In this document: one piece after another, positions 1-64,000 of the stretch
Numbering within the stretch: the first letter of the stretch is position 1
Layout of the letters: each line of letters starts with the position of its first letter
DNA from: a phage
Reading direction: 5' to 3' (one strand)
NCBI GenBank assembly: GCA_012690745.1
Contig: GCA_012690745.1_4086.2
Length of the DNA: 64,000 nt
The notes under the pieces: model-generated
The model's database searches: none
What the model was told of the DNA's origin: nothing
What the model saw: the letters and a program-made list of their open reading frames with translations, nothing else
Position numbers and translations under genes: made by a program

Positions 1-10204: not shown

Positions 10205-11407
10205 CTATTGTTGCCATAACTGCGTTGGCATTAATGTTAGTGTAGTAATACTATAAGTGCCATCTGGCAATCTACCACCATTTCCATTCCAGCCACCACA
10301 TGCATATAATTTATAATCTTTAGTAATTATTATGGTTCTGCTCCAATCTTTAGATGCCATAAGAACATTGTCATAACCACCACTTATTGCACTAAGATTA
10401 AAAATATTCCAAGTTCTAACTAATGTATTAGTTCCATTACCTTCTTGACCATATGAGTTAGCACCACTACTTCTAACATATGGTGCGTATTGTGCCATAG
10501 GTGCACCAATTGATGCATTTCCCATATTACTTGGACAAATAAAAGTACTGTACTTACTTACATCAACCGTGACCGATGTGTTCCTAATTGGTGTTAGCTG
10601 ATTTACCGATGTAGTCGTACCATTACCAGCTTGTCCAGTACTGTTAGCCCCGCTATAATATACAGACCCACCAGTAGTAAACCACCAAGTAACATCGTAT
10701 GTAGTACTAATATGTTCTACATTACTAATCACGAATTTGTTCAAATATACAACAGAACTACCACCACATCCACTTTCACCAAAGTTATCCTTACCACAAA
10801 ACCATGCATCTTTATTTGATTTGATATAGTGCGTTCCTTGTAATGAACATGCCATATGTGTAACTTCACCCATATTAGTCATAACTGTGAGTGTAGGGAT
10901 GGAATTTTTATTACCAGAGCCACATTCACCATTGGTATTTCTTCCACACGCAATTACTCTACCATCGGTTAATAATATTCTAGTACTTTCACCTATATAT
11001 ACACTCTTGATCATATTAGCCATAACACCTATTTTATTAAATGCAACAGTAACATCAGTCCATGTTGTCAAATAACCATTAACAGGTGTTGCATCTCCAT
11101 AATCAGAAAATGCACCAACCGACCCAGTGTAGTATATTTTATTATCCAAATCAATCATCAATGAACCTTGAACACCAAGCCAAAAGGCTGCACAGTTCCT
11201 TGCAAGTACTGTAAATGACGAAACTGCTGCTGAATTCCCAAGACCAAATTGATAAAAGTTATTACTACCATAACCATATAAAGTATTAGTTGGGTTATGG
11301 AGATACATACAGTTTGTATAATGTTGTTGTAAAACATCTGAGAACTCTACAGGTTCTGGACCTGGTGCAATATTTGCGTACTTAACCATTCTTCCAAAAG
11401 GTAACAT
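10205..11407 (-). CDS. RCC1-like beta-propeller repeat protein (MLPF-tag family)
   Basis: ORF track; MLPFGRMVKYAN; Gly/Thr/Asn-rich with GQAGNG/GQEGNG motifs. Confidence 0.65.
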   Translation of the reverse strand: MLPFGRMVKYANIAPGPEPVEFSDVLQQHYTNCMYLHNPTNTLYGYGSNNFYQFGLGNSAAVSSFTVLARNCAAFWLGVQGSLMIDLDNKIYYTGSVGAFSDYGDATPVNGYLTTWTDVTVAFNKIGVMANMIKSVYIGESTRILLTDGRVIACGRNTNGECGSGNKNSIPTLTVMTNMGEVTHMACSLQGTHYIKSNKDAWFCGKDNFGESGCGGSSVVYLNKFVISNVEHISTTYDVTWWFTTGGSVYYSGANSTGQAGNGTTTSVNQLTPIRNTSVTVDVSKYSTFICPSNMGNASIGAPMAQYAPYVRSSGANSYGQEGNGTNTLVRTWNIFNLSAISGGYDNVLMASKDWSRTIIITKDYKLYACGGWNGNGGRLPDGTYSITTLTLMPTQLWQQ

Positions 11408-11444
11408 ATTTCCCTCCTTTATTCATTATACTATATTTAATACA

Positions 11445-11473
11445 AAAAGAAATGCCAGTATCAAGTACTGGCA
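11445..11473 (-). terminator. intrinsic terminator
   Basis: GCCAGTA-N5-TACTGGC hairpin plus T-run. Confidence 0.55.
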
Positions 11474-11478
11474 TAATA

Positions 11479-12657
11479 TTATCGGTTAAATTTAAAATCT
11501 GTTATGTGTGTCCATGTATGATTTAATGGGGTACTCATTGGTGTAAAGCCAGCAGGGTCTGACAAAGCTGTACCACGTGCGTACATAAATTGATTGCCAG
11601 TACAATCCATTATAGCATAAGAACGTGTTGCTGTACCACATTTGAATCCAACTGCACTACTTGGGGTTGGTAATACTTCAAATATAGGTGCATTTGAACC
11701 ACCACCCCCATCTTTTGTTCCAGATATGTACAGAACTCCATTAGTATCAATGATTAAGTTAGTCCAATATGCTTGTTCTCGACCAGCATAAAAATATGTT
11801 AAATCCCCGGGTACAAATGGTAACGTACCTTTATATAGTGTAGTATTAACATCCACTGGTGCTCCAGATACACCCCATGAACTCATATAGTTTCTCCCAC
11901 TTGCGTAGAATGTAGTTCCTTTACCGTAAAGTATTAATGTTGCTTGACTTGTTCGCATTGCATTATATTCAAACTCAGGATCATCAGTAGCGTCCTTAAA
12001 AATCTGTGTCCATGTTGTTATATTACCAGTAGTCGTAACACCCATTTGATAATAATAATTATCACCAGTAGCATAGAATTCTTTAGGGCCAGTTTGTACA
12101 ATTGCATTCCCATTAGTTAACCAAAAATCTAATGTATTAGTCTTGATCTTGGTTGGTGTGTAATTCGCCACGGTATTTCCTTTTCCGAAATAACCATTAG
12201 CGTTATTTCCATGACCCCATAAATCACCATTAGTTGTGCGTAGGAATAATGTACCAGTATTGAATCCAACTTTTTCTATAGTACTTATGTCAATACCAAC
12301 AGTCGTGTACTTCGTTGTAAAATCTTGAAAAGTACTCCAATAATTAGATGAACCATTAAACATGGTTTGTCTACCAGTGTACTTCACTTTATTATCGTTA
12401 GTGATAAGTAATGTCCCCCACACTGACGCGAACATTAACTTAACATTTTCCATAACAAAGTATGGCTTACCGTATGCTGACGCGGTAGTGTTTAAACCTA
12501 ATAGTTGTCCATCATTACTACAACCCCATACTTCGCCGTTATCCAAAAGCATCAACATAGTAGGTTTGCCGGATGATACATCCAAAAAGAAATCTTTTGG
12601 TGTTGGTACGCCCGGTGCTTCATTTCCATAATTCAACATTCTTCCAAAAGGTAACAT
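11479..12657 (-). CDS. MLPF-tag family protein (divergent body)
   Basis: ORF track; MLPFGRMLNYGN; body more divergent than neighbours. Confidence 0.65.
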   Translation of the reverse strand: MLPFGRMLNYGNEAPGVPTPKDFFLDVSSGKPTMLMLLDNGEVWGCSNDGQLLGLNTTASAYGKPYFVMENVKLMFASVWGTLLITNDNKVKYTGRQTMFNGSSNYWSTFQDFTTKYTTVGIDISTIEKVGFNTGTLFLRTTNGDLWGHGNNANGYFGKGNTVANYTPTKIKTNTLDFWLTNGNAIVQTGPKEFYATGDNYYYQMGVTTTGNITTWTQIFKDATDDPEFEYNAMRTSQATLILYGKGTTFYASGRNYMSSWGVSGAPVDVNTTLYKGTLPFVPGDLTYFYAGREQAYWTNLIIDTNGVLYISGTKDGGGGSNAPIFEVLPTPSSAVGFKCGTATRSYAIMDCTGNQFMYARGTALSDPAGFTPMSTPLNHTWTHITDFKFNR

Positions 12658-12693
12658 AGTTCCTCCTTTATCATTATACTATATTTAATACAA

Positions 12694-12721
12694 ATAAGAA
12701 AGCCAGTATCAAGTACTGGCA
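12694..12721 (-). terminator. intrinsic terminator
   Basis: GCCAGTA-N5-TACTGGC hairpin plus T-run. Confidence 0.55.
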
Positions 12722-12726
12722 TCGTA

Positions 12727-13836
12727 TTACTTGGGTAATGGAATTGTGGTCCATCTATTTGCGGCAACGTCACCTGGTACATATGTAGGACTACCACTTA
12801 CAGCAATAGTTTCATTACCATCATATACAACACTGAAGTTTGTGCACGTATACAACGCTGCGGCATCTGGATTGTAATTTTCAAGTGTTAGTGTATTGGT
12901 GAACAAATTCAATGCAGTAGTTGAGCCGTTTTTACCATATGCACCTGTAGTATATATCTTTCCTTCTGTTGTTGAGTACATATTAACATATGACCCAGAT
13001 GATGATTTAGCAATTTTATCTATCTTGCTATCTATTGTTTTAGAGTTAAATTGAAATGGATATACCTGTACGTTAGTATCTAAACCATTTCCCAGTTCCC
13101 CATTTAACTGCCACCCTGTGTGGTACATTCCCGCATTTGTATATGCAAGCGTACTATACGCATTACCACCCATTATTTTAGTGCCAGATAATTTTAAACC
13201 AAACGATGTCCACTTACCAGTTTCATTTCCTATGGAACCATAAGCACTTGTACCACACGCACGAAGCTCGCCATTTGACGTTAGAAGCACTGTATTATTA
13301 ACGTTACCAAATATATCAATAACCTGATTAGTGCCATTATTCAGTACTGAAGTAAAAGTACTCTGTGAGTAAGTACTACCTGAACCAACAGAACCATTTG
13401 TGTTCATACCTCTTCCATATACAATTTTACCATCAGCACTAACATAGTGCATTGAATCAAAACCAATGGATATCATTTTAATATCAGATATATCTGGAAA
13501 TGAAGAAGTTACATCTACTCCACCTAGTGGAATTGTATTATTTCCTAAACCTAATGAGACATTAGTTCCGTGCATTATAAATTTATCTTCTTTAAAATAT
13601 AAAATATTATATCCACCAGCCCATGCATTATTAACGCCATTTGTAATCAGTACCCATTTATTTTGTGTAGTAGTTCCAGTAATATTTAACTGTTGATAGT
13701 TATTGATTCCACAACCATATAGCGATCCATCACCATATAGTACATATAAATTATCATATCCTGCAATAACTTTCTTTATTTTTTTGGGTACAGGTGCTAC
13801 ATTCCCATACTTTAACATTCTTCCAAAAGGTAACAT
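12727..13836 (-). CDS. RCC1-like beta-propeller repeat protein (MLPF-tag family)
   Basis: ORF track; MLPFGRMLKYGN; GELGNG/LGLGNN motifs. Confidence 0.7.
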   Translation of the reverse strand: MLPFGRMLKYGNVAPVPKKIKKVIAGYDNLYVLYGDGSLYGCGINNYQQLNITGTTTQNKWVLITNGVNNAWAGGYNILYFKEDKFIMHGTNVSLGLGNNTIPLGGVDVTSSFPDISDIKMISIGFDSMHYVSADGKIVYGRGMNTNGSVGSGSTYSQSTFTSVLNNGTNQVIDIFGNVNNTVLLTSNGELRACGTSAYGSIGNETGKWTSFGLKLSGTKIMGGNAYSTLAYTNAGMYHTGWQLNGELGNGLDTNVQVYPFQFNSKTIDSKIDKIAKSSSGSYVNMYSTTEGKIYTTGAYGKNGSTTALNLFTNTLTLENYNPDAAALYTCTNFSVVYDGNETIAVSGSPTYVPGDVAANRWTTIPLPK

Positions 13837-13874
13837 TATTTTCTCCTTTATTCATTATACTATATTTAATACAA

Positions 13875-13902
13875 AAAGAAATGCCAGTATCAAGTACTGG
13901 CC
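13875..13902 (-). terminator. intrinsic terminator
   Basis: GCCAGTA-N5-TACTGGC hairpin plus T-run. Confidence 0.55.
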
Positions 13903-13907
13903 TATAT

Positions 13908-15044
13908 TTAAATTATTGTTGGTAATGGTAATGGTATAAATTCATCACTCGATGGCAAACCATATAACGTAGTTGCATTTCCAGAATAATACCATCCCGT
14001 TGAATCTTGCACTATAGATAGATATGCTAACGATGCCGCCTTTGTTATATCATTAAACCCGTGTGGTACTTCTTTAAATGCAGATGAATATTCAACACCA
14101 GGATCACCAGAAGATAGTGTATTGTTAGTACCAGCATAATATAAAGTATTGCCATCTGTGCTTATAGCAAAAGAAAGAACAGAGTTATTCATATCACTCC
14201 ACAAATCCCTAAACCTGCCTCTATATCCGGTTAATTCTGTATACGAATATACGTTTGTGGTATTTGAAGAAGAATTACCTAGTTGATAATTTCTATTTTG
14301 ACCTGCTATAACATATCTAGTGATACCATTAGTATCATAATATAATATACCAGAGTTTAATGTTGACATACCAACTGCACATTCGGATGCAAATTCGGGA
14401 GCAGAGTACAAATTATAAGAAGTTAAATTTGTGCTAGTACCCAATGCTCCAGTATTGCTTATACCACAGCGGTAGTAACCACCAGTAGTACTAGAATATA
14501 TAGTACCAGATAGAGAAGTGTAGAATTTTGAAACATTTGATGCAACTAATACAGCATTAACTTTGCTTGTTGAACCACCAAATGATTGGTTATTATCATA
14601 TCCTTTAGCATATAATCTATTATCATTTGTAAGTAATCCTACACAATAATAAGTTATTTTCATTTCACGAACTGTGCTTAGATTCACTGCACTAAATTGT
14701 GTCGTAACATCTTTCCATGTAACAACTTTAGAACTTGTCGAACCACCAGATTCAAACCATTCATCACCACAGTATAAAATTTTATTATCTACAGTTAATA
14801 CAACGCATACTAAATTACTAGCACAAGCAAACTTAACATCATCTCTAACTTTAGTCCACTCGGTTACATTCACTATAGTATCAGTTCCTATACCTAATTT
14901 GCCATACGCATTATTACCACGCACCCATAATTCATTATCCTCGGTTATTAGTAATAATGAATTAGCACCTGCAACAATATCACGTATTTTTAGTTTATCT
15001 GGTGCTACGTTCCCATAATTCATCATTCTTGCAAAAGGTAACAT
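13908..15044 (-). CDS. RCC1-like beta-propeller repeat protein (MLPF-tag family)
   Basis: ORF track; MLPFARMMNYGN; first gene of the minus-strand array. Confidence 0.7.
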   Translation of the reverse strand: MLPFARMMNYGNVAPDKLKIRDIVAGANSLLLITEDNELWVRGNNAYGKLGIGTDTIVNVTEWTKVRDDVKFACASNLVCVVLTVDNKILYCGDEWFESGGSTSSKVVTWKDVTTQFSAVNLSTVREMKITYYCVGLLTNDNRLYAKGYDNNQSFGGSTSKVNAVLVASNVSKFYTSLSGTIYSSTTGGYYRCGISNTGALGTSTNLTSYNLYSAPEFASECAVGMSTLNSGILYYDTNGITRYVIAGQNRNYQLGNSSSNTTNVYSYTELTGYRGRFRDLWSDMNNSVLSFAISTDGNTLYYAGTNNTLSSGDPGVEYSSAFKEVPHGFNDITKAASLAYLSIVQDSTGWYYSGNATTLYGLPSSDEFIPLPLPTII

Positions 15045-15093
15045 ATATCCCTCCTTTATTCATTATATCATATTTACCTCCTAACGAAAACCC

Positions 15094-15122
15094 TTGACAT
15101 TCTTTCAGTACTGGTGTACTAT
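15094..15122 (+). promoter_or_regulatory. sigma70-type promoter for array 2
   Basis: TTGACA (15094-15099), 17-bp spacer, TACTAT; SD AAGGAG before ATG 15148. Confidence 0.55.
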
Positions 15123-15147
15123 AGAAGGAATATAAGGAGAACTACAC

Positions 15148-15375
15148 ATGACAAATACTCTTAAGTACTACCTGAATACTCTAAATGAACTAGAGTACGG
15201 TGAGTTTCTCGCAGATAGTTCGTGGCTAATTGAGCTAAAAAATTATAATAGTCCAGGATGCACCCTTATGATGAACAATGCAATTGATACCCTCATAGTA
15301 AGCATATTGCACAGCAACATCTGCGGGGATAGCAATAAACAATTATCAAAAATCTTAATACTGCTATCTATATGA
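15148..15375 (+). CDS. small protein, array-2 family (divergent)
   Basis: ORF track; first gene after promoter. Confidence 0.55.
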   Translation: MTNTLKYYLNTLNELEYGEFLADSSWLIELKNYNSPGCTLMMNNAIDTLIVSILHSNICGDSNKQLSKILILLSI

Positions 15376-15575
15376 ACATTGAACAGTACTACATCGATGC
15401 ACTACCAACAAAAGGTCTACGAGAAAGCCTAGAGTATACACAAAATAATTTTATACAATTCAAACATTGTCCTAAACTCTTGAACTCGTACAGGAATAAT
15501 AAAATAAGAAATGCTGTACAAGGGGTAGAAAGTATGCAATACTATTACATCCTAACCCTTTTAATCGAGCACTAA
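15372..15575 (+). CDS. small protein, array-2 family
   Basis: ORF track; ATGA stop/start overlap. Confidence 0.55.
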   Translation: MNIEQYYIDALPTKGLRESLEYTQNNFIQFKHCPKLLNSYRNNKIRNAVQGVESMQYYYILTLLIEH

Positions 15576-15576
15576 T

Positions 15577-15786
15577 ATGAATACTGAACATAAAGAATTC
15601 TACACCAAATACCTTAGCAACGAAGAACAATTGTTTCTAAGGAGTGTATCACCTTTAAGTACCAATACTCACTTCGGTAGAGATTGCTTTAATAATTGTA
15701 TACGTAGTACTCTAGAAGCAATCGAATGCAATAACAAAAATATTATGTACTCAGGTTTAATAGGACTAATCTACTTATATGAATAA
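15577..15786 (+). CDS. small protein, array-2 family
   Basis: ORF track; MNTEHKEFY N-term; near-duplicate of 18958..19167. Confidence 0.6.
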   Translation: MNTEHKEFYTKYLSNEEQLFLRSVSPLSTNTHFGRDCFNNCIRSTLEAIECNNKNIMYSGLIGLIYLYE

Positions 15787-15973
15787 TCATAAAGATTTCT
15801 ATTGTAGTAAACTACACAAGCAAGAACAGCTATCATTCTCTTTAGCACGACCTATGAGAAAGAATAATCTGTATTATAATTACGATTTCAGGATAGAGAC
15901 ACGTGATGCAATAGAACATACGTTCCCTGCAACTAAGTACCGCTCTATCCTGAACCTCATCTTTAAGTTCTAA
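15779..15973 (+). CDS. small protein, array-2 family
   Basis: ORF track; MNNHKDFY N-term. Confidence 0.6.
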   Translation: MNNHKDFYCSKLHKQEQLSFSLARPMRKNNLYYNYDFRIETRDAIEHTFPATKYRSILNLIFKF

Positions 15974-15983
15974 AAGGTGCTAT

Positions 15984-16193
15984 ATGAAAACTACAAACAT
16001 TCATCAGTACTACATAGATATTCTCCCTAAAGATGTACAGTTCATACTTAAACAAGAATTCAGTACTTTAAAAAAACTAAAAAGAACCGCACCTTCAGCA
16101 ATCATCCAGCACCAAAAAAATGTCGTGCGTAATATACTACAAGGTACACCAGGGACCGAGTACTTTAATATAGTAAGGCTAATTACATTATAA
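15984..16193 (+). CDS. small protein, array-2 family
   Basis: ORF track. Confidence 0.55.
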   Translation: MKTTNIHQYYIDILPKDVQFILKQEFSTLKKLKRTAPSAIIQHQKNVVRNILQGTPGTEYFNIVRLITL

Positions 16194-16378
16194 TGAATCA
16201 TATAAGCTACTACTACCAACAACTATCCGACAGAGACAAGTACAGTCACAACTCTCATGTGTGGTACTACAAACGCGGCAGTATAAGAGACAAACAACAT
16301 TACTTCTGTGTTTCTATTAAAGAAGCACTTACAACTAAGTACACGTACCGAGCAGTACTTAAACTTATTGAAATGTAA
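16193..16378 (+). CDS. small protein, array-2 family
   Basis: ORF track. Confidence 0.55.
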   Translation: MNHISYYYQQLSDRDKYSHNSHVWYYKRGSIRDKQHYFCVSIKEALTTKYTYRAVLKLIEM

Positions 16379-16385
16379 GGAAGAC

Positions 16386-16574
16386 ATGAACACTTTTGAG
16401 TACTACTTCAATAAACTAAGCTCCATAGAACAACAGATGCATAACTCATATATTAAGCACTATCAATCATCTGTACCTGAAATTAAAAACATATCGATTG
16501 AGGTTATCACTGACAGGGTACTGTCATCGGAACGTTATATGTATATTGATGTACTGAAACTAATCTCTATATAA
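16386..16574 (+). CDS. small protein, array-2 family
   Basis: ORF track 16308..16574 trimmed to MNTFEYYF ATG. Confidence 0.55.
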   Translation: MNTFEYYFNKLSSIEQQMHNSYIKHYQSSVPEIKNISIEVITDRVLSSERYMYIDVLKLISI

Positions 16575-16582
16575 GGAATAAA

Positions 16583-16765
16583 ATGAACATAGAATTCTAT
16601 TTAACTAAACTACAACACGCCGAAAGATTCAACTTCAATAAGTTCAATATTTTCTACAATTGCGGGAACAAAAAAGATAAACACACCTTCCTATATGTCG
16701 TCACAAGAGATGCACAAAACGAAAAGTACACATACAGAGAAGTAATGAAACTAATCTCTATATAA
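16583..16765 (+). CDS. small protein, array-2 family
   Basis: ORF track; C-term MKLISI like neighbour. Confidence 0.55.
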   Translation: MNIEFYLTKLQHAERFNFNKFNIFYNCGNKKDKHTFLYVVTRDAQNEKYTYREVMKLISI

Positions 16766-16773
16766 GGAATACT

Positions 16774-16953
16774 ATGCAACAATTCTATATAGAACGTATA
16801 ACCATAAAAGACCGTTTCATGTACGACACATTCGTTGATTACTACAAACTAGGAACAAAAAGTACTAAAAATATTAATCTCAATAGCTGCATTTATGCTG
16901 TACTAACACAAGATAATCCCTACAGGGAAATCCTCGCCCTGGCATCTATATAA
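16774..16953 (+). CDS. small protein, array-2 family (59 aa)
   Basis: manual ORF MQQFYIERI...LALASI, just under the track length cutoff. Confidence 0.45.
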   Translation: MQQFYIERITIKDRFMYDTFVDYYKLGTKSTKNINLNSCIYAVLTQDNPYREILALASI

Positions 16954-16963
16954 AGGAAACCAA

Positions 16964-17635
16964 ATGAAACTTAATGCACACAGCAAACAATACCTTAAGC
17001 ACTTTAAGTACCTCAATAGTATTCAGGCAGAATCAGTTACATCTGCATATACGTATCACCCGAATGTACTAAAGAAACGAAATAAAAAGGAAAAATCCAG
17101 TACAAATGGAGTTAACGTATCAAAGAACCTTGAATTGTACATGAAGAAAAATAATATAGCTGTTCATTATATGAATATCTATAATACTGATTTAAAAGTA
17201 TTGAGTACTAATACGAGCACAAAGGTACTAAAGAACGCATCCTTCATCATCAATATGCAGTTGGATAATACCCCGTGCACTTTAATGCTATACTTCGGGA
17301 ATACATACTTCTTCGGGAATTGTAACACCTCCCACGATGTCAATACAGCACAATTCCAAATGGGTGGCATATACTCTACTGATGCAGAAAAAGTACACGA
17401 GAATATGCACTTCTGGCAAGCACAACGTACAGAAGAAACTGATACAGTACTGCAATTCCTCAAAGAACTAGAACACAAAGAACTACAGGAAGAAGAACTA
17501 TTCATGTACAGTACTGTAATCGATAATCCAGTACTCTATAAAAACGCGTACAATCTGACAAAACATGTACAGGAAATTATCAGTACTAATAAGAAAATGC
17601 ATCACCTCATTACGTATATTACAAACTATGTATAA
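16964..17635 (+). CDS. hypothetical protein (223 aa) embedded in array 2
   Basis: ORF track; contains EEELFMYSTVID, resembling the array-4 motif. Confidence 0.55.
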   Translation: MKLNAHSKQYLKHFKYLNSIQAESVTSAYTYHPNVLKKRNKKEKSSTNGVNVSKNLELYMKKNNIAVHYMNIYNTDLKVLSTNTSTKVLKNASFIINMQLDNTPCTLMLYFGNTYFFGNCNTSHDVNTAQFQMGGIYSTDAEKVHENMHFWQAQRTEETDTVLQFLKELEHKELQEEELFMYSTVIDNPVLYKNAYNLTKHVQEIISTNKKMHHLITYITNYV

Positions 17636-17810
17636 AGAATACTATATCTCTAAACTACCCGTGCAGCAAAAATACTTTGCTGCATACAAAGTTCTTCTCA
17701 TAACTCGTGCCGCTCGATCTAACTACATGAATAGCGTAAAACGTGCTATAGAAAATGATGATACAATGAACCAGTACTATAACATTTTACTCCTAATATA
17801 TAAGTACTAA
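17628..17810 (+). CDS. small protein, array-2 family
   Basis: ORF track trimmed to MYKEYYISKLP; C-term LLLIYKY. Confidence 0.6.
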   Translation: MYKEYYISKLPVQQKYFAAYKVLLITRAARSNYMNSVKRAIENDDTMNQYYNILLLIYKY

Positions 17811-17820
17811 AGAGAACAAC

Positions 17821-18003
17821 ATGCACAAAGAATACTACAGGGATAAAATCCCTATGCATCTCCAGCACCATATACCAACAGAACCAATAGGCATAAAAGA
17901 TCACGCAAAGATAATGTTCCAACAATGTACTAAGTACACGCTCATATACGATGATAATCCATATATGCTGTACTACGTAGTAATGCTAACATTCAGGTAC
18001 TAA
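17821..18003 (+). CDS. small protein, array-2 family
   Basis: MHKEYY...MLTFRY. Confidence 0.65.
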   Translation: MHKEYYRDKIPMHLQHHIPTEPIGIKDHAKIMFQQCTKYTLIYDDNPYMLYYVVMLTFRY

Positions 18004-18004
18004 T

Positions 18005-18196
18005 ATGAATAACCACAAAGAATACTACATAGAGAAACTCCCAATGTATCTCCAACACCTTCTACCAACAGAACCATTGGGTATAGAAAAAAACTACGAA
18101 AAAGACTACTTCATTCAGTGCACTAAATCCTCGATATATATTGAAGACTATAATCGAGTACTGTATCACATCCTTTTACTAATATATAGGTACTAA
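18005..18196 (+). CDS. small protein, array-2 family
   Basis: MNNHKEYY...LLLIYRY. Confidence 0.65.
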   Translation: MNNHKEYYIEKLPMYLQHLLPTEPLGIEKNYEKDYFIQCTKSSIYIEDYNRVLYHILLLIYRY

Positions 18197-18197
18197 T

Positions 18198-18380
18198 ATG
18201 CACAAAGAATACTACACACAATTTCTCCCCAGCATTTTTGAACACTACGCCAGATACAAAGTCCCTATGGATAACGATTTGGCAGTACTGGGATTCAATA
18301 ACTGCATAGAACGAAGTATAGAAAATAGTAGTAGTTATGACCAGCTATATAACACTATCCTACTTATATTCAGGTACTAA
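18198..18380 (+). CDS. small protein, array-2 family
   Basis: MHKEYY...ILLIFRY. Confidence 0.65.
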   Translation: MHKEYYTQFLPSIFEHYARYKVPMDNDLAVLGFNNCIERSIENSSSYDQLYNTILLIFRY

Positions 18381-18381
18381 C

Positions 18382-18570
18382 ATGCATAAAGAATACTACA
18401 CAAAATATTTCCCAATGTACCTCAGAACTAATCTATTAGATAAACCTCGCGGTATCAATGCACAAAACGATAAAGTGTACTTTACTATGTGCACTAAAGC
18501 ATGTATACTAGATCATGACAGCTACCATCGAGTACTGTATCATACCCTGTACCTAGCTTTCGTATTCTAA
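18382..18570 (+). CDS. small protein, array-2 family
   Basis: ORF track trimmed to MHKEYYTKYFP. Confidence 0.6.
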   Translation: MHKEYYTKYFPMYLRTNLLDKPRGINAQNDKVYFTMCTKACILDHDSYHRVLYHTLYLAFVF

Positions 18571-18579
18571 GAGAACAAT

Positions 18580-18765
18580 ATGCATAAAGAATTCTACTTA
18601 AGCCATCTCGATCTAAACTCCCAAATGCTTATACCACAAATCCCAATAGATATCAAGGATAAGAAAAATACCGAACAATTCATTTACCATACACAGTGTG
18701 CGATCACCCCAAATTACATTCCATATGAATTGTACTACATTATCGCCCTAATATATAGGTACTAA
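18580..18765 (+). CDS. small protein, array-2 family
   Basis: MHKEFY...IALIYRY. Confidence 0.65.
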   Translation: MHKEFYLSHLDLNSQMLIPQIPIDIKDKKNTEQFIYHTQCAITPNYIPYELYYIIALIYRY

Positions 18766-18766
18766 T

Positions 18767-18952
18767 ATGCATAGAGAATACTACACACAATTTGTTAAAG
18801 GGAACTACAAATGTGCCGTACCCAGAACCCCTTTAAATTCTCATGACCCAAGTACTATATTCTTGTTTAATGACGCAATACGTACAGTACTCAATACTAA
18901 AGATGAAGATGTGCAGTACGTATTCTTACTATTACTTATATACAGACACTAA
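18767..18952 (+). CDS. small protein, array-2 family
   Basis: MHREYY...LLLIYRH. Confidence 0.65.
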   Translation: MHREYYTQFVKGNYKCAVPRTPLNSHDPSTIFLFNDAIRTVLNTKDEDVQYVFLLLLIYRH

Positions 18953-18957
18953 CTAAT

Positions 18958-19167
18958 ATGAATAAAGAACATAAAGAATTCTACTCCAAATACATAAGCC
19001 CCTCAGAACAAATGTTTCTAAGGACTACACCACCTTTAAGTACTAATACATATTTCGGCAGAGTATGCTACAATAATTGTATTCAAATGACTTTAAACGC
19101 AAATGAAGATGGTAACAGTACTAACCTGTACTCCGGCATCATAGGTATACTATTCCTGTATGAATAA
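18958..19167 (+). CDS. small protein, array-2 family
   Basis: MNKEHKEFY; near-duplicate of 15577..15786. Confidence 0.65.
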   Translation: MNKEHKEFYSKYISPSEQMFLRTTPPLSTNTYFGRVCYNNCIQMTLNANEDGNSTNLYSGIIGILFLYE

Positions 19168-19348
19168 TTACAAAGACTTCTATTTGAATACACTACCTAC
19201 TGTACTTTCTCTAAGTGCTCAATGTAAAATCCCGCTGGATAATGCTTACGCCAGATATAGCTATTCCATAACTGTTAATCGATGTATAGAGAATCATTGC
19301 AGTACTAACCAGTACTATAACATAATCCTACTTATATTCAGGTACTAA
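19160..19348 (+). CDS. small protein, array-2 family
   Basis: MNNYKDFY...ILLIFRY. Confidence 0.65.
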   Translation: MNNYKDFYLNTLPTVLSLSAQCKIPLDNAYARYSYSITVNRCIENHCSTNQYYNIILLIFRY

Positions 19349-19349
19349 T

Positions 19350-19532
19350 ATGAATAAAGAACATAAAGAATTCTATATACGAAAACTAACATTCGTCCCC
19401 GTAAGAATATATAAAGAATGCGACCCAAGATTATACCTATGGCACTTCAATGAGTGCATAAAAGATTCTATATACCCTAAGAACTATAAAGAACAATTGT
19501 GCTCAGTACTAACACTAGTACTATCATATTAA
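19350..19532 (+). CDS. small protein, array-2 family
   Basis: MNKEHKEFY. Confidence 0.6.
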   Translation: MNKEHKEFYIRKLTFVPVRIYKECDPRLYLWHFNECIKDSIYPKNYKEQLCSVLTLVLSY

Positions 19533-19547
19533 TTAATAGAGAATACT

Positions 19548-19739
19548 ATGTATAAAAACTTCTATATAAGTAAACTAAAAGAAAATGAACAAGTATGGAT
19601 TAGATCTATAATTCCACTGGCATTTAATAGATATGCATTTAACAGATGTACCGAGATTGCTATAGACCCTTATAATATTAAAGAGAATGTACAGTATAAT
19701 CAGTACTACTATATCTTAATGCTTATATATAGAAAGTAA
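19548..19739 (+). CDS. small protein, array-2 family
   Basis: MYKNFY...LMLIYRK. Confidence 0.6.
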   Translation: MYKNFYISKLKENEQVWIRSIIPLAFNRYAFNRCTEIAIDPYNIKENVQYNQYYYILMLIYRK

Positions 19740-20150
19740 TTAAACACAAGTAGACAGGGGAAGCTCCTAGTGAACAACCTTTATGTACAGGCGAATTGTT
19801 AAAATTCAGCCTGGACAAATGCGATCACTAGGATTCTCCCCAGGCTAAACCTCGTAATCATAGGTAGTCATAAGTAATCATATATAAACATTTATATGAG
19901 CACCGTAGAATCACAGAATGATTATATATGATTCAGTACTGATTAGTATAGACAAGATTGCTCAAGAATGCACGGAAATGTGTGTGAATGATTCAGTACT
20001 GATATGCCACTAAGTAGGCAGAGGAAGTCTGCCGTACTTTGTAGTTTCCAAGCTCCTTTTCCATTTTGCAAATTACATCAAATGTAATCAAAAGTAATCA
20101 CGCAATGATTAGTACTGAATTATTACTTTCATCTTAATTTCAATTACCCC

Positions 20151-20168
20151 TTTACCCTTCGGGGTAAA
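20151..20168. other. UUCG-tetraloop-type hairpin flanked by 11-bp direct repeats
   Basis: TTTACCC-TTCG-GGGTAAA; CAATTACCCCT at 20141-20151 and 20172-20182. Confidence 0.4.
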
Positions 20169-20589
20169 ATTCAATTACCCCTTGAGGCTCCAGCAAAAAG
20201 TTGGTTAGTACTCCATCCTAAATCTGGATCGTAAAAATTTTGGAGTACCTATGAAATAAAAGTTGGATCTTCGAAAGTTGAAATTTACGTTGGGACGTTT
20301 ATGATTTGTGGGATATAATGATGATTGTAGTCGGGTAGTTCTCAAGAATATCAGTACTGAAAGATGAAAGAAAGTTATTGACATTATGATTCAGTACTGT
20401 ATAATGTTCTACATAGAGAGATGAGTTGCTGCGAACAATTCATTTACTCTACCTCCTGTCGTGAGACAGTACAGAAAAGATAGTTCCTCCTGTGGTGGTA
20501 CATCTTTTTGAACCTCATATGAAAATCGTAATAACAGTACTGATATTAACAGAATGGTATTAGTACTGATTTTAATCTAAAGCATTATG

Positions 20590-20609
20590 CCACCAGCACA
20601 AGCTGGTGG
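20590..20609. other. palindrome carrying Chi octamer on both strands
   Basis: CCACCAGC-ACAA-GCTGGTGG. Confidence 0.5.
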
Positions 20610-20796
20610 ATTCCCTCTAACAGTATTCAGTACTACATGATGGTCTTCATCCTCCTAGGGTAACATAGTGAGGGCTATGATGGCAGTACTGAATACTCCC
20701 TTTCAAAAGATAGATCTATGGTATAGTACTGACGGATTTTGGGTGTAGTTACCCTGGATGGATTTTGGGCGTAGATATGTCTAGCCCTCCAGAAGT

Positions 20797-20959
20797 CTGG
20801 AAGTAAAGATGGCTATCCATCTAGACGGCTAAACGGCTAGATTTCTGGATGGCTAGACGTTTGGACGGCTAAACGGCTAGATGGTTACACGTCTGGAAGT
20901 ATAGACGGCTAGACGGCTAAACGGCTAGATGGTTACACGTCTGGAAGTATAGACGGCTA
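20797..20959. repeat. iteron-like direct repeat cluster
   Basis: 48-bp unit beginning GACGGCTAAACGGCTAGATGG tandemly repeated at 20864-20911 and 20912-20959; partial copies 20797-20842. Confidence 0.6.
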
Positions 20960-21581
20960 AATCAAAATTTTATTTTGTTTTTTCCAATAGTTCCCCTACC
21001 GCGTCGGGGTAAATTCCCCAGCAGTATCGAACGTTAGATTTTTCTGAATCTGGAATCATTATCTTATAAACTGGGGGCAATGTCAACGGCCTGGACGGAT
21101 ATTTTTAAAATTTTTTTCAGTACTGAATTTTGGGCGTAACTATGCACCCGGTGGGCTTGAGTCTTTCTCGACTTGATGGAACTATTATACAGTACTGAAA
21201 AAATAAAGCAATACCCTGGAAGCAAAAAAGTTTTAATTAATTTGCTTGCTATCCTGGGCCGGACTATGGTACTATATTTCAGTACTGAGAAAGTGCGTTT
21301 ACCTGCTAGGGTGCGGGAGTGTATCCTTTTTTTATATCTTGAATTTTGGGCGTAATTCCGCACCCTCTGGGGTTTCCGCTTTCTCACGTCTATGTAGTAA
21401 TTATACGCTTTTTCAGGATCAAGTCAATACCTAAAAACAAAATAATTGAAAATAATTTAACGCGTTTAAACGGCCTGTAAAGCCCTGGAATGATTGGAAT
21501 GGTGCAAATGTATAGCTTATGTGTATTAATGCGTTAGAATGCGTCTGAGGCCGTTTTATGGGGTGTAGTAGTGATTTGGTT

Positions 21582-21672
21582 GATTCAGTACTGAATAATA
21601 GTACTCCTATATAGAAAGATAGTTCCCCTGGATTGATTCAGTACTGAATAATAGTACTCCTATATAGAAAGA
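21582..21672. repeat. 38-bp direct repeat x2
   Basis: GATTCAGTACTGAATAATAGTACTCCTATATAGAAAGA at 21582-21619 and 21635-21672. Confidence 0.6.
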
Positions 21673-21703
21673 AAACTATTTTAAAAGTATTTGTAGAAAG
21701 TAC

Positions 21704-21731
21704 TTGCACCGTACTGATAAAAGCGTATAAT
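21704..21731 (+). promoter_or_regulatory. early-type sigma70 promoter
   Basis: TTGCAC-16-TATAAT then GTTTTACATC and 5'UTR hairpin. Confidence 0.5.
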
Positions 21732-21786
21732 GTTTTACATCGAGAGCGGGAACACTTCCCGCTACACTTTAAGAGAGATTAATACG

Positions 21787-22149
21787 ATGGCAACTCAAAT
21801 CACCAAAATTATTGCTAACCTGGTTAACTTCCGCGACGAGATGAAAGATCTTCCGGCGGCGACGGTTAAAACTCACATTGACGCATACCGCGAACTGATT
21901 AAAATGCTGCCGCTTAAGCGTGAACAATACGCCGCTACCGTGATGCTTGATGCGATGATCCATAAGATGATCGCCAGTGATTTGACGATGGTTTATCAGT
22001 ATATGGGCGAAAATTTCGCGGTGTGTAGTAAGCCAGTACCAGGGATGGCAACAACTGAGGAATTGCACGGCTTAAACTTAAAACAAGATGCATGGGATAA
22101 TATGCCTCGTTTCCTGGTATGGGCTGACAGTGGCAAAATTTACAAATAA
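21787..22149 (+). CDS. hypothetical protein (120 aa)
   Basis: ORF track 21730..22149 trimmed to MATQITK; the upstream ATG lies in the promoter -10. Confidence 0.6.
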   Translation: MATQITKIIANLVNFRDEMKDLPAATVKTHIDAYRELIKMLPLKREQYAATVMLDAMIHKMIASDLTMVYQYMGENFAVCSKPVPGMATTEELHGLNLKQDAWDNMPRFLVWADSGKIYK

Positions 22150-22163
22150 GTTTAATAAAGTAC

Positions 22164-22191
22164 TTGCAAACTATGTTTAATGGCGTATAAT
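22164..22191 (+). promoter_or_regulatory. early-type sigma70 promoter
   Basis: TTGCAA-16-TATAAT. Confidence 0.5.
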
Positions 22192-22244
22192 GTTTTACAT
22201 CAGGTGGGGAATAGTTCCCCACTATATAAGAGGATTAAAAAAAA

Positions 22245-22484
22245 ATGGCTAAATCAAAAATGTTCTTAGGTCACAAAAACAAAACTCATTGGAATGTAAG
22301 CCTGTGGATTAATAACGATGAGGGATTGTATCGGTTGGCCCTGGACTTTATTGCCGCCAATACTAATCGCAATGATGCGGCCCGTCATATGATGTTATTT
22401 TTAGAACAGACTGGACAAGATAAAACACCGGACGGATTCAAATATAGCACTACTGCGATCCGTGCGGCGATGGTTGGAATGTAA
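22245..22484 (+). CDS. hypothetical protein
   Basis: ORF track. Confidence 0.6.
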   Translation: MAKSKMFLGHKNKTHWNVSLWINNDEGLYRLALDFIAANTNRNDAARHMMLFLEQTGQDKTPDGFKYSTTAIRAAMVGM

Positions 22485-22570
22485 TAGAATTTATTTAAAG
22501 TACTATCATTTTTTTGCGATAGTACTTTATAATAGTGTTTTATTCATACACCAACGATAAGGGCAACAGC

Positions 22571-22837
22571 ATGAATATTAAGTATTTTGCGACGCGTGAA
22601 CAAGCTCGGATCGCCGCACGCCAGGACGGGGCAACGTTTAAAGATATGGGAGCGGGATCGGCAAGTGGTAAACGTTGGGCCATTGTAAAGCGTAGTACGG
22701 CCAGATCATTACAGTACTGGTTAGCGGCCTTAAAAAGTCCCGATAGTGTATCGCGTCGAGTGGTAGAAATAAAGCTCGACCGAAAGGGCAACCGCGTGAC
22801 CGTGTACCGTACTAAAAAGATTGCAGTACTTGAATAA
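22571..22837 (+). CDS. hypothetical protein; paralogue of 35052..35447
   Basis: trimmed to MNIKYFATREQARIAAR; shared FATREQARI...TFKDMG...DRKGNRVTVY. Confidence 0.6.
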   Translation: MNIKYFATREQARIAARQDGATFKDMGAGSASGKRWAIVKRSTARSLQYWLAALKSPDSVSRRVVEIKLDRKGNRVTVYRTKKIAVLE

Positions 22838-22844
22838 AAAGTAC

Positions 22845-22872
22845 TTGCAAACTATGTTTAAAGGCGTATAAT
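22845..22872 (+). promoter_or_regulatory. early-type sigma70 promoter
   Basis: TTGCAA-16-TATAAT. Confidence 0.5.
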
Positions 22873-22924
22873 GTTTTACATCGAGAGCGGGAACTCTTCC
22901 CGCCTATAACCTGGAGTAATAAAA

Positions 22925-23155
22925 ATGACTAATATGTATATGACTGAAGTTAAAACCGTAAAAGATACTACCACGAATAAAACTACTTACTTACAGCGGA
23001 TCTGTGGTGTATGGCAACGTATCAGCAAATCAAAGTACTTTAAATTAACATCATATGCAAACCGTTCTGATTCATTCAGTACTGAAATAAAAGGTAATAA
23101 AGTACACCAATACGGCACTTATTATTATTACAGCCTGGACGCGATTGCAGTATAA
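22925..23155 (+). CDS. hypothetical protein
   Basis: ORF track. Confidence 0.55.
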   Translation: MTNMYMTEVKTVKDTTTNKTTYLQRICGVWQRISKSKYFKLTSYANRSDSFSTEIKGNKVHQYGTYYYYSLDAIAV

Positions 23156-23185
23156 GCAGTTTACAAATCTTTACAATTGCCGGTA

Positions 23186-23214
23186 TTGACTTATTTTGTC
23201 AGTACTGGCATAAT
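23186..23214 (+). promoter_or_regulatory. sigma70-type promoter upstream of a structured noncoding element
   Basis: TTGACT-17-CATAAT. Confidence 0.45.
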
Positions 23215-23404
23215 GTATTCATTGGCAGATAAGCCGTAGCCCATAGGGTGCGGGAGTGTATCTATAGAAAAATTAGTTTAGTATAGTTACAATTGTGCAC
23301 CCGGTGGGTTAGCTGTTGTCATGGGGTATATTATGCCAGTACTTGATAATGCTGTCAATACTTTTTTTTACTATCCAGTACAGAAAACTATTTTTAAAAA
23401 GTAC

Positions 23405-23432
23405 TTGCAAACTATGTTTAAAGGCGTATAAT
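23405..23432 (+). promoter_or_regulatory. early-type sigma70 promoter
   Basis: TTGCAA-16-TATAAT. Confidence 0.5.
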
Positions 23433-23522
23433 GTTTTACATCAGGACGGGGAACGAAATAAGTAACTTCCCGTTAAGTAGCCCAGGAGTAAGGCACACGA
23501 AAAACTCCCCTGATAAAATAGT

Positions 23523-23550
23523 TTGACAAATGTTTTTAAAAGCGTATAAT
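23523..23550 (+). promoter_or_regulatory. early-type sigma70 promoter
   Basis: TTGACA-16-TATAAT. Confidence 0.5.
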
Positions 23551-23582
23551 ACTTACATCAACTACTGAATGAGGGTTATAAA

Positions 23583-24194
23583 ATGAAAACTATCACTACT
23601 ACTACTTTCGTTATGGATTTTTCTGAATTGAACGCAGAACAACAAACGTCAGCTATCGAACTGGTTCGGGAACGTGAAAAAAACTCAAACGACAATTATT
23701 TTTCTGAAAGTGAAATTGAATACTATAAAGAAACAGTACTACCGGAATATGGCATTAATGACGCTGAAATACAATTCAGTGGTTTTTGGTCCCAGGGTGA
23801 CGGTGCATCAATCAGTACTGACCACGTTGACGCAGTGAAGTTTTTACGCAAGGTTAGAGCGTTAACTAAGTATCGCTCAATCCGTCACCTGCTGAATGAA
23901 GATGAATTATCTATGAGGGTACAGCGTTCTCAATCCCGCTACTCACACGAAAACACTGTAAGCGGGTACATTGAATCGGGGTACACTGATTTAACAGCAA
24001 AACAGGAAGCGTTAGCCAATGAGCTTGAGGAATTGCTTACTGTTACTATTCGTGAATTATCTCGCAAGTTGTACCGTGATTTAGAGAATGCATATGAGGA
24101 TCAATTCACTACTGAGAACATCACGGCACTGATCGAGGGTAACGAGTATCAATTCAATGTTATTGATGGCGTAGTAGAATCAATCGCATATTAA
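23583..24194 (+). CDS. hypothetical protein (203 aa)
   Basis: ORF track; SD GAGGG. Confidence 0.65.
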   Translation: MKTITTTTFVMDFSELNAEQQTSAIELVREREKNSNDNYFSESEIEYYKETVLPEYGINDAEIQFSGFWSQGDGASISTDHVDAVKFLRKVRALTKYRSIRHLLNEDELSMRVQRSQSRYSHENTVSGYIESGYTDLTAKQEALANELEELLTVTIRELSRKLYRDLENAYEDQFTTENITALIEGNEYQFNVIDGVVESIAY

Positions 24195-24249
24195 TTTAGT
24201 ACTGAGATAATGGCGGGGAATGGTTCCCGCCTTTACTGAGGAATATCTA

Positions 24250-24537
24250 ATGAGCAAAGTAATTAGCTATACAGTATTAAGCAAGTCATTATCTATTAGC
24301 CAGTGCACTGATGGTTATTGGCTTTATGATGAATCGCGTGGCATGAATTTAGCTATGCGTGCAAAAACTGCTGAGGCGGCGTATCTTGAGGCACTGGAAT
24401 ACTACCAGGAACGATTAAAGGAAGTAGAAAACGATTATAATAACCTGAAAGCGAAAGTAGATCATTTCGTCGGGCAATTCGTTGACGATGACGAGGAAGA
24501 CGGGCACTACTGCGACCGTTGCGGATCTTACAGTTAA
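24250..24537 (+). CDS. hypothetical protein
   Basis: trimmed to MSKVISY; SD GAGGAA. Confidence 0.55.
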   Translation: MSKVISYTVLSKSLSISQCTDGYWLYDESRGMNLAMRAKTAEAAYLEALEYYQERLKEVENDYNNLKAKVDHFVGQFVDDDEEDGHYCDRCGSYS

Positions 24538-24554
24538 GTACTAAGGATTATCTA

Positions 24555-24761
24555 ATGAGTGATTTAATTGAACGTATCAAAGAGCTTGAAGAAAAAGAAT
24601 TACAGTTAATCGGATTGCGTAATAAAGTTTATTCAGAGCTTGGAGGCTTCATACAGGCTTGGGATAGTGGTGATCCTGATGCTTTACCTGCTAACCGCCA
24701 GGCGATGATCAATGATGTGAGAAGTGTCTTTGATTATGTTTTAAAAAGTACTGGACACTAA
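24555..24761 (+). CDS. hypothetical protein
   Basis: trimmed to MSDLIERIKELEE; SD AAGGA. Confidence 0.55.
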   Translation: MSDLIERIKELEEKELQLIGLRNKVYSELGGFIQAWDSGDPDALPANRQAMINDVRSVFDYVLKSTGH

Positions 24762-24779
24762 GCAATAAAGGCGTATAAT
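24752..24779 (+). promoter_or_regulatory. possible sigma70 promoter (weak -35)
   Basis: TGGACA-16-TATAAT. Confidence 0.35.
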
Positions 24780-24831
24780 ACTTTATATCGAGAGCGGGAA
24801 TAGTTCCCGCTACTAATGAGGAATACTACAA

Positions 24832-24996
24832 ATGAATACTTTTACCTTCGCTCAATTGAACGCCCTGGATGTATTGTCTGATGCTTTGCGGGATGCAACT
24901 GAAAGCGGTTTATTTGACAATGTTGACATTCACCCTGATGTAATTAATAATTTTTGTGATGCTATCGCAGAAGTACTGGAAGATCTAAAAAAATAA
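24832..24996 (+). CDS. small hypothetical protein (54 aa)
   Basis: manual ORF MNTFTFAQLNALD; follows promoter, hairpin and SD GAGGAA. Confidence 0.45.
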   Translation: MNTFTFAQLNALDVLSDALRDATESGLFDNVDIHPDVINNFCDAIAEVLEDLKK

Positions 24997-25006
24997 TAGA
25001 AAGTAC

Positions 25007-25034
25007 TTGCAATTAGTTTTTAGTACTGTATAAT
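25007..25034 (+). promoter_or_regulatory. early-type sigma70 promoter
   Basis: TTGCAA-16-TATAAT. Confidence 0.5.
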
Positions 25035-25084
25035 AGTTTACATCAAGGGGAGAAATGGTTCTCCCTGGTAATGAGGAAAATAAA

Positions 25085-25306
25085 ATGGCTAATATCACTA
25101 CTCTTTCCCAACTGGAAGCACTGGTTAAATCTATGCGGGAACATGCCGACAATATCGGCGTAAAAGATCCAGCCGTTTGCTTCTGCGACGAAATGAATGA
25201 TGATACACTGGTAATAGCAGAAGTACAAGATATTTCTAACTATTCATCGCGTTACACTGGCGGCGTAGCAAATAAAGGTGACTTCTGTTTATACCTTACC
25301 AAATAA
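25085..25306 (+). CDS. hypothetical protein
   Basis: trimmed to MANITTLSQ. Confidence 0.6.
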   Translation: MANITTLSQLEALVKSMREHADNIGVKDPAVCFCDEMNDDTLVIAEVQDISNYSSRYTGGVANKGDFCLYLTK

Positions 25307-25474
25307 CAACGCGGGGAGATAATAACTCCCCGTTACTTTTTCAGTACTGAATCATTTAATAGACGGATCTCGGCACCCTGTGGGTTAGTGACTGTATCGT
25401 CTTTATGTAGTAATTATGCCAGTACTGGATGCAGTTGTCAACAATTATTTTTCAAATACTTTTTATTAAAATAC

Positions 25475-25502
25475 TTGCTATTAGTTTTTAAACGCGTATA
25501 AT
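25475..25502 (+). promoter_or_regulatory. early-type sigma70 promoter
   Basis: TTGCTA-16-TATAAT. Confidence 0.45.
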
Positions 25503-25549
25503 GTTTTGCATAGGGGGAGCGGTTCCCCTGGTAACTAAGGAATAAGAAA

Positions 25550-25786
25550 ATGGTCGAACAAATCAAATCAACGTCTTCGAATGTAACGGGAACGGTAGCA
25601 CACTTTACTAGTGATGAATCGCGGGGCGTTCCCTATTGTGCTGTACATGTAAACACTGAGGGTAACTACTGGTTTACGGTTTACGGATCATATTCATTTG
25701 GACGGCCAGGGCATCAAAAAATTCTGGATAAAGTACAACCAACGGGTAAAAATATCACTGCCGAAATGTTTTATAAAAAATCATAA
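25550..25786 (+). CDS. hypothetical protein
   Basis: ORF track. Confidence 0.6.
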   Translation: MVEQIKSTSSNVTGTVAHFTSDESRGVPYCAVHVNTEGNYWFTVYGSYSFGRPGHQKILDKVQPTGKNITAEMFYKKS

Positions 25787-25789
25787 AGT

Positions 25790-25817
25790 ACTTGATAATA
25801 GTTTTTAGTACTGTATA
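25790..25817 (+). promoter_or_regulatory. early-type sigma70 promoter
   Basis: TTGATA-16-TATAAT. Confidence 0.45.
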
Positions 25818-25870
25818 ATATTTTACATCGCAAGGGGGAGCGGTTCCCCCTGGTAACTAAGGATAATCAA

Positions 25871-26170
25871 ATGAAAATTGCAATCATCGCCCTGGCTTTA
25901 TCTGTTTCCTCTTTCGCTGTTAATGCGTCGTTAGATGTAAGTAGTGAAAAATTCATTCAGTGCACTGTAGCGATGACCAATGAAAGTACTGGCGAGATTG
26001 TTTTAAAGGATTTAGAGATCCAGCCCGAAGCATTTAAAAACGGGCCGTTCCATGAAGAAGACGAAAACGGTAGCACAACAATTTATTACGATGCAAGTAC
26101 TAAACGCGGTTCGGTCACTGTAATGGATACTGAGAAAGTAACGCACACAGGAGTAATTAACTGTTTATAA
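25871..26170 (+). CDS. small secreted or periplasmic protein (predicted signal peptide)
   Basis: N-term MKIAIIALALSVSSFAVNA is a typical Sec signal. Confidence 0.6.
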   Translation: MKIAIIALALSVSSFAVNASLDVSSEKFIQCTVAMTNESTGEIVLKDLEIQPEAFKNGPFHEEDENGSTTIYYDASTKRGSVTVMDTEKVTHTGVINCL

Positions 26171-26187
26171 TCTAGTACTGAATCACT

Positions 26188-26219
26188 AGCCCACTTATAC
26201 AGTGGGCTTTTTTGTTTTT
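26188..26219 (+). terminator. intrinsic terminator
   Basis: AGCCCACT-TATAC-AGTGGGCT then TTTTTTGTTTTTG. Confidence 0.65.
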
Positions 26220-26266
26220 GTAGTATCGTAGTACTGCATACTTTGAAAATAGTTTTAAAAAAGTAG

Positions 26267-26294
26267 TTGACATTACCAGGGAAAAGCGTAGAAT
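26267..26294 (+). promoter_or_regulatory. sigma70-type promoter
   Basis: TTGACA-16-TAGAAT. Confidence 0.45.
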
Positions 26295-26408
26295 GTATTA
26301 CATCAAGACGGGGAACATTAAGTAGACCGCCAGTAAGTCGAATGAAAAACTGGACACGTCAAACAAACTTTGATAAACTAACTTAAACTTTAATTGAGGA
26401 TTTATAAA

Positions 26409-26891
26409 ATGGCTAATGTAAAATCATTTCTGAAAGCACTGATTTCTAACGATACTGTTATTGCTGCTGAATTGCTGGCTGACCTGGATAATGATACCAT
26501 GAAAGCAGTACGCAACAATTTTAACATTGCTTACAGTGAAGCGAAAGAACTACAAGCCAAAAAGGTAGCAGAACTGGAAGAACAGAAAAAAGCCCGTGAA
26601 GCAGAACTGCAAGCAACAATAGAAAGTATTCAGGCGGCGGTGTCTGGTTTAGATCTGGAAGTGGTTATTGAAATGGCACATAAAGCCCTGGCGGTTAAGT
26701 ACGGTGAAGATAAGCCGGAATCTAAGCCTAAAAAATGGATTCAAGAACGTGTTACTGTTGTCCTTGATAACGGGGAAGAACATTTGATTCCTGTACGCGG
26801 TAACTGCATTGCGGTAGTACTGGATGCAATCAAAGAAAGCGGTATGACTCGCGAGGAATGGATCGAAGCTCACCGCAAAGTTGAAGCATAA
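26409..26891 (+). CDS. hypothetical protein (coiled-coil-like, KE-rich)
   Basis: trimmed to MANVKSFLK. Confidence 0.6.
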   Translation: MANVKSFLKALISNDTVIAAELLADLDNDTMKAVRNNFNIAYSEAKELQAKKVAELEEQKKAREAELQATIESIQAAVSGLDLEVVIEMAHKALAVKYGEDKPESKPKKWIQERVTVVLDNGEEHLIPVRGNCIAVVLDAIKESGMTREEWIEAHRKVEA

Positions 26892-26912
26892 CAATTAAAG
26901 TACTGAATCACT

Positions 26913-26942
26913 AGCCCACTGTATAAGTGGGCTTTTTTGTGT
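26913..26942 (+). terminator. intrinsic terminator
   Basis: AGCCCACTGTATAAGTGGGCT then TTTTTTGTGTTT. Confidence 0.65.
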
Positions 26943-27092
26943 TTATCGTTTACCAGGCCACCAGCACCGCCTAGAATCGATTCTAACGCATTAAACTGAT
27001 TATCTGATGCATCGCCCTAGCTGGTGGCGTTAAGGTCGTTAGAATGCGATTGAGGACGTTTAAAGTATTTTGCAAAAAGTAATAAAAAGTAC

Positions 27093-27120
27093 TTGCACGA
27101 TTAAGAGATTAGCGTATAAT
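27093..27120 (+). promoter_or_regulatory. early-type sigma70 promoter
   Basis: TTGCAC-16-TATAAT. Confidence 0.5.
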
Positions 27121-27175
27121 GTTTTACATCGAGAGGGGGAAACGGTTCTCCTTCCAAATCAAAGGAATCAAAACA

Positions 27176-27403
27176 ATGGCTATCGTAATCGCTTATGTAA
27201 CTGGTACTACTGGCACTTCTTCTACTGTTGCTGTAATTACCAACAAGAAAGGTGCGGAATTACATTCTGCAATGGATACCTGGGCGGTAAATGAGTTCGG
27301 TCAGTGGGCAAGTGTAGCATATGTTGAAACCTATCAAGTGCCAACCATTAGCTTAACGGATCTCGGTGTAGATCGTATCCTTTGCCTGGATGAATTAAAT
27401 TAA
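27176..27403 (+). CDS. hypothetical protein
   Basis: trimmed to MAIVIAYVTG. Confidence 0.6.
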   Translation: MAIVIAYVTGTTGTSSTVAVITNKKGAELHSAMDTWAVNEFGQWASVAYVETYQVPTISLTDLGVDRILCLDELN

Positions 27404-27411
27404 AAAAGTAC

Positions 27412-27439
27412 TTGCAAAGTAAATCAGATAAAGTATAAT
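27412..27439 (+). promoter_or_regulatory. early-type sigma70 promoter
   Basis: TTGCAA-16-TATAAT. Confidence 0.5.
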
Positions 27440-27489
27440 ACATTACATCAAGGGGAGAAATGGTTCTCCCTGATAATGAGGAAACTAAT

Positions 27490-27633
27490 ATGAAAACTTG
27501 TCAATGTGGTAAAAAATCTATTACTGGTTTAAAGCGGGGCGTTGCTCTTTGCCAGTACCATTATAATTTACAAGTATGGGGTAAAGAATGGGCCGACCAG
27601 GTGGAAGCAGCAAAGAAAGCAAAAAGTAAGTAA
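27490..27633 (+). CDS. small Cys-containing protein (47 aa)
   Basis: manual ORF MKTCQCGKKS...; SD GAGGAA. Confidence 0.45.
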   Translation: MKTCQCGKKSITGLKRGVALCQYHYNLQVWGKEWADQVEAAKKAKSK

Positions 27634-27653
27634 AATTATTATCACAGTACTAT

Positions 27654-27681
27654 TGACATAGATTGATAGTACTGGCATAAT
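27654..27681 (+). promoter_or_regulatory. sigma70-type promoter
   Basis: TTGACA-16-CATAAT. Confidence 0.5.
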
Positions 27682-27714
27682 AGATTTTATCAAGACAACT
27701 AAGAGGAAATTAAA

Positions 27715-28059
27715 ATGGCTAATATCAACACTATCGCAAAACAAAATATCAACCTGTCTTCTGTTGAAGTTGTACATATTGCCGCTCGGCGTTGGTTCCA
27801 GGCTTCATATGGTAACACTTATTTCTCTTTAAGTGTAGACGTAGAAATTGATGGTAATTTTATTGAAGTAGTAAACGTGCCGTTCCAATATGGATACGGG
27901 GATCACTTTGACACTGTAGCAATGGAAGAATTTAGCAAGGTTATTAATATGGAAGATAAAGAGTTTTTACGCGGTTCTTATCTTTCCCGTTTTTGCCGTG
28001 ACAATAATATCACTGTTTACAGTTCGGTAACTGATGTTAAACGCAAAAAAGATCTTTAA
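27715..28059 (+). CDS. hypothetical protein; paralogue of 34629..34952
   Basis: shared RW..GNTY..YGYG...RKKD(L/M) features. Confidence 0.6.
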   Translation: MANINTIAKQNINLSSVEVVHIAARRWFQASYGNTYFSLSVDVEIDGNFIEVVNVPFQYGYGDHFDTVAMEEFSKVINMEDKEFLRGSYLSRFCRDNNITVYSSVTDVKRKKDL

Positions 28060-28139
28060 TTAGCTTTACTTTATGCAGATACTTTGATACAGTGTCTGCA
28101 TAGGGGAAAGAAATTAAATCAACTTAAGAGGATAGTAAA

Positions 28140-28409
28140 ATGAAAAATATCAGTACTTTAATCGATGCAGGTACACATGTTCGTCGGTCTATGGTTGCAA
28201 CCAGTTCTACAAAACAAGTACCAAGCGGTTATCTTGTATTTGTGCACGATGGAAAACTCCTGGAACGTTCAATCAATTTTGATGTTAAAAACAATTGCCG
28301 TTTTATTATCTTTAAGCGTGAACAATATAAAATTGATTTGCCAGCGAAGCCCATTAGCGGGGCGTACAGCGTACAATCATTGTTTGAGCGTCAACCTTAC
28401 ACCTATTAA
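28140..28409 (+). CDS. hypothetical protein
   Basis: ORF track; SD AAGAGGA. Confidence 0.55.
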   Translation: MKNISTLIDAGTHVRRSMVATSSTKQVPSGYLVFVHDGKLLERSINFDVKNNCRFIIFKREQYKIDLPAKPISGAYSVQSLFERQPYTY

Positions 28410-28460
28410 TCAAAACATCGTTAGCGGTCGATTTAGGCCGCTTATATTGGGGATTATACC

Positions 28461-28733
28461 ATGAACGTTAATCAAGTACTGAATGAGATCGAAAGCATCA
28501 TTAAACCGATGAAGCGTACTGATGCTATGTTAACACCGGAAGAATGCCGCCTTTATGAGCGTTACAGCGTCGAACAAGTCCAGGCAATGGCTATGGCTAC
28601 CCCAGCCGTTTCACCGCCTGAGAATGCGTTACAGGACGTTACAGGGGATTATATCATTAATCCAGTACTAGGGAAGATGACTGCAATCACCGAAGATCAA
28701 AAAGACTACTTAAGCCAGTACTTAAAAGGTTAA
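28461..28733 (+). CDS. hypothetical protein
   Basis: ORF track. Confidence 0.55.
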   Translation: MNVNQVLNEIESIIKPMKRTDAMLTPEECRLYERYSVEQVQAMAMATPAVSPPENALQDVTGDYIINPVLGKMTAITEDQKDYLSQYLKG

Positions 28734-28738
28734 TTAAT

Positions 28739-28948
28739 ATGCTTACTGTACAGGATAAGATCGACATCTTAAAGGTTAATATGTATGTGATTGATGCCGT
28801 ACCTGGTAAAGTATTTGCATACGATGACACCACTGTAAGCAATTTCTACTATAGCCAGGACGTGGGGGATCTTTCTGTACAGTCGGTTATTGAAAATGTA
28901 GTTAATGCAGCGTATGAGCATTTACTTTCAAATAGTACTTGCAATTAG
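28739..28948 (+). CDS. hypothetical protein
   Basis: ORF track. Confidence 0.5.
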   Translation: MLTVQDKIDILKVNMYVIDAVPGKVFAYDDTTVSNFYYSQDVGDLSVQSVIENVVNAAYEHLLSNSTCN

Positions 28949-28966
28949 TTTTTAAACGCGTATAAT
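28939..28966 (+). promoter_or_regulatory. early-type sigma70 promoter
   Basis: TTGCAA-16-TATAAT. Confidence 0.5.
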
Positions 28967-29017
28967 GTTTTACATGAAGGGGAGAAATGATTCTCCCCAC
29001 TAATTAAGGAATATGAA

Positions 29018-29164
29018 ATGAAAGCATCAAAAAAGAGTAATACTAAGAAAGCATGTTCACCTTTCGCTGGGGTATTCCCTTTACGTTTCGTTGATGAAGT
29101 GGTTTCCTACCCGCCGGGCCTTACTCCTGAGATGGTAGAAAGTTTGCGTAAATCTAAAAAATAA
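29018..29164 (+). CDS. small basic protein (48 aa)
   Basis: manual ORF MKASKKSNTKK... Confidence 0.4.
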   Translation: MKASKKSNTKKACSPFAGVFPLRFVDEVVSYPPGLTPEMVESLRKSKK

Positions 29165-29167
29165 TAC

Positions 29168-29195
29168 TTGCAATTAGTTTTTAGTACTGTATAAT
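29168..29195 (+). promoter_or_regulatory. early-type sigma70 promoter
   Basis: TTGCAA-16-TATAAT. Confidence 0.5.
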
Positions 29196-29245
29196 TGTTT
29201 ACATAGAGGGGGAAATGGTTCTCCCCTGATACAAGGAGAATCAAA

Positions 29246-29398
29246 ATGAAACAATATAATGCTCGGTTTGATGTTACTATCGGTAACGGCAAAGGTCAAT
29301 TTTCTTTCAGTACTCGACGCAGTTATACAGAAAACTTCCTGCGTAATTGTGCACTGACCGCCGCTCAAATTAAACATTATTTTCAGGCTAAAAAATGA
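29246..29398 (+). CDS. small protein (50 aa)
   Basis: manual ORF MKQYNARFDV...; SD AAGGAGAA. Confidence 0.45.
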   Translation: MKQYNARFDVTIGNGKGQFSFSTRRSYTENFLRNCALTAAQIKHYFQAKK

Positions 29399-29484
29399 AA
29401 TCATTAGCTTATTACAGTTCGGCCCTGGTCGGTGCATTGATCGCGGCGTTGTTAGTAACCTATCTATTCTTTATGGTGATTTAA
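29395..29484 (+). CDS. small hydrophobic peptide (29 aa)
   Basis: manual ORF MKSLAYYSSALVGALIAALLVTYLFFMVI; ATGA overlap. Confidence 0.35.
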   Translation: MKSLAYYSSALVGALIAALLVTYLFFMVI

Positions 29485-29622
29485 ATGAATCCTAACGGTA
29501 TAATTTACAGTACTCCTAAAACGAAAGCAGATAAAGCGAAAGCACGTAAAGCGAAAGTAAAGGAGTACATCAAGCAAGGCATGACGCGAAAGGCGGCGAT
29601 TCTGAAAGCTAAAAATAAATGA
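29485..29622 (+). CDS. small lysine-rich protein (45 aa)
   Basis: manual ORF MNPNGIIYSTPKTKADKAKARKAK... Confidence 0.35.
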   Translation: MNPNGIIYSTPKTKADKAKARKAKVKEYIKQGMTRKAAILKAKNK

Positions 29623-29630
29623 AAAAGTGG

Positions 29631-29660
29631 TTGACTTCGGTCAGCCATTTTGCTATTATA
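29631..29660 (+). promoter_or_regulatory. repeated hairpin-promoter module, copy 1
   Basis: TGGTTGAC-TTCG-GTCAGCCA hairpin overlapping TTGACT-18-TATTAT. Confidence 0.45.
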
Positions 29661-29763
29661 TATTCATTGAGAGATAGCTCACTAGCCCACAGGGTGCAGG
29701 AGTGTATCTATTGTATAATGATTGAGTACAGAAAACTATTTTAAAGTATTTGATAAAAAGTAC

Positions 29764-29791
29764 TTGCATACTATCTCAATAGGCGTATAAT
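29764..29791 (+). promoter_or_regulatory. early-type sigma70 promoter
   Basis: TTGCAT-16-TATAAT. Confidence 0.5.
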
Positions 29792-29842
29792 GTTTTACAT
29801 CGCAAGGGGAAACGGTTTCCCCTGGTAATAAGGAAACGAATC

Positions 29843-30184
29843 ATGACTATTGCAATTGCTCAATCTAACTTTGAAAACGAAATCATCGCTCAGGCACTGC
29901 GTTTAAATGATGGTCGGGCCGAAATCAATTACGGTTTCAATAGTGGTGGATGTGAAAAATATCAGTACTTTGTAACGGCTGATGGCTGTGTCCTGGGTAT
30001 CAATACAGTTATTGTAAACATTCAGAAAATTAATTTCAATGATCCAGACGATAGCCAGTTTTACATCACGGGCGTAGACGTGAACTATGAGGATGACTCA
30101 CTAACTGATGATCACACTGGCGAGAAGTTAGAAAGTGCATACGGTGAAGATGATTATCAGTCCGGTCCAGAAGATTTCGAATAA
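29843..30184 (+). CDS. hypothetical acidic protein
   Basis: ORF track. Confidence 0.6.
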   Translation: MTIAIAQSNFENEIIAQALRLNDGRAEINYGFNSGGCEKYQYFVTADGCVLGINTVIVNIQKINFNDPDDSQFYITGVDVNYEDDSLTDDHTGEKLESAYGEDDYQSGPEDFE

Positions 30185-30198
30185 TATTAAAAAATAGT

Positions 30199-30226
30199 TT
30201 GACAATAGTTTTTAGTACTGTATAAT
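30199..30226 (+). promoter_or_regulatory. early-type sigma70 promoter
   Basis: TTGACA-16-TATAAT. Confidence 0.55.
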
Positions 30227-30279
30227 AGTTTACATCAAGGGGAGAATAGTTCTCCCCACTAACAGAGAGAGAAAACAAA

Positions 30280-30492
30280 ATGGCTAATATCCGCACTGTA
30301 CTGAAAAATGCAAAACAAGTTTTATTTTCTGATCATGAAAATTTCAACAAGGATATCACTGGCGTTCGGAATATCAAAGATGTAAAAAATGTTATGGGTA
30401 TCTATTGCAATATGAAACGTGTTGGCACGTTCGGCGATAAAGTACTATACCAGGCAGGGGATTACAATTTTACACTGACTATCATTAACTAA
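30280..30492 (+). CDS. hypothetical protein
   Basis: ORF track. Confidence 0.6.
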   Translation: MANIRTVLKNAKQVLFSDHENFNKDITGVRNIKDVKNVMGIYCNMKRVGTFGDKVLYQAGDYNFTLTIIN

Positions 30493-30511
30493 AAATATTA
30501 TCACAGTACTA

Positions 30512-30540
30512 TTGACAACGTTTGATAGTACTGGCATAAT
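30512..30540 (+). promoter_or_regulatory. sigma70-type promoter
   Basis: TTGACA-17-CATAAT. Confidence 0.5.
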
Positions 30541-30583
30541 AACTTTTATCAAGACAACGCATATTAATTTAAGGAATACTAAA

Positions 30584-30763
30584 ATGGCTATTATCGCAAA
30601 AACTGAAATCATCGGCCTGGATTCTATCATCATGACGTTTGAAGATCAAAAAGGGATGTATGTAGTTTCCTATGGTGATTATGTTCGGGAGTATGAAACA
30701 GTAGACGAAGCCTTTGAAAGTTACATTCGCCAGGTTAATAAAGCATACGACGATTACCGCTAA
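30584..30763 (+). CDS. hypothetical protein (59 aa)
   Basis: trimmed to MAIIAKTEI; SD AAGGAA. Confidence 0.5.
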   Translation: MAIIAKTEIIGLDSIIMTFEDQKGMYVVSYGDYVREYETVDEAFESYIRQVNKAYDDYR

Positions 30764-30790
30764 AATATATTACCAGTACTATTAAATCTA

Positions 30791-30818
30791 TTGACAATGT
30801 TTGATAGTACTGTATAAT
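30791..30818 (+). promoter_or_regulatory. early-type sigma70 promoter
   Basis: TTGACA-16-TATAAT. Confidence 0.55.
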
Positions 30819-30862
30819 AACTTTTATCAACAGTAGTTAACTTAACCTAAGAGAGAAAAATC

Positions 30863-31006
30863 ATGACAGCATTAGATTCATTCATCGACGCAGTACTGGC
30901 AAAAACTGGCGAGGATCTGACCGCAGAACAATACGCGATGATCGAGCAATGCCAGCAAAACGGTAAATCGGTGAAAGATACTGTTAAGATTATCCGCAAG
31001 ATGTAA
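30863..31006 (+). CDS. small protein (47 aa)
   Basis: manual ORF MTALDSFIDAVLAK...; SD AGAGAGAA. Confidence 0.4.
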   Translation: MTALDSFIDAVLAKTGEDLTAEQYAMIEQCQQNGKSVKDTVKIIRKM

Positions 31007-31012
31007 GATTAT

Positions 31013-31040
31013 AGCCCACTGGTTAACGCTGGTGGGCTTT
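31013..31040 (+). terminator. terminator-like hairpin containing a Chi octamer
   Basis: AGCCCACTGG-N6-CTGGTGGGCT then TTT. Confidence 0.4.
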
Positions 31041-31111
31041 AATCATTTACCCTATACAATGCCAGTACTAAACCGTTTAACTCGTTAGAATGCGTTACAG
31101 GACGTTTAACA

Positions 31112-31309
31112 ATGATTAGCATGAAATCAGTACAAAAACAAATAGAAACATTATCAAAAATTAAACGTAAACAGTACTCCTTAGAATATACAATCAATGG
31201 TAACTATCATCTAATGAAAGAAAATAATTTTATAGTCATTGATGAATCATTGCAGATCATTAGTATAGTACTGAAAGCATTAATCAATGACAGAAAAAAG
31301 TTAAAATAA
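31112..31309 (+). CDS. hypothetical protein
   Basis: ORF track. Confidence 0.5.
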   Translation: MISMKSVQKQIETLSKIKRKQYSLEYTINGNYHLMKENNFIVIDESLQIISIVLKALINDRKKLK

Positions 31310-31314
31310 TCTAT

Positions 31315-31343
31315 TGACAAATTATGCCAGTACTGGCATAATA
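31315..31343 (+). promoter_or_regulatory. sigma70-type promoter
   Basis: TTGACA-17-CATAAT. Confidence 0.5.
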
Positions 31344-31638
31344 CTTACATCAAGACGAGAACGTCACTAACCCATAGGGTGCACAAATGTAACTATATAA
31401 TATCGATCAATAAATGATCAAAAAAGTACTGGATCAATTTAGCATAAGGCGTATAATTCTGATCAAATCTTGATCAAAGGCAATAAACGTAGTTGAAATT
31501 ATATAGAAAGTACAAAGGCGTTACCATTCGTGGTAATGCTGGGGAATATGTAGTATCATACGGTTTGAATAAAATCAGTACTAGTAGTATTATTGTAGCA
31601 TTACAGTACTATAGTATTTTTATAATGAGGTTAAAATA

Positions 31639-31896
31639 ATGGCTGTTGGATTCGCGAAGGACGGGGCCGAGCAAGACGAGATTAACGCAGTGATTCAGGC
31701 CGCTGTAAACCACGCTAGAACGCAAATTAACGCACAAATAGAATCACTGATACATTGCCTCGACTGCGGCGATAAAATCCCTGAGAATCGCCGCCTGGCC
31801 GTTAAGGGGTGTAAGTACTGCATCACTTGCCAGGCTGATCATGATAGCATATTCAAACGCAATCCCCGTAATTGTTGGCATAGATCTATGAGATAA
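31639..31896 (+). CDS. TraR/DksA-family C4 zinc-finger protein (putative)
   Basis: C-x2-C-x17-C-x2-C (HCLDCGDKIPENRRLAVKGCKYCITC); SD TGAGG. Confidence 0.55.
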   Translation: MAVGFAKDGAEQDEINAVIQAAVNHARTQINAQIESLIHCLDCGDKIPENRRLAVKGCKYCITCQADHDSIFKRNPRNCWHRSMR

Positions 31897-31902
31897 AAAG
31901 TA

Positions 31903-31930
31903 TTGACAGTGCTGTTAGTTAGTGTATAAT
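31903..31930 (+). promoter_or_regulatory. early-type sigma70 promoter
   Basis: TTGACA-16-TATAAT. Confidence 0.55.
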
Positions 31931-31959
31931 ATTTTATATCTTAACTGAGGATTGAAATC

Positions 31960-32316
31960 ATGGGTATACAACATATCACGCGTACTACAGACAATGGTGA
32001 GATCACTGGCTATCAAGTACAAGGCAAAGTAGCACAATTGCAGTACTGGTTTGTTAAACGTGGCATTGTTGCACCGGATCTTGATTATGATCGTGTAGCG
32101 TTTATTGATTCTCTTTATGTTGATCCCGATAATCGCGGTAACGGTGAAGGTACTGAATTAATGAATGCCTTTATTGATGCCGCCGATGATTCAGATTGTA
32201 TCATCTTAGAATGCGATACGGGAGAAGATAACGAGTTTAATCTTAAAGAATGGTATGAAAGTTTTGGTTTTGAAGTACTGATTAACTGTGAATATCCTAT
32301 AATGATTTTATCCTAG
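31960..32316 (+). CDS. possible GNAT-like acetyltransferase-fold protein
   Basis: IDSLYVDPDNRGNGEGTELM resembles GNAT motif A (R-x-x-G-x-G); weak. Confidence 0.5.
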   Translation: MGIQHITRTTDNGEITGYQVQGKVAQLQYWFVKRGIVAPDLDYDRVAFIDSLYVDPDNRGNGEGTELMNAFIDAADDSDCIILECDTGEDNEFNLKEWYESFGFEVLINCEYPIMILS

Positions 32317-32319
32317 TAC

Positions 32320-32347
32320 TTGCATTTAGTTTTAAGTACTGTATAAT
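32320..32347 (+). promoter_or_regulatory. early-type sigma70 promoter
   Basis: TTGCAT-16-TATAAT. Confidence 0.5.
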
Positions 32348-32395
32348 AGTTTACATGAAGGGGAGAATAGTTCTCCCCACTACAAGGAAAGACAA

Positions 32396-32584
32396 ATGCA
32401 AAACTTATCAAGTATTTTAGTACAAGATGATTTTGGTAATCCTGGAAGTGCTATCATCGTTCGGGGCAATAAGGCAACGTTTGTTATTGCTGGTGGACCT
32501 GTACAGCGTAGCATTAAAAACAATGCAGTTACAATCAATAATGTTCGCTATCGCTTAGATAAAGAATTGATTCATAAACTGTAA
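32396..32584 (+). CDS. hypothetical protein
   Basis: ORF track. Confidence 0.55.
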   Translation: MQNLSSILVQDDFGNPGSAIIVRGNKATFVIAGGPVQRSIKNNAVTINNVRYRLDKELIHKL

Positions 32585-32611
32585 TATTAATTTAATAGAG
32601 GATAAAAATAA

Positions 32612-32935
32612 ATGTATATTCATACTACTATCACAAAAGAAGTTCGTTGTCAATTCGAAAGTATCCCTGGTGTATGTTTCATTACAGGCACTTTCTCACC
32701 TGGTGACCGTGATAATCCAGTACTGTTACAGTTACGCCATCCATTATGGGATAAAGCATTTGATCTGCCGTTGAATGAATTCGCAACCACTGCTGATAAG
32801 TACATTAAAAATATTCGCGAGAATGATTGCCTATTCATTAATGCTTTTAGTGATGCCGCGTTAAGTGAGATCCATGCTGTATTGGTTGCAATCATGGAAT
32901 CAATGGAGAAAACTAAATTCAAACAAGGTGAATAA
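32612..32935 (+). CDS. hypothetical protein
   Basis: ORF track; SD AGAGGA. Confidence 0.6.
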   Translation: MYIHTTITKEVRCQFESIPGVCFITGTFSPGDRDNPVLLQLRHPLWDKAFDLPLNEFATTADKYIKNIRENDCLFINAFSDAALSEIHAVLVAIMESMEKTKFKQGE

Positions 32936-32941
32936 AAACTA

Positions 32942-32969
32942 TTGACAATGTAATCTAGTACTGTATAAT
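32942..32969 (+). promoter_or_regulatory. early-type sigma70 promoter
   Basis: TTGACA-16-TATAAT. Confidence 0.55.
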
Positions 32970-33018
32970 AGTTTACATGAAGGGGAGAAATGATTCTCCC
33001 CACTAAGAGGAAAGAAAC

Positions 33019-33231
33019 ATGCAAGGTCAACTAATCGTTCGTAAATGGTCTGATACTAACGAAAAACCGTGGGATGTTCAATATATCGGACCGGACGGTG
33101 TTTCACGTTATCAACCTGGCGTAACGCATAGTACTGAGCAATATGCCGCCGCTCACCGTGAACGCCTGTTAGAATCTATGAAACAGGGATTCTGTGAAAA
33201 ATTCATTCAAGATCATTGGCTGAAAGATTAA
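33019..33231 (+). CDS. hypothetical protein
   Basis: ORF track. Confidence 0.6.
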   Translation: MQGQLIVRKWSDTNEKPWDVQYIGPDGVSRYQPGVTHSTEQYAAAHRERLLESMKQGFCEKFIQDHWLKD

Positions 33232-33248
33232 TAGAAGGAGTACAGCTT

Positions 33249-33341
33249 ATGCAAATGAATCCGATGATTGTTGTGTTAGCTGTACTTATGATCATTCATG
33301 CCATCGTAGAAGTACTAACACAATCAGGAGTAATACAATGA
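33249..33341 (+). CDS. small hydrophobic peptide (30 aa)
   Basis: manual ORF MQMNPMIVVLAVLMIIHAIVEVL...; strong SD AAGGAG. Confidence 0.4.
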   Translation: MQMNPMIVVLAVLMIIHAIVEVLTQSGVIQ

Positions 33342-33508
33342 TCCAAGTAGAATTATCAGTACTGAAAGATCTGTTTTATCGGTTAGGCACTACTGGCGAA
33401 TACCCTAAAGGGGATACTGCTAAACTATACATTGCATTGGATGTATGGCAACGTAATGAACTGGCTAACGCCTGGCGTAAAGGTAAATCAGAGGGGATTG
33501 CAGCATGA
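33338..33508 (+). CDS. small protein (56 aa)
   Basis: manual ORF MIQVELSVLKDLFYRLG; ATGA overlap. Confidence 0.4.
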   Translation: MIQVELSVLKDLFYRLGTTGEYPKGDTAKLYIALDVWQRNELANAWRKGKSEGIAA

Positions 33509-33654
33509 AAGAATTCTTATTCGAAGTAGTGTTCCAGGGCGTAGGAAGTAACCAACTGATTCGATCAAGTGGTTACAATGTTAACCAGGCATGGAATAAC
33601 ATTAAACAAATGTACCCGAACGCTATCACATATCGCAACCCAAAACAAGTTTAA
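33505..33654 (+). CDS. small protein (49 aa)
   Basis: manual ORF MKEFLFEVVFQGVGSNQ; ATGA overlap. Confidence 0.4.
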   Translation: MKEFLFEVVFQGVGSNQLIRSSGYNVNQAWNNIKQMYPNAITYRNPKQV

Positions 33655-33672
33655 AAAGATTTAAAAAAGGGA

Positions 33673-33701
33673 TTGACTCCGGTCAGTCCCTTTGCTATTA
33701 T
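33673..33701 (+). promoter_or_regulatory. repeated hairpin-promoter module, copy 2
   Basis: GGGATTGAC-TCCG-GTCAGTCCC hairpin overlapping TTGACT-17-TATTAT. Confidence 0.45.
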
Positions 33702-33801
33702 ATATGCATAGAAACAATCTAACCCACAGGGTGCATAAATGTATCTATTATATGCTGGTGGCTAGTACTATCAAGTACTGAAAACTATTTTTAAAAAGTA
33801 C

Positions 33802-33829
33802 TTGCATTGTACTTAGAATCAAGTATAAT
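33802..33829 (+). promoter_or_regulatory. early-type sigma70 promoter
   Basis: TTGCAT-16-TATAAT. Confidence 0.5.
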
Positions 33830-33917
33830 GTTTTACATCAGGACGGGGAACGAAATAAGTAACCCCGTTAAGTAGTCCAGGAGTAAGACATACGAAAACC
33901 TCCCCTGATAAAATAGT

Positions 33918-33945
33918 TTGACAATAGAAATTAAACGAGTATAAT
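33918..33945 (+). promoter_or_regulatory. early-type sigma70 promoter
   Basis: TTGACA-16-TATAAT. Confidence 0.55.
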
Positions 33946-33975
33946 ACTTACATCAACCACAAAGAGGAATACAAA

Positions 33976-34176
33976 ATGAAACATTTTACTTTCGGTGTAG
34001 TAGGCTTTACAGTATCCAGCGGCGTTTATAAATCAGAACGCGGTGCTAAAAATGCAGCAAGTCGGGCGTATGGTTCACAGCGTGACTTACAGGTCGGTTA
34101 TATTAGTAACATTAATAACATGTTTATTCCTGTTTCACAGCGTAAAGCGGGTAACATGAAATGGGAAACAATTTGA
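33976..34176 (+). CDS. hypothetical protein
   Basis: ORF track; SD AGAGGAA. Confidence 0.6.
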   Translation: MKHFTFGVVGFTVSSGVYKSERGAKNAASRAYGSQRDLQVGYISNINNMFIPVSQRKAGNMKWETI

Positions 34177-34185
34177 TAAAATAGT

Positions 34186-34213
34186 TTGACAATAGTTTTT
34201 AGTACTGTATAAT
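34186..34213 (+). promoter_or_regulatory. early-type sigma70 promoter
   Basis: TTGACA-16-TATAAT. Confidence 0.55.
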
Positions 34214-34265
34214 ATTTTACATCAAGTGGGGAATAGTTCCCCACCTAACAAAGAGAGAAATTAAA

Positions 34266-34541
34266 ATGCGGATTCTACTGACAGCTAACGAAATCGAGCA
34301 AGTACTGACTACTAACCTGGAAGACTGGAAACGTGATGCAGATATCCAGGCGGTGCAATGGCTCAATGATAAGTTAACGCCGGATGATTTAAGTAAGATT
34401 GTAGATCCACAATTCTATGAAGATATTCACGACACGGCTTTAAGCGTCGAGGATGTACTTGATAAGCACTACATTGATACTGATTTACATGTTTACGGTC
34501 GTAAAAACTTTATCACTATTCACGACATTTACAATACTTAA
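34266..34541 (+). CDS. hypothetical protein
   Basis: ORF track. Confidence 0.6.
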   Translation: MRILLTANEIEQVLTTNLEDWKRDADIQAVQWLNDKLTPDDLSKIVDPQFYEDIHDTALSVEDVLDKHYIDTDLHVYGRKNFITIHDIYNT

Positions 34542-34544
34542 GTA

Positions 34545-34572
34545 TTGACAAAGTATCTTAGTACTGTATAAT
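34545..34572 (+). promoter_or_regulatory. early-type sigma70 promoter
   Basis: TTGACA-16-TATAAT. Confidence 0.55.
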
Positions 34573-34628
34573 AGTTTACATCAAGTGAGGGGAATGGTTC
34601 CCTTCCTAACAAAAAGAGAGAAATTAAA

Positions 34629-34952
34629 ATGACTATGATCCTTGCCCAGAAAGTAGAAATGAAAATTGTAACTTCCTTTGACATTAAAGTTAATCGGTGG
34701 ACTGATAGCCACGGCAATACTTACCACTCATGCTACGTGTCTGCATTGATTGGTGACCGCTGGGAAGACCTGGGACATGAAACCTTTACTTACGGTTACG
34801 GTACACAAGGCGAATACACGGGCTTGGAGATCATTAAAGAAACTGTAATAGGTTTCAACCCGAAAGAGAAAGTACTACACAGAATTGAGGATGAGATCAA
34901 CAAAGAAATTACAGTTCGTTACTACGATGTAAAACGTAAAAAAGACATGTAA
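34629..34952 (+). CDS. hypothetical protein; paralogue of 27715..28059
   Basis: ORF track. Confidence 0.6.
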   Translation: MTMILAQKVEMKIVTSFDIKVNRWTDSHGNTYHSCYVSALIGDRWEDLGHETFTYGYGTQGEYTGLEIIKETVIGFNPKEKVLHRIEDEINKEITVRYYDVKRKKDM

Positions 34953-34974
34953 TAGAATCCATTTAAAGTACTAT

Positions 34975-35003
34975 TTGACATTGCCCAGATAGTACTTTAT
35001 AAT
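34975..35003 (+). promoter_or_regulatory. sigma70-type promoter
   Basis: TTGACA-17-TATAAT. Confidence 0.55.
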
Positions 35004-35051
35004 AGACTCTAACTTGTAGTACTAATTAACTTAACTAATAGGATGTACACC

Positions 35052-35447
35052 ATGATTACTAAATTCTTCGCTACCCGTGAACAAGCTCGCATCGTTGCTC
35101 GTGAAGAAGGTGAAACATTTAAAGACATGGGCAAAGATGCACCGAAAGGACAACGCTGGGCGGTACAGTTCAAAGAGATCTCTGATATTGTGAATTCACC
35201 TGAGCCTGTACTTACTGAAGCAGAACTAAAGCAAGCTCAAGAACTGGCTGAAGTACTGAACGCTCAAGATGACTTTTTGAAAGGTTCTGATATTGAAGTT
35301 ACAGTTAACGCAAATGCATGGACTCACGCGGATCACCTGGCAAACCTTAAGCGTCCAAGTGAACTGATTCGTAACCAGAAAGAGATCCGTCATGACCGTA
35401 AAGGAAACCGTGTAACAGTATACAGTAAACGCCGCCAGGTTATCTAA
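35052..35447 (+). CDS. hypothetical protein; paralogue of 22571..22837
   Basis: trimmed to MITKFFATREQARIVAR. Confidence 0.6.
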   Translation: MITKFFATREQARIVAREEGETFKDMGKDAPKGQRWAVQFKEISDIVNSPEPVLTEAELKQAQELAEVLNAQDDFLKGSDIEVTVNANAWTHADHLANLKRPSELIRNQKEIRHDRKGNRVTVYSKRRQVI

Positions 35448-35469
35448 TAACTTTGCAGTACTAACAACA

Positions 35470-35496
35470 CGGCGGGTTCAGTTCCCGCCTTTTTTT
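35470..35496 (+). terminator. intrinsic terminator
   Basis: GGCGGG-TTCAGTT-CCCGCC then TTTTTTT. Confidence 0.6.
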
Positions 35497-35511
35497 ATAG
35501 GATAAACTAAA

Positions 35512-35766
35512 ATGATGAAGGTACAACTATCTAAAGATAATATCTTGCGGGTACACTATAAAGCACCACAGAGAATCATCACAAAGGCCGTACAGCTTGC
35601 TAATGAGTTTATTAATGGTAGTCTATTACCCAGGAAGTTAAGCAACGGGAAACTACGTGTTATCGATGTAGACACTAACAATAGAATAGTAATTGAGAGT
35701 ACTGGAAAAATTAATCTATATGAACACCAACAATACAATAAAAAAATAAAACTAATATCACGTTGA
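35512..35766 (+). CDS. hypothetical protein
   Basis: ORF track. Confidence 0.55.
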   Translation: MMKVQLSKDNILRVHYKAPQRIITKAVQLANEFINGSLLPRKLSNGKLRVIDVDTNNRIVIESTGKINLYEHQQYNKKIKLISR

Positions 35767-35791
35767 CAGTACTCAATTGTTTTAGTATTAT
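35764..35791 (+). promoter_or_regulatory. sigma70-type promoter
   Basis: TTGACA-16-TATTAT. Confidence 0.5.
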
Positions 35792-35822
35792 GTATCTATA
35801 CCAACACAGAGAGAGAAACAAA

Positions 35823-36041
35823 ATGAAATTATCTAAAATCGAAAAGAAAACTATTGATGAAGCAGTGAAGCACGGTTATACCTTTCGTAATGATTCACAC
35901 TTCACCAGTTTTCAACAGGGAAACCGTACCATCAAAAAACTCATTGATAAAGGTTTACTCACTAAGGTTGATAACGGGAACGGTGTAGAATATCAACCGA
36001 CAGAAGACGCATTATCACTAAAGAAATATTCTATTATCTAA
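35823..36041 (+). CDS. hypothetical protein
   Basis: trimmed to MKLSKIEKK; SD AGAGAGA. Confidence 0.55.
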   Translation: MKLSKIEKKTIDEAVKHGYTFRNDSHFTSFQQGNRTIKKLIDKGLLTKVDNGNGVEYQPTEDALSLKKYSII

Positions 36042-36042
36042 T

Positions 36043-36070
36043 TGACAGTACTCAAATGTTTTAGTACTAT
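36043..36070 (+). promoter_or_regulatory. sigma70-type promoter
   Basis: TTGACA-16-TACTAT; near-duplicate of the 35764 promoter. Confidence 0.5.
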
Positions 36071-36098
36071 GTACGCATACCAACACGGGGAAAACAAA

Positions 36099-36341
36099 AT
36101 GATTACTTTAGAAAAACGTATCAAAGAGACTACAACGCTGGTGGAACTGTTAACCGTTCTTAAATGCCGGGTAACTCCATTCAGTACACCGGACTTTATC
36201 AACATGGTGGACGTTAACGGTCGATATCGTATTGCGGTCGAACAAGGTACGGCAAAAGTATTCAGTACTAAAAATACGCGTGAAGTATTCCACGCAGTTC
36301 AAGTAAAAAAAGTAGTTGCCATTGATAGTAAAGTACTGTAA
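36099..36341 (+). CDS. hypothetical protein
   Basis: trimmed to MITLEKRIKE. Confidence 0.55.
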   Translation: MITLEKRIKETTTLVELLTVLKCRVTPFSTPDFINMVDVNGRYRIAVEQGTAKVFSTKNTREVFHAVQVKKVVAIDSKVL

Positions 36342-36372
36342 TATAGTTTCATTAACTCAAGGAGTCAACACA

Positions 36373-36957
36373 ATGCGTAACTATACTAAATTCATCCGTT
36401 CACTTCATGCAATGGAAACCAACAAAGAGATCCTTTCAGCTTGTCGGTTAGCTGGACTGGAGATCGTCGGTGCGGGTTCTTCCCGTATTGTATTCGCTTT
36501 AAATGATCGGTTAGTGATTAAGGTCGCGAATTGTGATGCGGGTGTAGAACAAAATGAAACTGAATGTAAGGTATGGAATTTTTTAGATTATGACCGTCCG
36601 CACCTTAAACAGTTCTTTGCCAAGGTGCATATGCATTTAAGCGATCCTGATAATATGTTTATCGTTATGGATCGGTTGAGTACTGCAAGCAAAGGCAGTG
36701 TAAAGCACGTTAACGCGTGCAACGAATTAAAGTACAATATTAAACGTAATGCAATTGAACGCCAGCACCGCTTTGCTGATGCACTACAACACGTTGATGA
36801 TACACTGTCAACACTAACGATAAGAGATATCAGAAAACAGAATATCGGCCAGGATCGCAACGGCCTTATTAAAGTACTTGATTACGGTTTAACCCGCAAT
36901 ATCTGGAATCAGTACTATAAAAAGCGGGATGTAAAAGCCGTAACTATAACACGATAA
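36373..36957 (+). CDS. protein-kinase-like protein (putative Ser/Thr kinase fold)
   Basis: G-loop VGAGSSRIVF, Lys in VIKV, catalytic-loop-like IRDIRKQN, DYG in place of DFG, with kinase-like spacing; SD AAGGAG. Confidence 0.55.
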   Translation: MRNYTKFIRSLHAMETNKEILSACRLAGLEIVGAGSSRIVFALNDRLVIKVANCDAGVEQNETECKVWNFLDYDRPHLKQFFAKVHMHLSDPDNMFIVMDRLSTASKGSVKHVNACNELKYNIKRNAIERQHRFADALQHVDDTLSTLTIRDIRKQNIGQDRNGLIKVLDYGLTRNIWNQYYKKRDVKAVTITR

Positions 36958-36975
36958 AAAAGATTAAAAAAGGGA

Positions 36976-37004
36976 TTGACTTCGGTCAGTCCCTTTGCTA
37001 TTAT
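36976..37004 (+). promoter_or_regulatory. repeated hairpin-promoter module, copy 3
   Basis: GGGATTGAC-TTCG-GTCAGTCCC hairpin overlapping TTGACT-17-TATTAT. Confidence 0.45.
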
Positions 37005-37098
37005 ATATTCATTGAGAGATAGCTCACTGACCCACAGGGTGCATAAATGTATCTATTATATAAGTATTCAGTACTGAAAACTATTTGATAAAAAGTAC

Positions 37099-37126
37099 TT
37101 GCATTGTACTTAGAATCAAGTATAAT
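37099..37126 (+). promoter_or_regulatory. early-type sigma70 promoter
   Basis: TTGCAT-16-TATAAT. Confidence 0.5.
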
Positions 37127-37178
37127 GTTTTATATCGAGAGGGGGAAATGGTTCTCCCTGGTAATAAGGAATAAAATC

Positions 37179-37400
37179 ATGACTACAATGACTTGCATTT
37201 ACGCTTCCAATCTTCTGAATGATGCGGCCTTTAATGTTGATTCAGAATATCAATGTTATCGGGATGAAAATAAAAAAGTTTTTGTAGTTGATAATAATGG
37301 TTTCCATATTGAATTACAATCCGGTTTCACTGGTGTTGATGGTAAATCAGTGTGGGGCGTACAGGATGATAAAGGCACATATCATTTTAAACGTAATTAA
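37179..37400 (+). CDS. hypothetical protein
   Basis: trimmed to MTTMTCIY; SD AAGGAA. Confidence 0.55.
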   Translation: MTTMTCIYASNLLNDAAFNVDSEYQCYRDENKKVFVVDNNGFHIELQSGFTGVDGKSVWGVQDDKGTYHFKRN

Positions 37401-37403
37401 GTA

Positions 37404-37431
37404 TTGACAAAGTATATCAGTACTGTATAAT
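37404..37431 (+). promoter_or_regulatory. early-type sigma70 promoter
   Basis: TTGACA-16-TATAAT. Confidence 0.55.
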
Positions 37432-37486
37432 AGTTTACATCAAGGGGAGAATAGTTCTCCCCACACCAATAAAAGGAAACAAAATT

Positions 37487-37759
37487 ATGTCCAGCTACTC
37501 CGCTACTATGATCATTAAAGATATGAACGGTAATCCTACTTCTGCTGGTGGATCATTTGGAAATATTAACTTAGATGGGCGGTTATCCATGCAATCAGCC
37601 ATCGATACAGCGAAAGAAGTTTTTAAGAATGAATGTACTGTTAGTAAGCTGGATTATATGGGATTCGCTATCGAGAAAACTACTCGTTTTGTGAACTACA
37701 AAAATCCACTGATGATTGATACTAACCTGAAAGCTAACGAAGTGGGGTACTTATTATGA
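37487..37759 (+). CDS. hypothetical protein
   Basis: ORF track; SD AAAGGAA. Confidence 0.6.
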   Translation: MSSYSATMIIKDMNGNPTSAGGSFGNINLDGRLSMQSAIDTAKEVFKNECTVSKLDYMGFAIEKTTRFVNYKNPLMIDTNLKANEVGYLL

Positions 37760-37947
37760 CAGTAGAAGAAGTAAAAAAAGTACTGGCAGTACTACGATAT
37801 CATAATCATTGCAAGGTGAAGAATGATCCTGATTATCTCGATTCATCCCTGGAGGAAGACACCTTAAACGCGATAAGCCATATGCAAACATTAGCAAAGC
37901 GTATGACCGAAAAGAATAGGCCGGACTATATCGGAAATAAAATTTAA
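37756..37947 (+). CDS. hypothetical protein
   Basis: ORF track; ATGA overlap. Confidence 0.55.
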   Translation: MTVEEVKKVLAVLRYHNHCKVKNDPDYLDSSLEEDTLNAISHMQTLAKRMTEKNRPDYIGNKI

Positions 37948-37954
37948 AAAGTAC

Positions 37955-37982
37955 TTGCATTGTAGTTAGATTAACGTATAAT
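37955..37982 (+). promoter_or_regulatory. early-type sigma70 promoter
   Basis: TTGCAT-16-TATAAT. Confidence 0.5.
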
Positions 37983-38034
37983 GTTTTATATCGAGAGGGG
38001 GAAATGGTTTCCCCTCAAGTCCAGGAGATACACC

Positions 38035-38298
38035 ATGAACGCTATTGAAATCACTATCAATGCACACGTATACGACAACGTAGTACTGCAAACTACTATG
38101 ACCGCTAACGATACCAGTACTTTGCGGAATACTGTTATTAGTGCCGTATGTGCTGCAATCGGTGATGTATCCCTGGAAAATGCAGAACATATCAACAACG
38201 GTTTCACTATGTGCAAGCGTGATAACGCAAAACATATCATCGTAGAAGGTTACGGCGGTGTAGAATTTAATGTTTATATGAAAAAAGTACTTGCATAA
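38035..38298 (+). CDS. hypothetical protein
   Basis: trimmed to MNAIEITIN; SD CAGGAGA. Confidence 0.6.
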   Translation: MNAIEITINAHVYDNVVLQTTMTANDTSTLRNTVISAVCAAIGDVSLENAEHINNGFTMCKRDNAKHIIVEGYGGVEFNVYMKKVLA

Positions 38299-38318
38299 TA
38301 ACTAAAACAAAGTATAAT
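38291..38318 (+). promoter_or_regulatory. early-type sigma70 promoter
   Basis: TTGCAT-16-TATAAT. Confidence 0.5.
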
Positions 38319-38365
38319 GTTTTGCATAGGGGGAGATATCCTCCCCCACTAAAAGGAGTAATAAA

Positions 38366-38590
38366 ATGGCTAACTTTGATGAACTGATGCGGGAAGTAGC
38401 TAACCTGGCAGAAGAGAAGAAATCATTCGATTCTATCTATAACACCGCTCACCGTGATTCAGTACTGGCATGTACTCAGGATCAAAAAGATGAACTAATC
38501 GCCACCTATCATGAAGCATGGAAGTACTACCGACAATGGGAGAAAGAAGAAAGTGAGTCTACCATTGACGGCCTCAATAATCTAATCTAA
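38366..38590 (+). CDS. hypothetical protein
   Basis: ORF track; SD AAGGAG. Confidence 0.6.
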   Translation: MANFDELMREVANLAEEKKSFDSIYNTAHRDSVLACTQDQKDELIATYHEAWKYYRQWEKEESESTIDGLNNLI

Positions 38591-38608
38591 AAGTTTTATT
38601 TCAGTACT

Positions 38609-38638
38609 ATTGACATAGCTTGATAGTACTGATGTAAT
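38609..38638 (+). promoter_or_regulatory. sigma70-type promoter
   Basis: TTGACA-18-TGTAAT. Confidence 0.4.
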
Positions 38639-38666
38639 AACTTTACTAACTACAAGGGGAAACATA

Positions 38667-38924
38667 ATGGAACAGTTCACACAATATCGGGTAAATCCTC
38701 AAGCTATGGCCTACGTAGAAGACCATAAAACATTACCAGTACAGACACCAATCAAAGGCCGTATCTATCGTGCTATGCAGTGGAATAACGCCTATAATGG
38801 CTATAAAGCGGTAGCGGCTGCAATGTACTTAGGGGATGGTGAATGGTTTGATCCAAATAATCCTGGTGCACTAGATAGTACTGAACAAATGACATGGGCC
38901 GACTATATCGAAGATATCTCATAA
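38667..38924 (+). CDS. hypothetical protein
   Basis: ORF track. Confidence 0.6.
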   Translation: MEQFTQYRVNPQAMAYVEDHKTLPVQTPIKGRIYRAMQWNNAYNGYKAVAAAMYLGDGEWFDPNNPGALDSTEQMTWADYIEDIS

Positions 38925-38931
38925 AAACTAT

Positions 38932-38959
38932 TTGACAGTACTACAAGATAATGTATAAT
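38932..38959 (+). promoter_or_regulatory. early-type sigma70 promoter
   Basis: TTGACA-16-TATAAT. Confidence 0.55.
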
Positions 38960-39012
38960 GTTTTACATAGAGCGGGGGAATAGTTCTCCCGCACCTTTAG
39001 GAGTAAAACATT

Positions 39013-39213
39013 ATGTCAATCGCTAACGAATTGGTTGCAGTACTGAATGAAGCAAAAGCCAACCGCATCGATGTACAGATCAAAGAGCTTGGCAATGGCT
39101 TGATCGGCTGTACTTGTTCCGTGCAAACGGCTACCGATTATCGGGAAGTGGAATCACTCGAATCACTGGTACGGTATATTAAAATCCTGGTAGAAGATTG
39201 GAGAATCATCTAA
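39013..39213 (+). CDS. hypothetical protein
   Basis: ORF track; SD AGGAG. Confidence 0.6.
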   Translation: MSIANELVAVLNEAKANRIDVQIKELGNGLIGCTCSVQTATDYREVESLESLVRYIKILVEDWRII

Positions 39214-39234
39214 CAAAAAAGAATAAAAAAGGGA

Positions 39235-39263
39235 TTGACTCTGGTCAGTCCCTTTGCTATTAT
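39235..39263 (+). promoter_or_regulatory. repeated hairpin-promoter module, copy 4
   Basis: GGGATTGAC-TCTG-GTCAGTCCC hairpin overlapping TTGACT-17-TATTAT. Confidence 0.45.
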
Positions 39264-39386
39264 ATACGCATAGACAAAAACTAGCCCACAGGGTGCAGAG
39301 AAGTATCTGTAAGATAGTTAATAACGGTGAGTAACTATCTGCTGGTGGATGTAATTCCAGTACTCAAAACTATTTCAAAAAAAGTA

Positions 39387-39415
39387 TTGACAAAGTATAT
39401 CAGTACTGCAATAAT
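39387..39415 (+). promoter_or_regulatory. sigma70-type promoter
   Basis: TTGACA then CAATAAT about 16-17 bp downstream. Confidence 0.4.
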
Positions 39416-39468
39416 GTATCTCGTAGGGCGGCAATAGTGCGACGGCCCACAAAGTTAGGAGATTCAAA

Positions 39469-39795
39469 ATGAGTACTTCAATCGCTATCGTTAAAGCTTT
39501 CATCCGTACCAATTTCGACCGCATTACTGTTGATGGTAATGATCGGGAAGTAGAATACTCTTTCATCGTTGCACAAACCGCAAACGGTGCACGCTATATC
39601 TTAAACGATAGTGAAGCTAACCACTACTTCTATAATAAAGGATTACACTATATCCCTAGCGAAGTAGTCTACACTAAGATGAATAAATTAGTAGACAAGA
39701 TTAACGCGAAAGGTACTATAGATTTACAGTACTGGACCGAAACAGATCCAGAATACGGATCACATCGTTACCTGAATCCAGGTATTAAAATGTAA
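39469..39795 (+). CDS. hypothetical protein
   Basis: ORF track; SD AGGAGA. Confidence 0.6.
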   Translation: MSTSIAIVKAFIRTNFDRITVDGNDREVEYSFIVAQTANGARYILNDSEANHYFYNKGLHYIPSEVVYTKMNKLVDKINAKGTIDLQYWTETDPEYGSHRYLNPGIKM

Positions 39796-39802
39796 AAAGT
39801 AC

Positions 39803-39830
39803 TTGCATAGTACTTAGAATCAAGTATAAT
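39803..39830 (+). promoter_or_regulatory. early-type sigma70 promoter
   Basis: TTGCAT-16-TATAAT. Confidence 0.5.
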
Positions 39831-39885
39831 GTTTTACATAGAGAGGGGGGAAATGGTTCTCCCTCCTAAATTAAGGAGTTTTATC

Positions 39886-40287
39886 ATGACCTTCTCAATC
39901 ACTTCCTTCGCTGATGTTTTAGTACTGGCTCGGACTTTTGGTAAAGATGCACTGGAGTACGCTGTAAGTAATGGCACTCTCCAACCGGAACAATGCCGCA
40001 TCATTGGAAACTGCAAACGTTGGGCGGTATCCAATACTATTGCACTAGAAAACTTCAACGATGGTAACAATGAGTATTCAGTTGATGCAGTATTCGAAGC
40101 CGTTGATCTTGGCGGTATCTATAACACTAACCTAAATGATGTGCGTATCGTTCGCACGGGGTTCGGTGCTTATGATGTATCTATCCGTGAAGCTATGAAC
40201 ACCGGATACATTAGTAAGGACTTACTTGCTCACATCATGCAGCTATGGACGGAACGTAACGAAGCACGCACTATCTTAGGACTATAA
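39886..40287 (+). CDS. hypothetical protein
   Basis: trimmed to MTFSITSF; SD AAGGAG. Confidence 0.6.
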   Translation: MTFSITSFADVLVLARTFGKDALEYAVSNGTLQPEQCRIIGNCKRWAVSNTIALENFNDGNNEYSVDAVFEAVDLGGIYNTNLNDVRIVRTGFGAYDVSIREAMNTGYISKDLLAHIMQLWTERNEARTILGL

Positions 40288-40355
40288 GCATTACACATCA
40301 CCAAACATCATAGGCCGCTCTCTAGCGGCCTTAACTATATCAGGAGGGCATACAT

Positions 40356-40565
40356 ATGTTCTATACAGTATACAGCGTTCTAGGTACTATTGCTGGCGTA
40401 CATGATAACGTCAGTGATGCTATGCGTACAGTACTGCAACAGGTTCCACTAAAGCCTAAGACTGTTAAGCAGATGACAGCACGACTAACCAGGGCGACGG
40501 ATGGCGTGGAAGTATGGCAGGACTACGGGGATACACAGATAATCGTTAGCGTAACGAAGGATTAA
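40356..40565 (+). CDS. hypothetical protein
   Basis: ORF track; SD AGGAGGG; preceded by AGGCCGCTCTCTAGCGGCCT hairpin. Confidence 0.55.
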   Translation: MFYTVYSVLGTIAGVHDNVSDAMRTVLQQVPLKPKTVKQMTARLTRATDGVEVWQDYGDTQIIVSVTKD

Positions 40566-40756
40566 TGCGTAAAGGGATCTAGTACTGAATCAGAAAAAAG
40601 TCAAGGCGTTTTTAAAATAATGCGTTAAAAAAATGCATAGGTAATCCCTTGACTTTTTTAAAATAAAAGGGATTGGACTATGGCAAAATGCGTAGGGGGC
40701 TAAAGGGCGGGTAACCTTAGCGACTTCGATAAAGGGGTATTACGAATAAAATGTTA

Positions 40757-40784
40757 TTGACTTTTTATACAATTCATATATTAT
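40757..40784 (+). promoter_or_regulatory. putative sigma70 promoter for array 3
   Basis: TTGACT-16-TATTAT; SD GGGAG before ATG 40815. Confidence 0.45.
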
Positions 40785-40814
40785 ATGATTGATATTATTT
40801 TCAAGGGAGTCCCT

Positions 40815-41012
40815 ATGCGTATTTTAACTCAAGCAGAACACCACGAAAGACTTATCAATAACATGGCTATGATAATGTATAAGTCACATGACCGTGGTAT
40901 TGCCTATAAGCGTGAATTAATTATGGCACTATTCATTGGAACTAACTTTCAGGAAAGGTATGTCAAGGATTGGATTTGGTATTTAATTGAAGATGTAACG
41001 AGTAAACTATGA
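40815..41012 (+). CDS. small protein, array-3 family (LGTNYQE motif)
   Basis: ORF track trimmed to MRILTQAEHH; motif FIGTNFQERYV. Confidence 0.6.
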   Translation: MRILTQAEHHERLINNMAMIMYKSHDRGIAYKRELIMALFIGTNFQERYVKDWIWYLIEDVTSKL

Positions 41013-41209
41013 AAATGCGTAAATTAACCGAAAAAGAATATCAAGCACTGTTACGTAAAAACTTCACAAAGATTTATAATACAGACTCACACGTAGAACG
41101 AATGGAGTTATACCTTTTGATTACATTGGGAACTAACTATCAGGATGCATGGGTAACGAAATATGTGGATACATTGAAAAATAAAACATTGTCCACGAGG
41201 AAACAATGA
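41009..41209 (+). CDS. small protein, array-3 family
   Basis: LGTNYQD motif; ATGA overlap. Confidence 0.6.
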   Translation: MKMRKLTEKEYQALLRKNFTKIYNTDSHVERMELYLLITLGTNYQDAWVTKYVDTLKNKTLSTRKQ

Positions 41210-41415
41210 AAACTATAACACGAACCCAATCATTCGGACTTATCTTGAAATACATGGACTTAATGGTGGATATCAGCAAAGACCTGCCTAAAACTGCAAT
41301 TGAAGTTGCAAGAGCAGAGATCCGCATGTTGGCTGTACTGAACACAAACCATCAGGAAGAGTATGTTGACGATTGGATTCGATTTTTAATAGAAGATATT
41401 AAGAGTAAACTATGA
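41206..41415 (+). CDS. small protein, array-3 family
   Basis: LNTNHQEEYV; ATGA overlap. Confidence 0.6.
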   Translation: MKTITRTQSFGLILKYMDLMVDISKDLPKTAIEVARAEIRMLAVLNTNHQEEYVDDWIRFLIEDIKSKL

Positions 41416-41624
41416 TTATATTAACACCTGAAGAATATAAGAAACGTTTTAAATCTGTCCAGGCTGAAATATTACTTATATACCTTTCAAATGCAGATCT
41501 TAACTTATCAAGGGTAATGGAGAAGGATTTACTTATGGGTGCATTTTTGGATACAGACTTTCAGGAGTATTATGTAGGGGAATACTTTATTGCACTTCAG
41601 AACCACATTAAGAGTAAACTATGA
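41412..41624 (+). CDS. small protein, array-3 family
   Basis: FLDTDFQEYYV; ATGA overlap. Confidence 0.6.
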   Translation: MIILTPEEYKKRFKSVQAEILLIYLSNADLNLSRVMEKDLLMGAFLDTDFQEYYVGEYFIALQNHIKSKL

Positions 41625-41836
41625 TTATTCTAGAAAAATCATATCAATATACTGAACGCATCGCTGCCAGACAACTTGAAATCCTCATAGTATATGAAGA
41701 GACTGATGATTTAAACTTAGCATTAGTATTGGAAAATGATATACTATTGGGTGCATTCCTCGGCACAGACTATCAGGAGCACTTCTTGAATGAGTATATA
41801 ATTGCACTCCAGAAATACATTAAGAGCAAACTATGA
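41621..41836 (+). CDS. small protein, array-3 family
   Basis: LGTDYQEHF; ATGA overlap. Confidence 0.6.
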   Translation: MIILEKSYQYTERIAARQLEILIVYEETDDLNLALVLENDILLGAFLGTDYQEHFLNEYIIALQKYIKSKL

Positions 41837-42051
41837 AACATTTAAGTAATTACGAGAAGAATAAAATTATCGTTGCTGCAATAAACAAATATTTTACACT
41901 TCCTCACACAGAAGGTTTATGTGTAAGGGAACACAGGATAAACACCACCGATATACGCATGATGGCTGTACTGGGGACGAACTTTCAGGAAGAGTATGTT
42001 GTTGCACACATAGTTGCCCTCACTGATTTAATAAGGGACAAATGCAAATGA
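41833..42051 (+). CDS. small protein, array-3 family
   Basis: LGTNFQEEYV. Confidence 0.6.
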   Translation: MKHLSNYEKNKIIVAAINKYFTLPHTEGLCVREHRINTTDIRMMAVLGTNFQEEYVVAHIVALTDLIRDKCK

Positions 42052-42356
42052 AACACTTAACTGATGATGAATTTGAAACTATAATTCGTAAACTAACCCC
42101 CATCACAAGGATAGTCTACGGTGACCCCAGCCTTACATGGAACCAAATGCGAGCTAAAGTTAATGAGCTATGGTTGCTGTACTTTATGGGGACTCAATAT
42201 CAAGATAAGTTTTGCACAGAATATATCGAACAATTAACGAATGTTATACAGGATAAACTAGATGATTATTTGCTCACAAAACATGAAGATTTTATCAGGA
42301 GTGGAGTATCAGACTGCCCTCTTCTCTCTTCTAAACACCCTCCGCACGAACAATAA
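42042..42356 (+). CDS. array-3 family member with C-terminal read-through extension
   Basis: 104 aa; usual ...IQDKL end continues into next gene in another frame. Confidence 0.45.
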   Translation: MQMKHLTDDEFETIIRKLTPITRIVYGDPSLTWNQMRAKVNELWLLYFMGTQYQDKFCTEYIEQLTNVIQDKLDDYLLTKHEDFIRSGVSDCPLLSSKHPPHEQ

Positions 42357-42534
42357 ACTTTATAATTCCCGTGAAGCTGATATCGTCAACGCTGATGTAT
42401 ATCTTAATAAATTCATAGGGACTAACTATCAAGAACTGTTCACTCTACGATATATCGCTGCATTGAGAAACGAAATATCAGATAAAACCCGTCAAGCCAG
42501 AAGAGAATGGAATAAACAATGCGACACAGACTAA
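42262..42534 (+). CDS. small protein, array-3 family
   Basis: IGTNYQELF; overlaps the upstream read-through. Confidence 0.55.
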   Translation: MIICSQNMKILSGVEYQTALFSLLNTLRTNNKLYNSREADIVNADVYLNKFIGTNYQELFTLRYIAALRNEISDKTRQARREWNKQCDTD

Positions 42535-42767
42535 ATCACAAAATGTATTGTAAACTATTACAGACACTGGCACAGAAACACTATGACACGGTATCTGGAA
42601 TATTACCCTATGATATCATGCGTTTACTTCACTGTGAGGCCGAGATGCTTGTACTGATGACAGGCACTGATAAAACAGCAATCGCCAGATCGATAGAGCA
42701 ATATATTGATGCACACTGCCAACACATGAGAACCGAAATCTGGAGGAAAGAGAATGATAATTCTTAA
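42519..42767 (+). CDS. small protein, array-3 family (divergent)
   Basis: ORF track. Confidence 0.55.
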   Translation: MRHRLNHKMYCKLLQTLAQKHYDTVSGILPYDIMRLLHCEAEMLVLMTGTDKTAIARSIEQYIDAHCQHMRTEIWRKENDNS

Positions 42768-42969
42768 TGAGTATCAGTATCATTGGAGGTTACAAACTAT
42801 CAAATCAAAAGTGTATAGTATTGTGTTAAACAAATCTATTGCACAAGAGGACAAATGTGTTATAATAGCTGAAATGAAGTTGGGTGTATTCGTAGGGACA
42901 AACTATCAAAACATCTACACTGACGTATTATTAAGTTCCTTACGTAACAAGGTGGTATCCAAAATATGA
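42754..42969 (+). CDS. small protein, array-3 family
   Basis: VGTNYQNIY. Confidence 0.6.
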   Translation: MIILNEYQYHWRLQTIKSKVYSIVLNKSIAQEDKCVIIAEMKLGVFVGTNYQNIYTDVLLSSLRNKVVSKI

Positions 42970-43184
42970 GAAATTTACAAGGCTTTGAATACATCAGACT
43001 CCTGAAAACATGTGGAAGCAGAAGGAGAATGATATCAAGCGATAAGAGCATCCAAGCTAACCTTAAGCACGCACTAGTAACTGAACTTTATGTAGGTGCA
43101 CTCTTAGGCACAAACTATCAACAAATGTATGTAGATCTATGGATTGACGCTCTACAGAAAGAGGTTAAAAGTAAATGCAAATGA
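42966..43184 (+). CDS. small protein, array-3 family
   Basis: LGTNYQQMYV. Confidence 0.6.
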   Translation: MRNLQGFEYIRLLKTCGSRRRMISSDKSIQANLKHALVTELYVGALLGTNYQQMYVDLWIDALQKEVKSKCK

Positions 43185-43393
43185 TTAATTTAAGTAAAGA
43201 CGAATTTTATGTTATACTGGCGAAAACTTATCCAGCACGTAAGGCCGTTTATGATAGTCACATTATTGAACCCTCAAAGAAGTTGATTTTAGTAAATGAG
43301 ATAAAGATGCTTTCAGTCTTAGGAACAAACTATCAAGAGAATGCTGTACTGATGTTAATTGATGCCCTCCAGCGAGAGGTTAAACGTAAATGA
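43175..43393 (+). CDS. small protein, array-3 family
   Basis: LGTNYQENAV. Confidence 0.6.
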   Translation: MQMINLSKDEFYVILAKTYPARKAVYDSHIIEPSKKLILVNEIKMLSVLGTNYQENAVLMLIDALQREVKRK

Positions 43394-43620
43394 AAATGAT
43401 TCATTTAACTTACCATGAATATCAAAAACGTTTAAATGCATCCAGAGATATAAGGATTCAAATATTCAATAACAAAAGATTGAAGCCTGATATCAGGAAA
43501 ATCAAAATCATAGAAGCCGTGTTGTGCAACTTCCTAGGGACTAACTATCAGGAAGGTAAGGTAGAAAACTATCTTATAGAACTCATGAATAGTATTGAAA
43601 ATAAATGTAAGGGTAATTAA
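43390..43620 (+). CDS. small protein, array-3 family
   Basis: LGTNYQEGKV. Confidence 0.6.
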   Translation: MKMIHLTYHEYQKRLNASRDIRIQIFNNKRLKPDIRKIKIIEAVLCNFLGTNYQEGKVENYLIELMNSIENKCKGN

Positions 43621-43621
43621 C

Positions 43622-43861
43622 ATGAAAATGATTAAATTATCTCAAGCAAAATATAAAGAACGCCTGGTAAAAATTGCACCTGGACTTAATGAAATCCATC
43701 ACGGAGAAGTCATTAAACACGGAAATAAGATGATTATGAAACTTGAGTTAAAGGTGGGTGCATTCATAGGAACAAACTATCAGGAGTATTATGTAGATGA
43801 ATACATAATCGCACTTAAGAGATACATTGGAAGAAAACTATATCTACAAACTAAAGAATAG
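43622..43861 (+). CDS. small protein, array-3 family
   Basis: trimmed to MKMIKLSQAKY; IGTNYQEYYV. Confidence 0.6.
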   Translation: MKMIKLSQAKYKERLVKIAPGLNEIHHGEVIKHGNKMIMKLELKVGAFIGTNYQEYYVDEYIIALKRYIGRKLYLQTKE

Positions 43862-43890
43862 TATTGAAAATAAATGTGAGGTTGATGAAC

Positions 43891-44154
43891 ATGCAAATGA
43901 TCAATTTAAGTAAAGATGAATATACCGAGCGTATGACAAAAATTACGCACAAACGTAATACAATCTATCACAACCCAGAAATTCAACACAGTAAGAAAAT
44001 GATTATGATGCGTGAGTTAAAGATGGGTGTATTCTTAGGAACAAACTATCAAGATACAGAAGTAAATCGCTTAATCGCGGAGTTACTACTGGAAATCAAA
44101 GGTAAGCTGTACTTTTATCAAATGACCCAACCACTAAGGTGTACTAAGAAATGA
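43891..44154 (+). CDS. small protein, array-3 family
   Basis: trimmed to MQMINLSKDEY; LGTNYQDTEV. Confidence 0.6.
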   Translation: MQMINLSKDEYTERMTKITHKRNTIYHNPEIQHSKKMIMMRELKMGVFLGTNYQDTEVNRLIAELLLEIKGKLYFYQMTQPLRCTKK

Positions 44155-44366
44155 TCAACATCACATTGCAAGAAAGATTCATCCGAATCAACTATGCAAT
44201 TACCAAATTAGATGCTACTATAGGCAACCAAAGTTTACCGTTCAAAACAAGAATGATATTAGAGTGCGAAGCCAAGTTAGGTGTACTGTTAGGGACGCAA
44301 CACCAACAACGATATGTGGAAATCTGGATTGATCTTTTAACCCAAAATGCACATGAGAGAATGTAA
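44151..44366 (+). CDS. small protein, array-3 family
   Basis: LGTQHQQRYV. Confidence 0.6.
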   Translation: MINITLQERFIRINYAITKLDATIGNQSLPFKTRMILECEAKLGVLLGTQHQQRYVEIWIDLLTQNAHERM

Positions 44367-44597
44367 ATGCAAAAGGAAATGATATACTTAACACATGATG
44401 AATTTCAAGAGAAGATGTTAAAAGCCAATAACATTACTCTTAAGTTCGTTCCAAATCAATCAATATATGAAATGTCTGCGAATGTATTGTTTCAGAAGCT
44501 ACCATACGTTCTTGGAACTGATAAACAAGAATTTATGGTTCAAAATATGATTGAGCATCTTGCAATGAGTATTATGGAAAAAGTAAATGCAAAATGA
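44367..44597 (+). CDS. small protein, array-3 family
   Basis: LGTDKQEFMV. Confidence 0.6.
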   Translation: MQKEMIYLTHDEFQEKMLKANNITLKFVPNQSIYEMSANVLFQKLPYVLGTDKQEFMVQNMIEHLAMSIMEKVNAK

Positions 44598-44847
44598 AAT
44601 GAAATACTTAACATATAATGAATACGTCGAGAGATTAGTTCGTGCCAAGAGATATACCAATAAACGTCCAATTGACCTAAACCAAACCCCAGCAGAAAGG
44701 AGTGCAGAAGTATTATTCCAATCACTACCATATCTTCTGGGAACTGATAGACAAGAGGAATATGTTGCACGTATGATTAGATATCTTAAAATCACTATTA
44801 AGGAAAAAGTAAATGCAAATGCAAATGAAATACTTAACAGACGATGA
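44587..44847 (+). CDS. small protein, array-3 family
   Basis: LGTDRQEEYV. Confidence 0.6.
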   Translation: MQNEMKYLTYNEYVERLVRAKRYTNKRPIDLNQTPAERSAEVLFQSLPYLLGTDRQEEYVARMIRYLKITIKEKVNANANEILNRR

Positions 44848-45070
44848 GTTAAAAGAACGATTAATTAAATCCAGAAAACTTACAAATCAACTTCCAAACG
44901 ACACAAACAAGTCACATGCCGAAAGGAGTGCAGAAGTTTTATACATTCAACTCCTGTACTTTCTTGGAACTGACAGACAAGAGTATTACATTGAAAGTAT
45001 GCTTCGATATCTTAAATTCTCTATAAAGGAAAAGGTACATGCTCAAGAATTTAAAAATCCTAACAGTTAA
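44813..45070 (+). CDS. small protein, array-3 family
   Basis: LGTDRQEYYI. Confidence 0.6.
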   Translation: MQMQMKYLTDDELKERLIKSRKLTNQLPNDTNKSHAERSAEVLYIQLLYFLGTDRQEYYIESMLRYLKFSIKEKVHAQEFKNPNS

Positions 45071-45281
45071 TGAATATCATAAGATTGTAATGAAGACTAA
45101 TAGTGCTTACGCTAAAAAATCAAACCCAAAGTACATACTGGAACACACATTCGAAGAACGTCAATTAGCTCTAGTTGAAGCAAAACTTCTTGCACTCCTA
45201 GGAACAAACTATCAGGAAGAATACATCAGAAAACTAATATACCTTTTAACTAAACACATCAGGAAAAGAAAAAAAGCATGA
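45039..45281 (+). CDS. small protein, array-3 family
   Basis: LGTNYQEEYI. Confidence 0.6.
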   Translation: MLKNLKILTVNEYHKIVMKTNSAYAKKSNPKYILEHTFEERQLALVEAKLLALLGTNYQEEYIRKLIYLLTKHIRKRKKA

Positions 45282-45508
45282 AACACTTGACAGATGATGA
45301 ACATGGGCTTATAGTAATGGATGTAATCAACATCGAATACAAAAAGTTGATACGCTATCGTTGTTATGAAGATAAGCAACTCGTTCTAGCAGAACAGAAG
45401 TTGTTTCGACTCTTAAACACAAACTACCAAGCACAATACGAAGAATCGTACATGTACCTTTTGGCGAGGAAAGCAAAAAGAGATTATGAAAATTTTAAGC
45501 AAAGGTGA
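45278..45508 (+). CDS. small protein, array-3 family
   Basis: LNTNYQAQY. Confidence 0.6.
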   Translation: MKHLTDDEHGLIVMDVINIEYKKLIRYRCYEDKQLVLAEQKLFRLLNTNYQAQYEESYMYLLARKAKRDYENFKQR

Positions 45509-45707
45509 TTCAGTAATATTACTTATAGAGAGTTCAAGTAAATTCTTAAACATAACACTGTCTGATATAGATGAAGATGACAAAGAAGTACTGAGAGCAG
45601 ATTTAAGAGTACTGTTACATCTCGGAACAAACCTACAAGAAGAATATGTAGAGTGCTACATCAATGAACTTAAAGAATCAGTACTGAGAAGATGCAAATG
45701 CGAATGA
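45486..45707 (+). CDS. small protein, array-3 family
   Basis: LGTNLQEEYV. Confidence 0.55.
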   Translation: MKILSKGDSVILLIESSSKFLNITLSDIDEDDKEVLRADLRVLLHLGTNLQEEYVECYINELKESVLRRCKCE

Positions 45708-45919
45708 TTACCGACGAAGAATACCTAACAATTATAAATGGATTGTTTTTGAAGTTGTTTGTTATTAACACATCAGATATACCAGATATGGATAAAATTA
45801 TTAAGAGAAATGAAATCTATGTTCAAGCTACACTAGGGACTAACTATCAAGAATGCTATATTAATGATTATATTAATACACTTAAACGAGCGATTGAACT
45901 AAAATGCCAAAACCACTAG
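45692..45919 (+). CDS. small protein, array-3 family
   Basis: LGTNYQECYI. Confidence 0.6.
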   Translation: MQMRMITDEEYLTIINGLFLKLFVINTSDIPDMDKIIKRNEIYVQATLGTNYQECYINDYINTLKRAIELKCQNH

Positions 45920-46119
45920 GAACAGCAGAATACATTGAACTCATGGGATTACACTTCTCATCCTTTCAGAAACTTATGCGAGATTCAAAGAATGATTTAG
46001 AATATACCATCAGAAGTTCAGAATTAAGAATGCTTCTCACCCTAGACACAGATTCCCAAGAGCGTTTTGTCAATGAGCACATTAGAGCACTTTTAATGGA
46101 AATTAAAAGTAAACTATGA
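45904..46119 (+). CDS. small protein, array-3 family
   Basis: LDTDSQERFV. Confidence 0.55.
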   Translation: MPKPLGTAEYIELMGLHFSSFQKLMRDSKNDLEYTIRSSELRMLLTLDTDSQERFVNEHIRALLMEIKSKL

Positions 46120-46331
46120 AGATAATATCAAACCAAGAGTACTTGGCACTATTCAGAAAGAATAATCACAAATTTATGGCACTTGATTCAAGAACTGATA
46201 TAAGTGAACTTGAAAAAAATCTTTTGCGTTCAGATATGATAGTACTGACACTCTTAGGAACACAGCATCAAGAGAGAACTGTTAATTCACACATAGGTAT
46301 TCTTATACAGATTGTACAGGAAAAGATATGA
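46116..46331 (+). CDS. small protein, array-3 family
   Basis: LGTQHQERTV. Confidence 0.6.
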   Translation: MKIISNQEYLALFRKNNHKFMALDSRTDISELEKNLLRSDMIVLTLLGTQHQERTVNSHIGILIQIVQEKI

Positions 46332-46549
46332 GAATCATATCACAACAAGATATTCTTAAGTTCACAAGGGTTCATGCATCTGAATTTGATGCTATATTAT
46401 CAAAAAGTTACAATGACCCTTATACACAAGATGTACATTACAGTGAATTATGGATGTATATACTTTTAGGTACAAATAAGCAAGAGCAAGCCGTACAGAA
46501 GTATTTGACAGCTTTACGTGATGCTACAGCTAATGGAGTATGTGTTTAA
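46328..46549 (+). CDS. small protein, array-3 family
   Basis: LGTNKQEQAV. Confidence 0.6.
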   Translation: MRIISQQDILKFTRVHASEFDAILSKSYNDPYTQDVHYSELWMYILLGTNKQEQAVQKYLTALRDATANGVCV

Positions 46550-46550
46550 T

Positions 46551-46793
46551 ATGAAAGTACTGACAGAACTAGAAATGTATCATAGATTTAATAAGTACTA
46601 TCATTTACTTAAGCCTATACAGAGGATTAAATGTCCATTTGAAGAGAAACAGGTTTTAATCTATGAGCACAAGTTCTTTGTATCATTAGGTACAGATCAA
46701 CAAGAGTACTATTTGACGTTGTACTTGATTACATTAATAGATTTAATTCACTATAAAACCAAACAAGCTAATAAAGAGAAATATGAAAACTAA
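46551..46793 (+). CDS. small protein, array-3 family
   Basis: trimmed to MKVLTELEMY; LGTDQQEYYL. Confidence 0.55.
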   Translation: MKVLTELEMYHRFNKYYHLLKPIQRIKCPFEEKQVLIYEHKFFVSLGTDQQEYYLTLYLITLIDLIHYKTKQANKEKYEN

Positions 46794-47127
46794 TATACAA
46801 CTCAAGGTATATAAATCATTTGAACATACATATATCAAAAGTAGTCTATGTAGAGATGTAATGGATTACAAGGGTAAGCCATTCACAATTACCTATGATT
46901 CTTATGTTAGTGATTTATATATATCATTTGTTAATTACGAAAATAAAATATACAAGCACGTTGATATTAAAGATTTAAGTACTTTATCACCAGAGGAATA
47001 CTTTCAGGAATCATTAGTATGGGATTTAGAGTTTCCTATGCCATTAGTACATAAGATGATAGTACTAATGAAAGAATCTAAACAGGAGCCTAATGGTGAT
47101 TATGAAGAACACACAGTTGAGTATTAA
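46783..47127 (+). CDS. array-4 family protein (EEYFQ-SLV-D motif)
   Basis: EEYFQESLVWD. Confidence 0.6.
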   Translation: MKTNIQLKVYKSFEHTYIKSSLCRDVMDYKGKPFTITYDSYVSDLYISFVNYENKIYKHVDIKDLSTLSPEEYFQESLVWDLEFPMPLVHKMIVLMKESKQEPNGDYEEHTVEY

Positions 47128-47497
47128 AAGTACTGATAATACTAAGAGTTATACAAGCTCAAGTACTGTGACAATCGAAGTGAATTCTATTAATGCTGGT
47201 AATGCAGTAGATAAGTTCTTTATTGCTCAAGGGTACAGGAAAGATATTCATCAATACTGTTCAGTATATGGGGAGTACAATTCTACTGAAGATATAATTT
47301 ATTGGTCAACACATCAAGATTATATAACTAAAATTGGCGTTCCAGATGTTAGTACTTTATCTGAAGAAGAATACTTTCAGTACAGCTTAGTACATGATGT
47401 ACCTATACCTTTAGAGTTGCTCAAGGGTATACAGGAAGAGGTTCATAAGCTTAAATCCATGAGTTCAGGTACTTTCATTAGAACAGTGCAATACTAG
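47093..47497 (+). CDS. array-4 family protein
   Basis: EEYFQYSLVHD. Confidence 0.6.
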   Translation: MVIMKNTQLSIKSTDNTKSYTSSSTVTIEVNSINAGNAVDKFFIAQGYRKDIHQYCSVYGEYNSTEDIIYWSTHQDYITKIGVPDVSTLSEEEYFQYSLVHDVPIPLELLKGIQEEVHKLKSMSSGTFIRTVQY

Positions 47498-47498
47498 C

Positions 47499-47527
47499 TT
47501 GACAGTACTTTTCATTACTGATATAGT
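47499..47527 (+). promoter_or_regulatory. internal sigma70-type promoter
   Basis: TTGACA-17-TATAGT. Confidence 0.45.
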
Positions 47528-47556
47528 ACTTGTACGTTAATCATAGGGTAAAAATT

Positions 47557-47802
47557 ATGTTAAATTTTTTAAATTTCCTTATCGTTTTGTGTATTGTTCT
47601 TGGGATTGCACCATTTGTATTGTATTTCATGGATTCAGATGAAATGCAGAAGATGAATTGCACAAGGACAGGACAGAGTAGAGAAGAGACGATTCTTATG
47701 CCTGTTACGGTTATTGTTAACAACATGCCCATTACAAACATGGTCCCTACCCTAACGACAACGTACCAGTACTCTTGTACAGATGGAGAGAGGTGGAGAT
47801 GA
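47557..47802 (+). CDS. small membrane protein (hydrophobic N-terminal helix)
   Basis: trimmed to MLNFLNFLIVLCIVLGIAPFVLYF, downstream of the internal promoter. Confidence 0.5.
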   Translation: MLNFLNFLIVLCIVLGIAPFVLYFMDSDEMQKMNCTRTGQSREETILMPVTVIVNNMPITNMVPTLTTTYQYSCTDGERWR

Positions 47803-48119
47803 AATTTAATATAGCAAAAACATCTAATATATGTATATTTGGTTATGCCGAAGAGTTGGGTGATATTGACATTCTTTTGTACAAAAAAGATGGTGTTATG
47901 CATTTCAAGTACCAGGATGAAGAGGCAGACAATTATTCTTTACCTAATTTAGTACAAATGCAGGAAGAGGAATTATTCCAGTACAGCTTAGTATATGACA
48001 TTGATATTTGCACGATGCCAGTACTAATTAATATTCAAAAAGTGATGCTCGATGTGTTTGATAGGCTAATACAAGGCACACAAGGAAGAACCATATATGT
48101 CAATGTACAAGACAATTAA
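47799..48119 (+). CDS. array-4 family protein
   Basis: trimmed to MKFNIAKTSN; EEELFQYSLVYD; SD GGAGAGAGGTGGAG. Confidence 0.6.
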   Translation: MKFNIAKTSNICIFGYAEELGDIDILLYKKDGVMHFKYQDEEADNYSLPNLVQMQEEELFQYSLVYDIDICTMPVLINIQKVMLDVFDRLIQGTQGRTIYVNVQDN

Positions 48120-48312
48120 TCAAGAATGGAAGACCCAAAAGTACAGGGAATTCAGTACTAGTTTAACAAAAGATGCATTGAATTTAAAAAGAACAGAGTT
48201 TGATATGTTTATTTTTCTTGGAACACGTTCACAGGAACAATACATTCATTATTATATAAGTTCATTGCGAACGGAGATCGTATGCAAAACACAGGGTATT
48301 ATAAAAAAGTAA
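48097..48312 (+). CDS. small protein, array-3-like (LGTRSQEQY) inside array 4
   Basis: ORF track. Confidence 0.5.
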   Translation: MSMYKTINQEWKTQKYREFSTSLTKDALNLKRTEFDMFIFLGTRSQEQYIHYYISSLRTEIVCKTQGIIKK

Positions 48313-48548
48313 ACCAATATTTGTACGCATCGAAGTACAGGGATTTTTGTTTAAAGGGTGGTGATGAAGATTTTTCTTTGCGATTATCAGAATTTAATCT
48401 GTTATTTTATCTTGGTACAAAAGAACAAGAAGAAATGGCACAGAAATTTATCAAGCACCTTTTACAAAAAATTAATATGCAAATTTTGATGCTTAAGTTA
48501 CAGAATGAGATAAATGAATATGAATCCAGAAATAGTTCAGGATCTTAA
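48282..48548 (+). CDS. small protein, array-3-like (LGTKEQEEM) inside array 4
   Basis: ORF track. Confidence 0.5.
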   Translation: MQNTGYYKKVNQYLYASKYRDFCLKGGDEDFSLRLSEFNLLFYLGTKEQEEMAQKFIKHLLQKINMQILMLKLQNEINEYESRNSSGS

Positions 48549-48906
48549 AAAAGTAATATTTCTTTTGAATACCAGAAGTGAATTGTATACAGAGTTAAAA
48601 GAGATTAATGCATTTTATCAGAATTTTGTAATCCAAGAGATCAGTGATTTAATTACAGATGCATTATTTGAATTATCGGAGAAATACAAAGGAACAGAGT
48701 TCAGTGTTAAGAATGTTATTCGTCCAATTACAAGGAAAATTATATTATCACATTTTACATTTGACAATAAAGATTTATTCAGTCATAATCCAAGTACAGC
48801 TTTATATTTTATTCCTGATTCAGACAAAAATCATCCTATTCATTACGGATGGATTTTGTCGTACATAGTACAAGGAAAGGAGTATCCTATTAAATGGAAC
48901 GATTAG
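48514..48906 (+). CDS. hypothetical protein
   Basis: ORF track; family motif not evident. Confidence 0.5.
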   Translation: MNMNPEIVQDLKKVIFLLNTRSELYTELKEINAFYQNFVIQEISDLITDALFELSEKYKGTEFSVKNVIRPITRKIILSHFTFDNKDLFSHNPSTALYFIPDSDKNHPIHYGWILSYIVQGKEYPIKWND

Positions 48907-49054
48907 GGCGATTAGATTATTACACAATTAATACAAATTATTTGTTGCGTAATATAAAATCCGATTACAAAATATGGATAAAGAACAGAGATAGTATGTG
49001 TTATGAATTTTATTTAGATTATGCCATCAAACGCTTTTTAAGAGAAGAACATTA

Positions 49055-49246
49055 ATGCACACACCGCACAAAGAGCACAAAAATACAAAAACGATAAATG
49101 TTTTAAATGATTCTTTATTGGTGAGTATAAATTTATATTATAAAATTCATTTAAATGGTGGTATTGAAAATTTTAGTTATTATTTGAGTGCAATATCGCA
49201 AGAGCATTTAATATACCAAGATCATTTATTGCACCCGAATCCATAA
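49055..49246 (+). CDS. hypothetical small protein
   Basis: ORF track only. Confidence 0.35.
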   Translation: MHTPHKEHKNTKTINVLNDSLLVSINLYYKIHLNGGIENFSYYLSAISQEHLIYQDHLLHPNP

Positions 49247-49254
49247 GGCAAATT

Positions 49255-49800
49255 ATGAATGATATAGAATTATTAGCACACAAGATTAGTACAATAATGC
49301 TTATCCTCAATAACAACCATCCTATATCGCAGATAGATGGAATCCTGAGTCAGAGGACAGGTGGTAGTTTATATTTGACATTAACAGAGGTTATCGCAAG
49401 GAATTACATTGATATTGAAATCGAGAACAGTGATGCATCAGGAAAGGTTGATGTAGGTGCATTAATCAGTTCAAATCCAGTATCAGCATCACCATTGACA
49501 AGAAATGTAAGTACAGGATTCGAAGGGTATTTGTGGTACAATACCAATGATGATTATTTTATATATCAGCATTCCAATACAAATTATGATGAAGACAAAT
49601 TTCAGTTCATAGACCCTTATGATGAAGCTGAAGTATTTCAAAAATCATTAATCACAAAACCGCATGAGATGATGTATCTAATGTTATTCAGTACAATGCA
49701 TTTGAATCCATTAATTAAAGGTTTAAAATTTTATATTCAATTGAATTTAGTCCATGTAGTTTATGATTTATTAATGCAAGGATATAGTTATGAAGTATAA
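49255..49800 (+). CDS. array-4 family protein
   Basis: DEAEVFQKSLITKP. Confidence 0.55.
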   Translation: MNDIELLAHKISTIMLILNNNHPISQIDGILSQRTGGSLYLTLTEVIARNYIDIEIENSDASGKVDVGALISSNPVSASPLTRNVSTGFEGYLWYNTNDDYFIYQHSNTNYDEDKFQFIDPYDEAEVFQKSLITKPHEMMYLMLFSTMHLNPLIKGLKFYIQLNLVHVVYDLLMQGYSYEV

Positions 49801-50107
49801 AATGCTTAATACAGCATCAGGGATATATGTAGAATTAGAATCCGATTATTCAGATGGATGGAATTTTATTAAACGACACGATAGAAATACATGGTACATG
49901 GCACATTTGGATAATGACGTAATAATAGATAATTTTGTCGATTTTAATACATTATCAGAAGAAGAATTTTTCCAAATGCAATTTGTGCTTGATACAAATG
50001 GATTTGATTTGCTATTATTAAGGAATATTCAGAAAGCGGTTAATGAATTCATAATCCAAAATAATTCAGGTAAAATGGGGATGTTCCATGATCTGGAAGT
50101 ACAATGA
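49790..50107 (+). CDS. array-4 family protein
   Basis: EEEFFQMQFVLD. Confidence 0.6.
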   Translation: MKYKMLNTASGIYVELESDYSDGWNFIKRHDRNTWYMAHLDNDVIIDNFVDFNTLSEEEFFQMQFVLDTNGFDLLLLRNIQKAVNEFIIQNNSGKMGMFHDLEVQ

Positions 50108-50663
50108 AAGCAATGATTACAATGAAATTCAGTACACCTACGCTAATGCAATCCTTATGGGACAAAAGTTAGCTTGTATTGTTGCAGCCTTATATAATGC
50201 CCAGAAATATCACAAGCGTCATTTCCACAAATGTATTGGTATTATTCCATCGAAGTACAATACATATATTGCGTGCACGAGTCATTTTGATAAACGATTC
50301 AATACACCTGATACCCCAAATTCCTGTAGTGTTATTGGTCTTTTGGATTTCGCACCTGGTGCTGTTATTGGAAAGAATGATTTAGAGTACGCATGGTATA
50401 ATAAAAATGCCCCGTTAGTAATGGTAAAATATGATACAGAAACGAATAAAACAATAGAGTACAATACATATAAATCAGAGGAAGAATTTTTCCAAGGTTC
50501 ATTGCTTGTACCAGTGCGTTTGTTATTTTATAATGTCATAATGAGTACAGTACACAATAGTCCATTACACAAGAATCACAAAATTAATTTCAATTTTTGT
50601 GCTTATGCGATTGATGGTGTGTATGAGTGTTTAATGGAGGTATTGAGTTATGAAGCTGAATAA
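50088..50663 (+). CDS. array-4 family protein
   Basis: EEEFFQGSLLVP. Confidence 0.6.
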   Translation: MIWKYNESNDYNEIQYTYANAILMGQKLACIVAALYNAQKYHKRHFHKCIGIIPSKYNTYIACTSHFDKRFNTPDTPNSCSVIGLLDFAPGAVIGKNDLEYAWYNKNAPLVMVKYDTETNKTIEYNTYKSEEEFFQGSLLVPVRLLFYNVIMSTVHNSPLHKNHKINFNFCAYAIDGVYECLMEVLSYEAE

Positions 50664-50991
50664 TACATTTGATATTAATAAGTTAAGAGAATGGTTTTAT
50701 AGTATTGAAATTGAAGCCATCCCGTATCATAGATATGAACAATATAATTTAACCAGTATTGATATCAGTGAGTTGTACGCGTATTATCAAAGTGCATTAG
50801 AGATGCATAAGTTATTTTTGAGTACAGATTTTGTTCTAAATTACAATTTTGAGGAATTTAAAAATTATAATTTAGTACAGAAATATGTAGTAGCAAAGTA
50901 CATGTACCTTCAAGGAATTACAAGTAATTTGGAATTCAATACAGTCCTTGCTTTAGTTGAGGTAATTTTATGCAGTACATGTATGATTTAG
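50650..50991 (+). CDS. array-4 family protein (divergent)
   Basis: ORF track. Confidence 0.5.
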   Translation: MKLNNTFDINKLREWFYSIEIEAIPYHRYEQYNLTSIDISELYAYYQSALEMHKLFLSTDFVLNYNFEEFKNYNLVQKYVVAKYMYLQGITSNLEFNTVLALVEVILCSTCMI

Positions 50992-51476
50992 AGTTTAGTT
51001 TAGATGCTGCCTTTAAATTTGTTCACAAGATAGAAACAATATACAGTACATTATGTGCAATACAATCAGTATCATCTGAGTTTGATGTTGGTGAAAAATA
51101 TCAGGTATGGAATAATACATTTCTAAACAAAGAACGTTGCTCTACGGGGTTTAATATTTTAACATTTAATCCCAGCAATTGTTACCCAGAGAAGCATGAA
51201 CGTTATCCGAATGACGACATGTGGTTTGATTACACAAAAGATGGTGATATGTCATCCCTTGTAGTTCCTGATGATTTTAATGCCGAAGATTTAACGGAAG
51301 AGTGGTGGTTTCAACAGAATTTAGTACACGATGATATTGATTTATTTTTTTATGTAGTATTTAAAATGCTTTACCACAACAATATATTAAAAGATAGTGT
51401 GTTTTTTTCATGTCTATATATTGATGATTTGTACAATGAAATCCAAATCAACATTCCCAGCACGCCTGTATCGTAA
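50970..51476 (+). CDS. array-4 family protein
   Basis: EEWWFQQNLVHDD. Confidence 0.6.
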   Translation: MQYMYDLEFSLDAAFKFVHKIETIYSTLCAIQSVSSEFDVGEKYQVWNNTFLNKERCSTGFNILTFNPSNCYPEKHERYPNDDMWFDYTKDGDMSSLVVPDDFNAEDLTEEWWFQQNLVHDDIDLFFYVVFKMLYHNNILKDSVFFSCLYIDDLYNEIQINIPSTPVS

Positions 51477-51501
51477 GATATGGGCTTTTTTCGTTTTGGT
51501 A

Positions 51502-51530
51502 TTGACAAAGAAGTGCAAAGCTGTTATCAT
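51502..51530 (+). promoter_or_regulatory. internal sigma70-type promoter
   Basis: TTGACA-17-TATCAT; SD AAAGGAGAA. Confidence 0.45.
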
Positions 51531-51558
51531 GTGTAATCATTTTAAAGGAGAACATATA

Positions 51559-52071
51559 GTGAGTTTCATAATCCCAAGTACATACGAAGATGCATCAAGT
51601 GCAGTTCATAAGATTCATTATATTTTTAATTTAATTATTAGATCTGCAAAAATTAAAATGTATGCACCTCTTGTGGAATACGATAAAAATGAGGAAATTT
51701 TTGTTAGCACAGACCAAATTATTTTTCCATATTTCAATGAAGATAGATTGTGGTTCATGCATTTAGCTGCATTACAAAAATATAAAATGTCAATTCGTAA
51801 TAATTTGGATATACCGTTATATCATCCTGATATTGGAGAGGATGAATATTTTCAGTACAGTACAGTACACCGCCATGAAGATATCTTTGTTGCTATGCTT
51901 ATTGCTAAATTGAATACCGTTGATTTGGAGCAGTACAAATACAATAATAAATCATGTAAGATCATAATCCCTGCATTCATAGCTCTTTATGATTATGTGG
52001 TGCATAACAAAAAAGATGATACATATGCTTTCAATGAAGAGTATTTGAATTTTTTTAAGGAGAACATATGA
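51559..52071 (+). CDS. array-4 family protein
   Basis: ORF track 51397..52071 trimmed to GTG after promoter and SD; DEYFQYSTVH. Confidence 0.5.
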   Translation: MSFIIPSTYEDASSAVHKIHYIFNLIIRSAKIKMYAPLVEYDKNEEIFVSTDQIIFPYFNEDRLWFMHLAALQKYKMSIRNNLDIPLYHPDIGEDEYFQYSTVHRHEDIFVAMLIAKLNTVDLEQYKYNNKSCKIIIPAFIALYDYVVHNKKDDTYAFNEEYLNFFKENI

Positions 52072-52595
52072 GCAGTGAAGTGCTGAAATCAATGACATTC
52101 AATGAAATTGGTACATTTAAAGATAAGATCATTGATTGCATTGAATACATGATTTGTAGTAATATCGAAAGTATCGAGATATTTAACAAGACAAATCGCT
52201 CTTACCATATGATGTACATTGCAAACAATAATGGTATCATTCCATTTATTTCGGATAGTACAATATGGTACGCATGTGATACGAAAAAAACCACAATAGG
52301 TTTACATTCATTTGAGACACATTATGATCTAATTATTCCTGAACATTGTATGCAAGAAGAAGAATATTTTCAAATGCAATGTATACATTCACCATTAGTG
52401 TTGTTTAGTTTATATATTATACCTTATATCACCAAATGTGTTCATGAGAATAAAGCTCCGTGGAATCATGAATTTGTATCGTTGAAGTTATTGTATAATG
52501 TATTAGTAGAATATTATGATTACAGGCACAATGGTACAATCAGTGATGTATGGGATTTTGAATCGCTAAGGGTGAAAACATACACAGGTGAATGA
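52068..52595 (+). CDS. array-4 family protein
   Basis: EEEYFQMQCIHSP. Confidence 0.6.
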   Translation: MSSEVLKSMTFNEIGTFKDKIIDCIEYMICSNIESIEIFNKTNRSYHMMYIANNNGIIPFISDSTIWYACDTKKTTIGLHSFETHYDLIIPEHCMQEEEYFQMQCIHSPLVLFSLYIIPYITKCVHENKAPWNHEFVSLKLLYNVLVEYYDYRHNGTISDVWDFESLRVKTYTGE

Positions 52596-53211
52596 TATGA
52601 CCAGAATTAAAATGTATGATTTGATGCTGTACAGTAAAATTGCCATTCCAGTGCTTAATAAAGTGCTGGATGCATTCATTGCCAAATACCCTGAGAATTC
52701 AGTGTTATGTATTCCATTTAGTGTTCCAGATAAAGATGATATATTCCAAGTGAATGTCAGTACACGTGGTATTACATTGCAGCAGAAATATATGGATACG
52801 GAATATTATGGAATAAAGTTGGATTCAGTACAGGGTTCTAAATCAGCCTATGATTTTTTTGTTCCTAATAACATCGAGTCATGGGAAACAAACATTTCAA
52901 AGAAAGATGAAAATGATGTTCCTATTAGTGGTGTGTTCAACAATAAAGTTTTTTATTATTACGAAACCGACAAATTCCCTGAAGAGTTATATTACAATTC
53001 AGAAATGAATGAAGATGTAGATGCATTCATGTTTCAATTATCGTTAGTACATGATATCATTGATGTTCAAGAGTTAAGAGCAGAAATCAATTTAGCTAAA
53101 GAGTTATCGGACATGCTCCCACCGTTTAGTATGCTTTTTTGTGAAGGAGGTTATTTTTCAAAAGAAGTGTTTGAACATTTCGTAGATGTTGTAAAAGGGT
53201 TGGATATATAG
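52588..53211 (+). CDS. array-4 family protein
   Basis: DAFMFQLSLVHD. Confidence 0.6.
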   Translation: MNDMTRIKMYDLMLYSKIAIPVLNKVLDAFIAKYPENSVLCIPFSVPDKDDIFQVNVSTRGITLQQKYMDTEYYGIKLDSVQGSKSAYDFFVPNNIESWETNISKKDENDVPISGVFNNKVFYYYETDKFPEELYYNSEMNEDVDAFMFQLSLVHDIIDVQELRAEINLAKELSDMLPPFSMLFCEGGYFSKEVFEHFVDVVKGLDI

Positions 53212-53212
53212 T

Positions 53213-53407
53213 ATGCTTATAATTGATATTAAACAAAAATACCGTAAGTTTGATTGGTTCACCGATAGTTTCCAGCTTGAATTATTACATATGAATATCA
53301 GTGAAACATTATGTGCAGAAACACAAGATGAATTTGATGATAGAGTGATGAACATAGTAATGCTTTCTTGCTTTAAACATTTTGGTTATTTTTTCGGACA
53401 GTATTGA
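53213..53407 (+). CDS. small hypothetical protein
   Basis: ORF track. Confidence 0.45.
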   Translation: MLIIDIKQKYRKFDWFTDSFQLELLHMNISETLCAETQDEFDDRVMNIVMLSCFKHFGYFFGQY

Positions 53408-53415
53408 GGTAAAAA

Positions 53416-53931
53416 ATGCATCAACACAAGCATCATTCATATGATTTTGCAATTAACATTATGAAGTTTATTCGAGCGTTGGAGGATGGGAAGCTTAGTC
53501 ATAAGTACAGGAAAGAGGGTAACAATTGGTTCAGAAATGATTCCGAGTTCAGTTGTCATAAAATCGTGTATAGTAATCAGTACAGTGCCAATTACCTACA
53601 AGATGTAGTGATGTGTTTTGAATACGTGTTGCAGTTCAGGGGTTCAATCCAAGATGAGTTGATGGAGAACATGTACATCCGATACCTTCCAATGCTCAAA
53701 GATGAAAATGTATTATTAAATTCAATATACCAACGAGTTCGTGAAATTGAGTGCAGGGATATATTAGATACAGAAGAATCGTATTTCCAGCAATCCCTGA
53801 TTTATTCACCTGATTTATTACAGGTACATAATTTGTTTAATACATTACGTCAGAACATCAGTACAGACATATTTTTGTCATTATCGGATTATGATACATT
53901 TGTCAAAGATTTAGAGGAAATAGGTTTATGA
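53416..53931 (+). CDS. array-4 family protein
   Basis: EESYFQQSLIYSPD. Confidence 0.6.
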   Translation: MHQHKHHSYDFAINIMKFIRALEDGKLSHKYRKEGNNWFRNDSEFSCHKIVYSNQYSANYLQDVVMCFEYVLQFRGSIQDELMENMYIRYLPMLKDENVLLNSIYQRVREIECRDILDTEESYFQQSLIYSPDLLQVHNLFNTLRQNISTDIFLSLSDYDTFVKDLEEIGL

Positions 53932-54272
53932 GTCGATTTTCGGTTTATATAGTAAACGTCAGTAAAGATGGTAGTTTAATTGAATTTGATGTAGTTGATA
54001 ACAATGATAATTCATATGGTATTAAGGTACAGGACAATGATGTACAGTTCAGTACAAGGACAAATTTTGAGAATCCAGTCCAAGTTCCGAATTTCATAGA
54101 AGATGAAGCTGCACGATTCCAATACGAAACGGCCTTTGATAATGTACATATGCATATTATTATGCAACAAAGTTTAGTTCAATTAGTTCCTTTGTTCAGA
54201 CAAAATATATATGTACATGAAGTGTCGATTAATGGCATTCAAAGTTCCGTATTGTTCGATACAAATATGTAA
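53928..54272 (+). CDS. array-4 family protein
   Basis: EAARFQYETAFDN. Confidence 0.55.
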   Translation: MSRFSVYIVNVSKDGSLIEFDVVDNNDNSYGIKVQDNDVQFSTRTNFENPVQVPNFIEDEAARFQYETAFDNVHMHIIMQQSLVQLVPLFRQNIYVHEVSINGIQSSVLFDTNM

Positions 54273-54282
54273 GGAAAGTACA

Positions 54283-54834
54283 ATGAGTTCAATGAGTTTA
54301 TTAGATACATTAGAAAAAGACAGAAGTGCAATTAAGCGTTTAAAAGAGCAAGTACAAAAGATTGTATACAACGTTGATAAGTTTGAGGTTCCCGGAAGAT
54401 TTGGTGATATTTCCCATACGGAGATCAAATCCCTTAAGTCAGATTTGTTGATTAAAAATAAAAATGGGTTGATTTTAGTTTTGAGTTCAGATATGATGGG
54501 GGCAACACATAGTTATAATGCCGTATCGGTGCGTTCCGAGTGTGAAGGTATATATCTATCACAGGGTTTCAATAGCGAGACACAGGTTTGTTTTTGTGAT
54601 GCAGTACATGACCCTATGAAGTTCACGAGAAGTGAAGCCCAAGCGTTATTAGAGCTATCAGACGAGAGTTTGTTTCAGTACAGTACAATGTATGACAATG
54701 ATAAGCTTCGTTGTATGTACGCTGTAAAGCATTATACACAGGAGTTTTCTGGATTTGCATACCTTTTAGTTAGAACCAATACCAGATATATTGATATGTT
54801 AGAAGATTACATCGATAAAGTTGTTAATGTATGA
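54283..54834 (+). CDS. array-4 family protein
   Basis: ORF track 54211..54834 trimmed to MSSMSLL; DESLFQYSTMYDND. Confidence 0.6.
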   Translation: MSSMSLLDTLEKDRSAIKRLKEQVQKIVYNVDKFEVPGRFGDISHTEIKSLKSDLLIKNKNGLILVLSSDMMGATHSYNAVSVRSECEGIYLSQGFNSETQVCFCDAVHDPMKFTRSEAQALLELSDESLFQYSTMYDNDKLRCMYAVKHYTQEFSGFAYLLVRTNTRYIDMLEDYIDKVVNV

Positions 54835-54854
54835 TTTTGTGATGGGATGGGATA

Positions 54855-55022
54855 ATGCTGATGAAAGAGTTATTTGAAGATCAGTTCAATACATATGTGG
54901 ATAATATTCTTTATTCCAGCCGTGCTAGTCAACGAGGAAATCGTGCTTACAATATAGATTACCTATTAGTGGTGCTGAGTTCACAGTACACCTACGCTGT
55001 ACAGAGGACATATTATGAATAA
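54855..55022 (+). CDS. small hypothetical protein (55 aa)
   Basis: manual ORF MLMKELFEDQFNTYV. Confidence 0.35.
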   Translation: MLMKELFEDQFNTYVDNILYSSRASQRGNRAYNIDYLLVVLSSQYTYAVQRTYYE

Positions 55023-55218
55023 TTTTAGAGATGTTGCTAAGGAGAAGTTCAAGTGCAGTTTAGATTTTGGGTTAAATGATTTTCTGACATGCACAATGTA
55101 CAGGAATGATGATTATGAGCAATCCGTAATTTCGTTGCACAGATATTTCGAAATAATTTACGCAAGATATCTTAGAAGGTTAGAGGGAATAGGGGATTGG
55201 AATTATGATTACGTTTGA
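55015..55218 (+). CDS. small hypothetical protein
   Basis: ORF track. Confidence 0.45.
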   Translation: MNNFRDVAKEKFKCSLDFGLNDFLTCTMYRNDDYEQSVISLHRYFEIIYARYLRRLEGIGDWNYDYV

Positions 55219-55429
55219 AGAGCCGGAAGTGGCATATTGCTTTAGTGTGAAAGGTTTTGAATTCATGATGGATTCTATTTTGAAGGATACATATTTGGTT
55301 CAGATTGCAGTTGCAGATAATACAGATAATGCATTACAGCGAGTATTGAATATATACGAGAGGACGAGTCGAAGGCTTTGTGCAATGAAAAGGATTGAAG
55401 AAATCAAGGTTTCTAGGCTGAATAAATAG
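55205..55429 (+). CDS. small hypothetical protein
   Basis: ORF track. Confidence 0.45.
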   Translation: MITFEEPEVAYCFSVKGFEFMMDSILKDTYLVQIAVADNTDNALQRVLNIYERTSRRLCAMKRIEEIKVSRLNK

Positions 55430-55625
55430 AGACGTTTCATTTTGACAGGCCGCAGGGGGGTCAAAAAAATTTCCGCTGAAAAACATGCTAAGGTATATGT
55501 TTAATATAAAGTTTTATATTGTGTTTTTCAGAGTACAGTTCATGTTTCCTGAAACAAAAAATACCCCGCCGCCGAACGTTCTCCTTATATTGGAGTTTAC
55601 CTTATTAATTATAGTAGAGATTAAG

Positions 55626-56003
55626 ATGGAAATAAAATATAATGAATTTTGTGCAAGGACATGGATGTACACTGGTGAGTTAGTTACGCACTCTAACTTA
55701 TACAAGGGTGATTTAAACTACGCTAGGGACAAGATTTTAAAGTACTGGAATGCTGACTTTTATTTGATGGATTTTAGTACTGGGTTTAGGGGTAAAGCAA
55801 CCGAGATGTTGGACTATACAGTACTTGATGATGCTACACTGTTTCAGGCGGCATTAGTATTTGATAAGAAGTACATCTGTACATTAGAAGAGATGATTGA
55901 ATTACAGCGTAGAATTAAATGTATTCACAGGGAATGTATAGATATCTGGTGCAGTACTGGTGAAGATGATTTTTGTAATCATTTCAATCTAGGGGAAGTG
56001 TGA
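55626..56003 (+). CDS. array-4 family protein (subfamily with 56532 and 56885)
   Basis: ORF track 55485..56003 trimmed to MEIKYNEF; DATLFQAALVFDKKYICTLEEMIELQ. Confidence 0.6.
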   Translation: MEIKYNEFCARTWMYTGELVTHSNLYKGDLNYARDKILKYWNADFYLMDFSTGFRGKATEMLDYTVLDDATLFQAALVFDKKYICTLEEMIELQRRIKCIHRECIDIWCSTGEDDFCNHFNLGEV

Positions 56004-56004
56004 T

Positions 56005-56166
56005 GGAATTTGATTTTTTAATATCAGTACATTCTTTTAAGCACAGTTATCAGTACTTTTGTAATTTAAACAAAGGTGATTTGATTATGGATACAGATAC
56101 AGAGGCTGTATACAGTTCTAATATTCTGTACAAATTCAGTACTAATCTGAAGGAGATTTTATGAAA
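56005..56166 (+). pseudogene. truncated duplicate of the 5' end of gene 56532..56888
   Basis: about 90 nt near-identical to 56532-56620 (MEFDFLISVH.FKHSYQYFCNLNKGDL), then diverges and stops. Confidence 0.4.
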
Positions 56167-56532
56167 AAAGAAATTAGAATTCAATTCGGTATGAGGAAAA
56201 AAGAGGTCATCTGTACACTGAATCATGCGGTCGTGGAAAGCCTTGGTGGTGCATTACAAAAATTCTCCCATTTTGTTCTTGTACTATATGAAAATGGGTC
56301 TTTTAAAATCTTCACATATGATGATTCAAAAAATTACCGTAATGATTTTGTAAATCTGACAGTACTGTCAGAAGAGGAATTCTTTCAGGAAAGTACTGTC
56401 TGGAATTTACCAGGAGCACCAATTGAATACGTCCGTGCTACACAGGCAGAAATGATCAAAGTAATGCAGAACTATCCAGAAGATTATATGACTAAGTTTC
56501 CTGAATCTATTTATGTAGAGGTTGAGTACTGA
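56161..56532 (+). CDS. array-4 family protein
   Basis: EEEFFQESTVWN. Confidence 0.6.
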   Translation: MKKEIRIQFGMRKKEVICTLNHAVVESLGGALQKFSHFVLVLYENGSFKIFTYDDSKNYRNDFVNLTVLSEEEFFQESTVWNLPGAPIEYVRATQAEMIKVMQNYPEDYMTKFPESIYVEVEY

Positions 56533-56888
56533 TGGAATTTGATTTTTTAATATCAGTACATACTTTCAAGCACAGTTATCAGTACTTTTGTAATTTAAAC
56601 AAAGGTGATTTAATGCACAGTGCAAATGAGTATATTCATTACACTCAGGGTAAATTTACATTCATTGATTACAGTTCATTACAGTATCCACACCAAGATA
56701 TGCCGGACTATACATTAATGGATACCGCAGAACTATTCCAAGAATCATTAGTATTTGATAAGAAGTACTTGTGTACATTTGAAGAAGTTATTGCAATACA
56801 AAATGAAATGAAAGAGTATGCTGCTTTGCATAAACCCAATGCAAGTATTAATCAAGAATACAAATTCAATTTAGGAATTCAAGAATGA
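56532..56888 (+). CDS. array-4 family protein
   Basis: TAELFQESLVFDKKYLCTFEEVIAIQ. Confidence 0.6.
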   Translation: MEFDFLISVHTFKHSYQYFCNLNKGDLMHSANEYIHYTQGKFTFIDYSSLQYPHQDMPDYTLMDTAELFQESLVFDKKYLCTFEEVIAIQNEMKEYAALHKPNASINQEYKFNLGIQE

Positions 56889-57244
56889 CATATGATTATT
56901 CTATGTACTATTATAAGTTACCTAAAGGATGGGACTTGTGCTGTAATCTTATTAAGGGCGACTCGGAACATGAGTTGAGTTTATATATGCATTACAAAGA
57001 TTCTTGTTTTAAATTTATTCATGTATCACATGACGACTATGACTATGAATCTGAGAGTCTTATAGATTATACAGTACTGGACGATGGTGAACTATTTCAG
57101 GCTGCATTAGTGTTTGATAAGAATAAGTACTCCTGTACATTTGAAGAAATGGTTTCTTTGCAAAATGAAATGAAGAGATTTGAAAAAGAAAACGTATTTA
57201 ATCCATCCCCATCAAGAACGAATAATTATTATTTCAATATATGA
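56885..57244 (+). CDS. array-4 family protein
   Basis: DGELFQAALVFDKNKYSCTFEEMVSLQ. Confidence 0.6.
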   Translation: MTYDYSMYYYKLPKGWDLCCNLIKGDSEHELSLYMHYKDSCFKFIHVSHDDYDYESESLIDYTVLDDGELFQAALVFDKNKYSCTFEEMVSLQNEMKRFEKENVFNPSPSRTNNYYFNI

Positions 57245-57253
57245 GATTATAAA

Positions 57254-57745
57254 ATGACATTACAGAGTTCATTGGAAAAAGCAAAGAAGATTCATGAGTA
57301 CATGAATATGGCAAAAGAAGGTTCAGTTTACGGTGTTTTCAAAGACACAAGTACTCAATATTATGTACCGGATAACCTCCTTTATAATGACTGCTCAGAT
57401 ACAGAAACGTGCGTACTGGATACAGAAACGTGCATACTAGATACCGACCCTAATGATTATGAATGCTTCATTAATATGCATAATGAGTACATGGTCTATA
57501 TTAATGATACAGATACCATCAACAGTACTGACAGCGATTCCAATGACATTATAATTCCGAGTGAAGTACTGGAAGGTCCGTGGGATAGTGAAGAGTATTA
57601 CTTCCAACAAAGTACTGTATATGATAATGAAGTACTTGATGTTATTATAATTATGTGGTACTTTAAAAGTATTGGTTCTGGGAACTTCTATTTCGATTAC
57701 AAATACGTAAAGAAAACTGTAGATAACGGTATTAACAGGGGTTGA
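57254..57745 (+). CDS. array-4 family protein (MSLQSALEKAKK subfamily)
   Basis: GPWDSEEYYFQQSTVYD. Confidence 0.65.
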   Translation: MTLQSSLEKAKKIHEYMNMAKEGSVYGVFKDTSTQYYVPDNLLYNDCSDTETCVLDTETCILDTDPNDYECFINMHNEYMVYINDTDTINSTDSDSNDIIIPSEVLEGPWDSEEYYFQQSTVYDNEVLDVIIIMWYFKSIGSGNFYFDYKYVKKTVDNGINRG

Positions 57746-57746
57746 A

Positions 57747-58217
57747 ATGAGTTTAGAAAGAGCATTAGAGATTGCGAAGTTAATTGATTTATGCAGCAAA
57801 GAAATTGTAGCAAATTGTCTTAATGGATATCTATTCAAGGAAGGTAAATCATATTGTCGAATGAGATACGATGACAGTAGTGAGTACATTCACATGTATG
57901 AAGAAAACTTAGATTCTTCTGAAACAACACTCAATGGGTGTGATGTTAATTTGGAAGATAATTACATGTACTTCTGTCGTGATGCTGATATTTTAATACA
58001 AGATTCTGACATTATATCTGGTGCAGCAGAGAAACATCTTCCGTATTCAGTACTGGATAATGACTGGGGAAGTGAAGAGTACTACTTCCAGCAGAATACT
58101 ATCTACGAGGAAGATGTACTTGACAAGCTTGTCATTCTGTGGTACTTTAATAATACAGATTGTCCTAGCTTCTATTTGGACTTGGATCTACTACGAGTTA
58201 TTAAAGAGGATATATGA
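57747..58217 (+). CDS. array-4 family protein (same subfamily)
   Basis: DWGSEEYYFQQNTIYEED. Confidence 0.65.
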   Translation: MSLERALEIAKLIDLCSKEIVANCLNGYLFKEGKSYCRMRYDDSSEYIHMYEENLDSSETTLNGCDVNLEDNYMYFCRDADILIQDSDIISGAAEKHLPYSVLDNDWGSEEYYFQQNTIYEEDVLDKLVILWYFNNTDCPSFYLDLDLLRVIKEDI

Positions 58218-58657
58218 GTTTAGCAAGTGCACTTGAACTAGCACACAGAATACATCACTTCCACGATAACATAAAAAGTGGGTTCTATGGTGATAAAGTA
58301 AGTGCATTTGGTGATGAGTATTATCTATCAGGTATAAAGACATACTCTGATGATATTTTACTTATGGGACAGGATAAAGACAATACTATACAGTACTCTT
58401 CATGTAGTCAATATACTAATTTTTTTGTATATATTCCAGGTACTAAGATTACTTTTGACACAACAAATACACCTGTTGACTTCGGGGTACTTGATGGCCC
58501 GTGGGGTACTGAAGAGTATTACTTCCAACAGAGTCTCATTTTTAACCAAGAAATTCTTGATTCCTTGGTTGTGTTGTGGTACTTTAAGGAATTGAATTTT
58601 GAACCATTCTTTCTTGACTGGGGAGCATGTGAATATTTAAGTACAGGGGATTTGTAA
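58214..58657 (+). CDS. array-4 family protein (same subfamily)
   Basis: GPWGTEEYYFQQSLIFNQ. Confidence 0.65.
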   Translation: MSLASALELAHRIHHFHDNIKSGFYGDKVSAFGDEYYLSGIKTYSDDILLMGQDKDNTIQYSSCSQYTNFFVYIPGTKITFDTTNTPVDFGVLDGPWGTEEYYFQQSLIFNQEILDSLVVLWYFKELNFEPFFLDWGACEYLSTGDL

Positions 58658-59145
58658 TGTCATTACAAAGTGCATTGAAAGAAGCAAAGAAGATTCATGA
58701 GTACATGATTATGGTACAGGAAGGTTCAGTACCAGGTGTATATAAAACATCTGATACTGAATTTTTTGTAAAAGACCGTGACGATTATGACGAGTCCGAG
58801 ATATGTGCAGAAACATTAGTACTGCACACTGATACTGGTGACAGTGATAACTGTGAATATCATATGTACAATCAGTACATTAGTTATTGCCGTAATGAAG
58901 ATATTACCATCTACAACACAGATAGTGATGCTGATGACACTATCATTCCTTATTCAGTACTGGAAGGACCGTGGGATAGTGAAGAATATTACTTCCAGAA
59001 TAGTACGTTGTACAATGAAGAAGAATTAGATGTTATTGTAATTATGTGGTATTTCAAAAGTATTGACTCCAGTAGTTTCTATTTTGATTATGAATATGTA
59101 GAGAATACTGTAGGAGAAGGTAATGTCATTACAAAGTGCTCTTGA
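58657..59145 (+). CDS. array-4 family protein (same subfamily)
   Basis: GPWDSEEYYFQNSTLYNEE. Confidence 0.65.
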   Translation: MSLQSALKEAKKIHEYMIMVQEGSVPGVYKTSDTEFFVKDRDDYDESEICAETLVLHTDTGDSDNCEYHMYNQYISYCRNEDITIYNTDSDADDTIIPYSVLEGPWDSEEYYFQNSTLYNEEELDVIVIMWYFKSIDSSSFYFDYEYVENTVGEGNVITKCS

Positions 59146-59575
59146 AAAAGCAAAAGAACTACATGGATACTTTGAAGATATAAAGGCAGGAAAGTTCAAA
59201 GAAGTGTACAAAGCCGAGAACGGCAACTACTACAAGGATGAAATGTATAATAACTCCGTTGGTGTAAGGGTTATTCTTGGGTTGAATTCCAATAGTCCTA
59301 TATCGTTTTCTGAATACAATAGAGATGCAGAATTTATTAGTTATGTTGAAAATGGTAGCATTCGTTTTATTAATCGCAAAAAACCATTAATTTTGAATTA
59401 TGAAGTACTGGAAGGTCCGTGGGATAGTGAAGAGTATTACTTCCAAAACAGTACTGTTTACGATGATGAAGTACTTGAAGCATTAGTTATTATGTGGTAC
59501 TTAAAGAGTGTTAACTGTCCTCGATTTTATTTGGATTTCGAAGAACTTCGTAAAGATCCAGAAGGTATAGAATGA
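59123..59575 (+). CDS. array-4 family protein (same subfamily)
   Basis: GPWDSEEYYFQNSTVYDDE. Confidence 0.65.
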   Translation: MSLQSALEKAKELHGYFEDIKAGKFKEVYKAENGNYYKDEMYNNSVGVRVILGLNSNSPISFSEYNRDAEFISYVENGSIRFINRKKPLILNYEVLEGPWDSEEYYFQNSTVYDDEVLEALVIMWYLKSVNCPRFYLDFEELRKDPEGIE

Positions 59576-59886
59576 AAAACTTATTCAGTGTTCAGTACGT
59601 CCCTGGTGAAATTAGTTTATTGTATCTGTTTGATCATGATAATTCATTATTACTAGTAGTAAAGAAATGCCAAGCTAGTTCGTTTGTTGAATACATTCAC
59701 GATAGTGAATATATACCTGATTTTTTAGAGTGTGATTATTACGATGAACATGAATCATTTATTTTCCAGGAATCTCTCGTATGGGATAAATCGATCAACT
59801 TCTTTACGTTAATTGAATTACAAAAGCAGGTGAAGTATCATTGGGATTATTTAATCACACAGGATTACATTGAGATAGAAATATAA
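59572..59886 (+). CDS. array-4 family protein
   Basis: ESFIFQESLVWD. Confidence 0.6.
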   Translation: MKNLFSVQYVPGEISLLYLFDHDNSLLLVVKKCQASSFVEYIHDSEYIPDFLECDYYDEHESFIFQESLVWDKSINFFTLIELQKQVKYHWDYLITQDYIEIEI

Positions 59887-60194
59887 TGACTAAAAATGAA
59901 TTTGATTCACTTTGTACGGTTTATAATTCATTGACAGAAATACCTGACTTTATTAATTACATTTCAGCTTTAAATCAAATTATGCATAGTTTTGAACAAT
60001 CGTTTGAAGAGAAATATGCTGGTAGAAAAGTTCTATGTCATATGTCAATGTACTTAGGAGATGGTGAGCCTTACACTACAAGTACTACATGTGAAATAAA
60101 AAAATATAATATATTATTGGGGACAATAGAATTCACAGTATCCAATGGTGGTAGTTATATGTACTTTAGAGATGGAGTGGTTGAATTATTATGA
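59886..60194 (+). CDS. hypothetical protein
   Basis: ORF track; family motif not evident. Confidence 0.5.
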   Translation: MTKNEFDSLCTVYNSLTEIPDFINYISALNQIMHSFEQSFEEKYAGRKVLCHMSMYLGDGEPYTTSTTCEIKKYNILLGTIEFTVSNGGSYMYFRDGVVELL

Positions 60195-60640
60195 GTTACG
60201 AAAGTGCAATCAAGAAAGCAAATGATATTCTACGCGTCGTTAAATTCTTCAAAGAAAATCCTGAATACTTAGCTGATGAAAACCATGATCACGATGAGAG
60301 ATTGAGACGAAAAATTGTCGCTTTATTTGACACTAATGCGGATAATTATAGTCTAATTGAGTTAGCATACGATTATATTTCATTGAACCGAAACGGCAAT
60401 ATAGTTAATATAGAAAGACATGCAACTGAAGAATCTTTTAAAATTTCAGATATTTTATCCCTGAGTACTGAAGAAGGGTACTTCCAGGGTAGTACTGTTT
60501 ATGAACAAGGAACACTTGACAATCTATGCACATTCAGTGTAATATATCAGAAATCTGTACTAGATGTATTTTATCTTGACACTGCTGAACTGGATACACT
60601 AACCAATTTTGTTACTACTGAAGAGGCTACATTCGAGTGA
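60191..60640 (+). CDS. array-4 family protein
   Basis: EEGYFQGSTVYEQ. Confidence 0.6.
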   Translation: MSYESAIKKANDILRVVKFFKENPEYLADENHDHDERLRRKIVALFDTNADNYSLIELAYDYISLNRNGNIVNIERHATEESFKISDILSLSTEEGYFQGSTVYEQGTLDNLCTFSVIYQKSVLDVFYLDTAELDTLTNFVTTEEATFE

Positions 60641-61173
60641 TGAAAGTTAACATCAATGACTTTGATGCATTACAAGATTTATCAAAAAAGATTCGCACCA
60701 TTGTACCAGTACTCAAAAAATGCAGTACTGGTTTAATCGATCCTAGTACTGTTGTTAATGAGAAGTACAATTTTCATTATGTATTACAGGGTACTGGGGC
60801 ATTCCAGAAGTGTGAGGTGCGTGAGACACACGTAATTGATACATCATTGTTTTCTATTGGTGCACCTGTGTCGAATAATACTATTTTCCTAGACAACGCT
60901 GGAAATATTCAACAATTAACATTTAAGAAAAGGAAAAAGAACAATAACATTGGTGTGTATGCGATGAAGTGGGGTCAACCTGATTTGAAGCGTGAAATTC
61001 ACATCCCTAAGTACAATTACAATGCATTTGACGAACAGTGTTTTCAACTATCGTGTACTGACCCTGACTATGCTATCATTCAGTTCTATATGGAATTGCA
61101 GATAGCATTTAACAGTAATTTGTATATTAACTTATTGGCGATTAACATTGATGAAGTATTCAAAAACATTTAA
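60637..61173 (+). CDS. array-4 family protein (divergent)
   Basis: DEQCFQLSCTDPD. Confidence 0.55.
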   Translation: MMKVNINDFDALQDLSKKIRTIVPVLKKCSTGLIDPSTVVNEKYNFHYVLQGTGAFQKCEVRETHVIDTSLFSIGAPVSNNTIFLDNAGNIQQLTFKKRKKNNNIGVYAMKWGQPDLKREIHIPKYNYNAFDEQCFQLSCTDPDYAIIQFYMELQIAFNSNLYINLLAINIDEVFKNI

Positions 61174-61186
61174 TCGAATTGAATAC

Positions 61187-61369
61187 ATGAGAACTGTGAG
61201 TGCAGTGTGGGACATATGGTTCACTACTAAACCAAAAATGGATTACCATGACTTTAAGCTCTTGTTCTTCGTTGGCTCTAACAAACAGGATGTTGCAATG
61301 AAGGGTTATATTCAGCACTTACAGGAACTAATCCAGAAGAGAATATATGAAAATAATAGACCAAAATGA
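61187..61369 (+). CDS. small protein, array-3-like (VGSNKQD) inside array 4
   Basis: ORF track 61148..61369 trimmed to MRTVSAVWD. Confidence 0.45.
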   Translation: MRTVSAVWDIWFTTKPKMDYHDFKLLFFVGSNKQDVAMKGYIQHLQELIQKRIYENNRPK

Positions 61370-61538
61370 CATTGCTAAACTATTCAATATATATTCTACT
61401 AGAATGATGCAAACAGACTCATATAGTACTGAATTCAAAGAGTTGAAAGTCCTGATGTACTTGGGAACCCAATATCAGGAACAAGTTATTTTGGAATATA
61501 TTAATTCGCTGAAGAAGGATATCCGTTATGTACGATGA
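61347..61538 (+). CDS. small protein, array-3-like (LGTQYQEQ) inside array 4
   Basis: ORF track. Confidence 0.55.
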   Translation: MKIIDQNDIAKLFNIYSTRMMQTDSYSTEFKELKVLMYLGTQYQEQVILEYINSLKKDIRYVR

Positions 61539-62088
61539 TTTAGATATTGCGTTTGAACGTATGGTAATTTTAATGCAATGTGCAGAAATGCATGAAACAA
61601 TCCGTCGCACCAAAGGGATTGAATATACAAGTAAACTATTCTCATACGAAAGTCGTCGAGGGATGGATCATTTTTACTGCACTGATTGTTCAAAGTTTTC
61701 AGTACTGAAATATTATCATCCTACTGTTTCCAATAATAGTTTAATATCCACATATGACGGTGATCTGTTTAGTGTAATGTATGACACATTACATCCATCA
61801 ATTTCAATCTATAAAGATTGCGATAGTAGTTTATCGTATATAATTGAAGATTACTTATCTCCTAATACTGAAGAGAATATTTTTCAGAACAGTGTGTTGC
61901 ATGATGAATTAAGTATAAAATGCATCTATATGTTCAATAAGTTAAAAGAGTACGCCGATAATAATTACTTAATTGATAAGTTAGCAGTATTGTCTGTTTC
62001 CGTTTTTAATACAAATGACATTGATATGAAATACTATAATGAGATTTGTAAAGTACATCATATGTATAAGGAACTATTATGTCAATAA
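61528..62088 (+). CDS. array-4 family protein
   Basis: EENIFQNSVLHDE. Confidence 0.6.
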   Translation: MYDDLDIAFERMVILMQCAEMHETIRRTKGIEYTSKLFSYESRRGMDHFYCTDCSKFSVLKYYHPTVSNNSLISTYDGDLFSVMYDTLHPSISIYKDCDSSLSYIIEDYLSPNTEENIFQNSVLHDELSIKCIYMFNKLKEYADNNYLIDKLAVLSVSVFNTNDIDMKYYNEICKVHHMYKELLCQ

Positions 62089-62681
62089 ATGCAAATAAAT
62101 GTTGTAGTGCAGATGTGCATTTGTTTTTTAAGAAATTAGCAAATGATATTATATATATGCAGGAAATGATTTATCACAAACGAGCGGATTTAGAAAAAGC
62201 ATTAGTACAGTTCTCATTTATGCTTGATGGTGATATATTTCTAGAGAGTGATGCATTGCGAATAGTATTAGACAAAAATGCTAAAAGATTTTTATTTCAT
62301 ATAGATAATAAATTATGTTCCTCCGTATGTCGTACTTTTTATAATCGTGATTCGGACTTATATCAATTCCTTTATTCTAAAGGTGCAGTAGAAGCATCAT
62401 ATGGTGATGGTTATGCCCTAGGAAAGAGTATTCCATTTATGAAATCATTTAAAATAGAACACATCAGTACTGATGAAGATGCAATGTTCACAAATGATAT
62501 AACTATGGGACGTGAAGATGCAATGCGATATATTACAAATTCTATGCATACATTCTTTCAACGAACAGAATTTGATAATGTATATATATCAAATGTAAAT
62601 ATTTTCAATGACCTGTGTCAGTACTTGAGAAGTGTTTGTGATTTTGATGAAAGCTATTGTAAGCTTTATACTGAGGTATAA
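62079..62681 (+). CDS. array-4 family protein (divergent)
   Basis: ORF track; FFQRTEFDN variant. Confidence 0.5.
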   Translation: MSINANKCCSADVHLFFKKLANDIIYMQEMIYHKRADLEKALVQFSFMLDGDIFLESDALRIVLDKNAKRFLFHIDNKLCSSVCRTFYNRDSDLYQFLYSKGAVEASYGDGYALGKSIPFMKSFKIEHISTDEDAMFTNDITMGREDAMRYITNSMHTFFQRTEFDNVYISNVNIFNDLCQYLRSVCDFDESYCKLYTEV

Positions 62682-62686
62682 AACAA

Positions 62687-63049
62687 ATGAACACATTAAG
62701 TATTACATACTATACAACTAAAAAATTAGTTACTTGTTTAATATCATTGAAGACAAACCATGATGATATGTTTGATATGGCTGCATATGAATTAGAATTA
62801 TCAGAAGATGGCTTCAAGAGCTATGAAGTATATAGCTATGTTCGTGAAGATGTAATTGACACTACACTAATGCAAGAGGATGAGTTATTCCAAGAAAGTT
62901 TAGTATGGGATAATAAGTACGATTGTAACTTTGATTTCTTATGTTTAATCCAGAAAGAAATGAAAAGAATCTTTGATAATTATCCAGTGAAGAGATTGAG
63001 TACTGGACCGGAGCAGTACAGGAGAATTTTATTCCGTTATGAAGACTGA
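62687..63049 (+). CDS. array-4 family protein
   Basis: DELFQESLVWDN. Confidence 0.6.
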   Translation: MNTLSITYYTTKKLVTCLISLKTNHDDMFDMAAYELELSEDGFKSYEVYSYVREDVIDTTLMQEDELFQESLVWDNKYDCNFDFLCLIQKEMKRIFDNYPVKRLSTGPEQYRRILFRYED

Positions 63050-63374
63050 ATTAGTGAAAGTAATGTACGCTACTCATATTAAACTACTACTTGTGAAATT
63101 TGATTATAATAAAAAACATAATGATTTCTATACTTTAATTCGTGATGAAAATACATTCTCCTTGCGATGCAACAATATACCGTTGAAGATAAATGATTTT
63201 ACTTCACTTGACGAGGGTGAATTATTTCAAGAATCATTAGTTTTTAATAGTAATATAAAAATTGATATAGAAGTTATTAAAAAATACCAGATTTTATTGA
63301 ACAAAATTATGAATTGTTATCCATGTGAAATAGGAGGTCATATGCAGTTCAAATCAAAAATGTATGAATTATGA
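63039..63374 (+). CDS. array-4 family protein
   Basis: GELFQESLVFNSN. Confidence 0.6.
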   Translation: MKTELVKVMYATHIKLLLVKFDYNKKHNDFYTLIRDENTFSLRCNNIPLKINDFTSLDEGELFQESLVFNSNIKIDIEVIKKYQILLNKIMNCYPCEIGGHMQFKSKMYEL

Positions 63375-63918
63375 GGTTTATATGTTAGATGAAAAAATGA
63401 ACAATGGAACACAATATAATCATCTTAAGTTGGATACATTCGAATCAGCTATCAGTACTGCACAAGATATAATTGATATTATCAAGTTCATTAAAGAAAA
63501 TAAGTTCAAATGTTTGAAAATACTAAATCGTTCAATGTACCGTGATAAAAATATTCATGTATCAGTACGTAGACCGAAAGATCAAGAAAGTGGGAGAGAT
63601 TTCTATAACAACAGTGAGCAGTTCGAATGTGAATATGATCCAGAATTCAGAGGCGGTTTCATGTGTTACAGTATAAAGGATACCTCACACATTGAGATAC
63701 GTTCATCGAAAGGTGGCATACGTACATTAGAGTTCATTGATATAGTTTTAAATCAGGAATACTACTTTCAACTATCATTATTGTTTCCTGCATACGATTT
63801 AGGAGTTCTATTCATGTATAAGTACTTTCATGAGCACTGGAATGAAGACTTCTATCTGGACTTAGAAGATTACCAATTAGTTTGGAAAGAAATGGTAGAA
63901 CTTCGCAATCCCTCTTGA
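63364..63918 (+). CDS. array-4 family protein
   Basis: QEYYFQLSLLFPAYD. Confidence 0.6.
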   Translation: MNYEVYMLDEKMNNGTQYNHLKLDTFESAISTAQDIIDIIKFIKENKFKCLKILNRSMYRDKNIHVSVRRPKDQESGRDFYNNSEQFECEYDPEFRGGFMCYSIKDTSHIEIRSSKGGIRTLEFIDIVLNQEYYFQLSLLFPAYDLGVLFMYKYFHEHWNEDFYLDLEDYQLVWKEMVELRNPS

Positions 63919-63944
63919 CACCCACCGATTCTTTGTGATATAAT
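63915..63944 (+). promoter_or_regulatory. sigma70-type promoter
   Basis: TTGACA, 17-18 bp spacer, TATAAT; then CCCTTTA-N9-TAAAGGG hairpin. Confidence 0.5.
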
Positions 63945-63977
63945 CCCTTTATATTAATTGTAAAGGGTTATAACACA

Positions 63978-64000: not shown

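Follow-up and report, generated by a model that had tools for sequence, protein, structure and literature searches.

What is a two-kilobase stretch of DNA, crowded with repeats, palindromes and hairpins and lacking convincing genes, doing in the genome of a phage? The stretch lies at 19740–21700 of a 64,000-nt piece of phage DNA (hereafter the window), the source of which is an Asteriusvirus jumbo coliphage of the 121Q/PBECO4/G17 group. A sequence-only reading of the window had named a replication origin, a packaging site or a small-RNA locus as candidate functions, and each of the sequence features that it listed is found where it had been placed. We propose that the stretch is likely to form the left terminus of the virion DNA, consisting of a tail of unique sequence, a cut, and the non-coding start of a direct terminal repeat (DTR). 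Specifically, 273 bp close the unique sequence, then comes the cut, which separates 20012 from 20013, and after it the DTR opens with ~1.7–1.77 kb that have no coding capacity. The function of the region would be that of a packaging terminus combined with early control. This type of region is already known, and its internal anatomy here appears to be without prior description.

The boundaries of the region are set by the gene upstream and the first gene of the DTR, and the upstream boundary is marked by a structured element:

19745–19850, plus strand: long imperfect hairpin (inverted repeat I8, 23-nt arms), directly 3′ of the last unique-region gene (stop at 19739)
21787–22149 (ATG at 21787), plus strand: first DTR gene, phrog_7352

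The hairpin (MFE −36.7 kcal/mol; z about −5.9 against mononucleotide shuffles) is the probable end of the upstream operon, and its 5′ arm is replaced in several relatives in the alignment. The earlier view that there is no convincing ORF holds: the two longest ORFs, of 59 and 107 amino acids (minus strand), are interrupted in close relatives, either by a frameshift or by a stop codon. We rejected a protein-coding reading, as the 107-, 59- and 62-aa ORFs are disrupted in PBECO4, ph0011, 121Q and JNE01. These three ORFs have zero family matches in Pfam and PHROG; genes flanking the region do have PHROG matches. The region had also been described as sitting between divergently organised gene blocks, which is wrong because the genes on either side are both on the plus strand. 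A tRNA/tmRNA scan returned none, and Rfam 15 gave no match at the gathering threshold across the whole window and none at E ≤ 1 within 19600–21900.

The position of the end is transferred to the window phage from relatives that are 88–97% identical to it. Eight GenBank records of close relatives have window 20013 as their first base, and seven of the eight have 40717 as their last; the ELP-22 record stops 128 bp short of the right end of the other relatives. Based on these starts and ends, the window therefore carries one copy of a 20,705-bp DTR, the left boundary of which the studied region straddles:

20013–40717, plus strand: direct terminal repeat, one collapsed copy, 20,705 bp, from relatives’ record ends mapped onto the window

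Some of these records were perhaps co-oriented to an earlier record and not determined independently. The termini and DTR of fEgEco12 come from PhageTerm and restriction digests (PMC13070987), those of BF17 and Sharanji were reported via PhageTerm, and those of G17 were reported from read depth; in the virion DNA of close relatives, the left physical end corresponds to window 20013 (PMC13070987, PMC10059673, PMC11895373, PMC6563267). The same sequence is present at both ends, with ELP-22 positions 1–21279 repeated at 352210–373488, and the records of vB_Ec-M-J, Muenster and CBB have an annotated DTR. The repeat contains ~33 predicted sigma-70 promoters with a 16-nt spacer, small plus-strand genes and 10 Chi sites.

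Fixed, non-permuted virion ends, transferred here from relatives, and an identical sequence at both virion ends are two properties of T7/T5/SPO1-type DTR packaging. Headful (pac) packaging was rejected, given that the end nucleotides are identical among records and across genera, as was a lambda-type cos mechanism with cohesive ends and no terminal redundancy, given the ~20.7-kb DTR of the relatives. Among the functions proposed from the letters, it is the packaging or terminase site that gains support, from the mapping of the relatives’ left virion end to 20013 and from a cut-site sequence that is kept across genera. The elements around this cut (^) are as follows:

19853–19890: 10-bp-phased GTAATCA repeats, left of the cut (family D7)
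19991–20015: left cut-site block ATTCAGTACTGATATGCCACTA^AGT, cut between 20012 and 20013
20013–20038, plus strand: hairpin-capable terminal sequence AGTA-GGCAGA-GGAAG-TCTGCC
20077–20100: second GTAATCA set, right of the cut

Klebsiella phage Muenster, a member of a different genus, has the same 25 nt (25/25) across the left cut, in the same register; beyond these 25 nt, nothing within ±400 nt of the cut is alignable between Muenster and the window. An AAGTC motif at +13 to +17 from the left end has the same offset in Muenster and CBB. The terminal hairpin is lost in phage A4 in the alignment, and the GTAATCA repeats, to which Tandem Repeats Finder assigns a period of 10 at 19854–19882 and 20077–20100, are conserved in a 9-genome alignment. 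Searching IMG/VR with words from the left junction and the tandem array described below returned only 121Q, one match that fell by chance within a gene of a high-GC phage of no relation, and three contigs carrying repeats that resemble the array.

The other end of the repeat bears on how the left cut may be made:

40700–40728: right cut site CTAAAGGGCGGGTAACCT^TAGCGACTTCG, cut after 40717

The minus strand of the right cut has the core GCTA^AG, equal to that of the left cut, and the two sites have a common core, RCTA^AG, on opposite strands. The CT^TAGC at the right cut is conserved in Muenster and CBB, and C[AG]CTAAG occurs once on the minus strand in the 64 kb, exactly at the right end. The shared core spans only 6–7 nt and was spotted post hoc, and the left end of CBB (CTA^TAT) departs from it. 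A more far-reaching reading, which we hold to be rather unlikely, is that the two DTR borders are inverted copies of one nick site, RCTA^AG, cut by a strand-specific nuclease, with the repeat rebuilt by strand displacement, the tandem array acting as a loading platform, and Chi sites acting as armour. If the borders are inverted copies of a nick site, the two nicks made by such a nuclease would lie on opposite strands, with 20.7 kb between them.

The candidate platform and its neighbors lie within the first kilobase of the repeat:

20733–20779: two ATTTTGGG(T/C)GTAG boxes, upstream of the array (families D6 and D16)
20782–20962: 8-bp tandem array TAGAYGGN, ~22 units in 48-bp super-repeats, 770–950 bp from the left end
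20960–20985: AT-rich tract (~25 nt) with IHF-consensus match AATCAAAATTTTA, directly after the array and conserved in the alignment

The 48-bp tandem unit noticed earlier is recovered by Tandem Repeats Finder (20795–20959, period 48, 3.4 copies, score 183), and its underlying period is 8 bp (CTAGACGG, 17.4 copies, 20821–20959; family D1, 20782–20970). Unique within the window, the array varies in copy number among relatives. In phages of other genera (CBB, Serratia BF and Erwinia pEa_SNUABM), a homologous array begins or ends within 673–876 bp of the first base of the record, a different repeat occupies this position in Alcyoneusvirus, and similar arrays are also present near the ends of unrelated DTR phages, namely T5-like vibriophages and phiKT-like podophages, and in fHe-Yen9-04. 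The repeated boxes that had been pointed out are likewise real, with ATTTTGGG(C/T)GTA present in four copies (20737, 20763, 21128 and 21344) and none elsewhere in the window.

Chi sites, which face both ends, form a further set of elements:

20590–20609: Chi palindrome CCACCAGC-ACAA-GCTGGTGG, 578 bp from the left end

This palindrome does carry GCTGGTGG on both strands, as had been claimed, and its position is the same in ELP-22 and fEgEco12; among relatives its stems are conserved and its loop is flipped between ACAA and TTGT. The minus-strand Chi of the palindrome faces RecBCD entering at the left end and is the most end-proximal Chi there, and the right end is faced by 8 plus-strand Chi, of which the closest is 1.4 kb away from it. 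At either end, incoming RecBCD would meet GCTGGTGG from its 3′ side, the orientation of a Chi hotspot. The window holds 12 Chi sites versus 0.53 expected; 10 of the 12 fall in the DTR (about 0.2 expected; binomial p = 4e-4), and 7 of these 10 are outside any ORF (p = 0.009). The orientation pattern, mostly plus-strand Chi with one or two on the minus strand, is common to ELP-22, fEgEco12, Muenster and CBB.

The early-control function is suggested by four near-consensus sigma-70 promoters in the leader, P1–P4, which belong to the early-promoter family of the DTR and two of which face the left end; all gene-preceding promoters of the DTR are directed away from it. These promoters and their candidate transcription units are:

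20378–20405, plus strand: P1, TTGACA-16 nt-TATAAT, with CAGTACTG abutting the −10 box and no ORF downstream
20412–20510, plus strand: candidate ~100-nt non-coding RNA from P1, with a 5′ stem-loop, a GUGA-loop hairpin, and a hairpin plus U-run
21184–21211, minus strand: P2, TTGCTT-16 nt-TATAAT, leftward, with CAGTACTG abutting the −10 box
21243–21335, plus strand: central rightward unit, comprising a promoter-like site, CAGTACTGAGAAAGTGC..GCTAGGGTGCGGG and a T-run
21400–21427, minus strand: P3, TTGACT-16 nt-TATAAT, leftward, 11/12 consensus match
21704–21731, plus strand: P4, promoter of the first DTR gene

P1 matches the consensus at 12/12 positions, with both hexamers invariant in 9 genomes and few spacer substitutions. 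The candidate P1 RNA contains two CCUCCU motifs and is predicted to fold with an MFE of −30.9 kcal/mol (z −3.2; a 201-nt version reaches z −5.4). Compensatory changes affect 8 of its 34 pairs among 7 sequences, a covariation that rests on two divergent sequences. P2 and P3 are both conserved in Muenster, RaK2 and CBB. The central unit, which contains a terminator-like site at 21308–21327, is the block best conserved across genera (three-genus alignment, with matches to Muenster, RaK2 and K64-1), and the predicted transcript from P3 would be antisense to it. Support for a putative small-RNA role of the region is in silico.

The region holds further repeats and hairpins, and one repeated motif extends well beyond it:

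20139–20183, plus strand: UUCG-loop hairpin with 14-nt flanking direct repeats (family D10), indel-prone in relatives
20535–20568, plus strand: 14-bp-stem hairpin from two inverted AGTACTGAT motifs
21580–21672: 53-bp tandem duplication with two identical 40-nt cores (family D2)

The UUCG hairpin of the sequence-only reading is TTTACCC-TTCG-GGGTAAA at 20148–20168, flanked by direct copies of TTCAATTACCCCTT. The direct repeat of that reading consists of identical 40-nt copies at 21580–21619 and 21633–21672, 53 bp apart, and the duplication is present in 1–3 copies among relatives. The 10-bp palindrome TCAGTACTGA, for which many copies had been claimed, does have its densest patch of the window here (16 in the window versus 0.14 expected, 7 of the 16 in the region), and CAGTACTG is also in excess (52 versus 0.94 expected, 11 of the 52 in the region). 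The palindrome does not single this region out, since the window has 262 copies of AGTACT, a 12-fold excess over the zero-order expectation. We therefore rejected TCAGTACTGA as a region-specific operator or iteron, the excess of AGTACT being genome-wide and shared by other genera. A literature search for AGTACT together with jumbo phages returned zero papers.

Several other functions need to be weighed against, or alongside, that of a virion end. The most plausible of these, though still doubtful, is a small-RNA locus in which the ~100-nt P1 RNA and an antisense trio (leftward P2 and P3 RNAs and a rightward central-unit RNA) regulate early phage or host mRNAs. The perfect consensus and invariant hexamers of P1, the fold of its RNA (z −3.2 to −5.4, terminal hairpin and U-run, some compensatory pairs), CCUCCU motifs that could pair with Shine-Dalgarno sequences, and the conservation of the P2, central and P3 units in three genera are all consistent with such a locus. 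However, Rfam has no match even at the permissive threshold, the covariation depends on the two divergent sequences, the P1 RNA is unconserved beyond Asteriusvirus, and the promoters could serve DNA entry or priming instead; a loosely specified literature search found no transcript data for this phage group. A second candidate function is that of an origin of replication. R-loop priming from promoters operates at T4 oriF and oriG, and here either R-loops from orphan promoters or an iteron-binding initiator could act at the 8-bp array and the AT-rich IHF-like tract, in a manner compatible with a terminus role. We consider this unlikely. The region does have tandem iterons (8-bp units, ~17–22 copies, 20782–20962) followed by a ~25-nt AT-rich tract with one IHF-consensus match at 20960, P1–P3 are without a downstream ORF, the cumulative GC skew has a minimum at about 20000, and the phage group has a T4-type replisome (PMC5259590). 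Set against this, there are zero DnaA boxes in the interval searched (19000–22500) and no neighboring initiator gene, no conserved ORF lying in or beside the region; the array sequence is replaced in Alcyoneusvirus; the GC-skew shift falls where one gene family gives way to another and may reflect base composition; and similar arrays near the ends of unrelated DTR phages suit end processing better.

Control of DNA entry, with repeats and hairpins pausing genome transfer until early proteins are made, as at the T5 injection stop signal, appears very unlikely. T5, whose DTR is likewise long (about 10 kb), carries a 1.66-kb untranslated, repeat-rich region at its terminal-repeat boundary that is conserved among T5-like phages (bioRxiv 10.1101/866236), and arrays resembling the 8-bp array occur in T5-like vibriophages. 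The T5 element, the function of which is tied to two-step DNA transfer, differs in that it follows the pre-early genes and lies where the left repeat has its inner (right) border, and in that it has paired DnaA boxes in inverted repeats; such boxes are absent here. The present region is at the outer left border and precedes all DTR genes; a stop there would therefore expose no genes. In the literature found, two-step transfer is without report for this phage group. Least credible of all, and already disfavored, is that the stretch comprises decayed genes or neutral spacer with chance repeats. Some annotators call short ORFs here, and relatives differ in their indels and in the number of repeat copies, but the ORFs are unconserved, motif counts are far above those of shuffled controls, and specific blocks are kept across genera whose surrounding non-coding DNA is unalignable.

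A virion end of this kind is best understood by comparison with characterized termini. The T7 left end, as laid out by Dunn and Studier in 1983, reportedly comprises a 160-bp terminal repeat, an SRL array, the strong E. coli promoters A1–A3 and the first gene. The inward host-type promoters of T7 help to pull its DNA into the cell. Both phages have ends that are exact and non-permuted and that bear a direct terminal repeat, and both have ~1 kb of gene-free left end, a short-unit tandem array nearby, and inward host-type promoters. Whereas the repeat of T7 is 160 bp, that of the present phage is 20.7 kb and includes the array, and two of its promoters point outward. Lambda cos combines the nicking site cosN with cosB, which holds terminase R sites and an IHF site. 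Lambda thus also pairs a sequence-specific terminase cut with nearby repeated (here candidate) protein-binding sites and an IHF-type site; in contrast, it has 12-nt cohesive ends and no terminal repeat, whereas here 20.7 kb separate the two cuts, and the distance from the cut to the candidate binding array is ~0.8 kb. The terminase of this phage group is T4-like, not T7-like (PMC5259590). In phage P1, Chi sites cluster in or near the terminal redundancy and are proposed to promote RecBCD-dependent recombination between the terminal repeats (Subramaniam and Smith, bioRxiv 10.1101/2021.07.08.451572; PMC12315714). The two phages share a many-fold excess of GCTGGTGG at the virion DNA ends in orientations that face the ends. 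P1, however, is temperate, with headful packaging and variable ends, whereas this is a virulent jumbo phage with fixed ends and with most of its Chi sites intergenic, in an early-gene module.

Taking these elements together, we propose the following mechanism. During packaging, the left cut in the concatemer would be made at ...GCCACTA^AGT and the right cut at ...CCT^TAGC. The RCTA^AG core that both sites share, on opposite strands, would agree with a scheme proposed for T7, in which the cuts are strand-specific and staggered and the repeat is then copied. Candidate platforms for binding of the packaging machinery are the 8-bp array, the IHF-like tract and the GTAATCA repeats with their 10-bp phasing. 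By analogy with T7 and T5, we assume that the left end would be the first to enter the cell after injection. Host RNA polymerase would then engage the strong predicted sigma-70 promoters, the first of which is 366 bp from the end. On reaching the Chi sites that face both ends (578 bp in from the left, 1.4 kb in from the right), RecBCD is also expected to stop degrading the DNA and to load RecA instead; the ends would thereby be protected, and the two copies of the repeat would be driven to recombine.

How very long exact terminal repeats are cut and duplicated is poorly understood, even for T5. What this analysis yields is two cut sites that are placed to the exact nucleotide and conserved across genera, together with a candidate binding array, in a group of phages with genomes of >350 kb, several members of which have been proposed for therapy. 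The anatomy should also inform annotation, as many GenBank records of the genus are arbitrarily permuted or carry short spurious ORFs in this region. The Chi arrangement predicts dependence on host RecBCD and RecA. Should the two borders indeed be inverted copies of one nick site, strand-displacement synthesis over 20 kb would restore the repeat, and the array ~0.8 kb inside the end would be a module common to T5-like vibriophages and phiKT-like podophages. The intergenic Chi sites would, in that case, turn host RecBCD from the destruction of ends to recombination-dependent replication or circularisation.

The gene-free region at 19740-21700 (1,961 bp) is predicted, from the ends of deposited genomes, to contain the left physical end of the phage chromosome. 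It matches 37 phage records at 88-97% identity, and every one is an Asteriusvirus jumbo coliphage (310-384 kb); 121Q, PBECO4, G17 and ELP-22 are among them. In the ELP-22 record a 21,279-bp repeat is found at each end. When eight repeat-bearing records (ELP-22, fEgEco12, E9.1, CRJP21, vB_Ec-M-J, BF17, G17 and WPEC5) were mapped onto the window, the first base of every one fell at 20013 (AGTAGGCAGAGGAAGTCTGCC...) and the last base of seven at 40717 (...GGGCGGGTAACCT). Given these common starts and ends, a direct terminal repeat (DTR) of 20,705 bp is present in the window as one collapsed copy. Lengths published for relatives are consistent with this figure: 20,993 bp for fEgEco12, from PhageTerm and restriction digests (PMC13070987), 20,668 bp for Sharanji (PMC11895373), and approximately 20.5 kb and 20 kb for BF17 (PMC10059673) and G17 (PMC6563267), respectively. 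The exception, ELP-22 (OR699282.2), stops at 40589 (...CTAGTACTGAT), 128 bp before 40717, and the right terminus of that record is probably mis-set; an 8.3-kb repeat reported for UE-S1 is likewise doubted in the fEgEco12 paper (PMC13070987).

With the left end at 20013, the region thus divides into three: the cut site, the final 273 bp of unique sequence before it, and 1.77 kb of non-coding leader between it and the ATG (21787) that opens the first DTR gene. Careful annotations of 121Q, PBECO4, G17, A4 and ph0011 place no genes here. The sequence-only reading had seen no convincing ORF, and we agree: in PBECO4, ph0011, 121Q and JNE01, frameshifts or stops interrupt the two longest, of 107 and 59 aa on the minus strand, and neither matches any Pfam or PHROG family. 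A tRNA scan and an Rfam search returned no tRNAs and no Rfam families. The same reading was mistaken in placing the region between divergent gene blocks, as the flanking genes, which match phrog_11711 and phrog_7352, both lie on the + strand. Paralogous genes of ~60-70 aa stand in tandem arrays just outside both DTR borders (about 17565-19739 and 40785-41624), and the array gene at 19548-19739 is the phrog_11711 match. The cumulative GC skew has its minimum at about 20000, the left DTR border; the skew of + strand genes is negative at 15000-19739 and positive for DTR genes.

The cut sites can be compared across three genera: Asteriusvirus, Klebsiella phage Muenster (Alcyoneusvirus; PhageTerm repeat 1-20030) and Pectobacterium phage CBB (Mimasvirus; 22,456-bp repeat, PMC5259590). 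At the left junction, Asteriusvirus and Muenster are identical at all 25 nt of ATTCAGTACTGATATGCCACTA|AGT, which stand in register on both sides of the cut, and beyond these 25 nt no alignable sequence was found within ±400 nt. The left junction of CBB reads TTCAGTACTG-N14-CTA|TAT, and AAGTC occupies positions +13 to +17 from the left cut in all three genera. The right junctions are CTAAAGGGCGGGTAACCT|TAGCG, GTAAAGTGGTATTAGGCT|TAGCA and CTAAAGGCCAGTAACGCT|TAGCG; read on the opposite strand, the right cut is GCTA|AG and shares its core with the left one, ACTA|AG. The window has eight copies of C[AG]CTAAG on its + strand and a single copy on the minus strand, precisely at 40716. Inverted cores at the two DTR borders are, we infer, what a strand-specific nuclease would require for staggered cuts at both.

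A scan for TTGNNN and TATAAT separated by 16-18 nt found about 33 near-consensus sigma-70 promoters in the DTR. Almost every one has a 16-nt spacer and is followed by ..TTTACATC.. and then a 5′ hairpin. AGTACTG adjoins the -10 box in 13 of them, and those that precede genes are all on the + strand, directed away from the left end. This dense set is, as predicted from its sequence, an early-promoter module. It spans 20378-39830 at roughly one promoter per 600 bp, very dense and confined to the repeat; an example of the 5′ stem-loop, before the ribosome-binding site, is GGGGAGAA-TAG-TTCTCCCC. The region holds four members of this family:

20378-20405, + strand: P1, predicted promoter; 12/12 consensus positions, both hexamers invariant in nine genomes
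21211-21184, − strand: P2, predicted promoter of the DTR family
21427-21400, − strand: P3, predicted promoter of the DTR family
21704-21731, + strand: P4, predicted promoter serving the first DTR gene

Downstream of P1 there is no ORF; the predicted fold is three stem-loops, with a U-run after the last (101 nt: MFE -30.9 kcal/mol, z -3.2; 201 nt: z -5.4). Compensatory changes in 8 of 34 pairs among seven sequences, mostly from two divergent genomes, lend modest covariation support to this predicted RNA. P2, P3 and the rightward unit between them (21243-21335) form a trio conserved in Muenster, RaK2 and CBB, and the sequence of the ATTTTGGGCGTAA boxes appears in reverse complement as the 3′ portions of the predicted P2 and P3 transcripts. 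Elsewhere, large minus-strand genes at 2875-13900 are each followed by a hairpin GCCAGTAC-NN(N)-GTACTGGC with a T-run. Next on that strand comes TATTAAATATAGTATAATGAATAAAGGAGG, similar to a T4-type late promoter (TATAAATA) and a ribosome-binding site; this unit occurs at least nine times.

All the sequence features listed in the earlier reading were located in the region. The UUCG hairpin is flanked by 14-nt direct repeats, the direct repeat consists of two identical 40-nt copies 53 bp apart (21580-21672), and the repeated boxes, four copies of ATTTTGGG(C/T)GTA, occur nowhere else in the window. The 10-bp palindrome TCAGTACTGA is indeed present in many copies but is not specific to the region, which holds 7 of 16 in the window (0.14 expected); AGTACT is abundant window-wide, with 262 copies, 12-fold over zero-order expectation, and GTACTG is 13-fold over. 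AGTACT sites are found within genes as well as in promoter spacers and the stems of terminators, and the DTRs of Muenster and CBB are equally dense in them. AGTACT is nearly missing from two stretches of 5-6 kb (40581-45587 and about 48000-54000). Palindromes of the GCACCC-N3-4-GGGTGC type recur in intergenic DTR DNA (21144, 21360, 23297, 25373, 31370, 33722 and 37030), and Muenster has one 18 nt from its left end. The palindrome stem of the P2 unit shows compensatory change between genera (GCACCC..GGGC in the window, CACGCC..GGCGTC in Muenster).

The reported 48-bp tandem unit is itself composed of an 8-bp unit in about 17-22 copies (20782-20962). This array occurs once in the window, 770-950 bp from the left end, and its copy number differs among relatives. 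Homologous arrays lie 689-876 bp from the left end of CBB (TAGATGGC, TAGACGTT, TAGACGGC...) and 673-845 bp from the record starts of Serratia phage BF and Erwinia pEa_SNUABM phages; Muenster has another repeat instead at this position (GAGAATGATTCTC palindromes). An AT-rich tract with an IHF consensus directly follows the array, and a search around the region found no DnaA boxes. By blastn, unrelated phages also have similar arrays, no more than a few hundred bp from a DTR start or the end of a record; examples are phiKT-like podophages (PGT2 45-114, KPV811 42500-42571 of 42641), Yersinia phage fHe-Yen9-04 (43-145), Aeromonas AhSzq-1, Providencia PSTCR5 and T5-like vibriophages such as Quinn (33-129), Noelle (210-322), Pontus (481-602) and Cilsick (118532 of 126526). 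We regard this resemblance as a lead.

The window has 12 copies of Chi (GCTGGTGG), the host RecBCD recognition site, where 0.53 would be expected; the DTR accounts for 10 of them (binomial p = 4e-4), against about 0.2 expected there. Of these 10, seven fall outside all + strand ORFs of 45 aa or more, although such DNA makes up only 29% of the DTR (p = 0.009). Their orientation is non-random: eight, on the plus strand, are turned towards RecBCD that enters at the right end, from which the nearest is 1.4 kb away, and the two minus-strand sites face the left end, the first being the palindrome with Chi on both strands, confirmed at 20590-20609, 578 bp in. The same pattern, with almost none in the flanks, is seen in ELP-22 (11 sites) and fEgEco12 (12 sites); the repeats of Muenster (8 sites) and CBB (9 sites) are also Chi-rich, and the mostly + strand orientation is common to all five. 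The window shares an ACAA loop in the Chi hairpin (20598-20601) with ELP-22, PBECO4 and ph0011, and the loop is the reverse complement, TTGT, in G17, fEgEco12, 121Q and JNE01; with stems unchanged, the loop has thus been inverted. Phage P1 is a precedent for Chi concentrated at virion DNA ends, with clusters at its terminally redundant ends and RecBCD-dependent circularisation proposed (bioRxiv 10.1101/2021.07.08.451572; PMC12315714).

That the repeat exists, and roughly how long it is, has already been published, as have its exact ends for fEgEco12. In the literature searched, we found no account of the cross-genus conservation of the cut site, the inversion of its core, the modules of promoters and RNAs, the conserved array position or the Chi arrangement. 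The origin and sRNA functions suggested earlier may also reside here, and both are compatible with a terminus role. The best-supported reading is that of a terminal control region. It would hold the packaging cut site with phased repeats on its flanks, early promoters facing inward at the end that presumably enters the cell first, Chi sites directed at the ends, and the conserved 8-bp array as a candidate binding site for packaging or replication machinery. Its closest known analogues are the left end of T7, the Chi-rich ends of phage P1 and, in the terminal repeat of T5, the untranslated repeat regions (bioRxiv 10.1101/866236).

Follow-up and report, generated by a model that had tools for sequence, protein, structure and literature searches.

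Exact copies of the host Chi octamer GCTGGTGG are strongly enriched in the direct terminal repeat (DTR) of Asteriusvirus jumbo phages, to which the array is confined, where it is conserved in sequence, and from which its sites face both ends of the genome. Such arrays are limited to phages of enteric hosts. Sequence comparison indicates that this is probably a selected array of host Chi sites, which would handle RecBCD at the ends of the linear genome. The initial annotation of the window (the whole stretch of DNA analysed, 64,000 nucleotides) had described seven octamers as an excess of co-oriented Chi sites in an early region; the observation itself is confirmed, and its interpretation is partly supported.

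Chi sites in the terminal repeat

Sequence comparison assigns the window to Asteriusvirus, the 121Q/PBECO4-like jumbo coliphages, as it has 88-97% identity with Asteriusvirus phages recorded on E. coli and, in a few cases, on Salmonella. The host of this genome would be an enteric bacterium whose RecBCD recognises GCTGGTGG. The termini of the genome were placed by homology to phages fEgEco12 and vB_Ec-M-J, whose DTRs give a base-for-base boundary match to window positions 20013-40717. Position 1 of both relatives aligns with window position 20013 (fEgEco12 1-300 versus window 20013-20312, 98% identity), and the fEgEco12 DTR end, 20993, aligns with 40717 (fEgEco12 20694-20993 versus window 40418-40717, 94% identity). 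The ends of both relatives come from experiment; those of fEgEco12 were set by PhageTerm and restriction digests (PMC13070987), and as the digests gave the predicted patterns, fEgEco12 DNA can be cut. In vB_Ec-M-J, the DTR is annotated at 1-21525 and an identical second copy closes the record. The window holds the repeat once, bordered by the two ends of the unique region, which is what an assembly with a collapsed repeat should show. Small, rightward-oriented early genes lie close together in the repeat, along with consensus sigma-70 promoters that include 12 perfect TTGACA-16/17-TATAAT promoters, all on the plus strand. The GC content of the repeat is 38.6%, compared to 35.4% in the rest of the genome.

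The seven octamers listed initially are all exact (plus strand 20602, 27020, 31028, 33754, and 39341; minus strand 20590 and 26958), and five more had been missed (plus strand 1857, 32489, 36137, and 37544; minus strand 13613). The resulting 12 sites compare with 0.53 expected from dinucleotide shuffles, with 0 of 100 shuffles reaching 12, and with 0.56 to 1.2 expected under Markov models of orders 1-4, which bears out the claim of a marked excess over composition. Chi ranks 13th among the over-represented 8-mers of the window, and its 24 one-mismatch neighbours occur there in 0 to 4 copies each, near expectation, with none enriched. The excess is thus large and specific to the exact octamer, and the motif is the host's Chi, as had been proposed. 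The sites are not, however, spread over the early region at large: 10 of the 12 fall in 20013-40717, the DTR, which had gone unrecognised, against 0.2 to 0.4 expected when Markov models of orders 1-4 are trained on the repeat. Two lie in the 20-kb left flank (1-20012; 0.2 to 0.8 expected) and none in 40718-64000. The repeat and its sites are as follows.

20013..40717, plus strand: DTR equivalent, 20,705 bp, with 10 of the 12 window Chi sites; collinear with the DTRs of relatives
20590..20609, both strands: terminal palindrome of two Chi, CCACCAGC-acaa-GCTGGTGG, with the left genome end 578 bp away
26958..26965, minus strand: Chi, intergenic, 6.9 kb from the left end, in the correct orientation for RecBCD entry at that end
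27020..27027, plus strand: Chi, intergenic, invariant in 8/8 aligned Asteriusvirus genomes with variable flanks
31028..31035, plus strand: Chi, intergenic, overlapping the loop and 3' arm of a hairpin, AGCCCAC-N12-GTGGGCT; invariant in 8/8
32489..32496, plus strand: Chi within a 62-aa ORF (32396-32584), in frame GCT GGT GG; invariant
33754..33761, plus strand: Chi, intergenic, in a variable insert flanked by the two promoters of a repeated hairpin-promoter module
36137..36144, plus strand: Chi within an 80-aa ORF (36099-36341), read acG CTG GTG Gaa
37544..37551, plus strand: Chi within a 90-aa ORF (37487-37759), in frame GCT GGT GG
39341..39348, plus strand: Chi, intergenic, nearest to the right end, 1,369 bp from the right DTR boundary
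1857..1864, plus strand: Chi outside the repeat, antisense in a minus-strand RCC1-like paralogue
13613..13620, minus strand: Chi outside the repeat, in sense orientation within a minus-strand RCC1-like paralogue

The two sites outside the repeat are probably background (1857) and probably codon- or protein-related (13613); relatives also have minus-strand Chi within RCC1-like paralogues. A similar distribution is seen in the complete genome of vB_Ec-M-J, with 11 Chi in the 21.5-kb DTR versus 23 in the 335.5-kb unique part (binomial p = 3e-6), where Chi is at most ~2 times the high-order Markov expectation. Chi density is 483 per Mb in the window's repeat, whereas the 335 kb of unique sequence in vB_Ec-M-J has 69 per Mb. 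The DTR thus exceeds the E. coli genome, at 217 per Mb (10.1101/2021.07.08.451572), and its sites are concentrated by the packaged DNA ends, as in P1-like and LLS-class phages.

Within the DTR, 7 of the 10 sites are intergenic. The other three are coding, compared to 0.19 expected from codon frequencies. Only two of four paralogous promoter modules have Chi, each within a different insert; flanking sequences differ between the individual sites. The excess is therefore not a by-product of codons or repeats. Spacing is irregular, from 0.06 to 6 kb. The initial annotation had also placed several copies inside hairpin modules, which holds for the 20590/20602 palindrome and for the overlap at 31028, but 33754 and 39341 lie 60 to 110 nt downstream of the repeated hairpin-promoter module, within variable inserts.

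Conservation in Asteriusvirus and other jumbo phages

Nine Asteriusvirus DTRs carry 8 to 13 Chi each. In the aligned genomes, none of the 56 Chi columns at seven plus-strand sites is variable, versus 32% of flanking columns, and synonymous positions are frozen inside the three coding Chi. Lineage-specific gains and losses are also present. The octamers thus appear to be conserved under purifying selection. Around 32489, neighbouring synonymous positions vary, including the base right after the octamer. Chi 36137 uses three successive G-ending codons, mostly rare in the genes of the repeat (ACG, 13% of Thr; CTG, 28% of Leu; GTG, 11% of Val), and is invariant even in phage A4, where the flanks have strongly diverged. 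Chi 37544 is invariant in the seven genomes that possess the gene, which TH47 lacks. Two intergenic sites, 33754 and 39341, the latter directly after the inverted repeat AGATAGTTA...TAACTATCT, are invariant in 8/8 genomes with an indel immediately 3' of the octamer. The minus-strand site at 26958 is kept in 6/8 aligned genomes and mutated in A4 and 121Q. The 20590/20602 pair forms an 8-bp palindrome with a 4-nt loop and one Chi per orientation, located in a conserved non-coding terminal element beside CAGTACTG boxes. It is kept in 7/9 Asteriusvirus DTRs, with invariant arms and a loop of acaa or ttgt; the exceptions are A4, where it has decayed, and the low-quality CMSTMSU record, which cuts it short.

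Other jumbo phages of enteric bacteria have comparable arrays. The DTR of Klebsiella phage fENko-Kae01 contains 14 Chi (0.2 to 0.5 expected), several in promoter spacers, and at 484-503 it has the same double-Chi palindrome, here with loop ttaa, in a recognisably homologous terminal element. The CBB DTR contains 9 (0.2 to 0.5 expected). The DTR arrays of the two other enterobacterial genera are at positions non-homologous to the Asteriusvirus sites. The 39-kb DTR of the Pseudomonas relative PA5oct contains 0 Chi, and PA5oct has no array of GCTGGCGC, the Chi-like octamer of Pseudomonas, either, so the whole clade does not share the strategy.

These comparisons bear on two other readings of the array. 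That it lacks function, as a by-product of composition, codon usage, intergenic-module amplification or host-derived DNA, is strongly disfavoured and highly improbable. The elevated GC content of the repeat, the two Chi in paralogous modules and a strand ratio that tracks composition would fit such an origin; however, models built on the composition of the repeat, like its codon frequencies, yield less than one site, one-mismatch variants are unenriched, the octamers are invariant amid variable flanks that differ from one site to another, and two other genera have the array at positions that are not homologous. Alternatively, selection may act on the octamer as a site for something other than RecBCD, whether a phage early regulator, an element associated with promoters, or a signal in the terminal repeat for packaging or replication. 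Most Chi are indeed intergenic and near promoters, with at least four in fENko-Kae01 between the -35 and -10 hexamers, and the terminal pair, within its conserved non-coding element, is a perfect palindrome of the type used by dimeric DNA-binding proteins. Yet the octamer is exactly the host Chi and occurs only in Enterobacterales-infecting relatives, being absent from PA5oct, while the sites have neither fixed placement relative to promoters, terminators or genes, three being within ORFs, nor regular spacing. We consider this reading unlikely.

A proposed role for RecBCD at the genome ends

A Chi site is in the correct orientation when RecBCD entering a double-strand end meets GCTGGTGG from its 3' side. 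The eight plus-strand Chi of the repeat are 1.4 to 20.1 kb from the right end and the two minus-strand Chi 0.58 and 6.9 kb from the left end, so that at both genome ends the nearest correctly oriented Chi is 0.6 to 1.4 kb away. With the ends placed by homology, the sites do adjoin the physical termini where RecBCD would enter, as suggested initially. The co-orientation claimed for them is descriptively true, at 8 plus versus 2 minus, but does not go beyond the G-rich composition of the sense strand, which predicts a plus fraction of 0.72 to 0.77 (binomial p ~0.45). Both orientations are enriched about equally, and orientation therefore lends no independent support. In the DTR of phage A4, no correctly oriented Chi for the left end was found, indicating that the left-end part of the design is dispensable.

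We infer that RecBCD probably acts on the DTR Chi sites, with protection or recombination as the main benefit. Virion DNA would be linear, with the repeat at both ends. RecBCD loaded at the right end would run leftward and meet the eight plus-strand Chi, while RecBCD loaded at the left end would meet the minus-strand Chi of the palindrome and then that at 26958. Since RecBCD shifts from degradation to RecA loading when it recognises Chi, any loss would be confined to DNA present in two copies. Strand invasion by the RecA-coated 3' tails into the second repeat copy, in the same molecule or in a sister, could follow, yielding circles or concatemers or priming recombination-dependent replication. 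The literature searched contains no published data on RecBCD or RecA dependence of Asteriusvirus growth.

The initial annotation had linked the benefit of Chi to the lack of a Gam- or gp2-like RecBCD inhibitor. Consistent with this, tblastn and phmmer searches of vB_Ec-M-J and the window detected no homologue of lambda Gam, T7 gp5.9 or T4 gp2, but did detect T4 gp4, the positive control. Profile scans covered only the 53 DTR ORFs: Pfam, the one scan that included Abc2, gave no inhibitor family among them, and PHROGs matched 47 DTR families, of which the 25 listed are all of unknown function, with no inhibitor family. An inhibitor may be present among the small, fast-evolving early proteins, and the DNA ends may be capped by a virion protein.

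The annotation of vB_Ec-M-J includes a UvsX-like recombinase, UvsY, SbcC/SbcD-like nuclease subunits and endonuclease VII, and thus a phage-encoded recombination module. With a UvsX/UvsY-type system, the phage is not a simple case of absent recombination functions, and its UvsX, UvsY and SbcCD-like proteins depart from the published rule that Chi-rich phages lack recombination functions of their own. This system also makes host-driven recombination potentially unnecessary. Chi could then act on RecBCD for a benefit other than repeat-to-repeat recombination, either by reducing degradation fragments and thereby curbing the acquisition of CRISPR spacers or other defences triggered by breaks at the incoming end, or by titrating and inactivating the few RecBCD enzymes of the cell. 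Geometry and enrichment would be the same. Sequence alone cannot separate the two, and Bobay et al. argued for a main role of Chi in end protection in recombinase-encoding phages (PMC3784561). This reading leaves unexplained why the sites are confined to duplicated DNA and do not guard the unique DNA near the ends, and we regard it as rather unlikely.

A broader possibility may be raised tentatively, although we doubt it on present evidence. The Chi array and terminal palindrome may be an obligatory, sequence-encoded RecBCD-handling device common to RaK2-like Enterobacterales jumbo phages (Asteriusvirus, the fENko-Kae01/Munch group and Mimasvirus), and these virulent phages would then need the RecBCD and RecA of the host to turn their ~350-kb genomes into circles or concatemers via 20-kb repeats despite their own UvsX. 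On this view, the exposed, invading end could be read from the strong asymmetry of the sites, 8 to 12 of which face the right end and 0 to 2 the left.

Comparison with known systems

As a RecBCD-handling array, the Asteriusvirus sites would be a new instance of a strategy already proposed for P1 and for LLS-class lambdoid phages. In P1, Chi clusters at the terminal repeats and has been proposed to drive RecBCD-dependent circularisation (10.1101/2021.07.08.451572); P1 and its relatives P7 and D6 have ~50 Chi, concentrated in or near these repeats. The likeness extends to linear packaged DNA with direct terminal repeats, the presence of both Chi orientations, a terminal Chi density roughly double the E. 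coli value (P1, ~527 per Mb; here, 483) and a proposed role in RecBCD/RecA-dependent recombination of the repeats (10.1101/2021.07.08.451572; PMC12315714). However, P1 is a temperate phage that has no UvsX-type system, can alternatively use Cre-lox, and has variable ends because of headful packaging from a pac site, whereas the phage described here is a virulent jumbo myovirus with fixed ends, its array terminating precisely where an invariant 20.7-kb repeat gives way to other sequence.

In LLS-class lambdoid phages, Chi sites are oriented and cluster near the termini (Zheng et al. 2025; PMC12315714), and in phages with a recombinase but no inhibitor, Chi is over-represented near the packaging site (Bobay et al. 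2013; PMC3784561). As in both, Chi is strongly over-represented here and clustered beside the end where RecBCD would enter, with no recognisable RecBCD inhibitor. These lambdoids differ in having cos or pac genomes of 40 to 60 kb, and most of the LLS class have no recombinase, unlike the phage with UvsX, UvsY and SbcCD-like proteins. In addition, 20 of 23 LLS sites are in the active orientation, whereas the ratio here equals the compositional expectation. Given its recombination genes, the phage fits best the class of Bobay et al. with recombinase present and inhibitor absent, in which Chi near the packaging site protects the ends, and not the LLS class.

The octamer and the logic are also those of lambda red gam chi+ mutants. 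Given a Chi in the correct orientation, linear or rolling-circle lambda DNA can survive and recombine in recBCD+ cells. For lambda the situation arises in the laboratory, since the wild-type phage lacks Chi and makes Gam, whereas the sites here are native, multiple and conserved. T5, with its first-step-transfer DNA, is likewise a virulent coliphage, and its direct terminal repeat is long, at 10.2 kb, and carries pre-early genes driven by host promoters. Its first 50 kb contain two Chi, both in the repeat (0.1 to 0.3 expected), a weak signal and not an array; genome-wide over-representation has been reported for T5-like phages (PMC3784561). T4 gp2, lambda Gam, T7 gp5.9 and P22 Abc2 address the same problem, linear ends exposed to RecBCD, by means of inhibitor or end-protection proteins, whereas the solution proposed here lies in the DNA sequence itself.

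The terminal repeat and its surroundings

Compared with the genomes of Asteriusvirus, 121Q/PBECO4-like jumbo myoviruses of E. coli (348-386 kb), the window shows 88-97% identity. The record of one of these, vB_Ec-M-J, is annotated with a 21,525-bp direct terminal repeat whose two copies are identical (the whole 378,573-bp record assembled). Position 1 of vB_Ec-M-J, and likewise that of fEgEco12, aligns at window 20013, and the end of the fEgEco12 repeat (20,993) aligns at 40717. The fEgEco12 termini come from PhageTerm, with confirming restriction digests (PMC13070987), and PhageTerm gives a repeat of ~20.5 kb in BF17 (PMC10059673). As the repeat ends of relatives align there, we take window 20013-40717 (20,705 bp) as the terminal-repeat equivalent, hereafter the repeat, its own termini being assigned by homology. 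The sequence on its left belongs to the right-hand end of the unique part (an array of RCC1-like paralogues, then small genes), a layout that matches an assembly with the repeat collapsed.

The repeat holds ~50 small rightward ORFs with intergenic regions between them. It also has 12 perfect TTGACA-16/17-TATAAT sigma-70 promoters (window 20378-38959), all on the plus strand, and is a host-RNA-polymerase early region. Many further matches at 10-11 of 12 positions are present. The promoter array is unusually strong for early promoters of the host type. The first 1.8 kb (20013-21786) is non-coding, and the first annotated CDS of relatives begins ~1.7 kb in. A 6-bp-stem hairpin at the very terminus (20017-20033) is followed by CAGTACTG boxes and then by a double-Chi palindrome; signals for packaging or replication may lie in this non-coding stretch.

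No other 8-mers of the window come close in over-representation to the palindrome CAGTACTG and related AGTACT words, which give 104 both-strand counts (52 sites, 27 of them in the repeat) versus 16 expected. The boxes are densest in 20013-40717 (e.g., 20535-20568, 33765-33790, and 39360-39375), where words of this type lie just upstream of or overlap early-promoter -35 hexamers. AGTACT words also head the 8-mer list of the terminal repeat of Pectobacterium phage vB_PcaM_CBB (CBB). Judged by sequence, the CAGTACTG element looks like an early-promoter operator or UP-like element common to the genera.

The RCC1-like tandem array (window 1677-15044, minus strand, ~12 paralogous genes of 358-443 aa) lies next to the repeat, in the rightmost part of the unique genome. 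Its counterparts are annotated as "regulator of chromosome condensation" in relatives and as "X-linked retinitis pigmentosa GTPase regulator" in CMSTMSU, and several copies in relatives contain sense-strand Chi. From the array to the repeat (15045-20012), AT skew is strongly positive (0.15-0.23) and long ORFs are few; in the corresponding stretch of relatives, the annotated genes are very small and on the plus strand only.

Excess, confinement, and conservation of Chi

An exact search of both strands finds 12 copies of the Chi octamer GCTGGTGG in the window, nine on the plus strand and three on the minus strand, where they read CCACCAGC. The initial annotation had located seven, all at correct coordinates, and missed the other five.

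Chi sites in the window (exact matches)
1857, 20602, 27020, 31028, 32489, 33754, 36137, 37544, 39341; plus strand; Chi
13613, 20590, 26958; minus strand; Chi

The marked excess claimed at that stage is borne out: dinucleotide-preserving shuffles predict 0.53 sites in the window, with 12 reached in 0 of 100 shuffles, and Markov models of orders 1 to 4 predict 0.56 to 1.2. G follows the heptamer GCTGGTG in 12 of its 13 window copies. As none of the 24 one-mismatch neighbors of Chi is enriched in window 8-mer counts, and the sequences flanking the 12 sites have nothing in common, the exact octamer itself is the object of the excess.

To locate the excess, expectations were computed with Markov orders 1-4 fitted per region, both for the window and for vB_Ec-M-J, the sole relative scanned across its whole genome.

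Chi observed and expected by region
Window repeat, 20013-40717, 20.7 kb; observed 10; expected 0.2-0.4
Window left flank, 1-20012, 20.0 kb; observed 2; expected 0.2-0.8
Window right flank, 40718-64000, 23.3 kb; observed 0; expected 0.1
vB_Ec-M-J repeat, 21.5 kb; observed 11 (9 plus, 2 minus); expected 0.2-0.4
vB_Ec-M-J unique part, 335.5 kb; observed 23 (14 plus, 9 minus); expected 2.7-12

Counted genome-wide, as the initial annotation had suggested, enrichment is strong, yet it is found only in the terminal repeat: the 11 versus 23 sites of vB_Ec-M-J are concentrated there with a binomial p of 3e-6, and in the unique part Chi strand tracks gene strand. Per Mb, the repeat has 483 Chi, the unique part of vB_Ec-M-J 69, and E. 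coli 217 (the last from 10.1101/2021.07.08.451572).

Nine Asteriusvirus repeat-equivalents were compared (the window, vB_Ec-M-J, TH47, ECO103 4-12-1, CMSTMSU, A4, 121Q, JNE01, and fEgEco12), each with 8 to 13 Chi, 8-11 on the plus strand and 0-2 on the minus strand. Seven plus-strand sites (27020, 31028, 32489, 33754, 36137, 37544, and 39341) are invariant wherever the locus is present. None of their 56 columns varies, versus 32% of those in the 150 nt to each side, a contrast that is inflated by kinship although the difference is large. Indels adjoin two of these seven sites. Extra sites have been gained in 121Q, in JNE01, and, at two more loci, in a subset of genomes, while the terminal pair is lost from A4 and the minus-strand site 26958 from A4 and 121Q.

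Codons, modules, and orientation

Could the array be a by-product of other sequence features? Codon usage fails as the cause, as codon frequencies predict 0.19 coding Chi in the repeat where three are observed, and the seven others are intergenic (7/10, versus 36% intergenic DNA; p = 0.03). The coding site at 36137 comprises three consecutive G-ending codons, mostly rare (ACG, 13% of Thr; CTG, 28% of Leu; GTG, 11% of Val), and is unchanged even in A4 despite diverged flanks.

A second candidate is that Chi forms part of a repeated-module consensus, several copies having been placed by the initial annotation inside conserved hairpin modules. These are four paralogous promoter modules (starting at window 29624, 33666, 36969, and 39228). 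Two do contain Chi, but within a different insert in each, between the two promoters of the module, and the other two lack it; with the unlike flanks and unenriched near-variants, this leads us to reject the consensus explanation.

Copies of the promoter module
29624-29660; AAAGGGATTGACTCCGGTCAGTCCCTTT then GCTATTATAT
33666-33702; AAAGGGATTGACTCCGGTCAGTCCCTTT then GCTATTATAT
36969-37005; AAAGGGATTGACTCCGGTCAGTCCCTTT then GCTATTATAT
39228-39264; AAAGGGATTGACTCCGGTCAGTCCCTTT then GCTATTATAT

A -35-like TTGACT lies within the 12-bp stem of the module, and each copy continues with a conserved CCCACAGGGTGCA...GTATCT segment and the second promoter. The motif CCCACAGGGTGC, a conserved short element, is found in the intergenic modules (33720-33735, 39282-39297, and paralogues), and the similar words CCCACAGG, GGGTGCGG, and GTGCGGAG are among the top-enriched 8-mers of the repeat of CBB (1-22456), a distant relative.

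Orientation carries less weight than first thought. The 8:2 ratio and the excess are present, but the bias claimed as co-orientation does not go beyond strand composition: strand-specific Markov models predict from the G-rich sense strand that 72-91% of sites fall on the plus strand, and the observed plus:minus ratios of 8:2, 12:2, and 7:2 are no different (p = 0.26-0.86). As sense-strand composition already predicts these ratios, co-orientation is not independent evidence. Enrichment is roughly 20-50 fold in each orientation.

The placement of the sites still has meaning, since the standard rule is that RecBCD must reach GCTGGTGG from its 3' side (PMC12315714). The plus-strand sites facing the right genome end lie 1,369, 3,166, 4,573, 6,956, 8,221, 9,682, 13,690, and 20,108 bp from it, and the minus-strand sites facing the left end lie 577 and 6,945 bp from that end. 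By these distances, the double-Chi palindrome (20590 and 20602) supplies the first Chi for RecBCD coming from the left end and, for RecBCD coming from the right, the last one still within the repeat.

Other phages, RecBCD, and known systems

Beyond Asteriusvirus, Chi was counted in the repeats of three relatives, including fENko-Kae01, a member of a separate genus-level cluster with ~29% similarity to fEgEco12 (PMC13070987).

Chi in the terminal repeats of three relatives
fENko-Kae01, host Klebsiella aerogenes; repeat 19,736 bp (PhageTerm); 14 Chi (12 plus, 2 minus), expected 0.2-0.5; 2 in the next 30 kb
CBB (Mimasvirus), host Pectobacterium; repeat 22,456 bp; 9 Chi (7 plus, 2 minus), expected 0.2-0.5; 3 in the next 27.5 kb
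PA5oct, host Pseudomonas; repeat 39,080 bp; 0 Chi, expected 0.2-0.4; 0 in the next 11 kb

As the array is found in Enterobacterales-infecting relatives and is absent from PA5oct, the motif is no inherent feature of this clade's repeats. A swap to the host's own Chi in the Pseudomonas relative was also considered. The Chi-like octamer of Pseudomonas, GCTGGCGC (PMC12315714), has one copy in the PA5oct repeat versus 0.3-0.7 expected; with no GCTGGTGG and no excess of GCTGGCGC, PA5oct serves as a negative control only.

In fENko-Kae01, a back-to-back pair, CCACCAGC-ttaa-GCTGGTGG, lies 484 bp from the left end, in a terminal non-coding element recognizably homologous to its Asteriusvirus counterpart. 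Across both groups, the arms of the palindrome are constant and the 4-nt loop varies. A DNA search with the fENko-Kae01 element gave matches only in close Salmonella relatives. The palindrome CCACCAGC-N4-GCTGGTGG proved unsuitable as a comparison tool, since an IMG/VR scan returned 46 contigs, nearly all unrelated, the sole relevant one being the 121Q record. At least four fENko-Kae01 Chi (3711, 9192, 16840, and 18721) lie in the -35/-10 spacer of sigma-70-like promoters (e.g., TTGACAaGCTGGTGGgaaattgagATAAT), where variation in sequence is tolerated; this is either a convenient neutral place for Chi or a hint of transcription-RecBCD interplay.

The first 50 kb of T5 contains two Chi (8127 and 8689), both on the plus strand and both in the 10.2-kb terminal repeat, 1.5-2.1 kb from its inner (right) boundary. 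Two sites are too weak to make T5 a second repeat-confined array; on this 50 kb, the pair may faintly resemble the jumbo-phage arrangement.

The initial annotation had linked Chi to phages lacking a RecBCD inhibitor. Searches of vB_Ec-M-J and the window by tblastn and phmmer, with queries from reference records, detect no homologue of T4 gp2, lambda Gam, or T7 gp5.9; T4 gp4, the sensitivity control, is detected in the same searches at E = 5e-11. Among the 53 repeat ORFs (21787-40562), Pfam identifies no inhibitor family. Its matches are a DksA/TraR zinc finger, a GNAT acetyltransferase, a ParE-like toxin domain, a weak protein-kinase match, and several DUFs. No PHROGs family of known function is among the matches listed for repeat ORFs (25 of 47 families).

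Repeat ORFs located by Pfam
About 31639-31893; DksA-like ORF
About 31960-32313; acetyltransferase ORF

These negatives are weak evidence, and small inhibitors or end-capping proteins may offer an alternative means of end handling. By the annotation of vB_Ec-M-J, the phage encodes UvsX-like and UvsY proteins, SbcCD-like nuclease subunits, and endonuclease VII.

On the evidence, the Chi octamers are best read as putative functional sites kept in duplicated terminal DNA. Host RecBCD entering the linear genome would meet Chi in the repeat and be turned from nuclease to RecA loader ahead of unique sequence. The selected benefit could be end protection, repeat-to-repeat recombination, or both; such recombination would lead to circle or concatemer formation and recombination-dependent replication. 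The fEgEco12 authors speculate on circularization via the repeats and do not mention Chi or RecBCD (PMC13070987).

Does Chi carried by a phage benefit that phage? The question is under active study, with prior evidence from P1 and lambda-like phages, and the pattern is here extended to virulent jumbo phages. These provide a cleaner natural design, with fixed ends, an array cut off precisely where the repeat ends, roughly half of its sites non-coding, the same arrangement in three genera, and a Pseudomonas relative as negative control. They also suggest a mechanism, concrete enough to test, by which linear genomes of ~350 kb with 20-kb repeats could survive entry and be turned into templates for replication, a matter on which the Asteriusvirus literature offers speculation only. 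The mechanism predicts that these therapeutic-candidate phages are sensitive to host recBCD and recA status, and the array, as a sequence signature, could help find terminal repeats in unresolved jumbo-phage assemblies.

Close parallels to the jumbo-phage array are known. P1 has 50 Chi, dense at its terminal repeats, and RecBCD-dependent circularization has been proposed (10.1101/2021.07.08.451572); LLS-class lambdoid phages have terminal Chi clusters, 20/23 oriented (PMC12315714); and in recombinase-positive, RecBCD-inhibitor-negative phages, Chi is over-represented around the packaging site, with end protection the probable role (PMC3784561). Our literature search found no report of Chi in jumbo-phage terminal repeats, nor relevant work on Chi or RecBCD in Asteriusvirus or other jumbo phages. 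What sets the array apart is that it is strictly confined to a fixed repeat of 20 kb, that observed sites exceed expectation 25-50 fold, that a conserved double-Chi palindrome lies close to the terminus, and that the phage also encodes a recombination system.

Follow-up and report, generated by a model that had tools for sequence, protein, structure and literature searches.

A multi-copy, promoter-linked cassette in the terminal repeat of Rak2-like jumbo phages, read as a candidate pre-early RNA module

Repeated units and their architecture

A covariance model (CM) search of the window, the whole 64-kb stretch of phage DNA that was analyzed, identified exactly ten full copies of a repeated unit, six on the plus strand and four on the minus strand, all within 21129–39311. 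The order of parts is a near-consensus sigma-70 promoter, a conserved YA as the predicted transcription start, a hairpin (H1) at the 5' end, CUAR, the core CCCAYAGGGUGC and a second hairpin (H2) that is rich in wobble pairs, the RNA module being ~50 nt long. H1 has a stem of 3–5 bp and a purine-rich loop with an AA end (AGAUAA, GCGAAA or AGAACAA), and in H2 GGGUG is paired with a YRYYY arm 13–17 nt downstream. The core is an invariant 12-mer across very divergent phages with differing flanking genes; the CCC-to-GGG spacing was 3 or 4 nt among the copies.

A first-pass annotation of this DNA had noted related sequences recurring at 21120–25450 between the arms of GGGTGC...GCACCC inverted repeats, and the recurrence was borne out. 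AGGGTGCGGGAGTGTATC has exact matches at 21308 and 23245 and a one-mismatch copy at 29691 (three matches versus 0.02 expected), and the window contains ten matches to GCACCCNNTGGG or its complement (0.59 expected; none of 100 shuffles had as many). On the plus strand GCACCCNNTGGG lies at 21144, 21360, 23297 and 25373, and its complement at 23240, 29686, 31371, 33723, 37031 and 39285; the last five, which are five of the six plus-strand copies (29.7–39.3 kb), lie beyond the annotated range and had gone unnoticed. GGGTGC is GCACCC read on the opposite strand, a single element seen on both strands. Seven of the ten copies are solitary, as are about 48 of the 76 units compared overall, and the inverted repeat, which had been taken to bound the unit, arises only where whole units converge.

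Among the 76 units, the −35 box is TTGACT or TTGACA in 66 and the spacer is 17 nt in 54, and the −10-to-core distance is fixed. The promoter pattern is TTGACW, 17 nt and a TATAAT-like −10; a TG extension and an A-tract further upstream are frequent additions. Promoter scans of the window concurred with the unit promoters. A stem-loop overlaps the promoter in four of the ten window copies (composite terminator/promoter), whereas the other six have none.

The first minus-strand unit (21129..21211) has −35 TTGCTT at 21211–21206, −10 TATAAT at 21189–21184 and an RNA module reading from 21176 to 21129, with H1 AGUC/GACU, CCCACC and H2 GGGUG/CGCCC (CM 44.1 bits, E 5e-9). It faces the terminal-repeat boundary, with no ORF downstream. 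The second (21345..21427; −35 TTGACT 21427–21422, −10 TATAAT 21405–21400, module 21392 to 21345) is the weakest full copy, a CCCCAGA spacer variant (22.1 bits, E 1.3e-3; promoter scan). It faces a decayed plus-strand half-unit (21307..21334) consisting of the H2 hairpin only (AGGGUGCG-GGAG-UGUAUCCU, 21307–21326) and then T7, with a partial CM match (model positions 26–45, E 0.083) and a terminator-like site at 21308–21327 (fold −8.7 kcal/mol); together these form a decayed convergent pair at 21307–21392.

The only intact convergent pair in the window is at 23186–23358, where the plus-strand module 23220–23266 faces the minus-strand module 23323–23282. The left member (23186..23266) has −35 TTGACT at 23186–23191, an extended −10 TGgCATAAT at 23209–23214 and H1 UGGC/GCCG (52.3 bits, E 5e-11); the right member (23282..23358) has −35 TTGACA at 23358–23353, an extended −10 CATAAT at 23335–23330 and a degenerate H1 (25.4 bits, E 2e-4). 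Promoter scans called both, and the TTGACT at 23186 that had been annotated as a promoter is indeed promoter-like (TTGACT-17-CATAAT with TG). The last minus-strand unit (25358..25441) has −35 TTGACA at 25441–25436, an extended −10 CATAAT at 25418–25413 and a module reading from 25405 to 25358 (36.9 bits, E 3e-7; promoter scan).

The regions picked out by the first-pass annotation are therefore real, but their parsing changed. Those at 21120–21180 and 25365–25445 are full minus-strand units and not partial plus-strand ones, that at 21240–21380 is a full minus-strand unit (21392–21345) facing a decayed plus-strand half, and that at 23225–23385 holds two convergent copies, not one element. The ATTAT(A/G)C ends are present, but are the reverse complement of minus-strand −10 boxes (TATAAT / TGGCATAAT) and not RNA 3' ends.

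The composite terminator/promoter units are all on the plus strand. At 29624..29712, a hairpin (29624–29651) holds the −35 TTGACT (29631–29636) and is followed by −10 TATTAT (29654–29659) and the module (29665–29712; 62.5 bits; promoter and terminator scans), with a standard early promoter and the gene 29843–30184 downstream. The same layout was seen at 33666..33749 (hairpin 33666–33693, −35 33673–33678, −10 33696–33701, module 33707–33749; 43.7 bits; Chi site at 33754), at 36969..37057 (hairpin 36969–36996, −35 36976–36981, −10 36999–37004, module 37010–37057; 63 bits, the top score in the window) and at 39228..39311 (hairpin 39228–39255, −35 39235–39240, −10 39258–39263, module 39269–39311; 37.2 bits; Chi site at 39341). 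The remaining plus-strand unit (31314..31397) has −35 TTGACA at 31314–31319, an extended −10 CATAAT at 31337–31342, a module at 31350–31397 and H1 GACG/CGUC (33.8 bits); phage G17 lacks this whole cassette, an indel relative to the window.

Confinement to the terminal repeat and distribution among phages

The copy-bearing stretch at 21.1–39.3 kb matches the ~20-kb terminal repeat of the source, an Asteriusvirus-like jumbo phage; position 1 of G17, whose terminal redundancy is ~20 kb (PMC6563267), corresponds to window position 40717. The terminal repeat carries small early genes, each with its own promoter, and here ten cassettes per repeat. In Klebsiella phage Muenster, nine units lie at 2364–18812 of the repeat (1–20030) and none at 20–30 kb, and the CBB loci are inside or adjoin its 22.5-kb repeat (PMC5259590). 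CM copies at Rak2-like loci numbered 100, and the 63 phage records had hosts in seven genera (Escherichia, Klebsiella, Erwinia, Salmonella, Yersinia, Cronobacter and Serratia). The module occurs in all Rak2-like relatives of the source phage.

Comparative evidence for RNA structure

Both helices were supported by comparative analysis. All four H1 pairs had changes on both sides (121 cells in the CM-fitted alignment from which the pairs were counted), with 93% paired versus 36–53% in slid registers; since the copies are paralogues and orthologues, neither these nor the H2 cell counts represent independent events. The same pairs are the four column pairs of highest mutual information. In an alignment-free comparison anchored on the loop G[CA]GAAA, 13 of 13 distinct flanks paired at ±1 to 3, versus 43–57% for shuffled partners. 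The H1 sequence thus changes completely while its structure is kept.

H2, scored on a MAFFT alignment that was not fitted to structure, was paired in 95% of cells versus 30–72% in slid registers, with 65 one-sided pair-preserving changes. Nearly all changes in its 3' arm keep G:C/G:U and U:A/U:G pairs, the ratio of transitions to transversions being 65:17 in this arm and 56:162 in the 3' flank, and G:U/U:G pairs made up 53% of H2 cells in the CM alignment. As neither the antisense strand nor duplex DNA can form H2 with such wobble-type pairs, the structure belongs to the sense RNA only. Because its 5' arm is invariant, H2 shows no double compensatory change. The loop, too, is rich in transitions (60%), and transition-biased drift among related copies could add to the H2 pattern.

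The covariance search and compensatory-change analysis that the first-pass annotation had proposed thus gave ten full copies and a conserved structure, compensatory at all four H1 pairs. Thermodynamic folding, also proposed there, returned H1 plus H2 as the MFE fold at 21129..21211 and 36969..37057, but single-sequence folding was unremarkable (z −0.7 to −2.0), so it is the comparison that carries the structure. The 12-mer can alternatively fold as a near-isoenergetic hairpin, RCCC-AYA-GGGU.

These data bear on whether the element acts only as DNA, with CCCAYAGGGTGC (partly palindromic, CCC-N3-GGG) as an operator just past the start site, recognized by a DNA-binding protein of the phage or host, or as a recombination substrate resembling the promoter-early stem-loop (PeSL) cassettes of T4-like phages (Arbiol et al. 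2010, PMC2839356; Comeau et al. 2014, PMC4122927). In the latter case, conservation would be a trace of gene shuffling and not of RNA function. The fixed distance between core and promoter, the cassette that is an indel relative to G17 and the PeSL-like composite terminator/promoter layout are all consistent with such a role. However, H1 keeps its structure despite complete sequence change, the G:U-compatible bases of the H2 arm would be meaningless in duplex DNA, a CCC-to-GGG spacing of 3–4 nt suits a hairpin loop better than protein-DNA half-sites, and the core stays invariant between phages that diverge widely and differ in the genes flanking it. We consider action at the DNA level alone very unlikely, the least probable of the explanations weighed here.

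Downstream sequence and predicted transcripts

No ORF was found within 450 nt downstream of 30 of the 76 units (40%); for the remainder the next ORF follows after 43–464 nt, in most cases with a second promoter in between, and the downstream genes belong to unrelated families. Mini-ORFs after H2 have 2–9 codons and, by inspection, no Shine-Dalgarno sequence (SD) and no conservation.

The minus-strand unit 25358..25441 is followed by a bidirectional intrinsic terminator (25311..25333; terminator-like on each strand and in the fold of 25405–25300), which closes the plus-strand gene 25055–25306 and, on the minus strand (25332–25312), the unit RNA. A ~100-nt RNA from 25405 to ~25303 is predicted, and the strand transcribed from 25405 to 25300 contains no ORF of ≥20 aa. 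In Muenster, minus-strand units adjoin terminators annotated by that phage's authors (4951–4978 and 11927–11953), and antisense copies with terminators were also found in RaK2 and uncultivated relatives. Such copies are kept in E. coli and Klebsiella phages, each with a good bidirectional terminator within ~45 nt, and RNAs of ~100 nt are therefore predicted from them. In the six co-directional window copies, no terminator separates the module from the promoter and gene that come next, so that a leader fits them as well as a small RNA. Compared with a stand-alone trans-acting small RNA gene, the units have their own promoter, at the level of sequence, and no ORF; a terminator defining a 50–300-nt RNA is present for 25405–25358 and for the antisense copies in relatives but not for the six co-directional copies. 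The earlier proposal of phage small RNAs holds insofar as the units are non-coding, promoter-linked and structured; discrete RNAs are predicted only where a terminator follows. No expression data for Rak2-like phages, transcriptomes of the enterobacterial ones included, turned up in the searchable literature.

As first annotated, the unit was a ~150-nt plus-strand small RNA bounded by GGGTGC...GCACCC, transcribed from promoters of the 23186 type and ended by a hairpin and T-run. An RNA of that length ending at T8 is possible at 23186–23369, where a weak A/U-rich hairpin (about 23338–23362) and T8 (23362–23369) could act as a weak terminator for the plus-strand unit. This hairpin with its T-run, present as annotated, doubles on the other strand as the −35 region of the minus-strand unit 23282..23358 and the A-tract upstream of it, and the terminator scan did not call it because it has fewer than three G-C pairs. 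The window holds a single intact inverted-repeat element, the sites at 21120–21180 and 25365–25445 have minus-strand promoters and no plus-strand promoter, and for five plus-strand copies a GCACCC partner is lacking altogether. A ~150-nt plus-strand unit is thus very unlikely; what is repeated, on either strand, is a ~50-nt module together with its promoter.

Alternatively, the module may act only in cis as a 5' leader, either as a put-like processive antiterminator that carries polymerase through the terminators of the repeat or through H1 as a stabilizer of the mRNA 5' end, with gene-less copies decayed or incidental. Transcripts from these strong early promoters would begin with the two hairpins, six of the ten window copies lead into early genes with no terminator between, and the region is dense in terminators (14 annotated within 20 kb of G17). 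In addition, the standard early promoters of the same region (AGTACTTGCA-N16-TATAAT followed by a hairpin and an SD) likewise place a hairpin at the 5' end. Against this stand the 30 units without a downstream ORF and the unrelatedness of the downstream genes. The conserved antisense copies with a terminator within ~45 nt make little sense for an antiterminator or stabilizer; no boxA-like sequence was seen by inspection, and a stabilizer would not need an invariant 12-mer. We regard a purely cis-acting leader as rather unlikely.

Convergent pairs

Core spacing in convergent pairs is quantized at 51, 62 or 69 nt in at least ten phages; in the pair at 23186–23358, the start of GGGTGC is 51 nt from the start of GCACCC. 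The pair 5' of a 203-aa gene is syntenic between the source phage and Muenster. A Fur-box-like palindrome lies exactly at the center of many pairs; the window's own pair has none. Read-through transcripts of pairs form long hairpins (z −4.1 and −5.5), and read-through would bury the core within them.

These features could indicate that function resides in two facing units together, or in a unit opposed to a gene end, with promoters 113 bp apart yielding complementary RNAs (dsRNA, a substrate for RNase III) or a polymerase-collision insulator or regulated switch close to the end of the genome; units that stand alone would then be spare halves. The quantized spacing, the synteny, the read-through hairpins and the palindrome all speak for such a device. 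However, most copies are solitary, the wobble pattern of H2 indicates that selection has kept the fold a module adopts by itself, a fold that the pair hairpin would displace, and the palindrome is missing from the pair in this window. We consider a convergent-transcription device quite improbable.

Proposed role of the cassette

We read the cassette as a new multi-copy pre-early RNA module that probably yields abundant very-early RNA. It may be a self-contained early transcription cassette of the Rak2-like (Asteriusvirus) jumbo phages that acts at the RNA level, its core recruiting or titrating a factor; we give this reading, based on sequence comparison, about an even chance of being correct. 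Host sigma-70 RNA polymerase would initiate at the near-consensus promoter, at the conserved YA, and the first ~50 nt would fold into H1, CUAR, CCCAYAGGGUGC and H2. Given their confinement to the terminal repeat with its small early genes, the cassettes would yield this RNA in quantity right after DNA entry. Transcripts of gene-antisense copies would stop ~45 nt further on, at a bidirectional terminator or a facing copy, as ~95–110-nt RNAs, and those of co-directional copies would run on into the next early gene as an additional 5' leader. H1 may shield the RNA 5' end, and the putative role of the invariant 12-mer is to bind a conserved factor, from phage or host, that the many copies would recruit or titrate in trans while the host is being taken over.

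Relation to known systems

Rfam 15 at gathering thresholds gave no match in the window, and at E≤5 the interval 20000–40500 gave three weak, unrelated matches only, none on a unit; ARAGORN found no tRNA or tmRNA in the window. We found no counterparts of the module in bacterial genomes or in the text-searchable literature. By these searches, it matches no described RNA family.

The put RNAs of HK022 and the nut sites of lambdoid phages are processive antitermination elements, promoter-proximal, untranslated and two-hairpin, at the start of phage early transcripts. Compared by description, the module resembles them in having two stem-loops (H1 and H2) in a promoter-proximal early transcript, and the purine-rich, partly GNRA-like H1 loop (GCGAAA, GAGAAA) is reminiscent of boxB. 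It differs in that no boxA was seen in linker or core, in its ten copies per repeat versus two per genome, and in that many copies point away from genes with efficient-looking terminators directly after them. The sar RNA of the P22 sar/ant system, a phage small RNA from convergent promoters, is a lone antisense RNA that regulates one gene; here, by contrast, the same module occurs in both partners of a pair, and most copies are unpaired. PA5oct, a Rak2-related jumbo phage, has two highly expressed, RNA-seq-defined ncRNAs in its long terminal repeat (PMC7318152). Like sar, these are short non-coding transcripts from strong promoters, as proposed for the module; the PA5oct repeat contained neither the motif nor a CM match.

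Two other candidates were rejected: a MITE-like element with terminal inverted repeats, given the solitary copies and the repeat appearing only where whole units converge, and a CsrB-type GGA sponge RNA, which carries GGA in each hairpin loop, since GGA is in the H2 loop of only 32 of the 76 units and the H1 loops read AGAUAA, GCGAAA or AGAACAA.

The PeSL cassettes share several features with the units: they are short repeated intergenic cassettes in variable early regions of large myoviruses, with a strong sigma-70 early promoter and an upstream A/T tract, as in the units. The G/C stem-loop over the PeSL promoter, which ends upstream transcription, has a counterpart in the four composite copies here but not in the other six; the copy missing from G17 is a cassette-like indel between close relatives. 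PeSLs, however, end in the SD and start codon of the next gene, which the units do not, and the units encode a conserved, structured ~50-nt RNA module with an invariant 12-mer and are 40% gene-less, many antisense and confined to the repeat. The closer analogues of PeSLs in the window are the standard early promoters with their hairpin and SD.

Promoter-RNA units in the window

The sequences that recur in the window are copies of a single unit, in which a sigma-70-type promoter is followed by an RNA module of about 50 nt. Read 5' to 3' on its own strand, the consensus unit begins with an A-tract and a -35 box (TTGACW), followed by a 17-nt spacer and a -10 box (CATAAT, TATTAT or TATAAT, usually with a TG extension). 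After 5-7 nt comes a nearly invariant YA, the expected transcription start, and after 1-2 further nt a 5'-terminal hairpin (H1) of 3-5 bp, whose purine-rich loop of 6-8 nt ends in AA. A CUAR linker leads to CCC-AYA-GGGUGC, and then to a purine-rich loop region of 8 nt and a YRYYY arm, which pairs with GGGUG to form the second hairpin (H2). In four plus-strand copies the -35 box lies within a 12-bp G/C hairpin followed by T's (29624-29651, 33666-33693, 36969-36996 and 39228-39255), forming a composite terminator/promoter; the annotators of the Asteriusvirus coliphage G17 placed ARNOLD terminators at the equivalent positions.

A covariance model (CM) of the module was made from 14 seeds of equal length, with H1 and H2 supplied as the structure, and the window was scanned with filters off. 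This search, which the first-pass annotation had proposed, identified exactly ten full copies in the window and 100 in the loci of Rak2-like relatives. The modules in the window lie at 23220-23266, 29665-29712, 31350-31397, 33707-33749, 37010-37057 and 39269-39311 on the plus strand and at 21129-21176, 21345-21392, 23282-23323 and 25358-25405 on the minus strand. An H2-only remnant was matched at 21307-21326, and all remaining matches in the window had E > 2.

The first-pass annotation had proposed small RNAs of about 150 nt bounded by GGGTGC...GCACCC inverted repeats. The strings it listed do occur well beyond chance (AGGGTGCGGGAGTGTATC, three matches against 0.02 expected; GCACCCNNTGGG, ten on both strands against 0.59). 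When every site was printed in context, however, GGGTGC and GCACCC proved to be one element on opposite strands rather than two ends of an inverted repeat: reverse-complemented GCACCC sites align with GGGTGC sites across about 90 nt, including the upstream TTGACW-N17-TATAAT-like promoter. The ATTAT(A/G)C taken for the end of the RNA is the reverse complement of the -10 box of a minus-strand promoter, and independent promoter calls on that strand fall at 25441-25413, 23358-23330 and 21427-21400. The elements themselves are real, but the CM resolved 23225-23385 into two convergent units, 21240-21380 into one unit facing a decayed half, and 21120-21180 and 25365-25445 into complete minus-strand units; five plus-strand copies had been overlooked. 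The idea of candidate small RNAs survives in spirit, with a different unit, the opposite strand at three of the four sites and another explanation of the inverted repeat.

Structure of the module

At the H1 position there are at least 14 clearly different Watson-Crick stems, including UGGC/GCCG, UGAG/CUCA, AGCA/UGCU, AGACA/UGUCU, UCCA/UGGA, GGAG/CUCC, GCC/GGC, GACG/CGUC, ACAAA/UUUGU, ACCAC/GUGGU, GCCA/UGGC, ACCG/CGGU and AGUC/GACU. In the CM alignment two-sided changes occurred at all four H1 pairs (121 cells), and paired cells made up 94.8% overall, compared with 76% after shuffling and 36-53% in slid registers. Because this alignment had been fitted to the model, two independent checks were added. 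The top four mutual-information column pairs of the whole alignment were exactly the H1 pairs, and in an alignment-free comparison anchored on the G[CA]GAAA loop, 13 of 13 distinct flanks paired at positions ±1 to ±3, against 43-57% for shuffled partners. Compensatory changes, for which the first pass had suggested an analysis, are present in H1; single-sequence folding energies were unremarkable (z of -0.7 to -2.0). A pseudoknot or long-range pairing was rejected, as covariation was confined to H1.

The 5' arm of H2 is invariant, making double compensation impossible, and the 3' arm keeps a fixed register without gaps. In a MAFFT alignment that was not fitted to structure, H2 pairing held in 95.1% of cells, against 30-72% in slid registers, and every one of the 65 one-sided changes exchanged G:U with G:C or U:A with U:G. 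Transitions and transversions stood at 65:17 in the H2 arm, 113:74 in the loop and 56:162 in the 3' flank, ratios that are indicative only since the cells are non-independent. More than half of the H2 cells in the CM alignment are wobble pairs, and the helix could therefore form only in the sense RNA, in neither antisense RNA nor duplex DNA. A purely DNA-level role for the units fits poorly with this wobble and with the covariation of H1. A generic test for any hairpin gave a modest excess (63% against 37% of shuffles), and with single-sequence support being similarly weak, the structural case is based on position-specific comparative evidence.

From the raw MAFFT alignment RNAalifold predicted a single stem, formed by the invariant CCC and GGG, which we retain as an alternative helix, H2a (RCCC-AYA-GGGU). 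H2a excludes H2 and is about equally stable (medians of -3.9 and -4.4 kcal/mol, respectively). Both of its arms are invariant; the CCC-to-GGG distance of 3 or 4 nt is variation that a hairpin loop would tolerate.

Position within the terminal repeat

The window is 93-97% identical to the Asteriusvirus jumbo coliphages Ecwhy_1, EC.P1, SHEFM2K, G17, PBECO4 and 121Q, all members of the Rak2-like group. For two relatives, CBB and PA5oct, published work concludes that phages of this kind are dependent on the RNA polymerase of the host and on early promoters of the RpoD type (PMC5259590, PMC7318152). The terminal redundancies of G17 are about 20 kb (PMC6563267), and the first position of its record matches window position 40717, from where it continues to the left across the early genes. 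Taken together, these data put the repeat at about 20.8-40.7 kb in the window, a stretch that contains all ten units. In the Klebsiella phage Muenster, whose PhageTerm repeat is 1-20030, nine units were found at 2364-18812 and none in the 10 kb following the repeat, and the CBB loci lie inside or adjoin its 22.5-kb repeat (PMC5259590). Genes within the repeat are small, far apart and each equipped with a promoter, whereas those outside it are tightly packed.

About 20 tandem 8-bp repeats (TAGACGGC / TAAACGGC / TAGATGGT ...) occupy 20806-20970, at the expected end of the repeat as mapped from G17, and could be a boundary, packaging or iteron-like element. Between this array and an inverted pair of Chi sites are two decayed minus-strand remnants resembling the H2 arm region (gattttgggtgtagttaccctgg and gattttgggcgtag; 20737-20785). 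Chi (GCTGGTGG) occurs nine times on the plus strand and three times on the minus strand of the window. The plus-strand sites are at 1857, 20590-20609, 27020, 31028, 32489, 33754, 36137, 37544 and 39341, eight of the nine falling within 20.6-39.3 kb; two directly follow a unit, and the inverted pair (CCACCAGCacaaGCTGGTGG, 20590-20609) adjoins the presumed repeat boundary. These positions suggest that the genome ends are protected from RecBCD.

Genomic contexts of the units

Units occur in three contexts. Six in the window are co-directional with genes and follow the end of an upstream gene, with a standard early promoter and its gene 60-190 nt further on across a terminator-free interval. Antisense units instead run into a bidirectional terminator about 45 nt past the core, such as that at 25332-25312 in the window; two antisense units in Muenster adjoin terminators that its authors annotated, and antisense units are placed likewise in RaK2 and several uncultivated phages. 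The RNAs from antisense units are predicted to be 95-105 nt long and free of ORFs. A role in cis, such as put-like antitermination or mRNA stabilization, would suit the co-directional copies, but it agrees poorly with the conserved antisense copies, which good terminators halt at once. Of 76 units, 30 have no ORF in the 450 nt downstream, and the ORFs found behind the others come from many unrelated families, on which basis a gene-specific cis-regulator was rejected. Pfam searches of neighboring genes returned nothing informative.

The third context is the convergent pair. Its core-to-core spacing is quantized: in at least ten phages the distance is 51, 62 or 69 nt. The pair that precedes a 203-aa gene (23583-24194) is syntenic between the window phage and Muenster, and this order of pair and gene is thereby shared by the E. 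coli phage and the Klebsiella phage. The 203-aa protein is 43% identical to Muenster gp006, annotated as a YeeU-like antitoxin, and had no matches in a Pfam search.

In pairs with 62- or 69-nt spacing, a Fur-box-like palindrome with the core AATGATAATCATT lies midway between the two H2 hairpins (loci L001, 8050-8136; L011, 1248-1334; L021, 306-392; L071, 3083-3168; L089, 6060-6139; and Muenster, 2413-2449). The best of these matches 14 of the 19 positions of the Fur-box consensus GATAATGATAATCATTATC. The central palindrome is absent from the window's own pair, which has 51-nt spacing. We keep as a rival the model in which the convergent pair is itself the functional entity. Transcripts that read through both members would fold into hairpins of high stability (z of -4.1 and -5.5), and the palindrome is central in many pairs of other phages.

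Distribution and comparison with known elements

An IMG/VR scan for CCCANNGGGTGCNNNNNTGTA found clustered copies in RaK2, 121Q, GAP32 and CBB, and also in several uncultivated genomes of about 350 kb. In each genome they occupy one stretch of about 20-25 kb and, in CBB, additionally the second copy of the terminal repeat. BLAST with one 58-nt module matched 63 phage records, all of jumbo phages, with hosts in Escherichia, Klebsiella, Erwinia, Salmonella, Yersinia, Cronobacter and Serratia. A host or prophage counterpart was rejected: the commonest variant, with 19 specified bases, had one match in 185,579 bacterial and archaeal species genomes, an unrelated chance terminator, and the full unit had none in 5,426 E. 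coli genomes. A link to the RNA-seq-defined ncRNAs of PA5oct, a Pseudomonas phage and more distant relative, was also rejected, as motif and CM matches are absent from its 39-kb repeat. In the searchable literature the 12-mer turned up only incidentally, in three unrelated papers, and no Asteriusvirus or Alcyoneusvirus transcriptome was found.

Known classes of element were likewise set aside. The window contains no tRNA or tmRNA and has no Rfam match, and the units have none even at E ≤ 5. The units are not a GGA sponge, as CsrA-type GGA loops occur in only 42% of them; micro-ORFs past H2 are unconserved; and most copies are solitary, unlike a MITE-like element. Among described elements, the PeSL cassettes of T4-like phages, which join a promoter and a stem-loop, come closest (PMC2839356, PMC4122927). 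The promoter is common to both, and a terminator overlaps it in four of the ten copies in the window, but a conserved non-coding module replaces the Shine-Dalgarno sequence and start codon that define PeSLs, and the units are therefore not PeSLs, for which the standard early promoters of the window are closer analogues. The likeness to put or nut is limited to a two-hairpin, promoter-proximal RNA.

A possible role for the RNA

We consider the module to be real and strongly conserved, a structured RNA element that is apparently undescribed so far. A Rak2-like terminal repeat carries about ten copies, each with a promoter from which it would be expressed. An RNA product, active in its first 55 nt or so, is favored by the combination of a promoter and start site with strand-specific folds, an invariant core and terminated copies that have no gene. 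A 5'-terminal hairpin preceded by few unpaired nucleotides shields E. coli RNAs from 5'-end-dependent decay. Only 2-3 unpaired nucleotides precede H1, a placement that would fit such protection.

Covarying stems around a strictly invariant 12-mer are the usual signature of a site for a trans-acting factor, and may be so here. Ten strong promoters per repeat, and twenty per virion genome, would suit a stoichiometric role, for example the recruiting or titrating of a conserved factor, as we infer. A more specific version, which we think improbable, is a host-takeover RNA of a new class: a pre-early, 5'-protected decoy in 10-20 copies, with the invariant CCCAYAGGGUGC toggling between two near-isoenergetic hairpins. 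The captured factor would be conserved across Enterobacterales, as an RNA-binding protein, a defence sensor or RNA polymerase itself, and in some phages a Fur-type roadblock between convergent copies would tune output.

Very little is known of host takeover by the Rak2-like jumbo phages, which have 350-kb genomes and depend on the RNA polymerase of the cell, and the non-coding RNAs of lytic phages are largely unexplored. The RNA motif described here is comparatively well supported and sharply delimited: it has about 100 examples, its stems covary, its 12-mer does not change, and it is conserved among phages from seven genera of hosts. Judging from sequence, it would lie behind the strongest promoters of a repeat that carries independently promoted early genes. 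The module is a candidate for a new Rfam family, and in assemblies of jumbo phages it can mark the early region within the terminal repeat. Should it sequester a host factor, takeover or anti-defence would have a mechanism based on RNA; should it prove to be just a leader, Rak2-like genomes would still need a revised map of promoters and terminators.

Other repeated sequences of the early region

The standard early cassettes form a second repeat family, from 21694-25511 onward, with at least seven copies in 4 kb. Their layout is AGTACTTGCA-N16-TATAAT, a 5' G/C hairpin (GCGGGAAnnnUUCCCGC), a Shine-Dalgarno sequence and ATG; in contrast to the unit promoters, they have a 16-nt spacer, a perfect -10 box and no TG extension. 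A stretch of about 320 bp (31310-31628), comprising the unit at 31314-31397 and the next promoter, is missing in G17, as if a cassette had been gained or lost.

The palindrome AGTACT occurs 262 times in the window, against about 22 expected from base composition and 89 for the runner-up palindromic hexamer, and is densest at 16-40 kb. It adjoins the -35 box of standard early promoters (AAAGTACTTGCA), lies inside the spacer of unit promoters (CAGTACTGGCATAAT) and recurs 4-27 nt past H2 in most units, and could be an operator or an RNA-processing site.

Follow-up and report, generated by a model that had tools for sequence, protein, structure and literature searches.

Genomic setting of the box copies

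The stretch analysed here (the window; 64,000 nucleotides) derives from a 121Q/PBECO4-type jumbo phage of E. coli, and its position 20013 corresponds to the first position of the DTR annotated in vB_Ec-M-J. This DTR-equivalent region is overall a mosaic of repeated promoter cassettes, PeSL-like promoter/hairpin cassettes are present in the window, and the first 11 kb of the region holds every copy of the box in the window. Four copies, called J1 to J4 in map order, lie on the + strand at 21532, 27037, 28617 (inside a CDS) and 31083, against a chance expectation of 0.00–0.01. The copies and their neighbours are:

21308–21327 (+): terminator-like hairpin and T-run upstream of J1
21459–21483 (−): inverted half-copy, second box half, about 45 nt upstream of J1 (12.5 bits, E = 0.008)
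21525–21563 (+): J1, core 21532–21556 (profile 34.2 bits)
26913–26933 (+): intrinsic terminator of gene 26394–26891, about 100 nt upstream of J2
26980–26997 (−): inverted half-copy, first box half, about 35 nt upstream of J2 (9.7 bits, E = 0.06)
27028–27070 (+): J2, core 27037–27061 (profile 42.1 bits)
27084–27120 (+): sigma70 promoter cassette, TTGCAC-N17-TATAAT with a 5'UTR hairpin (families D4/D5)
28429–28447 (+): possible half-box CGATTTAGGCCGCTTATATTG, weak (7.5 bits, E = 0.31)
28461–28733 (+): CDS of 90 aa that holds J3, with no PHROG match
28610–28648 (+): J3, inside this CDS (profile 28.8 bits)
31013–31040 (+): terminator hairpin of gene 30863–31006, read from the sequence as AGCCCACTGG-TTAACG-CTGGTGGGCT followed by TTT
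31074–31115 (+): J4, 40 nt after this terminator, core 31083–31107 (profile 39.8 bits)
31112–31309 (+): ORF of 65 aa, phrog_36844, function unassigned, with its RBS in J4

The sequence CGTTAGAATGCGNNNNAGGNCGTTT is matched perfectly at 21532, 27037 and 31083, and the copy at 28617 departs from it by 3 mismatches; 0.00 occurrences are expected by chance. The coordinates and sequences of the original prediction were all correct, including its exact 20-nt copy shared by coding and intergenic DNA; the 20-mer AGAATGCGTTACAGGACGTT is identical at 28621–28640 and 31087–31106 (chance expectation 0.01), and the similarity of the coding copy to the 31083 copy reaches about 47 nt with one indel. Motif scanning of the window, a check of the kind that it proposed, disclosed copies far above chance and confined to early terminal-repeat DNA. 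A profile built from 26 diverse boxes, the four full window copies among its seed (28.8–42.1 bits), searched both strands of the whole 64-kb window, unfiltered, and added two inverted half-copies and one weak half-box, and no further copies.

Intrinsic terminators precede all three intergenic copies (21532, 27037, 31083). The box usually follows an intrinsic terminator by 30–100 nt and borders the next transcription unit; its distances from the terminator and from the next promoter vary between copies. J1 marks the inner end of a gene-free terminal-repeat leader of about 1.7 kb, about 1.5 kb from the left end of the DTR. The inverted half-copy upstream of it covers profile model positions 21–45, and AAACGGCCT at 21467–21475 is complementary to AGGCCGTTT in J1. 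The half-copy upstream of J2 falls inside the palindrome TAGAATCGATTCTA. J2 ends about 30 nt upstream of the strong sigma70 promoter cassette (27084–27120), which is a neighbour and not a component of the box, and its orthologs read TAGAACGCG in E9.1 and TAGAAAGCG in UE-S1. The weak half-box at 28429–28447 resembles the second half of a T5-like type-B box (95% over 20 nt to T5 box B).

In J4, AGGA (31100–31103) is the Shine-Dalgarno sequence of the next gene, which starts at ATG 31112 and is annotated as a CDS in relatives. From the terminator to this ATG the promoter scan listed no canonical sigma70 promoter, and J4 also provides the only -10-like hexamer for the gene, TAGAAT, kept in 8/8 relatives. 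The terminator hairpin at 31013–31040 includes a Chi octamer. The box is a low-copy sequence of the early genome part, the terminal repeat, where it occupies gene-free or regulatory DNA.

J3 carries CTGAGAATG in place of TTAGAATG, which removes an in-frame TAG. It lies within a segment of about 110 nt that 121Q and UE-S1 are without: 121Q has 16 nt in place of the stretch at about 28592–28713, and UE-S1 lacks this stretch. The idea that the codons of the coding copy are constrained beyond the needs of the protein found no support, as J3 is not more conserved than its own gene (variable sites 4/41 vs 24/232, p = 1).

Structure and conservation

The repeated box first recognized as 25 nt is real, but the actual unit spans about 45 bp of helically phased decamers, CGTTAGAAtGCG-wTnn-AGrn-CGyTTwA, with the profile ...ttA-n-CGTTAGAA(t/a/c)GCG-(t/a)T-nn-AG(g/a)n-CG(t/c)TT(a/t)A.... 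Autocorrelation of CG and of CGYT peaks at 10 and 20 nt in jumbo-phage and T5-like boxes alike. Among 48 distinct sequences, conservation is highest in the columns TTAGAA, GCG, AG, CG and TT, while a 4-nt spacer and position 9 are free. Conservation tracks DNA positions rather than codons or base pairs, and the box is a strand-asymmetric cis-acting DNA element of four to five decamers in phase with the helical repeat. No Rfam family matches it and RNA folding gave no significant or convincing fold for the box; the fold of the J2 region is barely better than those of shuffles (z = -2.0/-2.6). Curved DNA was also considered and rejected on testing.

Copies are kept in synteny in 8 Asteriusvirus genomes. 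Footprinting among the jumbo relatives was significant for J1 only, a conservation island in a variable leader (variable columns 6/42 vs 171/298, p = 7e-8).

Helically phased direct-repeat arrays are known as iterons and operators, for example the direct repeats of response regulators and the P2 Cox boxes. The box shares with them three to five direct units, a 10-bp period, one unit conserved best and inverted partial copies close by. It differs in that its units are heterogeneous (CGTTAGAATG / CGTTACAGGA / CGTTTAACAA) and in having no known or nearby-encoded cognate protein. The PeSL (promoter-early stem-loop) regulatory cassettes of T4-type phages, reportedly described by Arbiol et al. in 2010, resemble the box as short conserved regulatory sequences beside the small early genes of a hyperplastic region. 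The box, in contrast, has neither a stem-loop nor a consensus -35/-10, numbers 4 copies instead of dozens, and is common to unrelated phage families.

The box in other phages

The element is common to unrelated virulent phages. It is present in T5, Vibrio T5-like phages, Kuravirus-like phages, RaK2, Justusliebigvirus and Vequintavirinae, and in one E. coli genomic island. BLAST gave cross-family matches in SB9 (E = 2e-4) and Bas91 (E = 7e-4), and the profile matched, outside its seed, the E. coli island (33 bits), WalterGehring (26.6) and T5 copy C (25.7). Two Vibrio T5-like phages, picked by A2 homology and thus independently of the box, scored 19.1 and 18.2 bits (E = 3e-5 and 6e-5). Between families the similarity is limited to the box, and the flanks have no homology. 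No protein was common to the box-bearing loci compared, and the T5 DNA-binding protein A2 is restricted to T5-like phages. In 596 Gb of bacterial genomes the stringent pattern had 1 match, near the chance level, and it was missing from 5425/5426 E. coli genomes; the box is absent from bacterial chromosomes in general.

Two arrangements recur. A terminator followed by a box in the same orientation is found at J1, J2, J4, T5 A, Stitch, Bas91/KBNP1711, outra/ECGD1 and 4MG/KpS8, and back-to-back inverted copies at J1, J2, L033, D138 and T5 B/A.

T5 (NC_005859) carries copies at 5273–5314 (+), 6264–6298 (−) and 9341–9383 (+, box A), one in each untranslated FST repeat region; these are the 'Repeat Regions 1-3' or proposed injection-stop (iss) region (Heusterspreute 1987; Wang 2005; Davison 2020 preprint 10.1101/866236). 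The box was not singled out in the T5 literature surveyed. An annotated terminator (9275–9296) precedes box A, and a weak T5 match likewise follows the annotated terminator 7534–7559. T5-like boxes adjoin sites matching host-protein consensus sequences (LexA-type CTGT-N8-ACAG, DnaA boxes); in T5, copies B and A each adjoin such a LexA-like palindrome and paired DnaA boxes. As in the jumbo phage, the box of T5 sits in the terminal repeat with the earliest genes. The jumbo-phage copies differ in having no DnaA or LexA-type boxes nearby and in forming four same-strand copies over 10 kb, where T5 has an inverted pair.

Possible roles of the box

The main alternative to a recognition site is a -35-independent sigma70 promoter and leader cassette, a possible though doubtful reading. 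Its parts would be cGnTAGAAT as a near-extended -10, GCG as discriminator, the invariant A-G as +1/+2 and AGGA as a 5'-proximal Shine-Dalgarno sequence; on freshly injected DNA the box would serve host RNA polymerase, and copies inside genes or beside a strong promoter would be decaying. TAGAAT is kept in 8/8 relatives at J1 as at J4, J4 is the only promoter-like sequence before gene 31112, and AGGA is followed 7–9 nt on by ATG, TTG or GTG in J4, SB9, Bas91, outra and J1. In D138, the back-to-back boxes stand at the head of divergent gene clusters without good canonical promoters, and in Gary and T5 B the box faces the A2-A1 operon with a LexA-type palindrome directly downstream, close to a promoter-operator layout.

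Extended -10 promoters such as E. coli deoP1/deoP2 (TGTTAGAAT) and T5 7560 (TGTTATAAT), which has a perfect TGnTATAAT at the equivalent place and then the second box half, resemble the box in the cGnTAGAAT context, the GC-rich discriminator, a conserved purine 7–8 nt downstream and the position between terminator and gene. The box departs from them in that T-15 is C, 15–20 bp more are conserved downstream across families, and many copies face no gene; a same-strand downstream gene is missing in outra/ECGD1, RaK2, T5 A, T5 C and WalterGehring. It lacks TG at -15/-14 and a -35 element, and the promoter scan does not call it. Within the hexamer, conservation is lowest at T-7, which a -10 element cannot do without. 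Only 13/32 distinct T5-like boxes have TAGAAT, the type-B copies, sampled via the neighbouring palindrome, have TAGAAA instead in 10/19 with the remainder of the box kept, and J2 orthologs have TAGAAC or TAGAAA; 4MG and KpS8 have no -10, yet are identical at 18/18 positions in the second half. The frequent loss of T-7 makes a plain sigma70 -10 element a poor match for the box.

It is unlikely that the box is a junction or recombination hot-spot with little function of its own that shuffles early gene cassettes and is spread by co-infecting phages. Such a role would suit the mosaic of promoter cassettes in the DTR region, the presence or absence of the J3 segment depending on the relative, and T5-like boxes B and A flanking the hypervariable 6209–9194 cassette region (Davison preprint 10.1101/866236). 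Homology breakpoints among relatives, however, lie mostly away from boxes, and across families neither gene nor flank homology comes with the box. At 45 bp it is short for homologous recombination, its copy number is far below that of the promoter cassettes, and it is strongly conserved in the deep T5-like lineage, out to the Vibrio phages.

Action on the transcribing polymerase or on RNA appears equally improbable, both as a tandem elemental pause array and as a leader with a mini-ORF. A pause consensus G-10/Y-1/G+1 is known, as are effects of MRLR and of AGG codons. With CG phased at 10 nt, the box would repeat this consensus on either strand and could back up leaky terminators, a role that we consider improbable; the consensus leaves TTAGAA, the best-conserved block, unexplained. 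The mini-ORF (MRYRTF..., MRSRTF*, MRLRPF..., with a rare AGG/AGA codon), which we judge no likelier, is readable in many copies, and by translation codon 4 is always AGG or AGA. Its ATG is missing in most T5-like type-B boxes and in J2 orthologs (AAG, ACG), and the first position of codon 5 varies while CG is fixed, a non-coding pattern; a conserved mini-ORF was rejected on testing. Both versions fit the position directly after terminators, and neither is helped by the lack of RNA structure and of an Rfam match.

That the box serves a known host regulator as operator or decoy is very improbable. DeoR (half-site TGTTAGAA) was the most specific lead, with CGTTAGAA matching 7/8 half-site positions and conservation stopping exactly at the half-site border. 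The K-12 DeoR operators were verified as TGTTAGAATTCTAACA and TGTTAGAATACTAACA, but the palindromic partner TTCTAACA is lacking in all copies and the sole nearby palindrome (26972–26992) carries 4 extra central bases. The conserved second half, AGrnCGTTTA, is left unexplained and the box also occurs in Vibrio phages; the DeoR operator reading was rejected on testing. Some copies partly resemble the rrn/lambda boxA (GCTCTTTAACAA), with GCTCGTTAGAAT and, at 31083, CGTTTAACAA. The boxA reading was rejected since only 8/13 positions match and GCTC is not conserved among copies; Kuravirus-like phages have genuine boxA-like repeats, GCTCTTTAAmAAT, distinct from their box. A T5-type site-specific nick site, the nuclease option of the original prediction, is hardly credible: in the terminal repeat, box A is close to the classical 7.9% nick, but the annotated T5 site (9748/9749(−), 5'-pGCGC in the hairpin GCAGGGCAATTGCCCTGC) is 365 nt from box A, the box closest to it, and is unlike that box in sequence, which refutes this reading for T5.

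A candidate recognition site at early transcription unit borders

We tentatively favour the box as a candidate duplex-DNA recognition site, through which a factor would act at early transcription unit borders. Conservation across relatives and across unrelated families with unrelated flanks is the signature of a recognition site. The originally proposed protein recognition site is partly supported, by the recurrence of the box beyond chance, its positional pattern and its spread across families; a shared reader protein did not emerge from the compared loci. A sequence-specific factor would read the duplex box, touching one helix face over three to four turns. Since the compared loci share no phage protein and the box occurs in Vibrio phages as well as in those of Enterobacterales, the likeliest reader is a conserved protein of the host, or its RNA polymerase; the near-absence of the stringent pattern from bacterial genomes implies that the natural sites of such a host reader must look different. 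A promoter role could account for part of the conservation, given the -10-like hexamer, the G at -14, the invariant A-G 7–8 nt downstream, and the position of the box at the head of the D138 divergent clusters and before gene 31112. For these phages, the box is probably a boundary or regulatory site of early transcription units, which may act as a roadblock or insulator behind leaky terminators, as a modulator of the next promoter, or as both.

Copies and Anatomy of the Box

A search of the window for CGTTAGAATGCGNNNNAGGNCGTTT returned sites without mismatch at 21532, 27037 and 31083 and one site with three mismatches at 28617, against 0.00 matches in shuffled sequence, while the 20-mer AGAATGCGTTACAGGACGTT was the same at 31087–31106 and at 28621–28640, within ORF 28461–28733 (0.01 expected). 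All sequences and positions of the original prediction were thereby confirmed. Its view that the box does not occur at random frequency also held, given these expectations and the location of every copy in the region equivalent to the direct terminal repeat (DTR) of a related phage. The motif scan proposed with it was run over the whole window, filters off, with R1, a sequence-only covariance model built from diverse boxes. This returned four full copies (J1 to J4), a few half-copies and nothing else.

21459–21483, − strand, inverted half-copy
21532–21556, + strand, core of J1
26980–26997, − strand, inverted half-copy
27037–27061, + strand, core of J2
28429–28447, weak half-box
28617 (match start), + strand, J3, inside CDS 28461–28733 (90 aa)
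31083–31107, + strand, core of J4, preceding ORF 31112–31309 (65 aa)

J3 and J4 align over ~47 nt, interrupted by one indel. At 32206–32225, inside the acetyltransferase gene 31960–32316, TTAGAATGCGATACGGGAG partly matches the first half of the box only (8.7 bits, E = 0.12), probably by chance.

Alignment of boxes from many sources revealed a unit of ~45 bp built of decamers, each starting with CG(T/C)T; in J4 these read CGTTTAACT / CGTTAGAATG / CGTTACAGGA / CGTTTAACAA / TGATT. The box profile, CGTTAGAA(t/a/c)GCG(t/a)TnnAG(g/a)nCG(t/c)TT(a/t)A, is best conserved in the columns TTAGAA, G-C-G, A-G and C-G. Autocorrelation of CG and CGYT displayed sharp peaks at 10 and 20 nt in jumbo-phage and T5-like copies alike, and together with the unit alignment it identifies the box as a phased direct-repeat array, with at least three direct units at the helical period.

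Setting in the Terminal Repeat of the Jumbo Phage

The window is part of a 121Q/PBECO4-type (Asteriusvirus) jumbo phage of E. coli, ~350 kb in size. The DTR of the relative vB_Ec-M-J is annotated at 1–21525, and because its position 1 maps to window position 20013, the equivalent region lies at ~20013–40715. The four boxes, which share the strand of the early genes, are located 1.5, 7.0, 8.6 and 11.1 kb from its left end. J1 stands at the end of a 1.7-kb leader without genes. J2 follows the terminator 26913–26933 by ~100 nt, with a promoter cassette 30 nt further on, and J4 lies 40 nt past the hairpin 31013–31040 and supplies the AGGA and start context of gene 31112–31309.

Small genes make up the region, and ahead of each stands a cassette of ~99 nt with a sigma70 promoter, a 5'UTR hairpin and a Shine-Dalgarno sequence; the box is distinct from these cassettes and far less frequent. 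The cassettes (AAAAAGTACTTGCAA-N17-GCGTATAATGTTTTACATC, GC hairpin, AGGAA..ATG) occur 5' of most small DTR genes at many sites between 22146 and 31942, and further examples are included in the list below. In some of them the −35 box falls within the stem-loop. Their organization resembles that of PeSL elements (early sigma70 promoter at a stem-loop, variable ORFs, many copies), which suggests modular shuffling. That description fits the neighboring cassettes D1–D7; the box, which has no stem-loop, no consensus promoter and four copies only, was rejected as a mobile cassette of this type.

Other elements were observed in the same region.

20378–20405, perfect sigma70 promoter TTGACA-16-TATAAT, 365 bp from the DTR left end
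20580–20600, 26959–26966, 27020–27027 and 31027–31034, Chi octamers GCTGGTGG / CCACCAGC
20795–20961, ~17 tandem octamers, consensus CTAGACGG / AGACGGCT, ~800–950 bp from the DTR left end
21308–21327, terminator-like hairpin
21580–21619 and 21633–21672, perfect 40-nt direct repeat TTGATTCAGTACTGAATAATAGTACTCCTATATAGAAAGA, 53-nt spacing, between J1 and the first DTR promoter
24989–25087, 29624–29651 and 33666–33693, cassette examples

From the promoter to the terminator-like hairpin, ~900 nt spanning the octamer array are free of ORFs and may give rise to a non-coding leader transcript. The array has a higher-order unit of 48 nt repeated 3.4 times and resembles tandem MetJ met-boxes (AGACGTCT), but a packaging or terminase site is just as plausible. 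Chi octamers adjoin J2 and J4 and are also found in the leader, two of them within hairpin stems (CCACCAGCacaaGCTGGTGG and the terminator stem 31013–31040). Far commoner than the box is the palindromic octamer CAGTACTG, which occurs 52 times in 64 kb (0.94 expected), most densely at 19.9–25.4 kb, often as TTCAGTACTGAA in the DTR leader or as TTTTTAGTACTGTATAAT between −35 and −10. Its AGTACT core resembles that of the SlmA binding site.

Conservation among Asteriusvirus Relatives

J1, J2 and J4 were syntenic in all eight Asteriusvirus genomes examined. J1 forms a conserved island within a highly variable leader (p = 7e-8), while the DNA surrounding J2 and J4 is conserved in general. Orthologs of J2 read TAGAACGCG in E9.1 and TAGAAAGCG in UE-S1, with AGGACG replaced by AGAGCG. 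J3 is found only where its gene has the long allele; the short allele of 121Q and UE-S1 lacks a stretch of ~110 nt in which the box lies. Within J3, TTAGAATG is changed to CTGAGAATG, and a would-be in-frame TAG is removed. The proposed test for codon constraint beyond protein need in this copy disclosed none: variable sites made up 4 of 41 positions in the box and 24 of 232 elsewhere in the gene (p = 1) in a low-power comparison of six long alleles. In the ortholog of this gene in CMSTMSU (8616–8885), −2 and −1 indels bracket the box and would place its segment in another frame, perhaps a sequencing error given that the record is flagged UNVERIFIED.

Occurrence in Unrelated Phages

Using 56 nt around J4 as a BLAST query and then reading the matched loci directly, we found the matches in gene-free DNA of unrelated phages.

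T5-like Salmonella phage SB9, E = 2e-4
Kuravirus-like Bas91 and CHD5UKE1, E = 7e-4
Justusliebigvirus outra and ECGD1
RaK2 and KP13-7
Vequintavirinae 4MG, KpS8 and WalterGehring
many T5-like phages, match in the annotated terminal repeat

To avoid circularity, T5-like phages were also sampled through a neighboring palindrome rather than the box itself, which gave 32 distinct boxes. R1 recovered members outside its seed: a third T5 copy, an E. coli island, WalterGehring and an inverted box pair in a 249-kb metagenomic contig. On Vibrio T5-like phages picked by homology of the A2 protein alone, it scored 19.1 and 18.2 bits (E = 3e-5 and 6e-5). Across families the similarity stopped at the box, with nothing in common between the 400-nt flanks. 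Two contigs, L017 and L033, had no cultured relatives in our searches. An origin in host chromosomes was discarded: a stringent box pattern was present in a single one of 5426 complete E. coli genomes, inside an integrase-bearing island, and gave one match in 596 Gb of bacterial genomes, which is chance level.

Kuravirus-like phages display the order gene, terminator, box and then a gene-free region of 1.8–1.9 kb (2448–4271 in Bas91, 1784–3750 in KBNP1711). Three or more sigma70 promoters (TTGACA-N17-TAATGA/TAAATG) lie in this region, and behind each of them stands GCTCTTTAAmAAT, a sequence similar to the antitermination element boxA of the rrn type. Sigma54-type promoter sequences were observed in the pre-early regulatory regions of the Vibrio T5-like phages (TTGGCACGAAAATTGCC; TTGGCATGGTTATTGCT), at 6519–6535 in D138 and ~3960–3980 in Gary.

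In phage T5 (NC_005859), the copies and their neighbors are as follows.

5273–5314, + strand, box C, between T5.009 and hegG
6214–6229 and 9411–9426, box-adjoining palindrome CTGTATAAATATACAG
6264–6298, − strand, box B, beside palindrome CTGTATAAATATACAG, DnaA boxes and promoter P11
7560–7595, weak fourth match, past the annotated terminator 7534–7559
9341–9383, + strand, box A, 45 nt past the annotated terminator 9275–9296, within the annotated injection-stop signal

Box A is followed by the palindrome and DnaA boxes, as at box B. Davison described three untranslated "Repeat Regions" of T5 (10.1101/866236), and the positions of A, B and C assign one box to each of them; that text makes no mention of the box or of LexA. 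The weak fourth match joins a perfect extended −10 (TTTTGTTATAATGCC), in place of the first half, to the second half of the box. The extended −10 TTTTGTTATAATG in T5 7546–7600 lies upstream of T5.012, where no promoter is annotated. The adjoining palindrome of T5-like phages fits the LexA SOS-box consensus CTGT-N8-ACAG and stands beside DnaA boxes of the proposed injection-stop signal; its counterpart in D138 is CTGTATATCCATACAG (6439–6456), and in Gary the palindrome after 3941 has one half-site mismatch (ATGT).

Comparison with Known Elements

The box matches neither the LexA (CTGT-N8-ACAG) nor the DnaA (TTWTNCACA) consensus. No such sites occur within 400 nt of the jumbo-phage copies, and the LexA-type and DnaA sites of T5-like phages are neighbors of the box, not the box itself. 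Similarity to boxA, the NusB/NusE site (core GCTCTTTAACAA), reached 8 of 13 positions at best, and GCTC is not kept among copies; Kuravirus-like phages have true boxA-like repeats apart from their box. A structured RNA was ruled out, since Rfam at E ≤ 10 gave no match at any box and folding of J1, J3 and J4 disclosed no significant structure (z from +0.5 to −0.1); the marginal value of J2 (−2.0/−2.6) is explained by its inverted half-copy. A search for tRNA and tmRNA genes was negative. Intrinsically curved DNA was rejected as well, with wedge-model angles at the boxes between the 42nd and 95th percentiles of background.

Promoter or Recognition Site

Our preferred reading, a tentative one, is that the box may be a phased recognition site, contacted on one face by a sequence-specific factor, at the borders of early transcription units. 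The alternative that it is a promoter/leader cassette independent of a −35 element is doubtful, even though several features recommend it. The string cGnTAGAAT resembles an extended −10 with an invariant A-11, an invariant A-G sits 7–8 nt past the hexamer, and TAGAAT, including T-7, is kept at J1 and J4 in every relative. J4 is also the sole promoter-like sequence ahead of gene 31112. In Vibrio phage D138 a back-to-back box pair heads divergent gene clusters without good canonical promoters, and the Gary box and T5 box B both face the A2-A1 operon.

Nevertheless, no base of the hexamer is less conserved than T-7: type-B boxes of T5-like phages mostly have A or C there, as do J2 of E9.1 and UE-S1 and the copies of 4MG and KpS8. 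In ten of 19 type-B boxes the hexamer is TAGAAA, yet the remaining box positions are conserved against varying flanks. 4MG and KpS8 have no −10 hexamer at all, yet their second half is identical to J4 at 18 of 18 positions. A −35 element is missing, and in place of TG at −15/−14 the consensus has C-G, matching G-14 only (the T5 variant at 7560 has TG). In addition, there is no target to transcribe on the same strand in outra and ECGD1 (convergent intergenic), RaK2 (antisense to early genes), T5 A, T5 C and WalterGehring. We conclude that the constraint common to all copies would be recognition of the duplex sequence itself, and that individual copies, J4 most clearly, may additionally serve as a promoter or ribosome-binding site.

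Two other explanations are unlikely. One regards the box as a recombination site at cassette junctions; in T5, boxes B and A flank a hypervariable cassette region (6209–9194). The other, about as improbable, is a pause array or leader peptide. MRYRTF-like peptides can be read from an embedded ATG with an invariant AGG/AGA codon, but most type-B boxes of T5-like phages and the J2 orthologs lack this start, and the first base of codon 5 is variable. The mini-ORF with a rare AGG codon was dropped because the ATG was not conserved in unbiased samples of T5-like phages and jumbo-phage orthologs. A decoy of the DeoR type is very hard to support, as the box contains only the left half of the operator (16-bp palindrome TGTTAGAA-TTCTAACA, verified on K-12 operators) and the palindrome 26972–26992 near J2 has 4 extra central bp relative to it. 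The nuclease site raised in the original prediction is close to untenable, since the annotated T5 nick at 9748/9749, pGCGC in a GC hairpin, lies 365 nt away from box A, and its sequence is different.

Proposed Role and Significance

Under the preferred reading of a phased recognition site, a factor would dock on one helix face of the box. Its position at the borders of early units, usually right behind an intrinsic terminator, suggests that it could serve as a boundary or roadblock, or as a modulator of the next promoter. The anatomy of the box, its phasing, placement and distribution and the pattern of its conservation are observed; binding by a protein, the nature of that protein and the outcome for the phage are inferred. 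No shared reader protein emerged when all DTR ORFs were compared by tblastn with the T5-like, Kuravirus and other loci, which yielded RaK2 homologs only. Genes neighboring the box fell into lineage-specific PHROGs without assigned function, and homologs of A2, the DNA-binding protein of T5, were confined to T5-like phages. Given the lack of a phage protein common to these loci and a host range from Enterobacterales to Vibrio, the box is presumably read by a host protein or by RNA polymerase. Searches with sequence strings and of the T5 and phiEco32-like literature returned no description of the box and neither a transcription map nor mapped start sites at any locus that bears it.

A more far-reaching and rather improbable idea is that the box is a signal of first-entering phage DNA common to these families, docking a conserved host factor or a non-productively held RNA polymerase and so anchoring, pausing or organizing the incoming end. 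If so, it would be a component of the injection-stop or early-DNA handling system of T5, and 121Q/RaK2-type jumbo phages and Kuravirus-like phages would use comparable staged or factor-assisted DNA entry. If it is merely an unusual early promoter or leader, it still helps to annotate the early units of jumbo phages, whose terminal-repeat genes are nearly all of unassigned function.

In either case, a 45-bp non-coding element is common to phages without shared flanks or, in the loci compared, a detectable shared protein: T5-like phages from E. coli to Vibrio, two jumbo-phage genera, Kuravirus-like podoviruses, Justusliebigvirus and Vequintavirinae. Such a spread suggests that virulent phages share a reliance on some host component in the opening minutes of infection. 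The element is a newly described short cis-regulatory box of a familiar kind, notable for its spread across families and for the handle that it offers on T5, where it marks all three untranslated repeat regions of the FST, whose function, including the injection-stop signal, has been a standing question since the 1980s, and where it provides a small, precisely defined target in a tractable phage.
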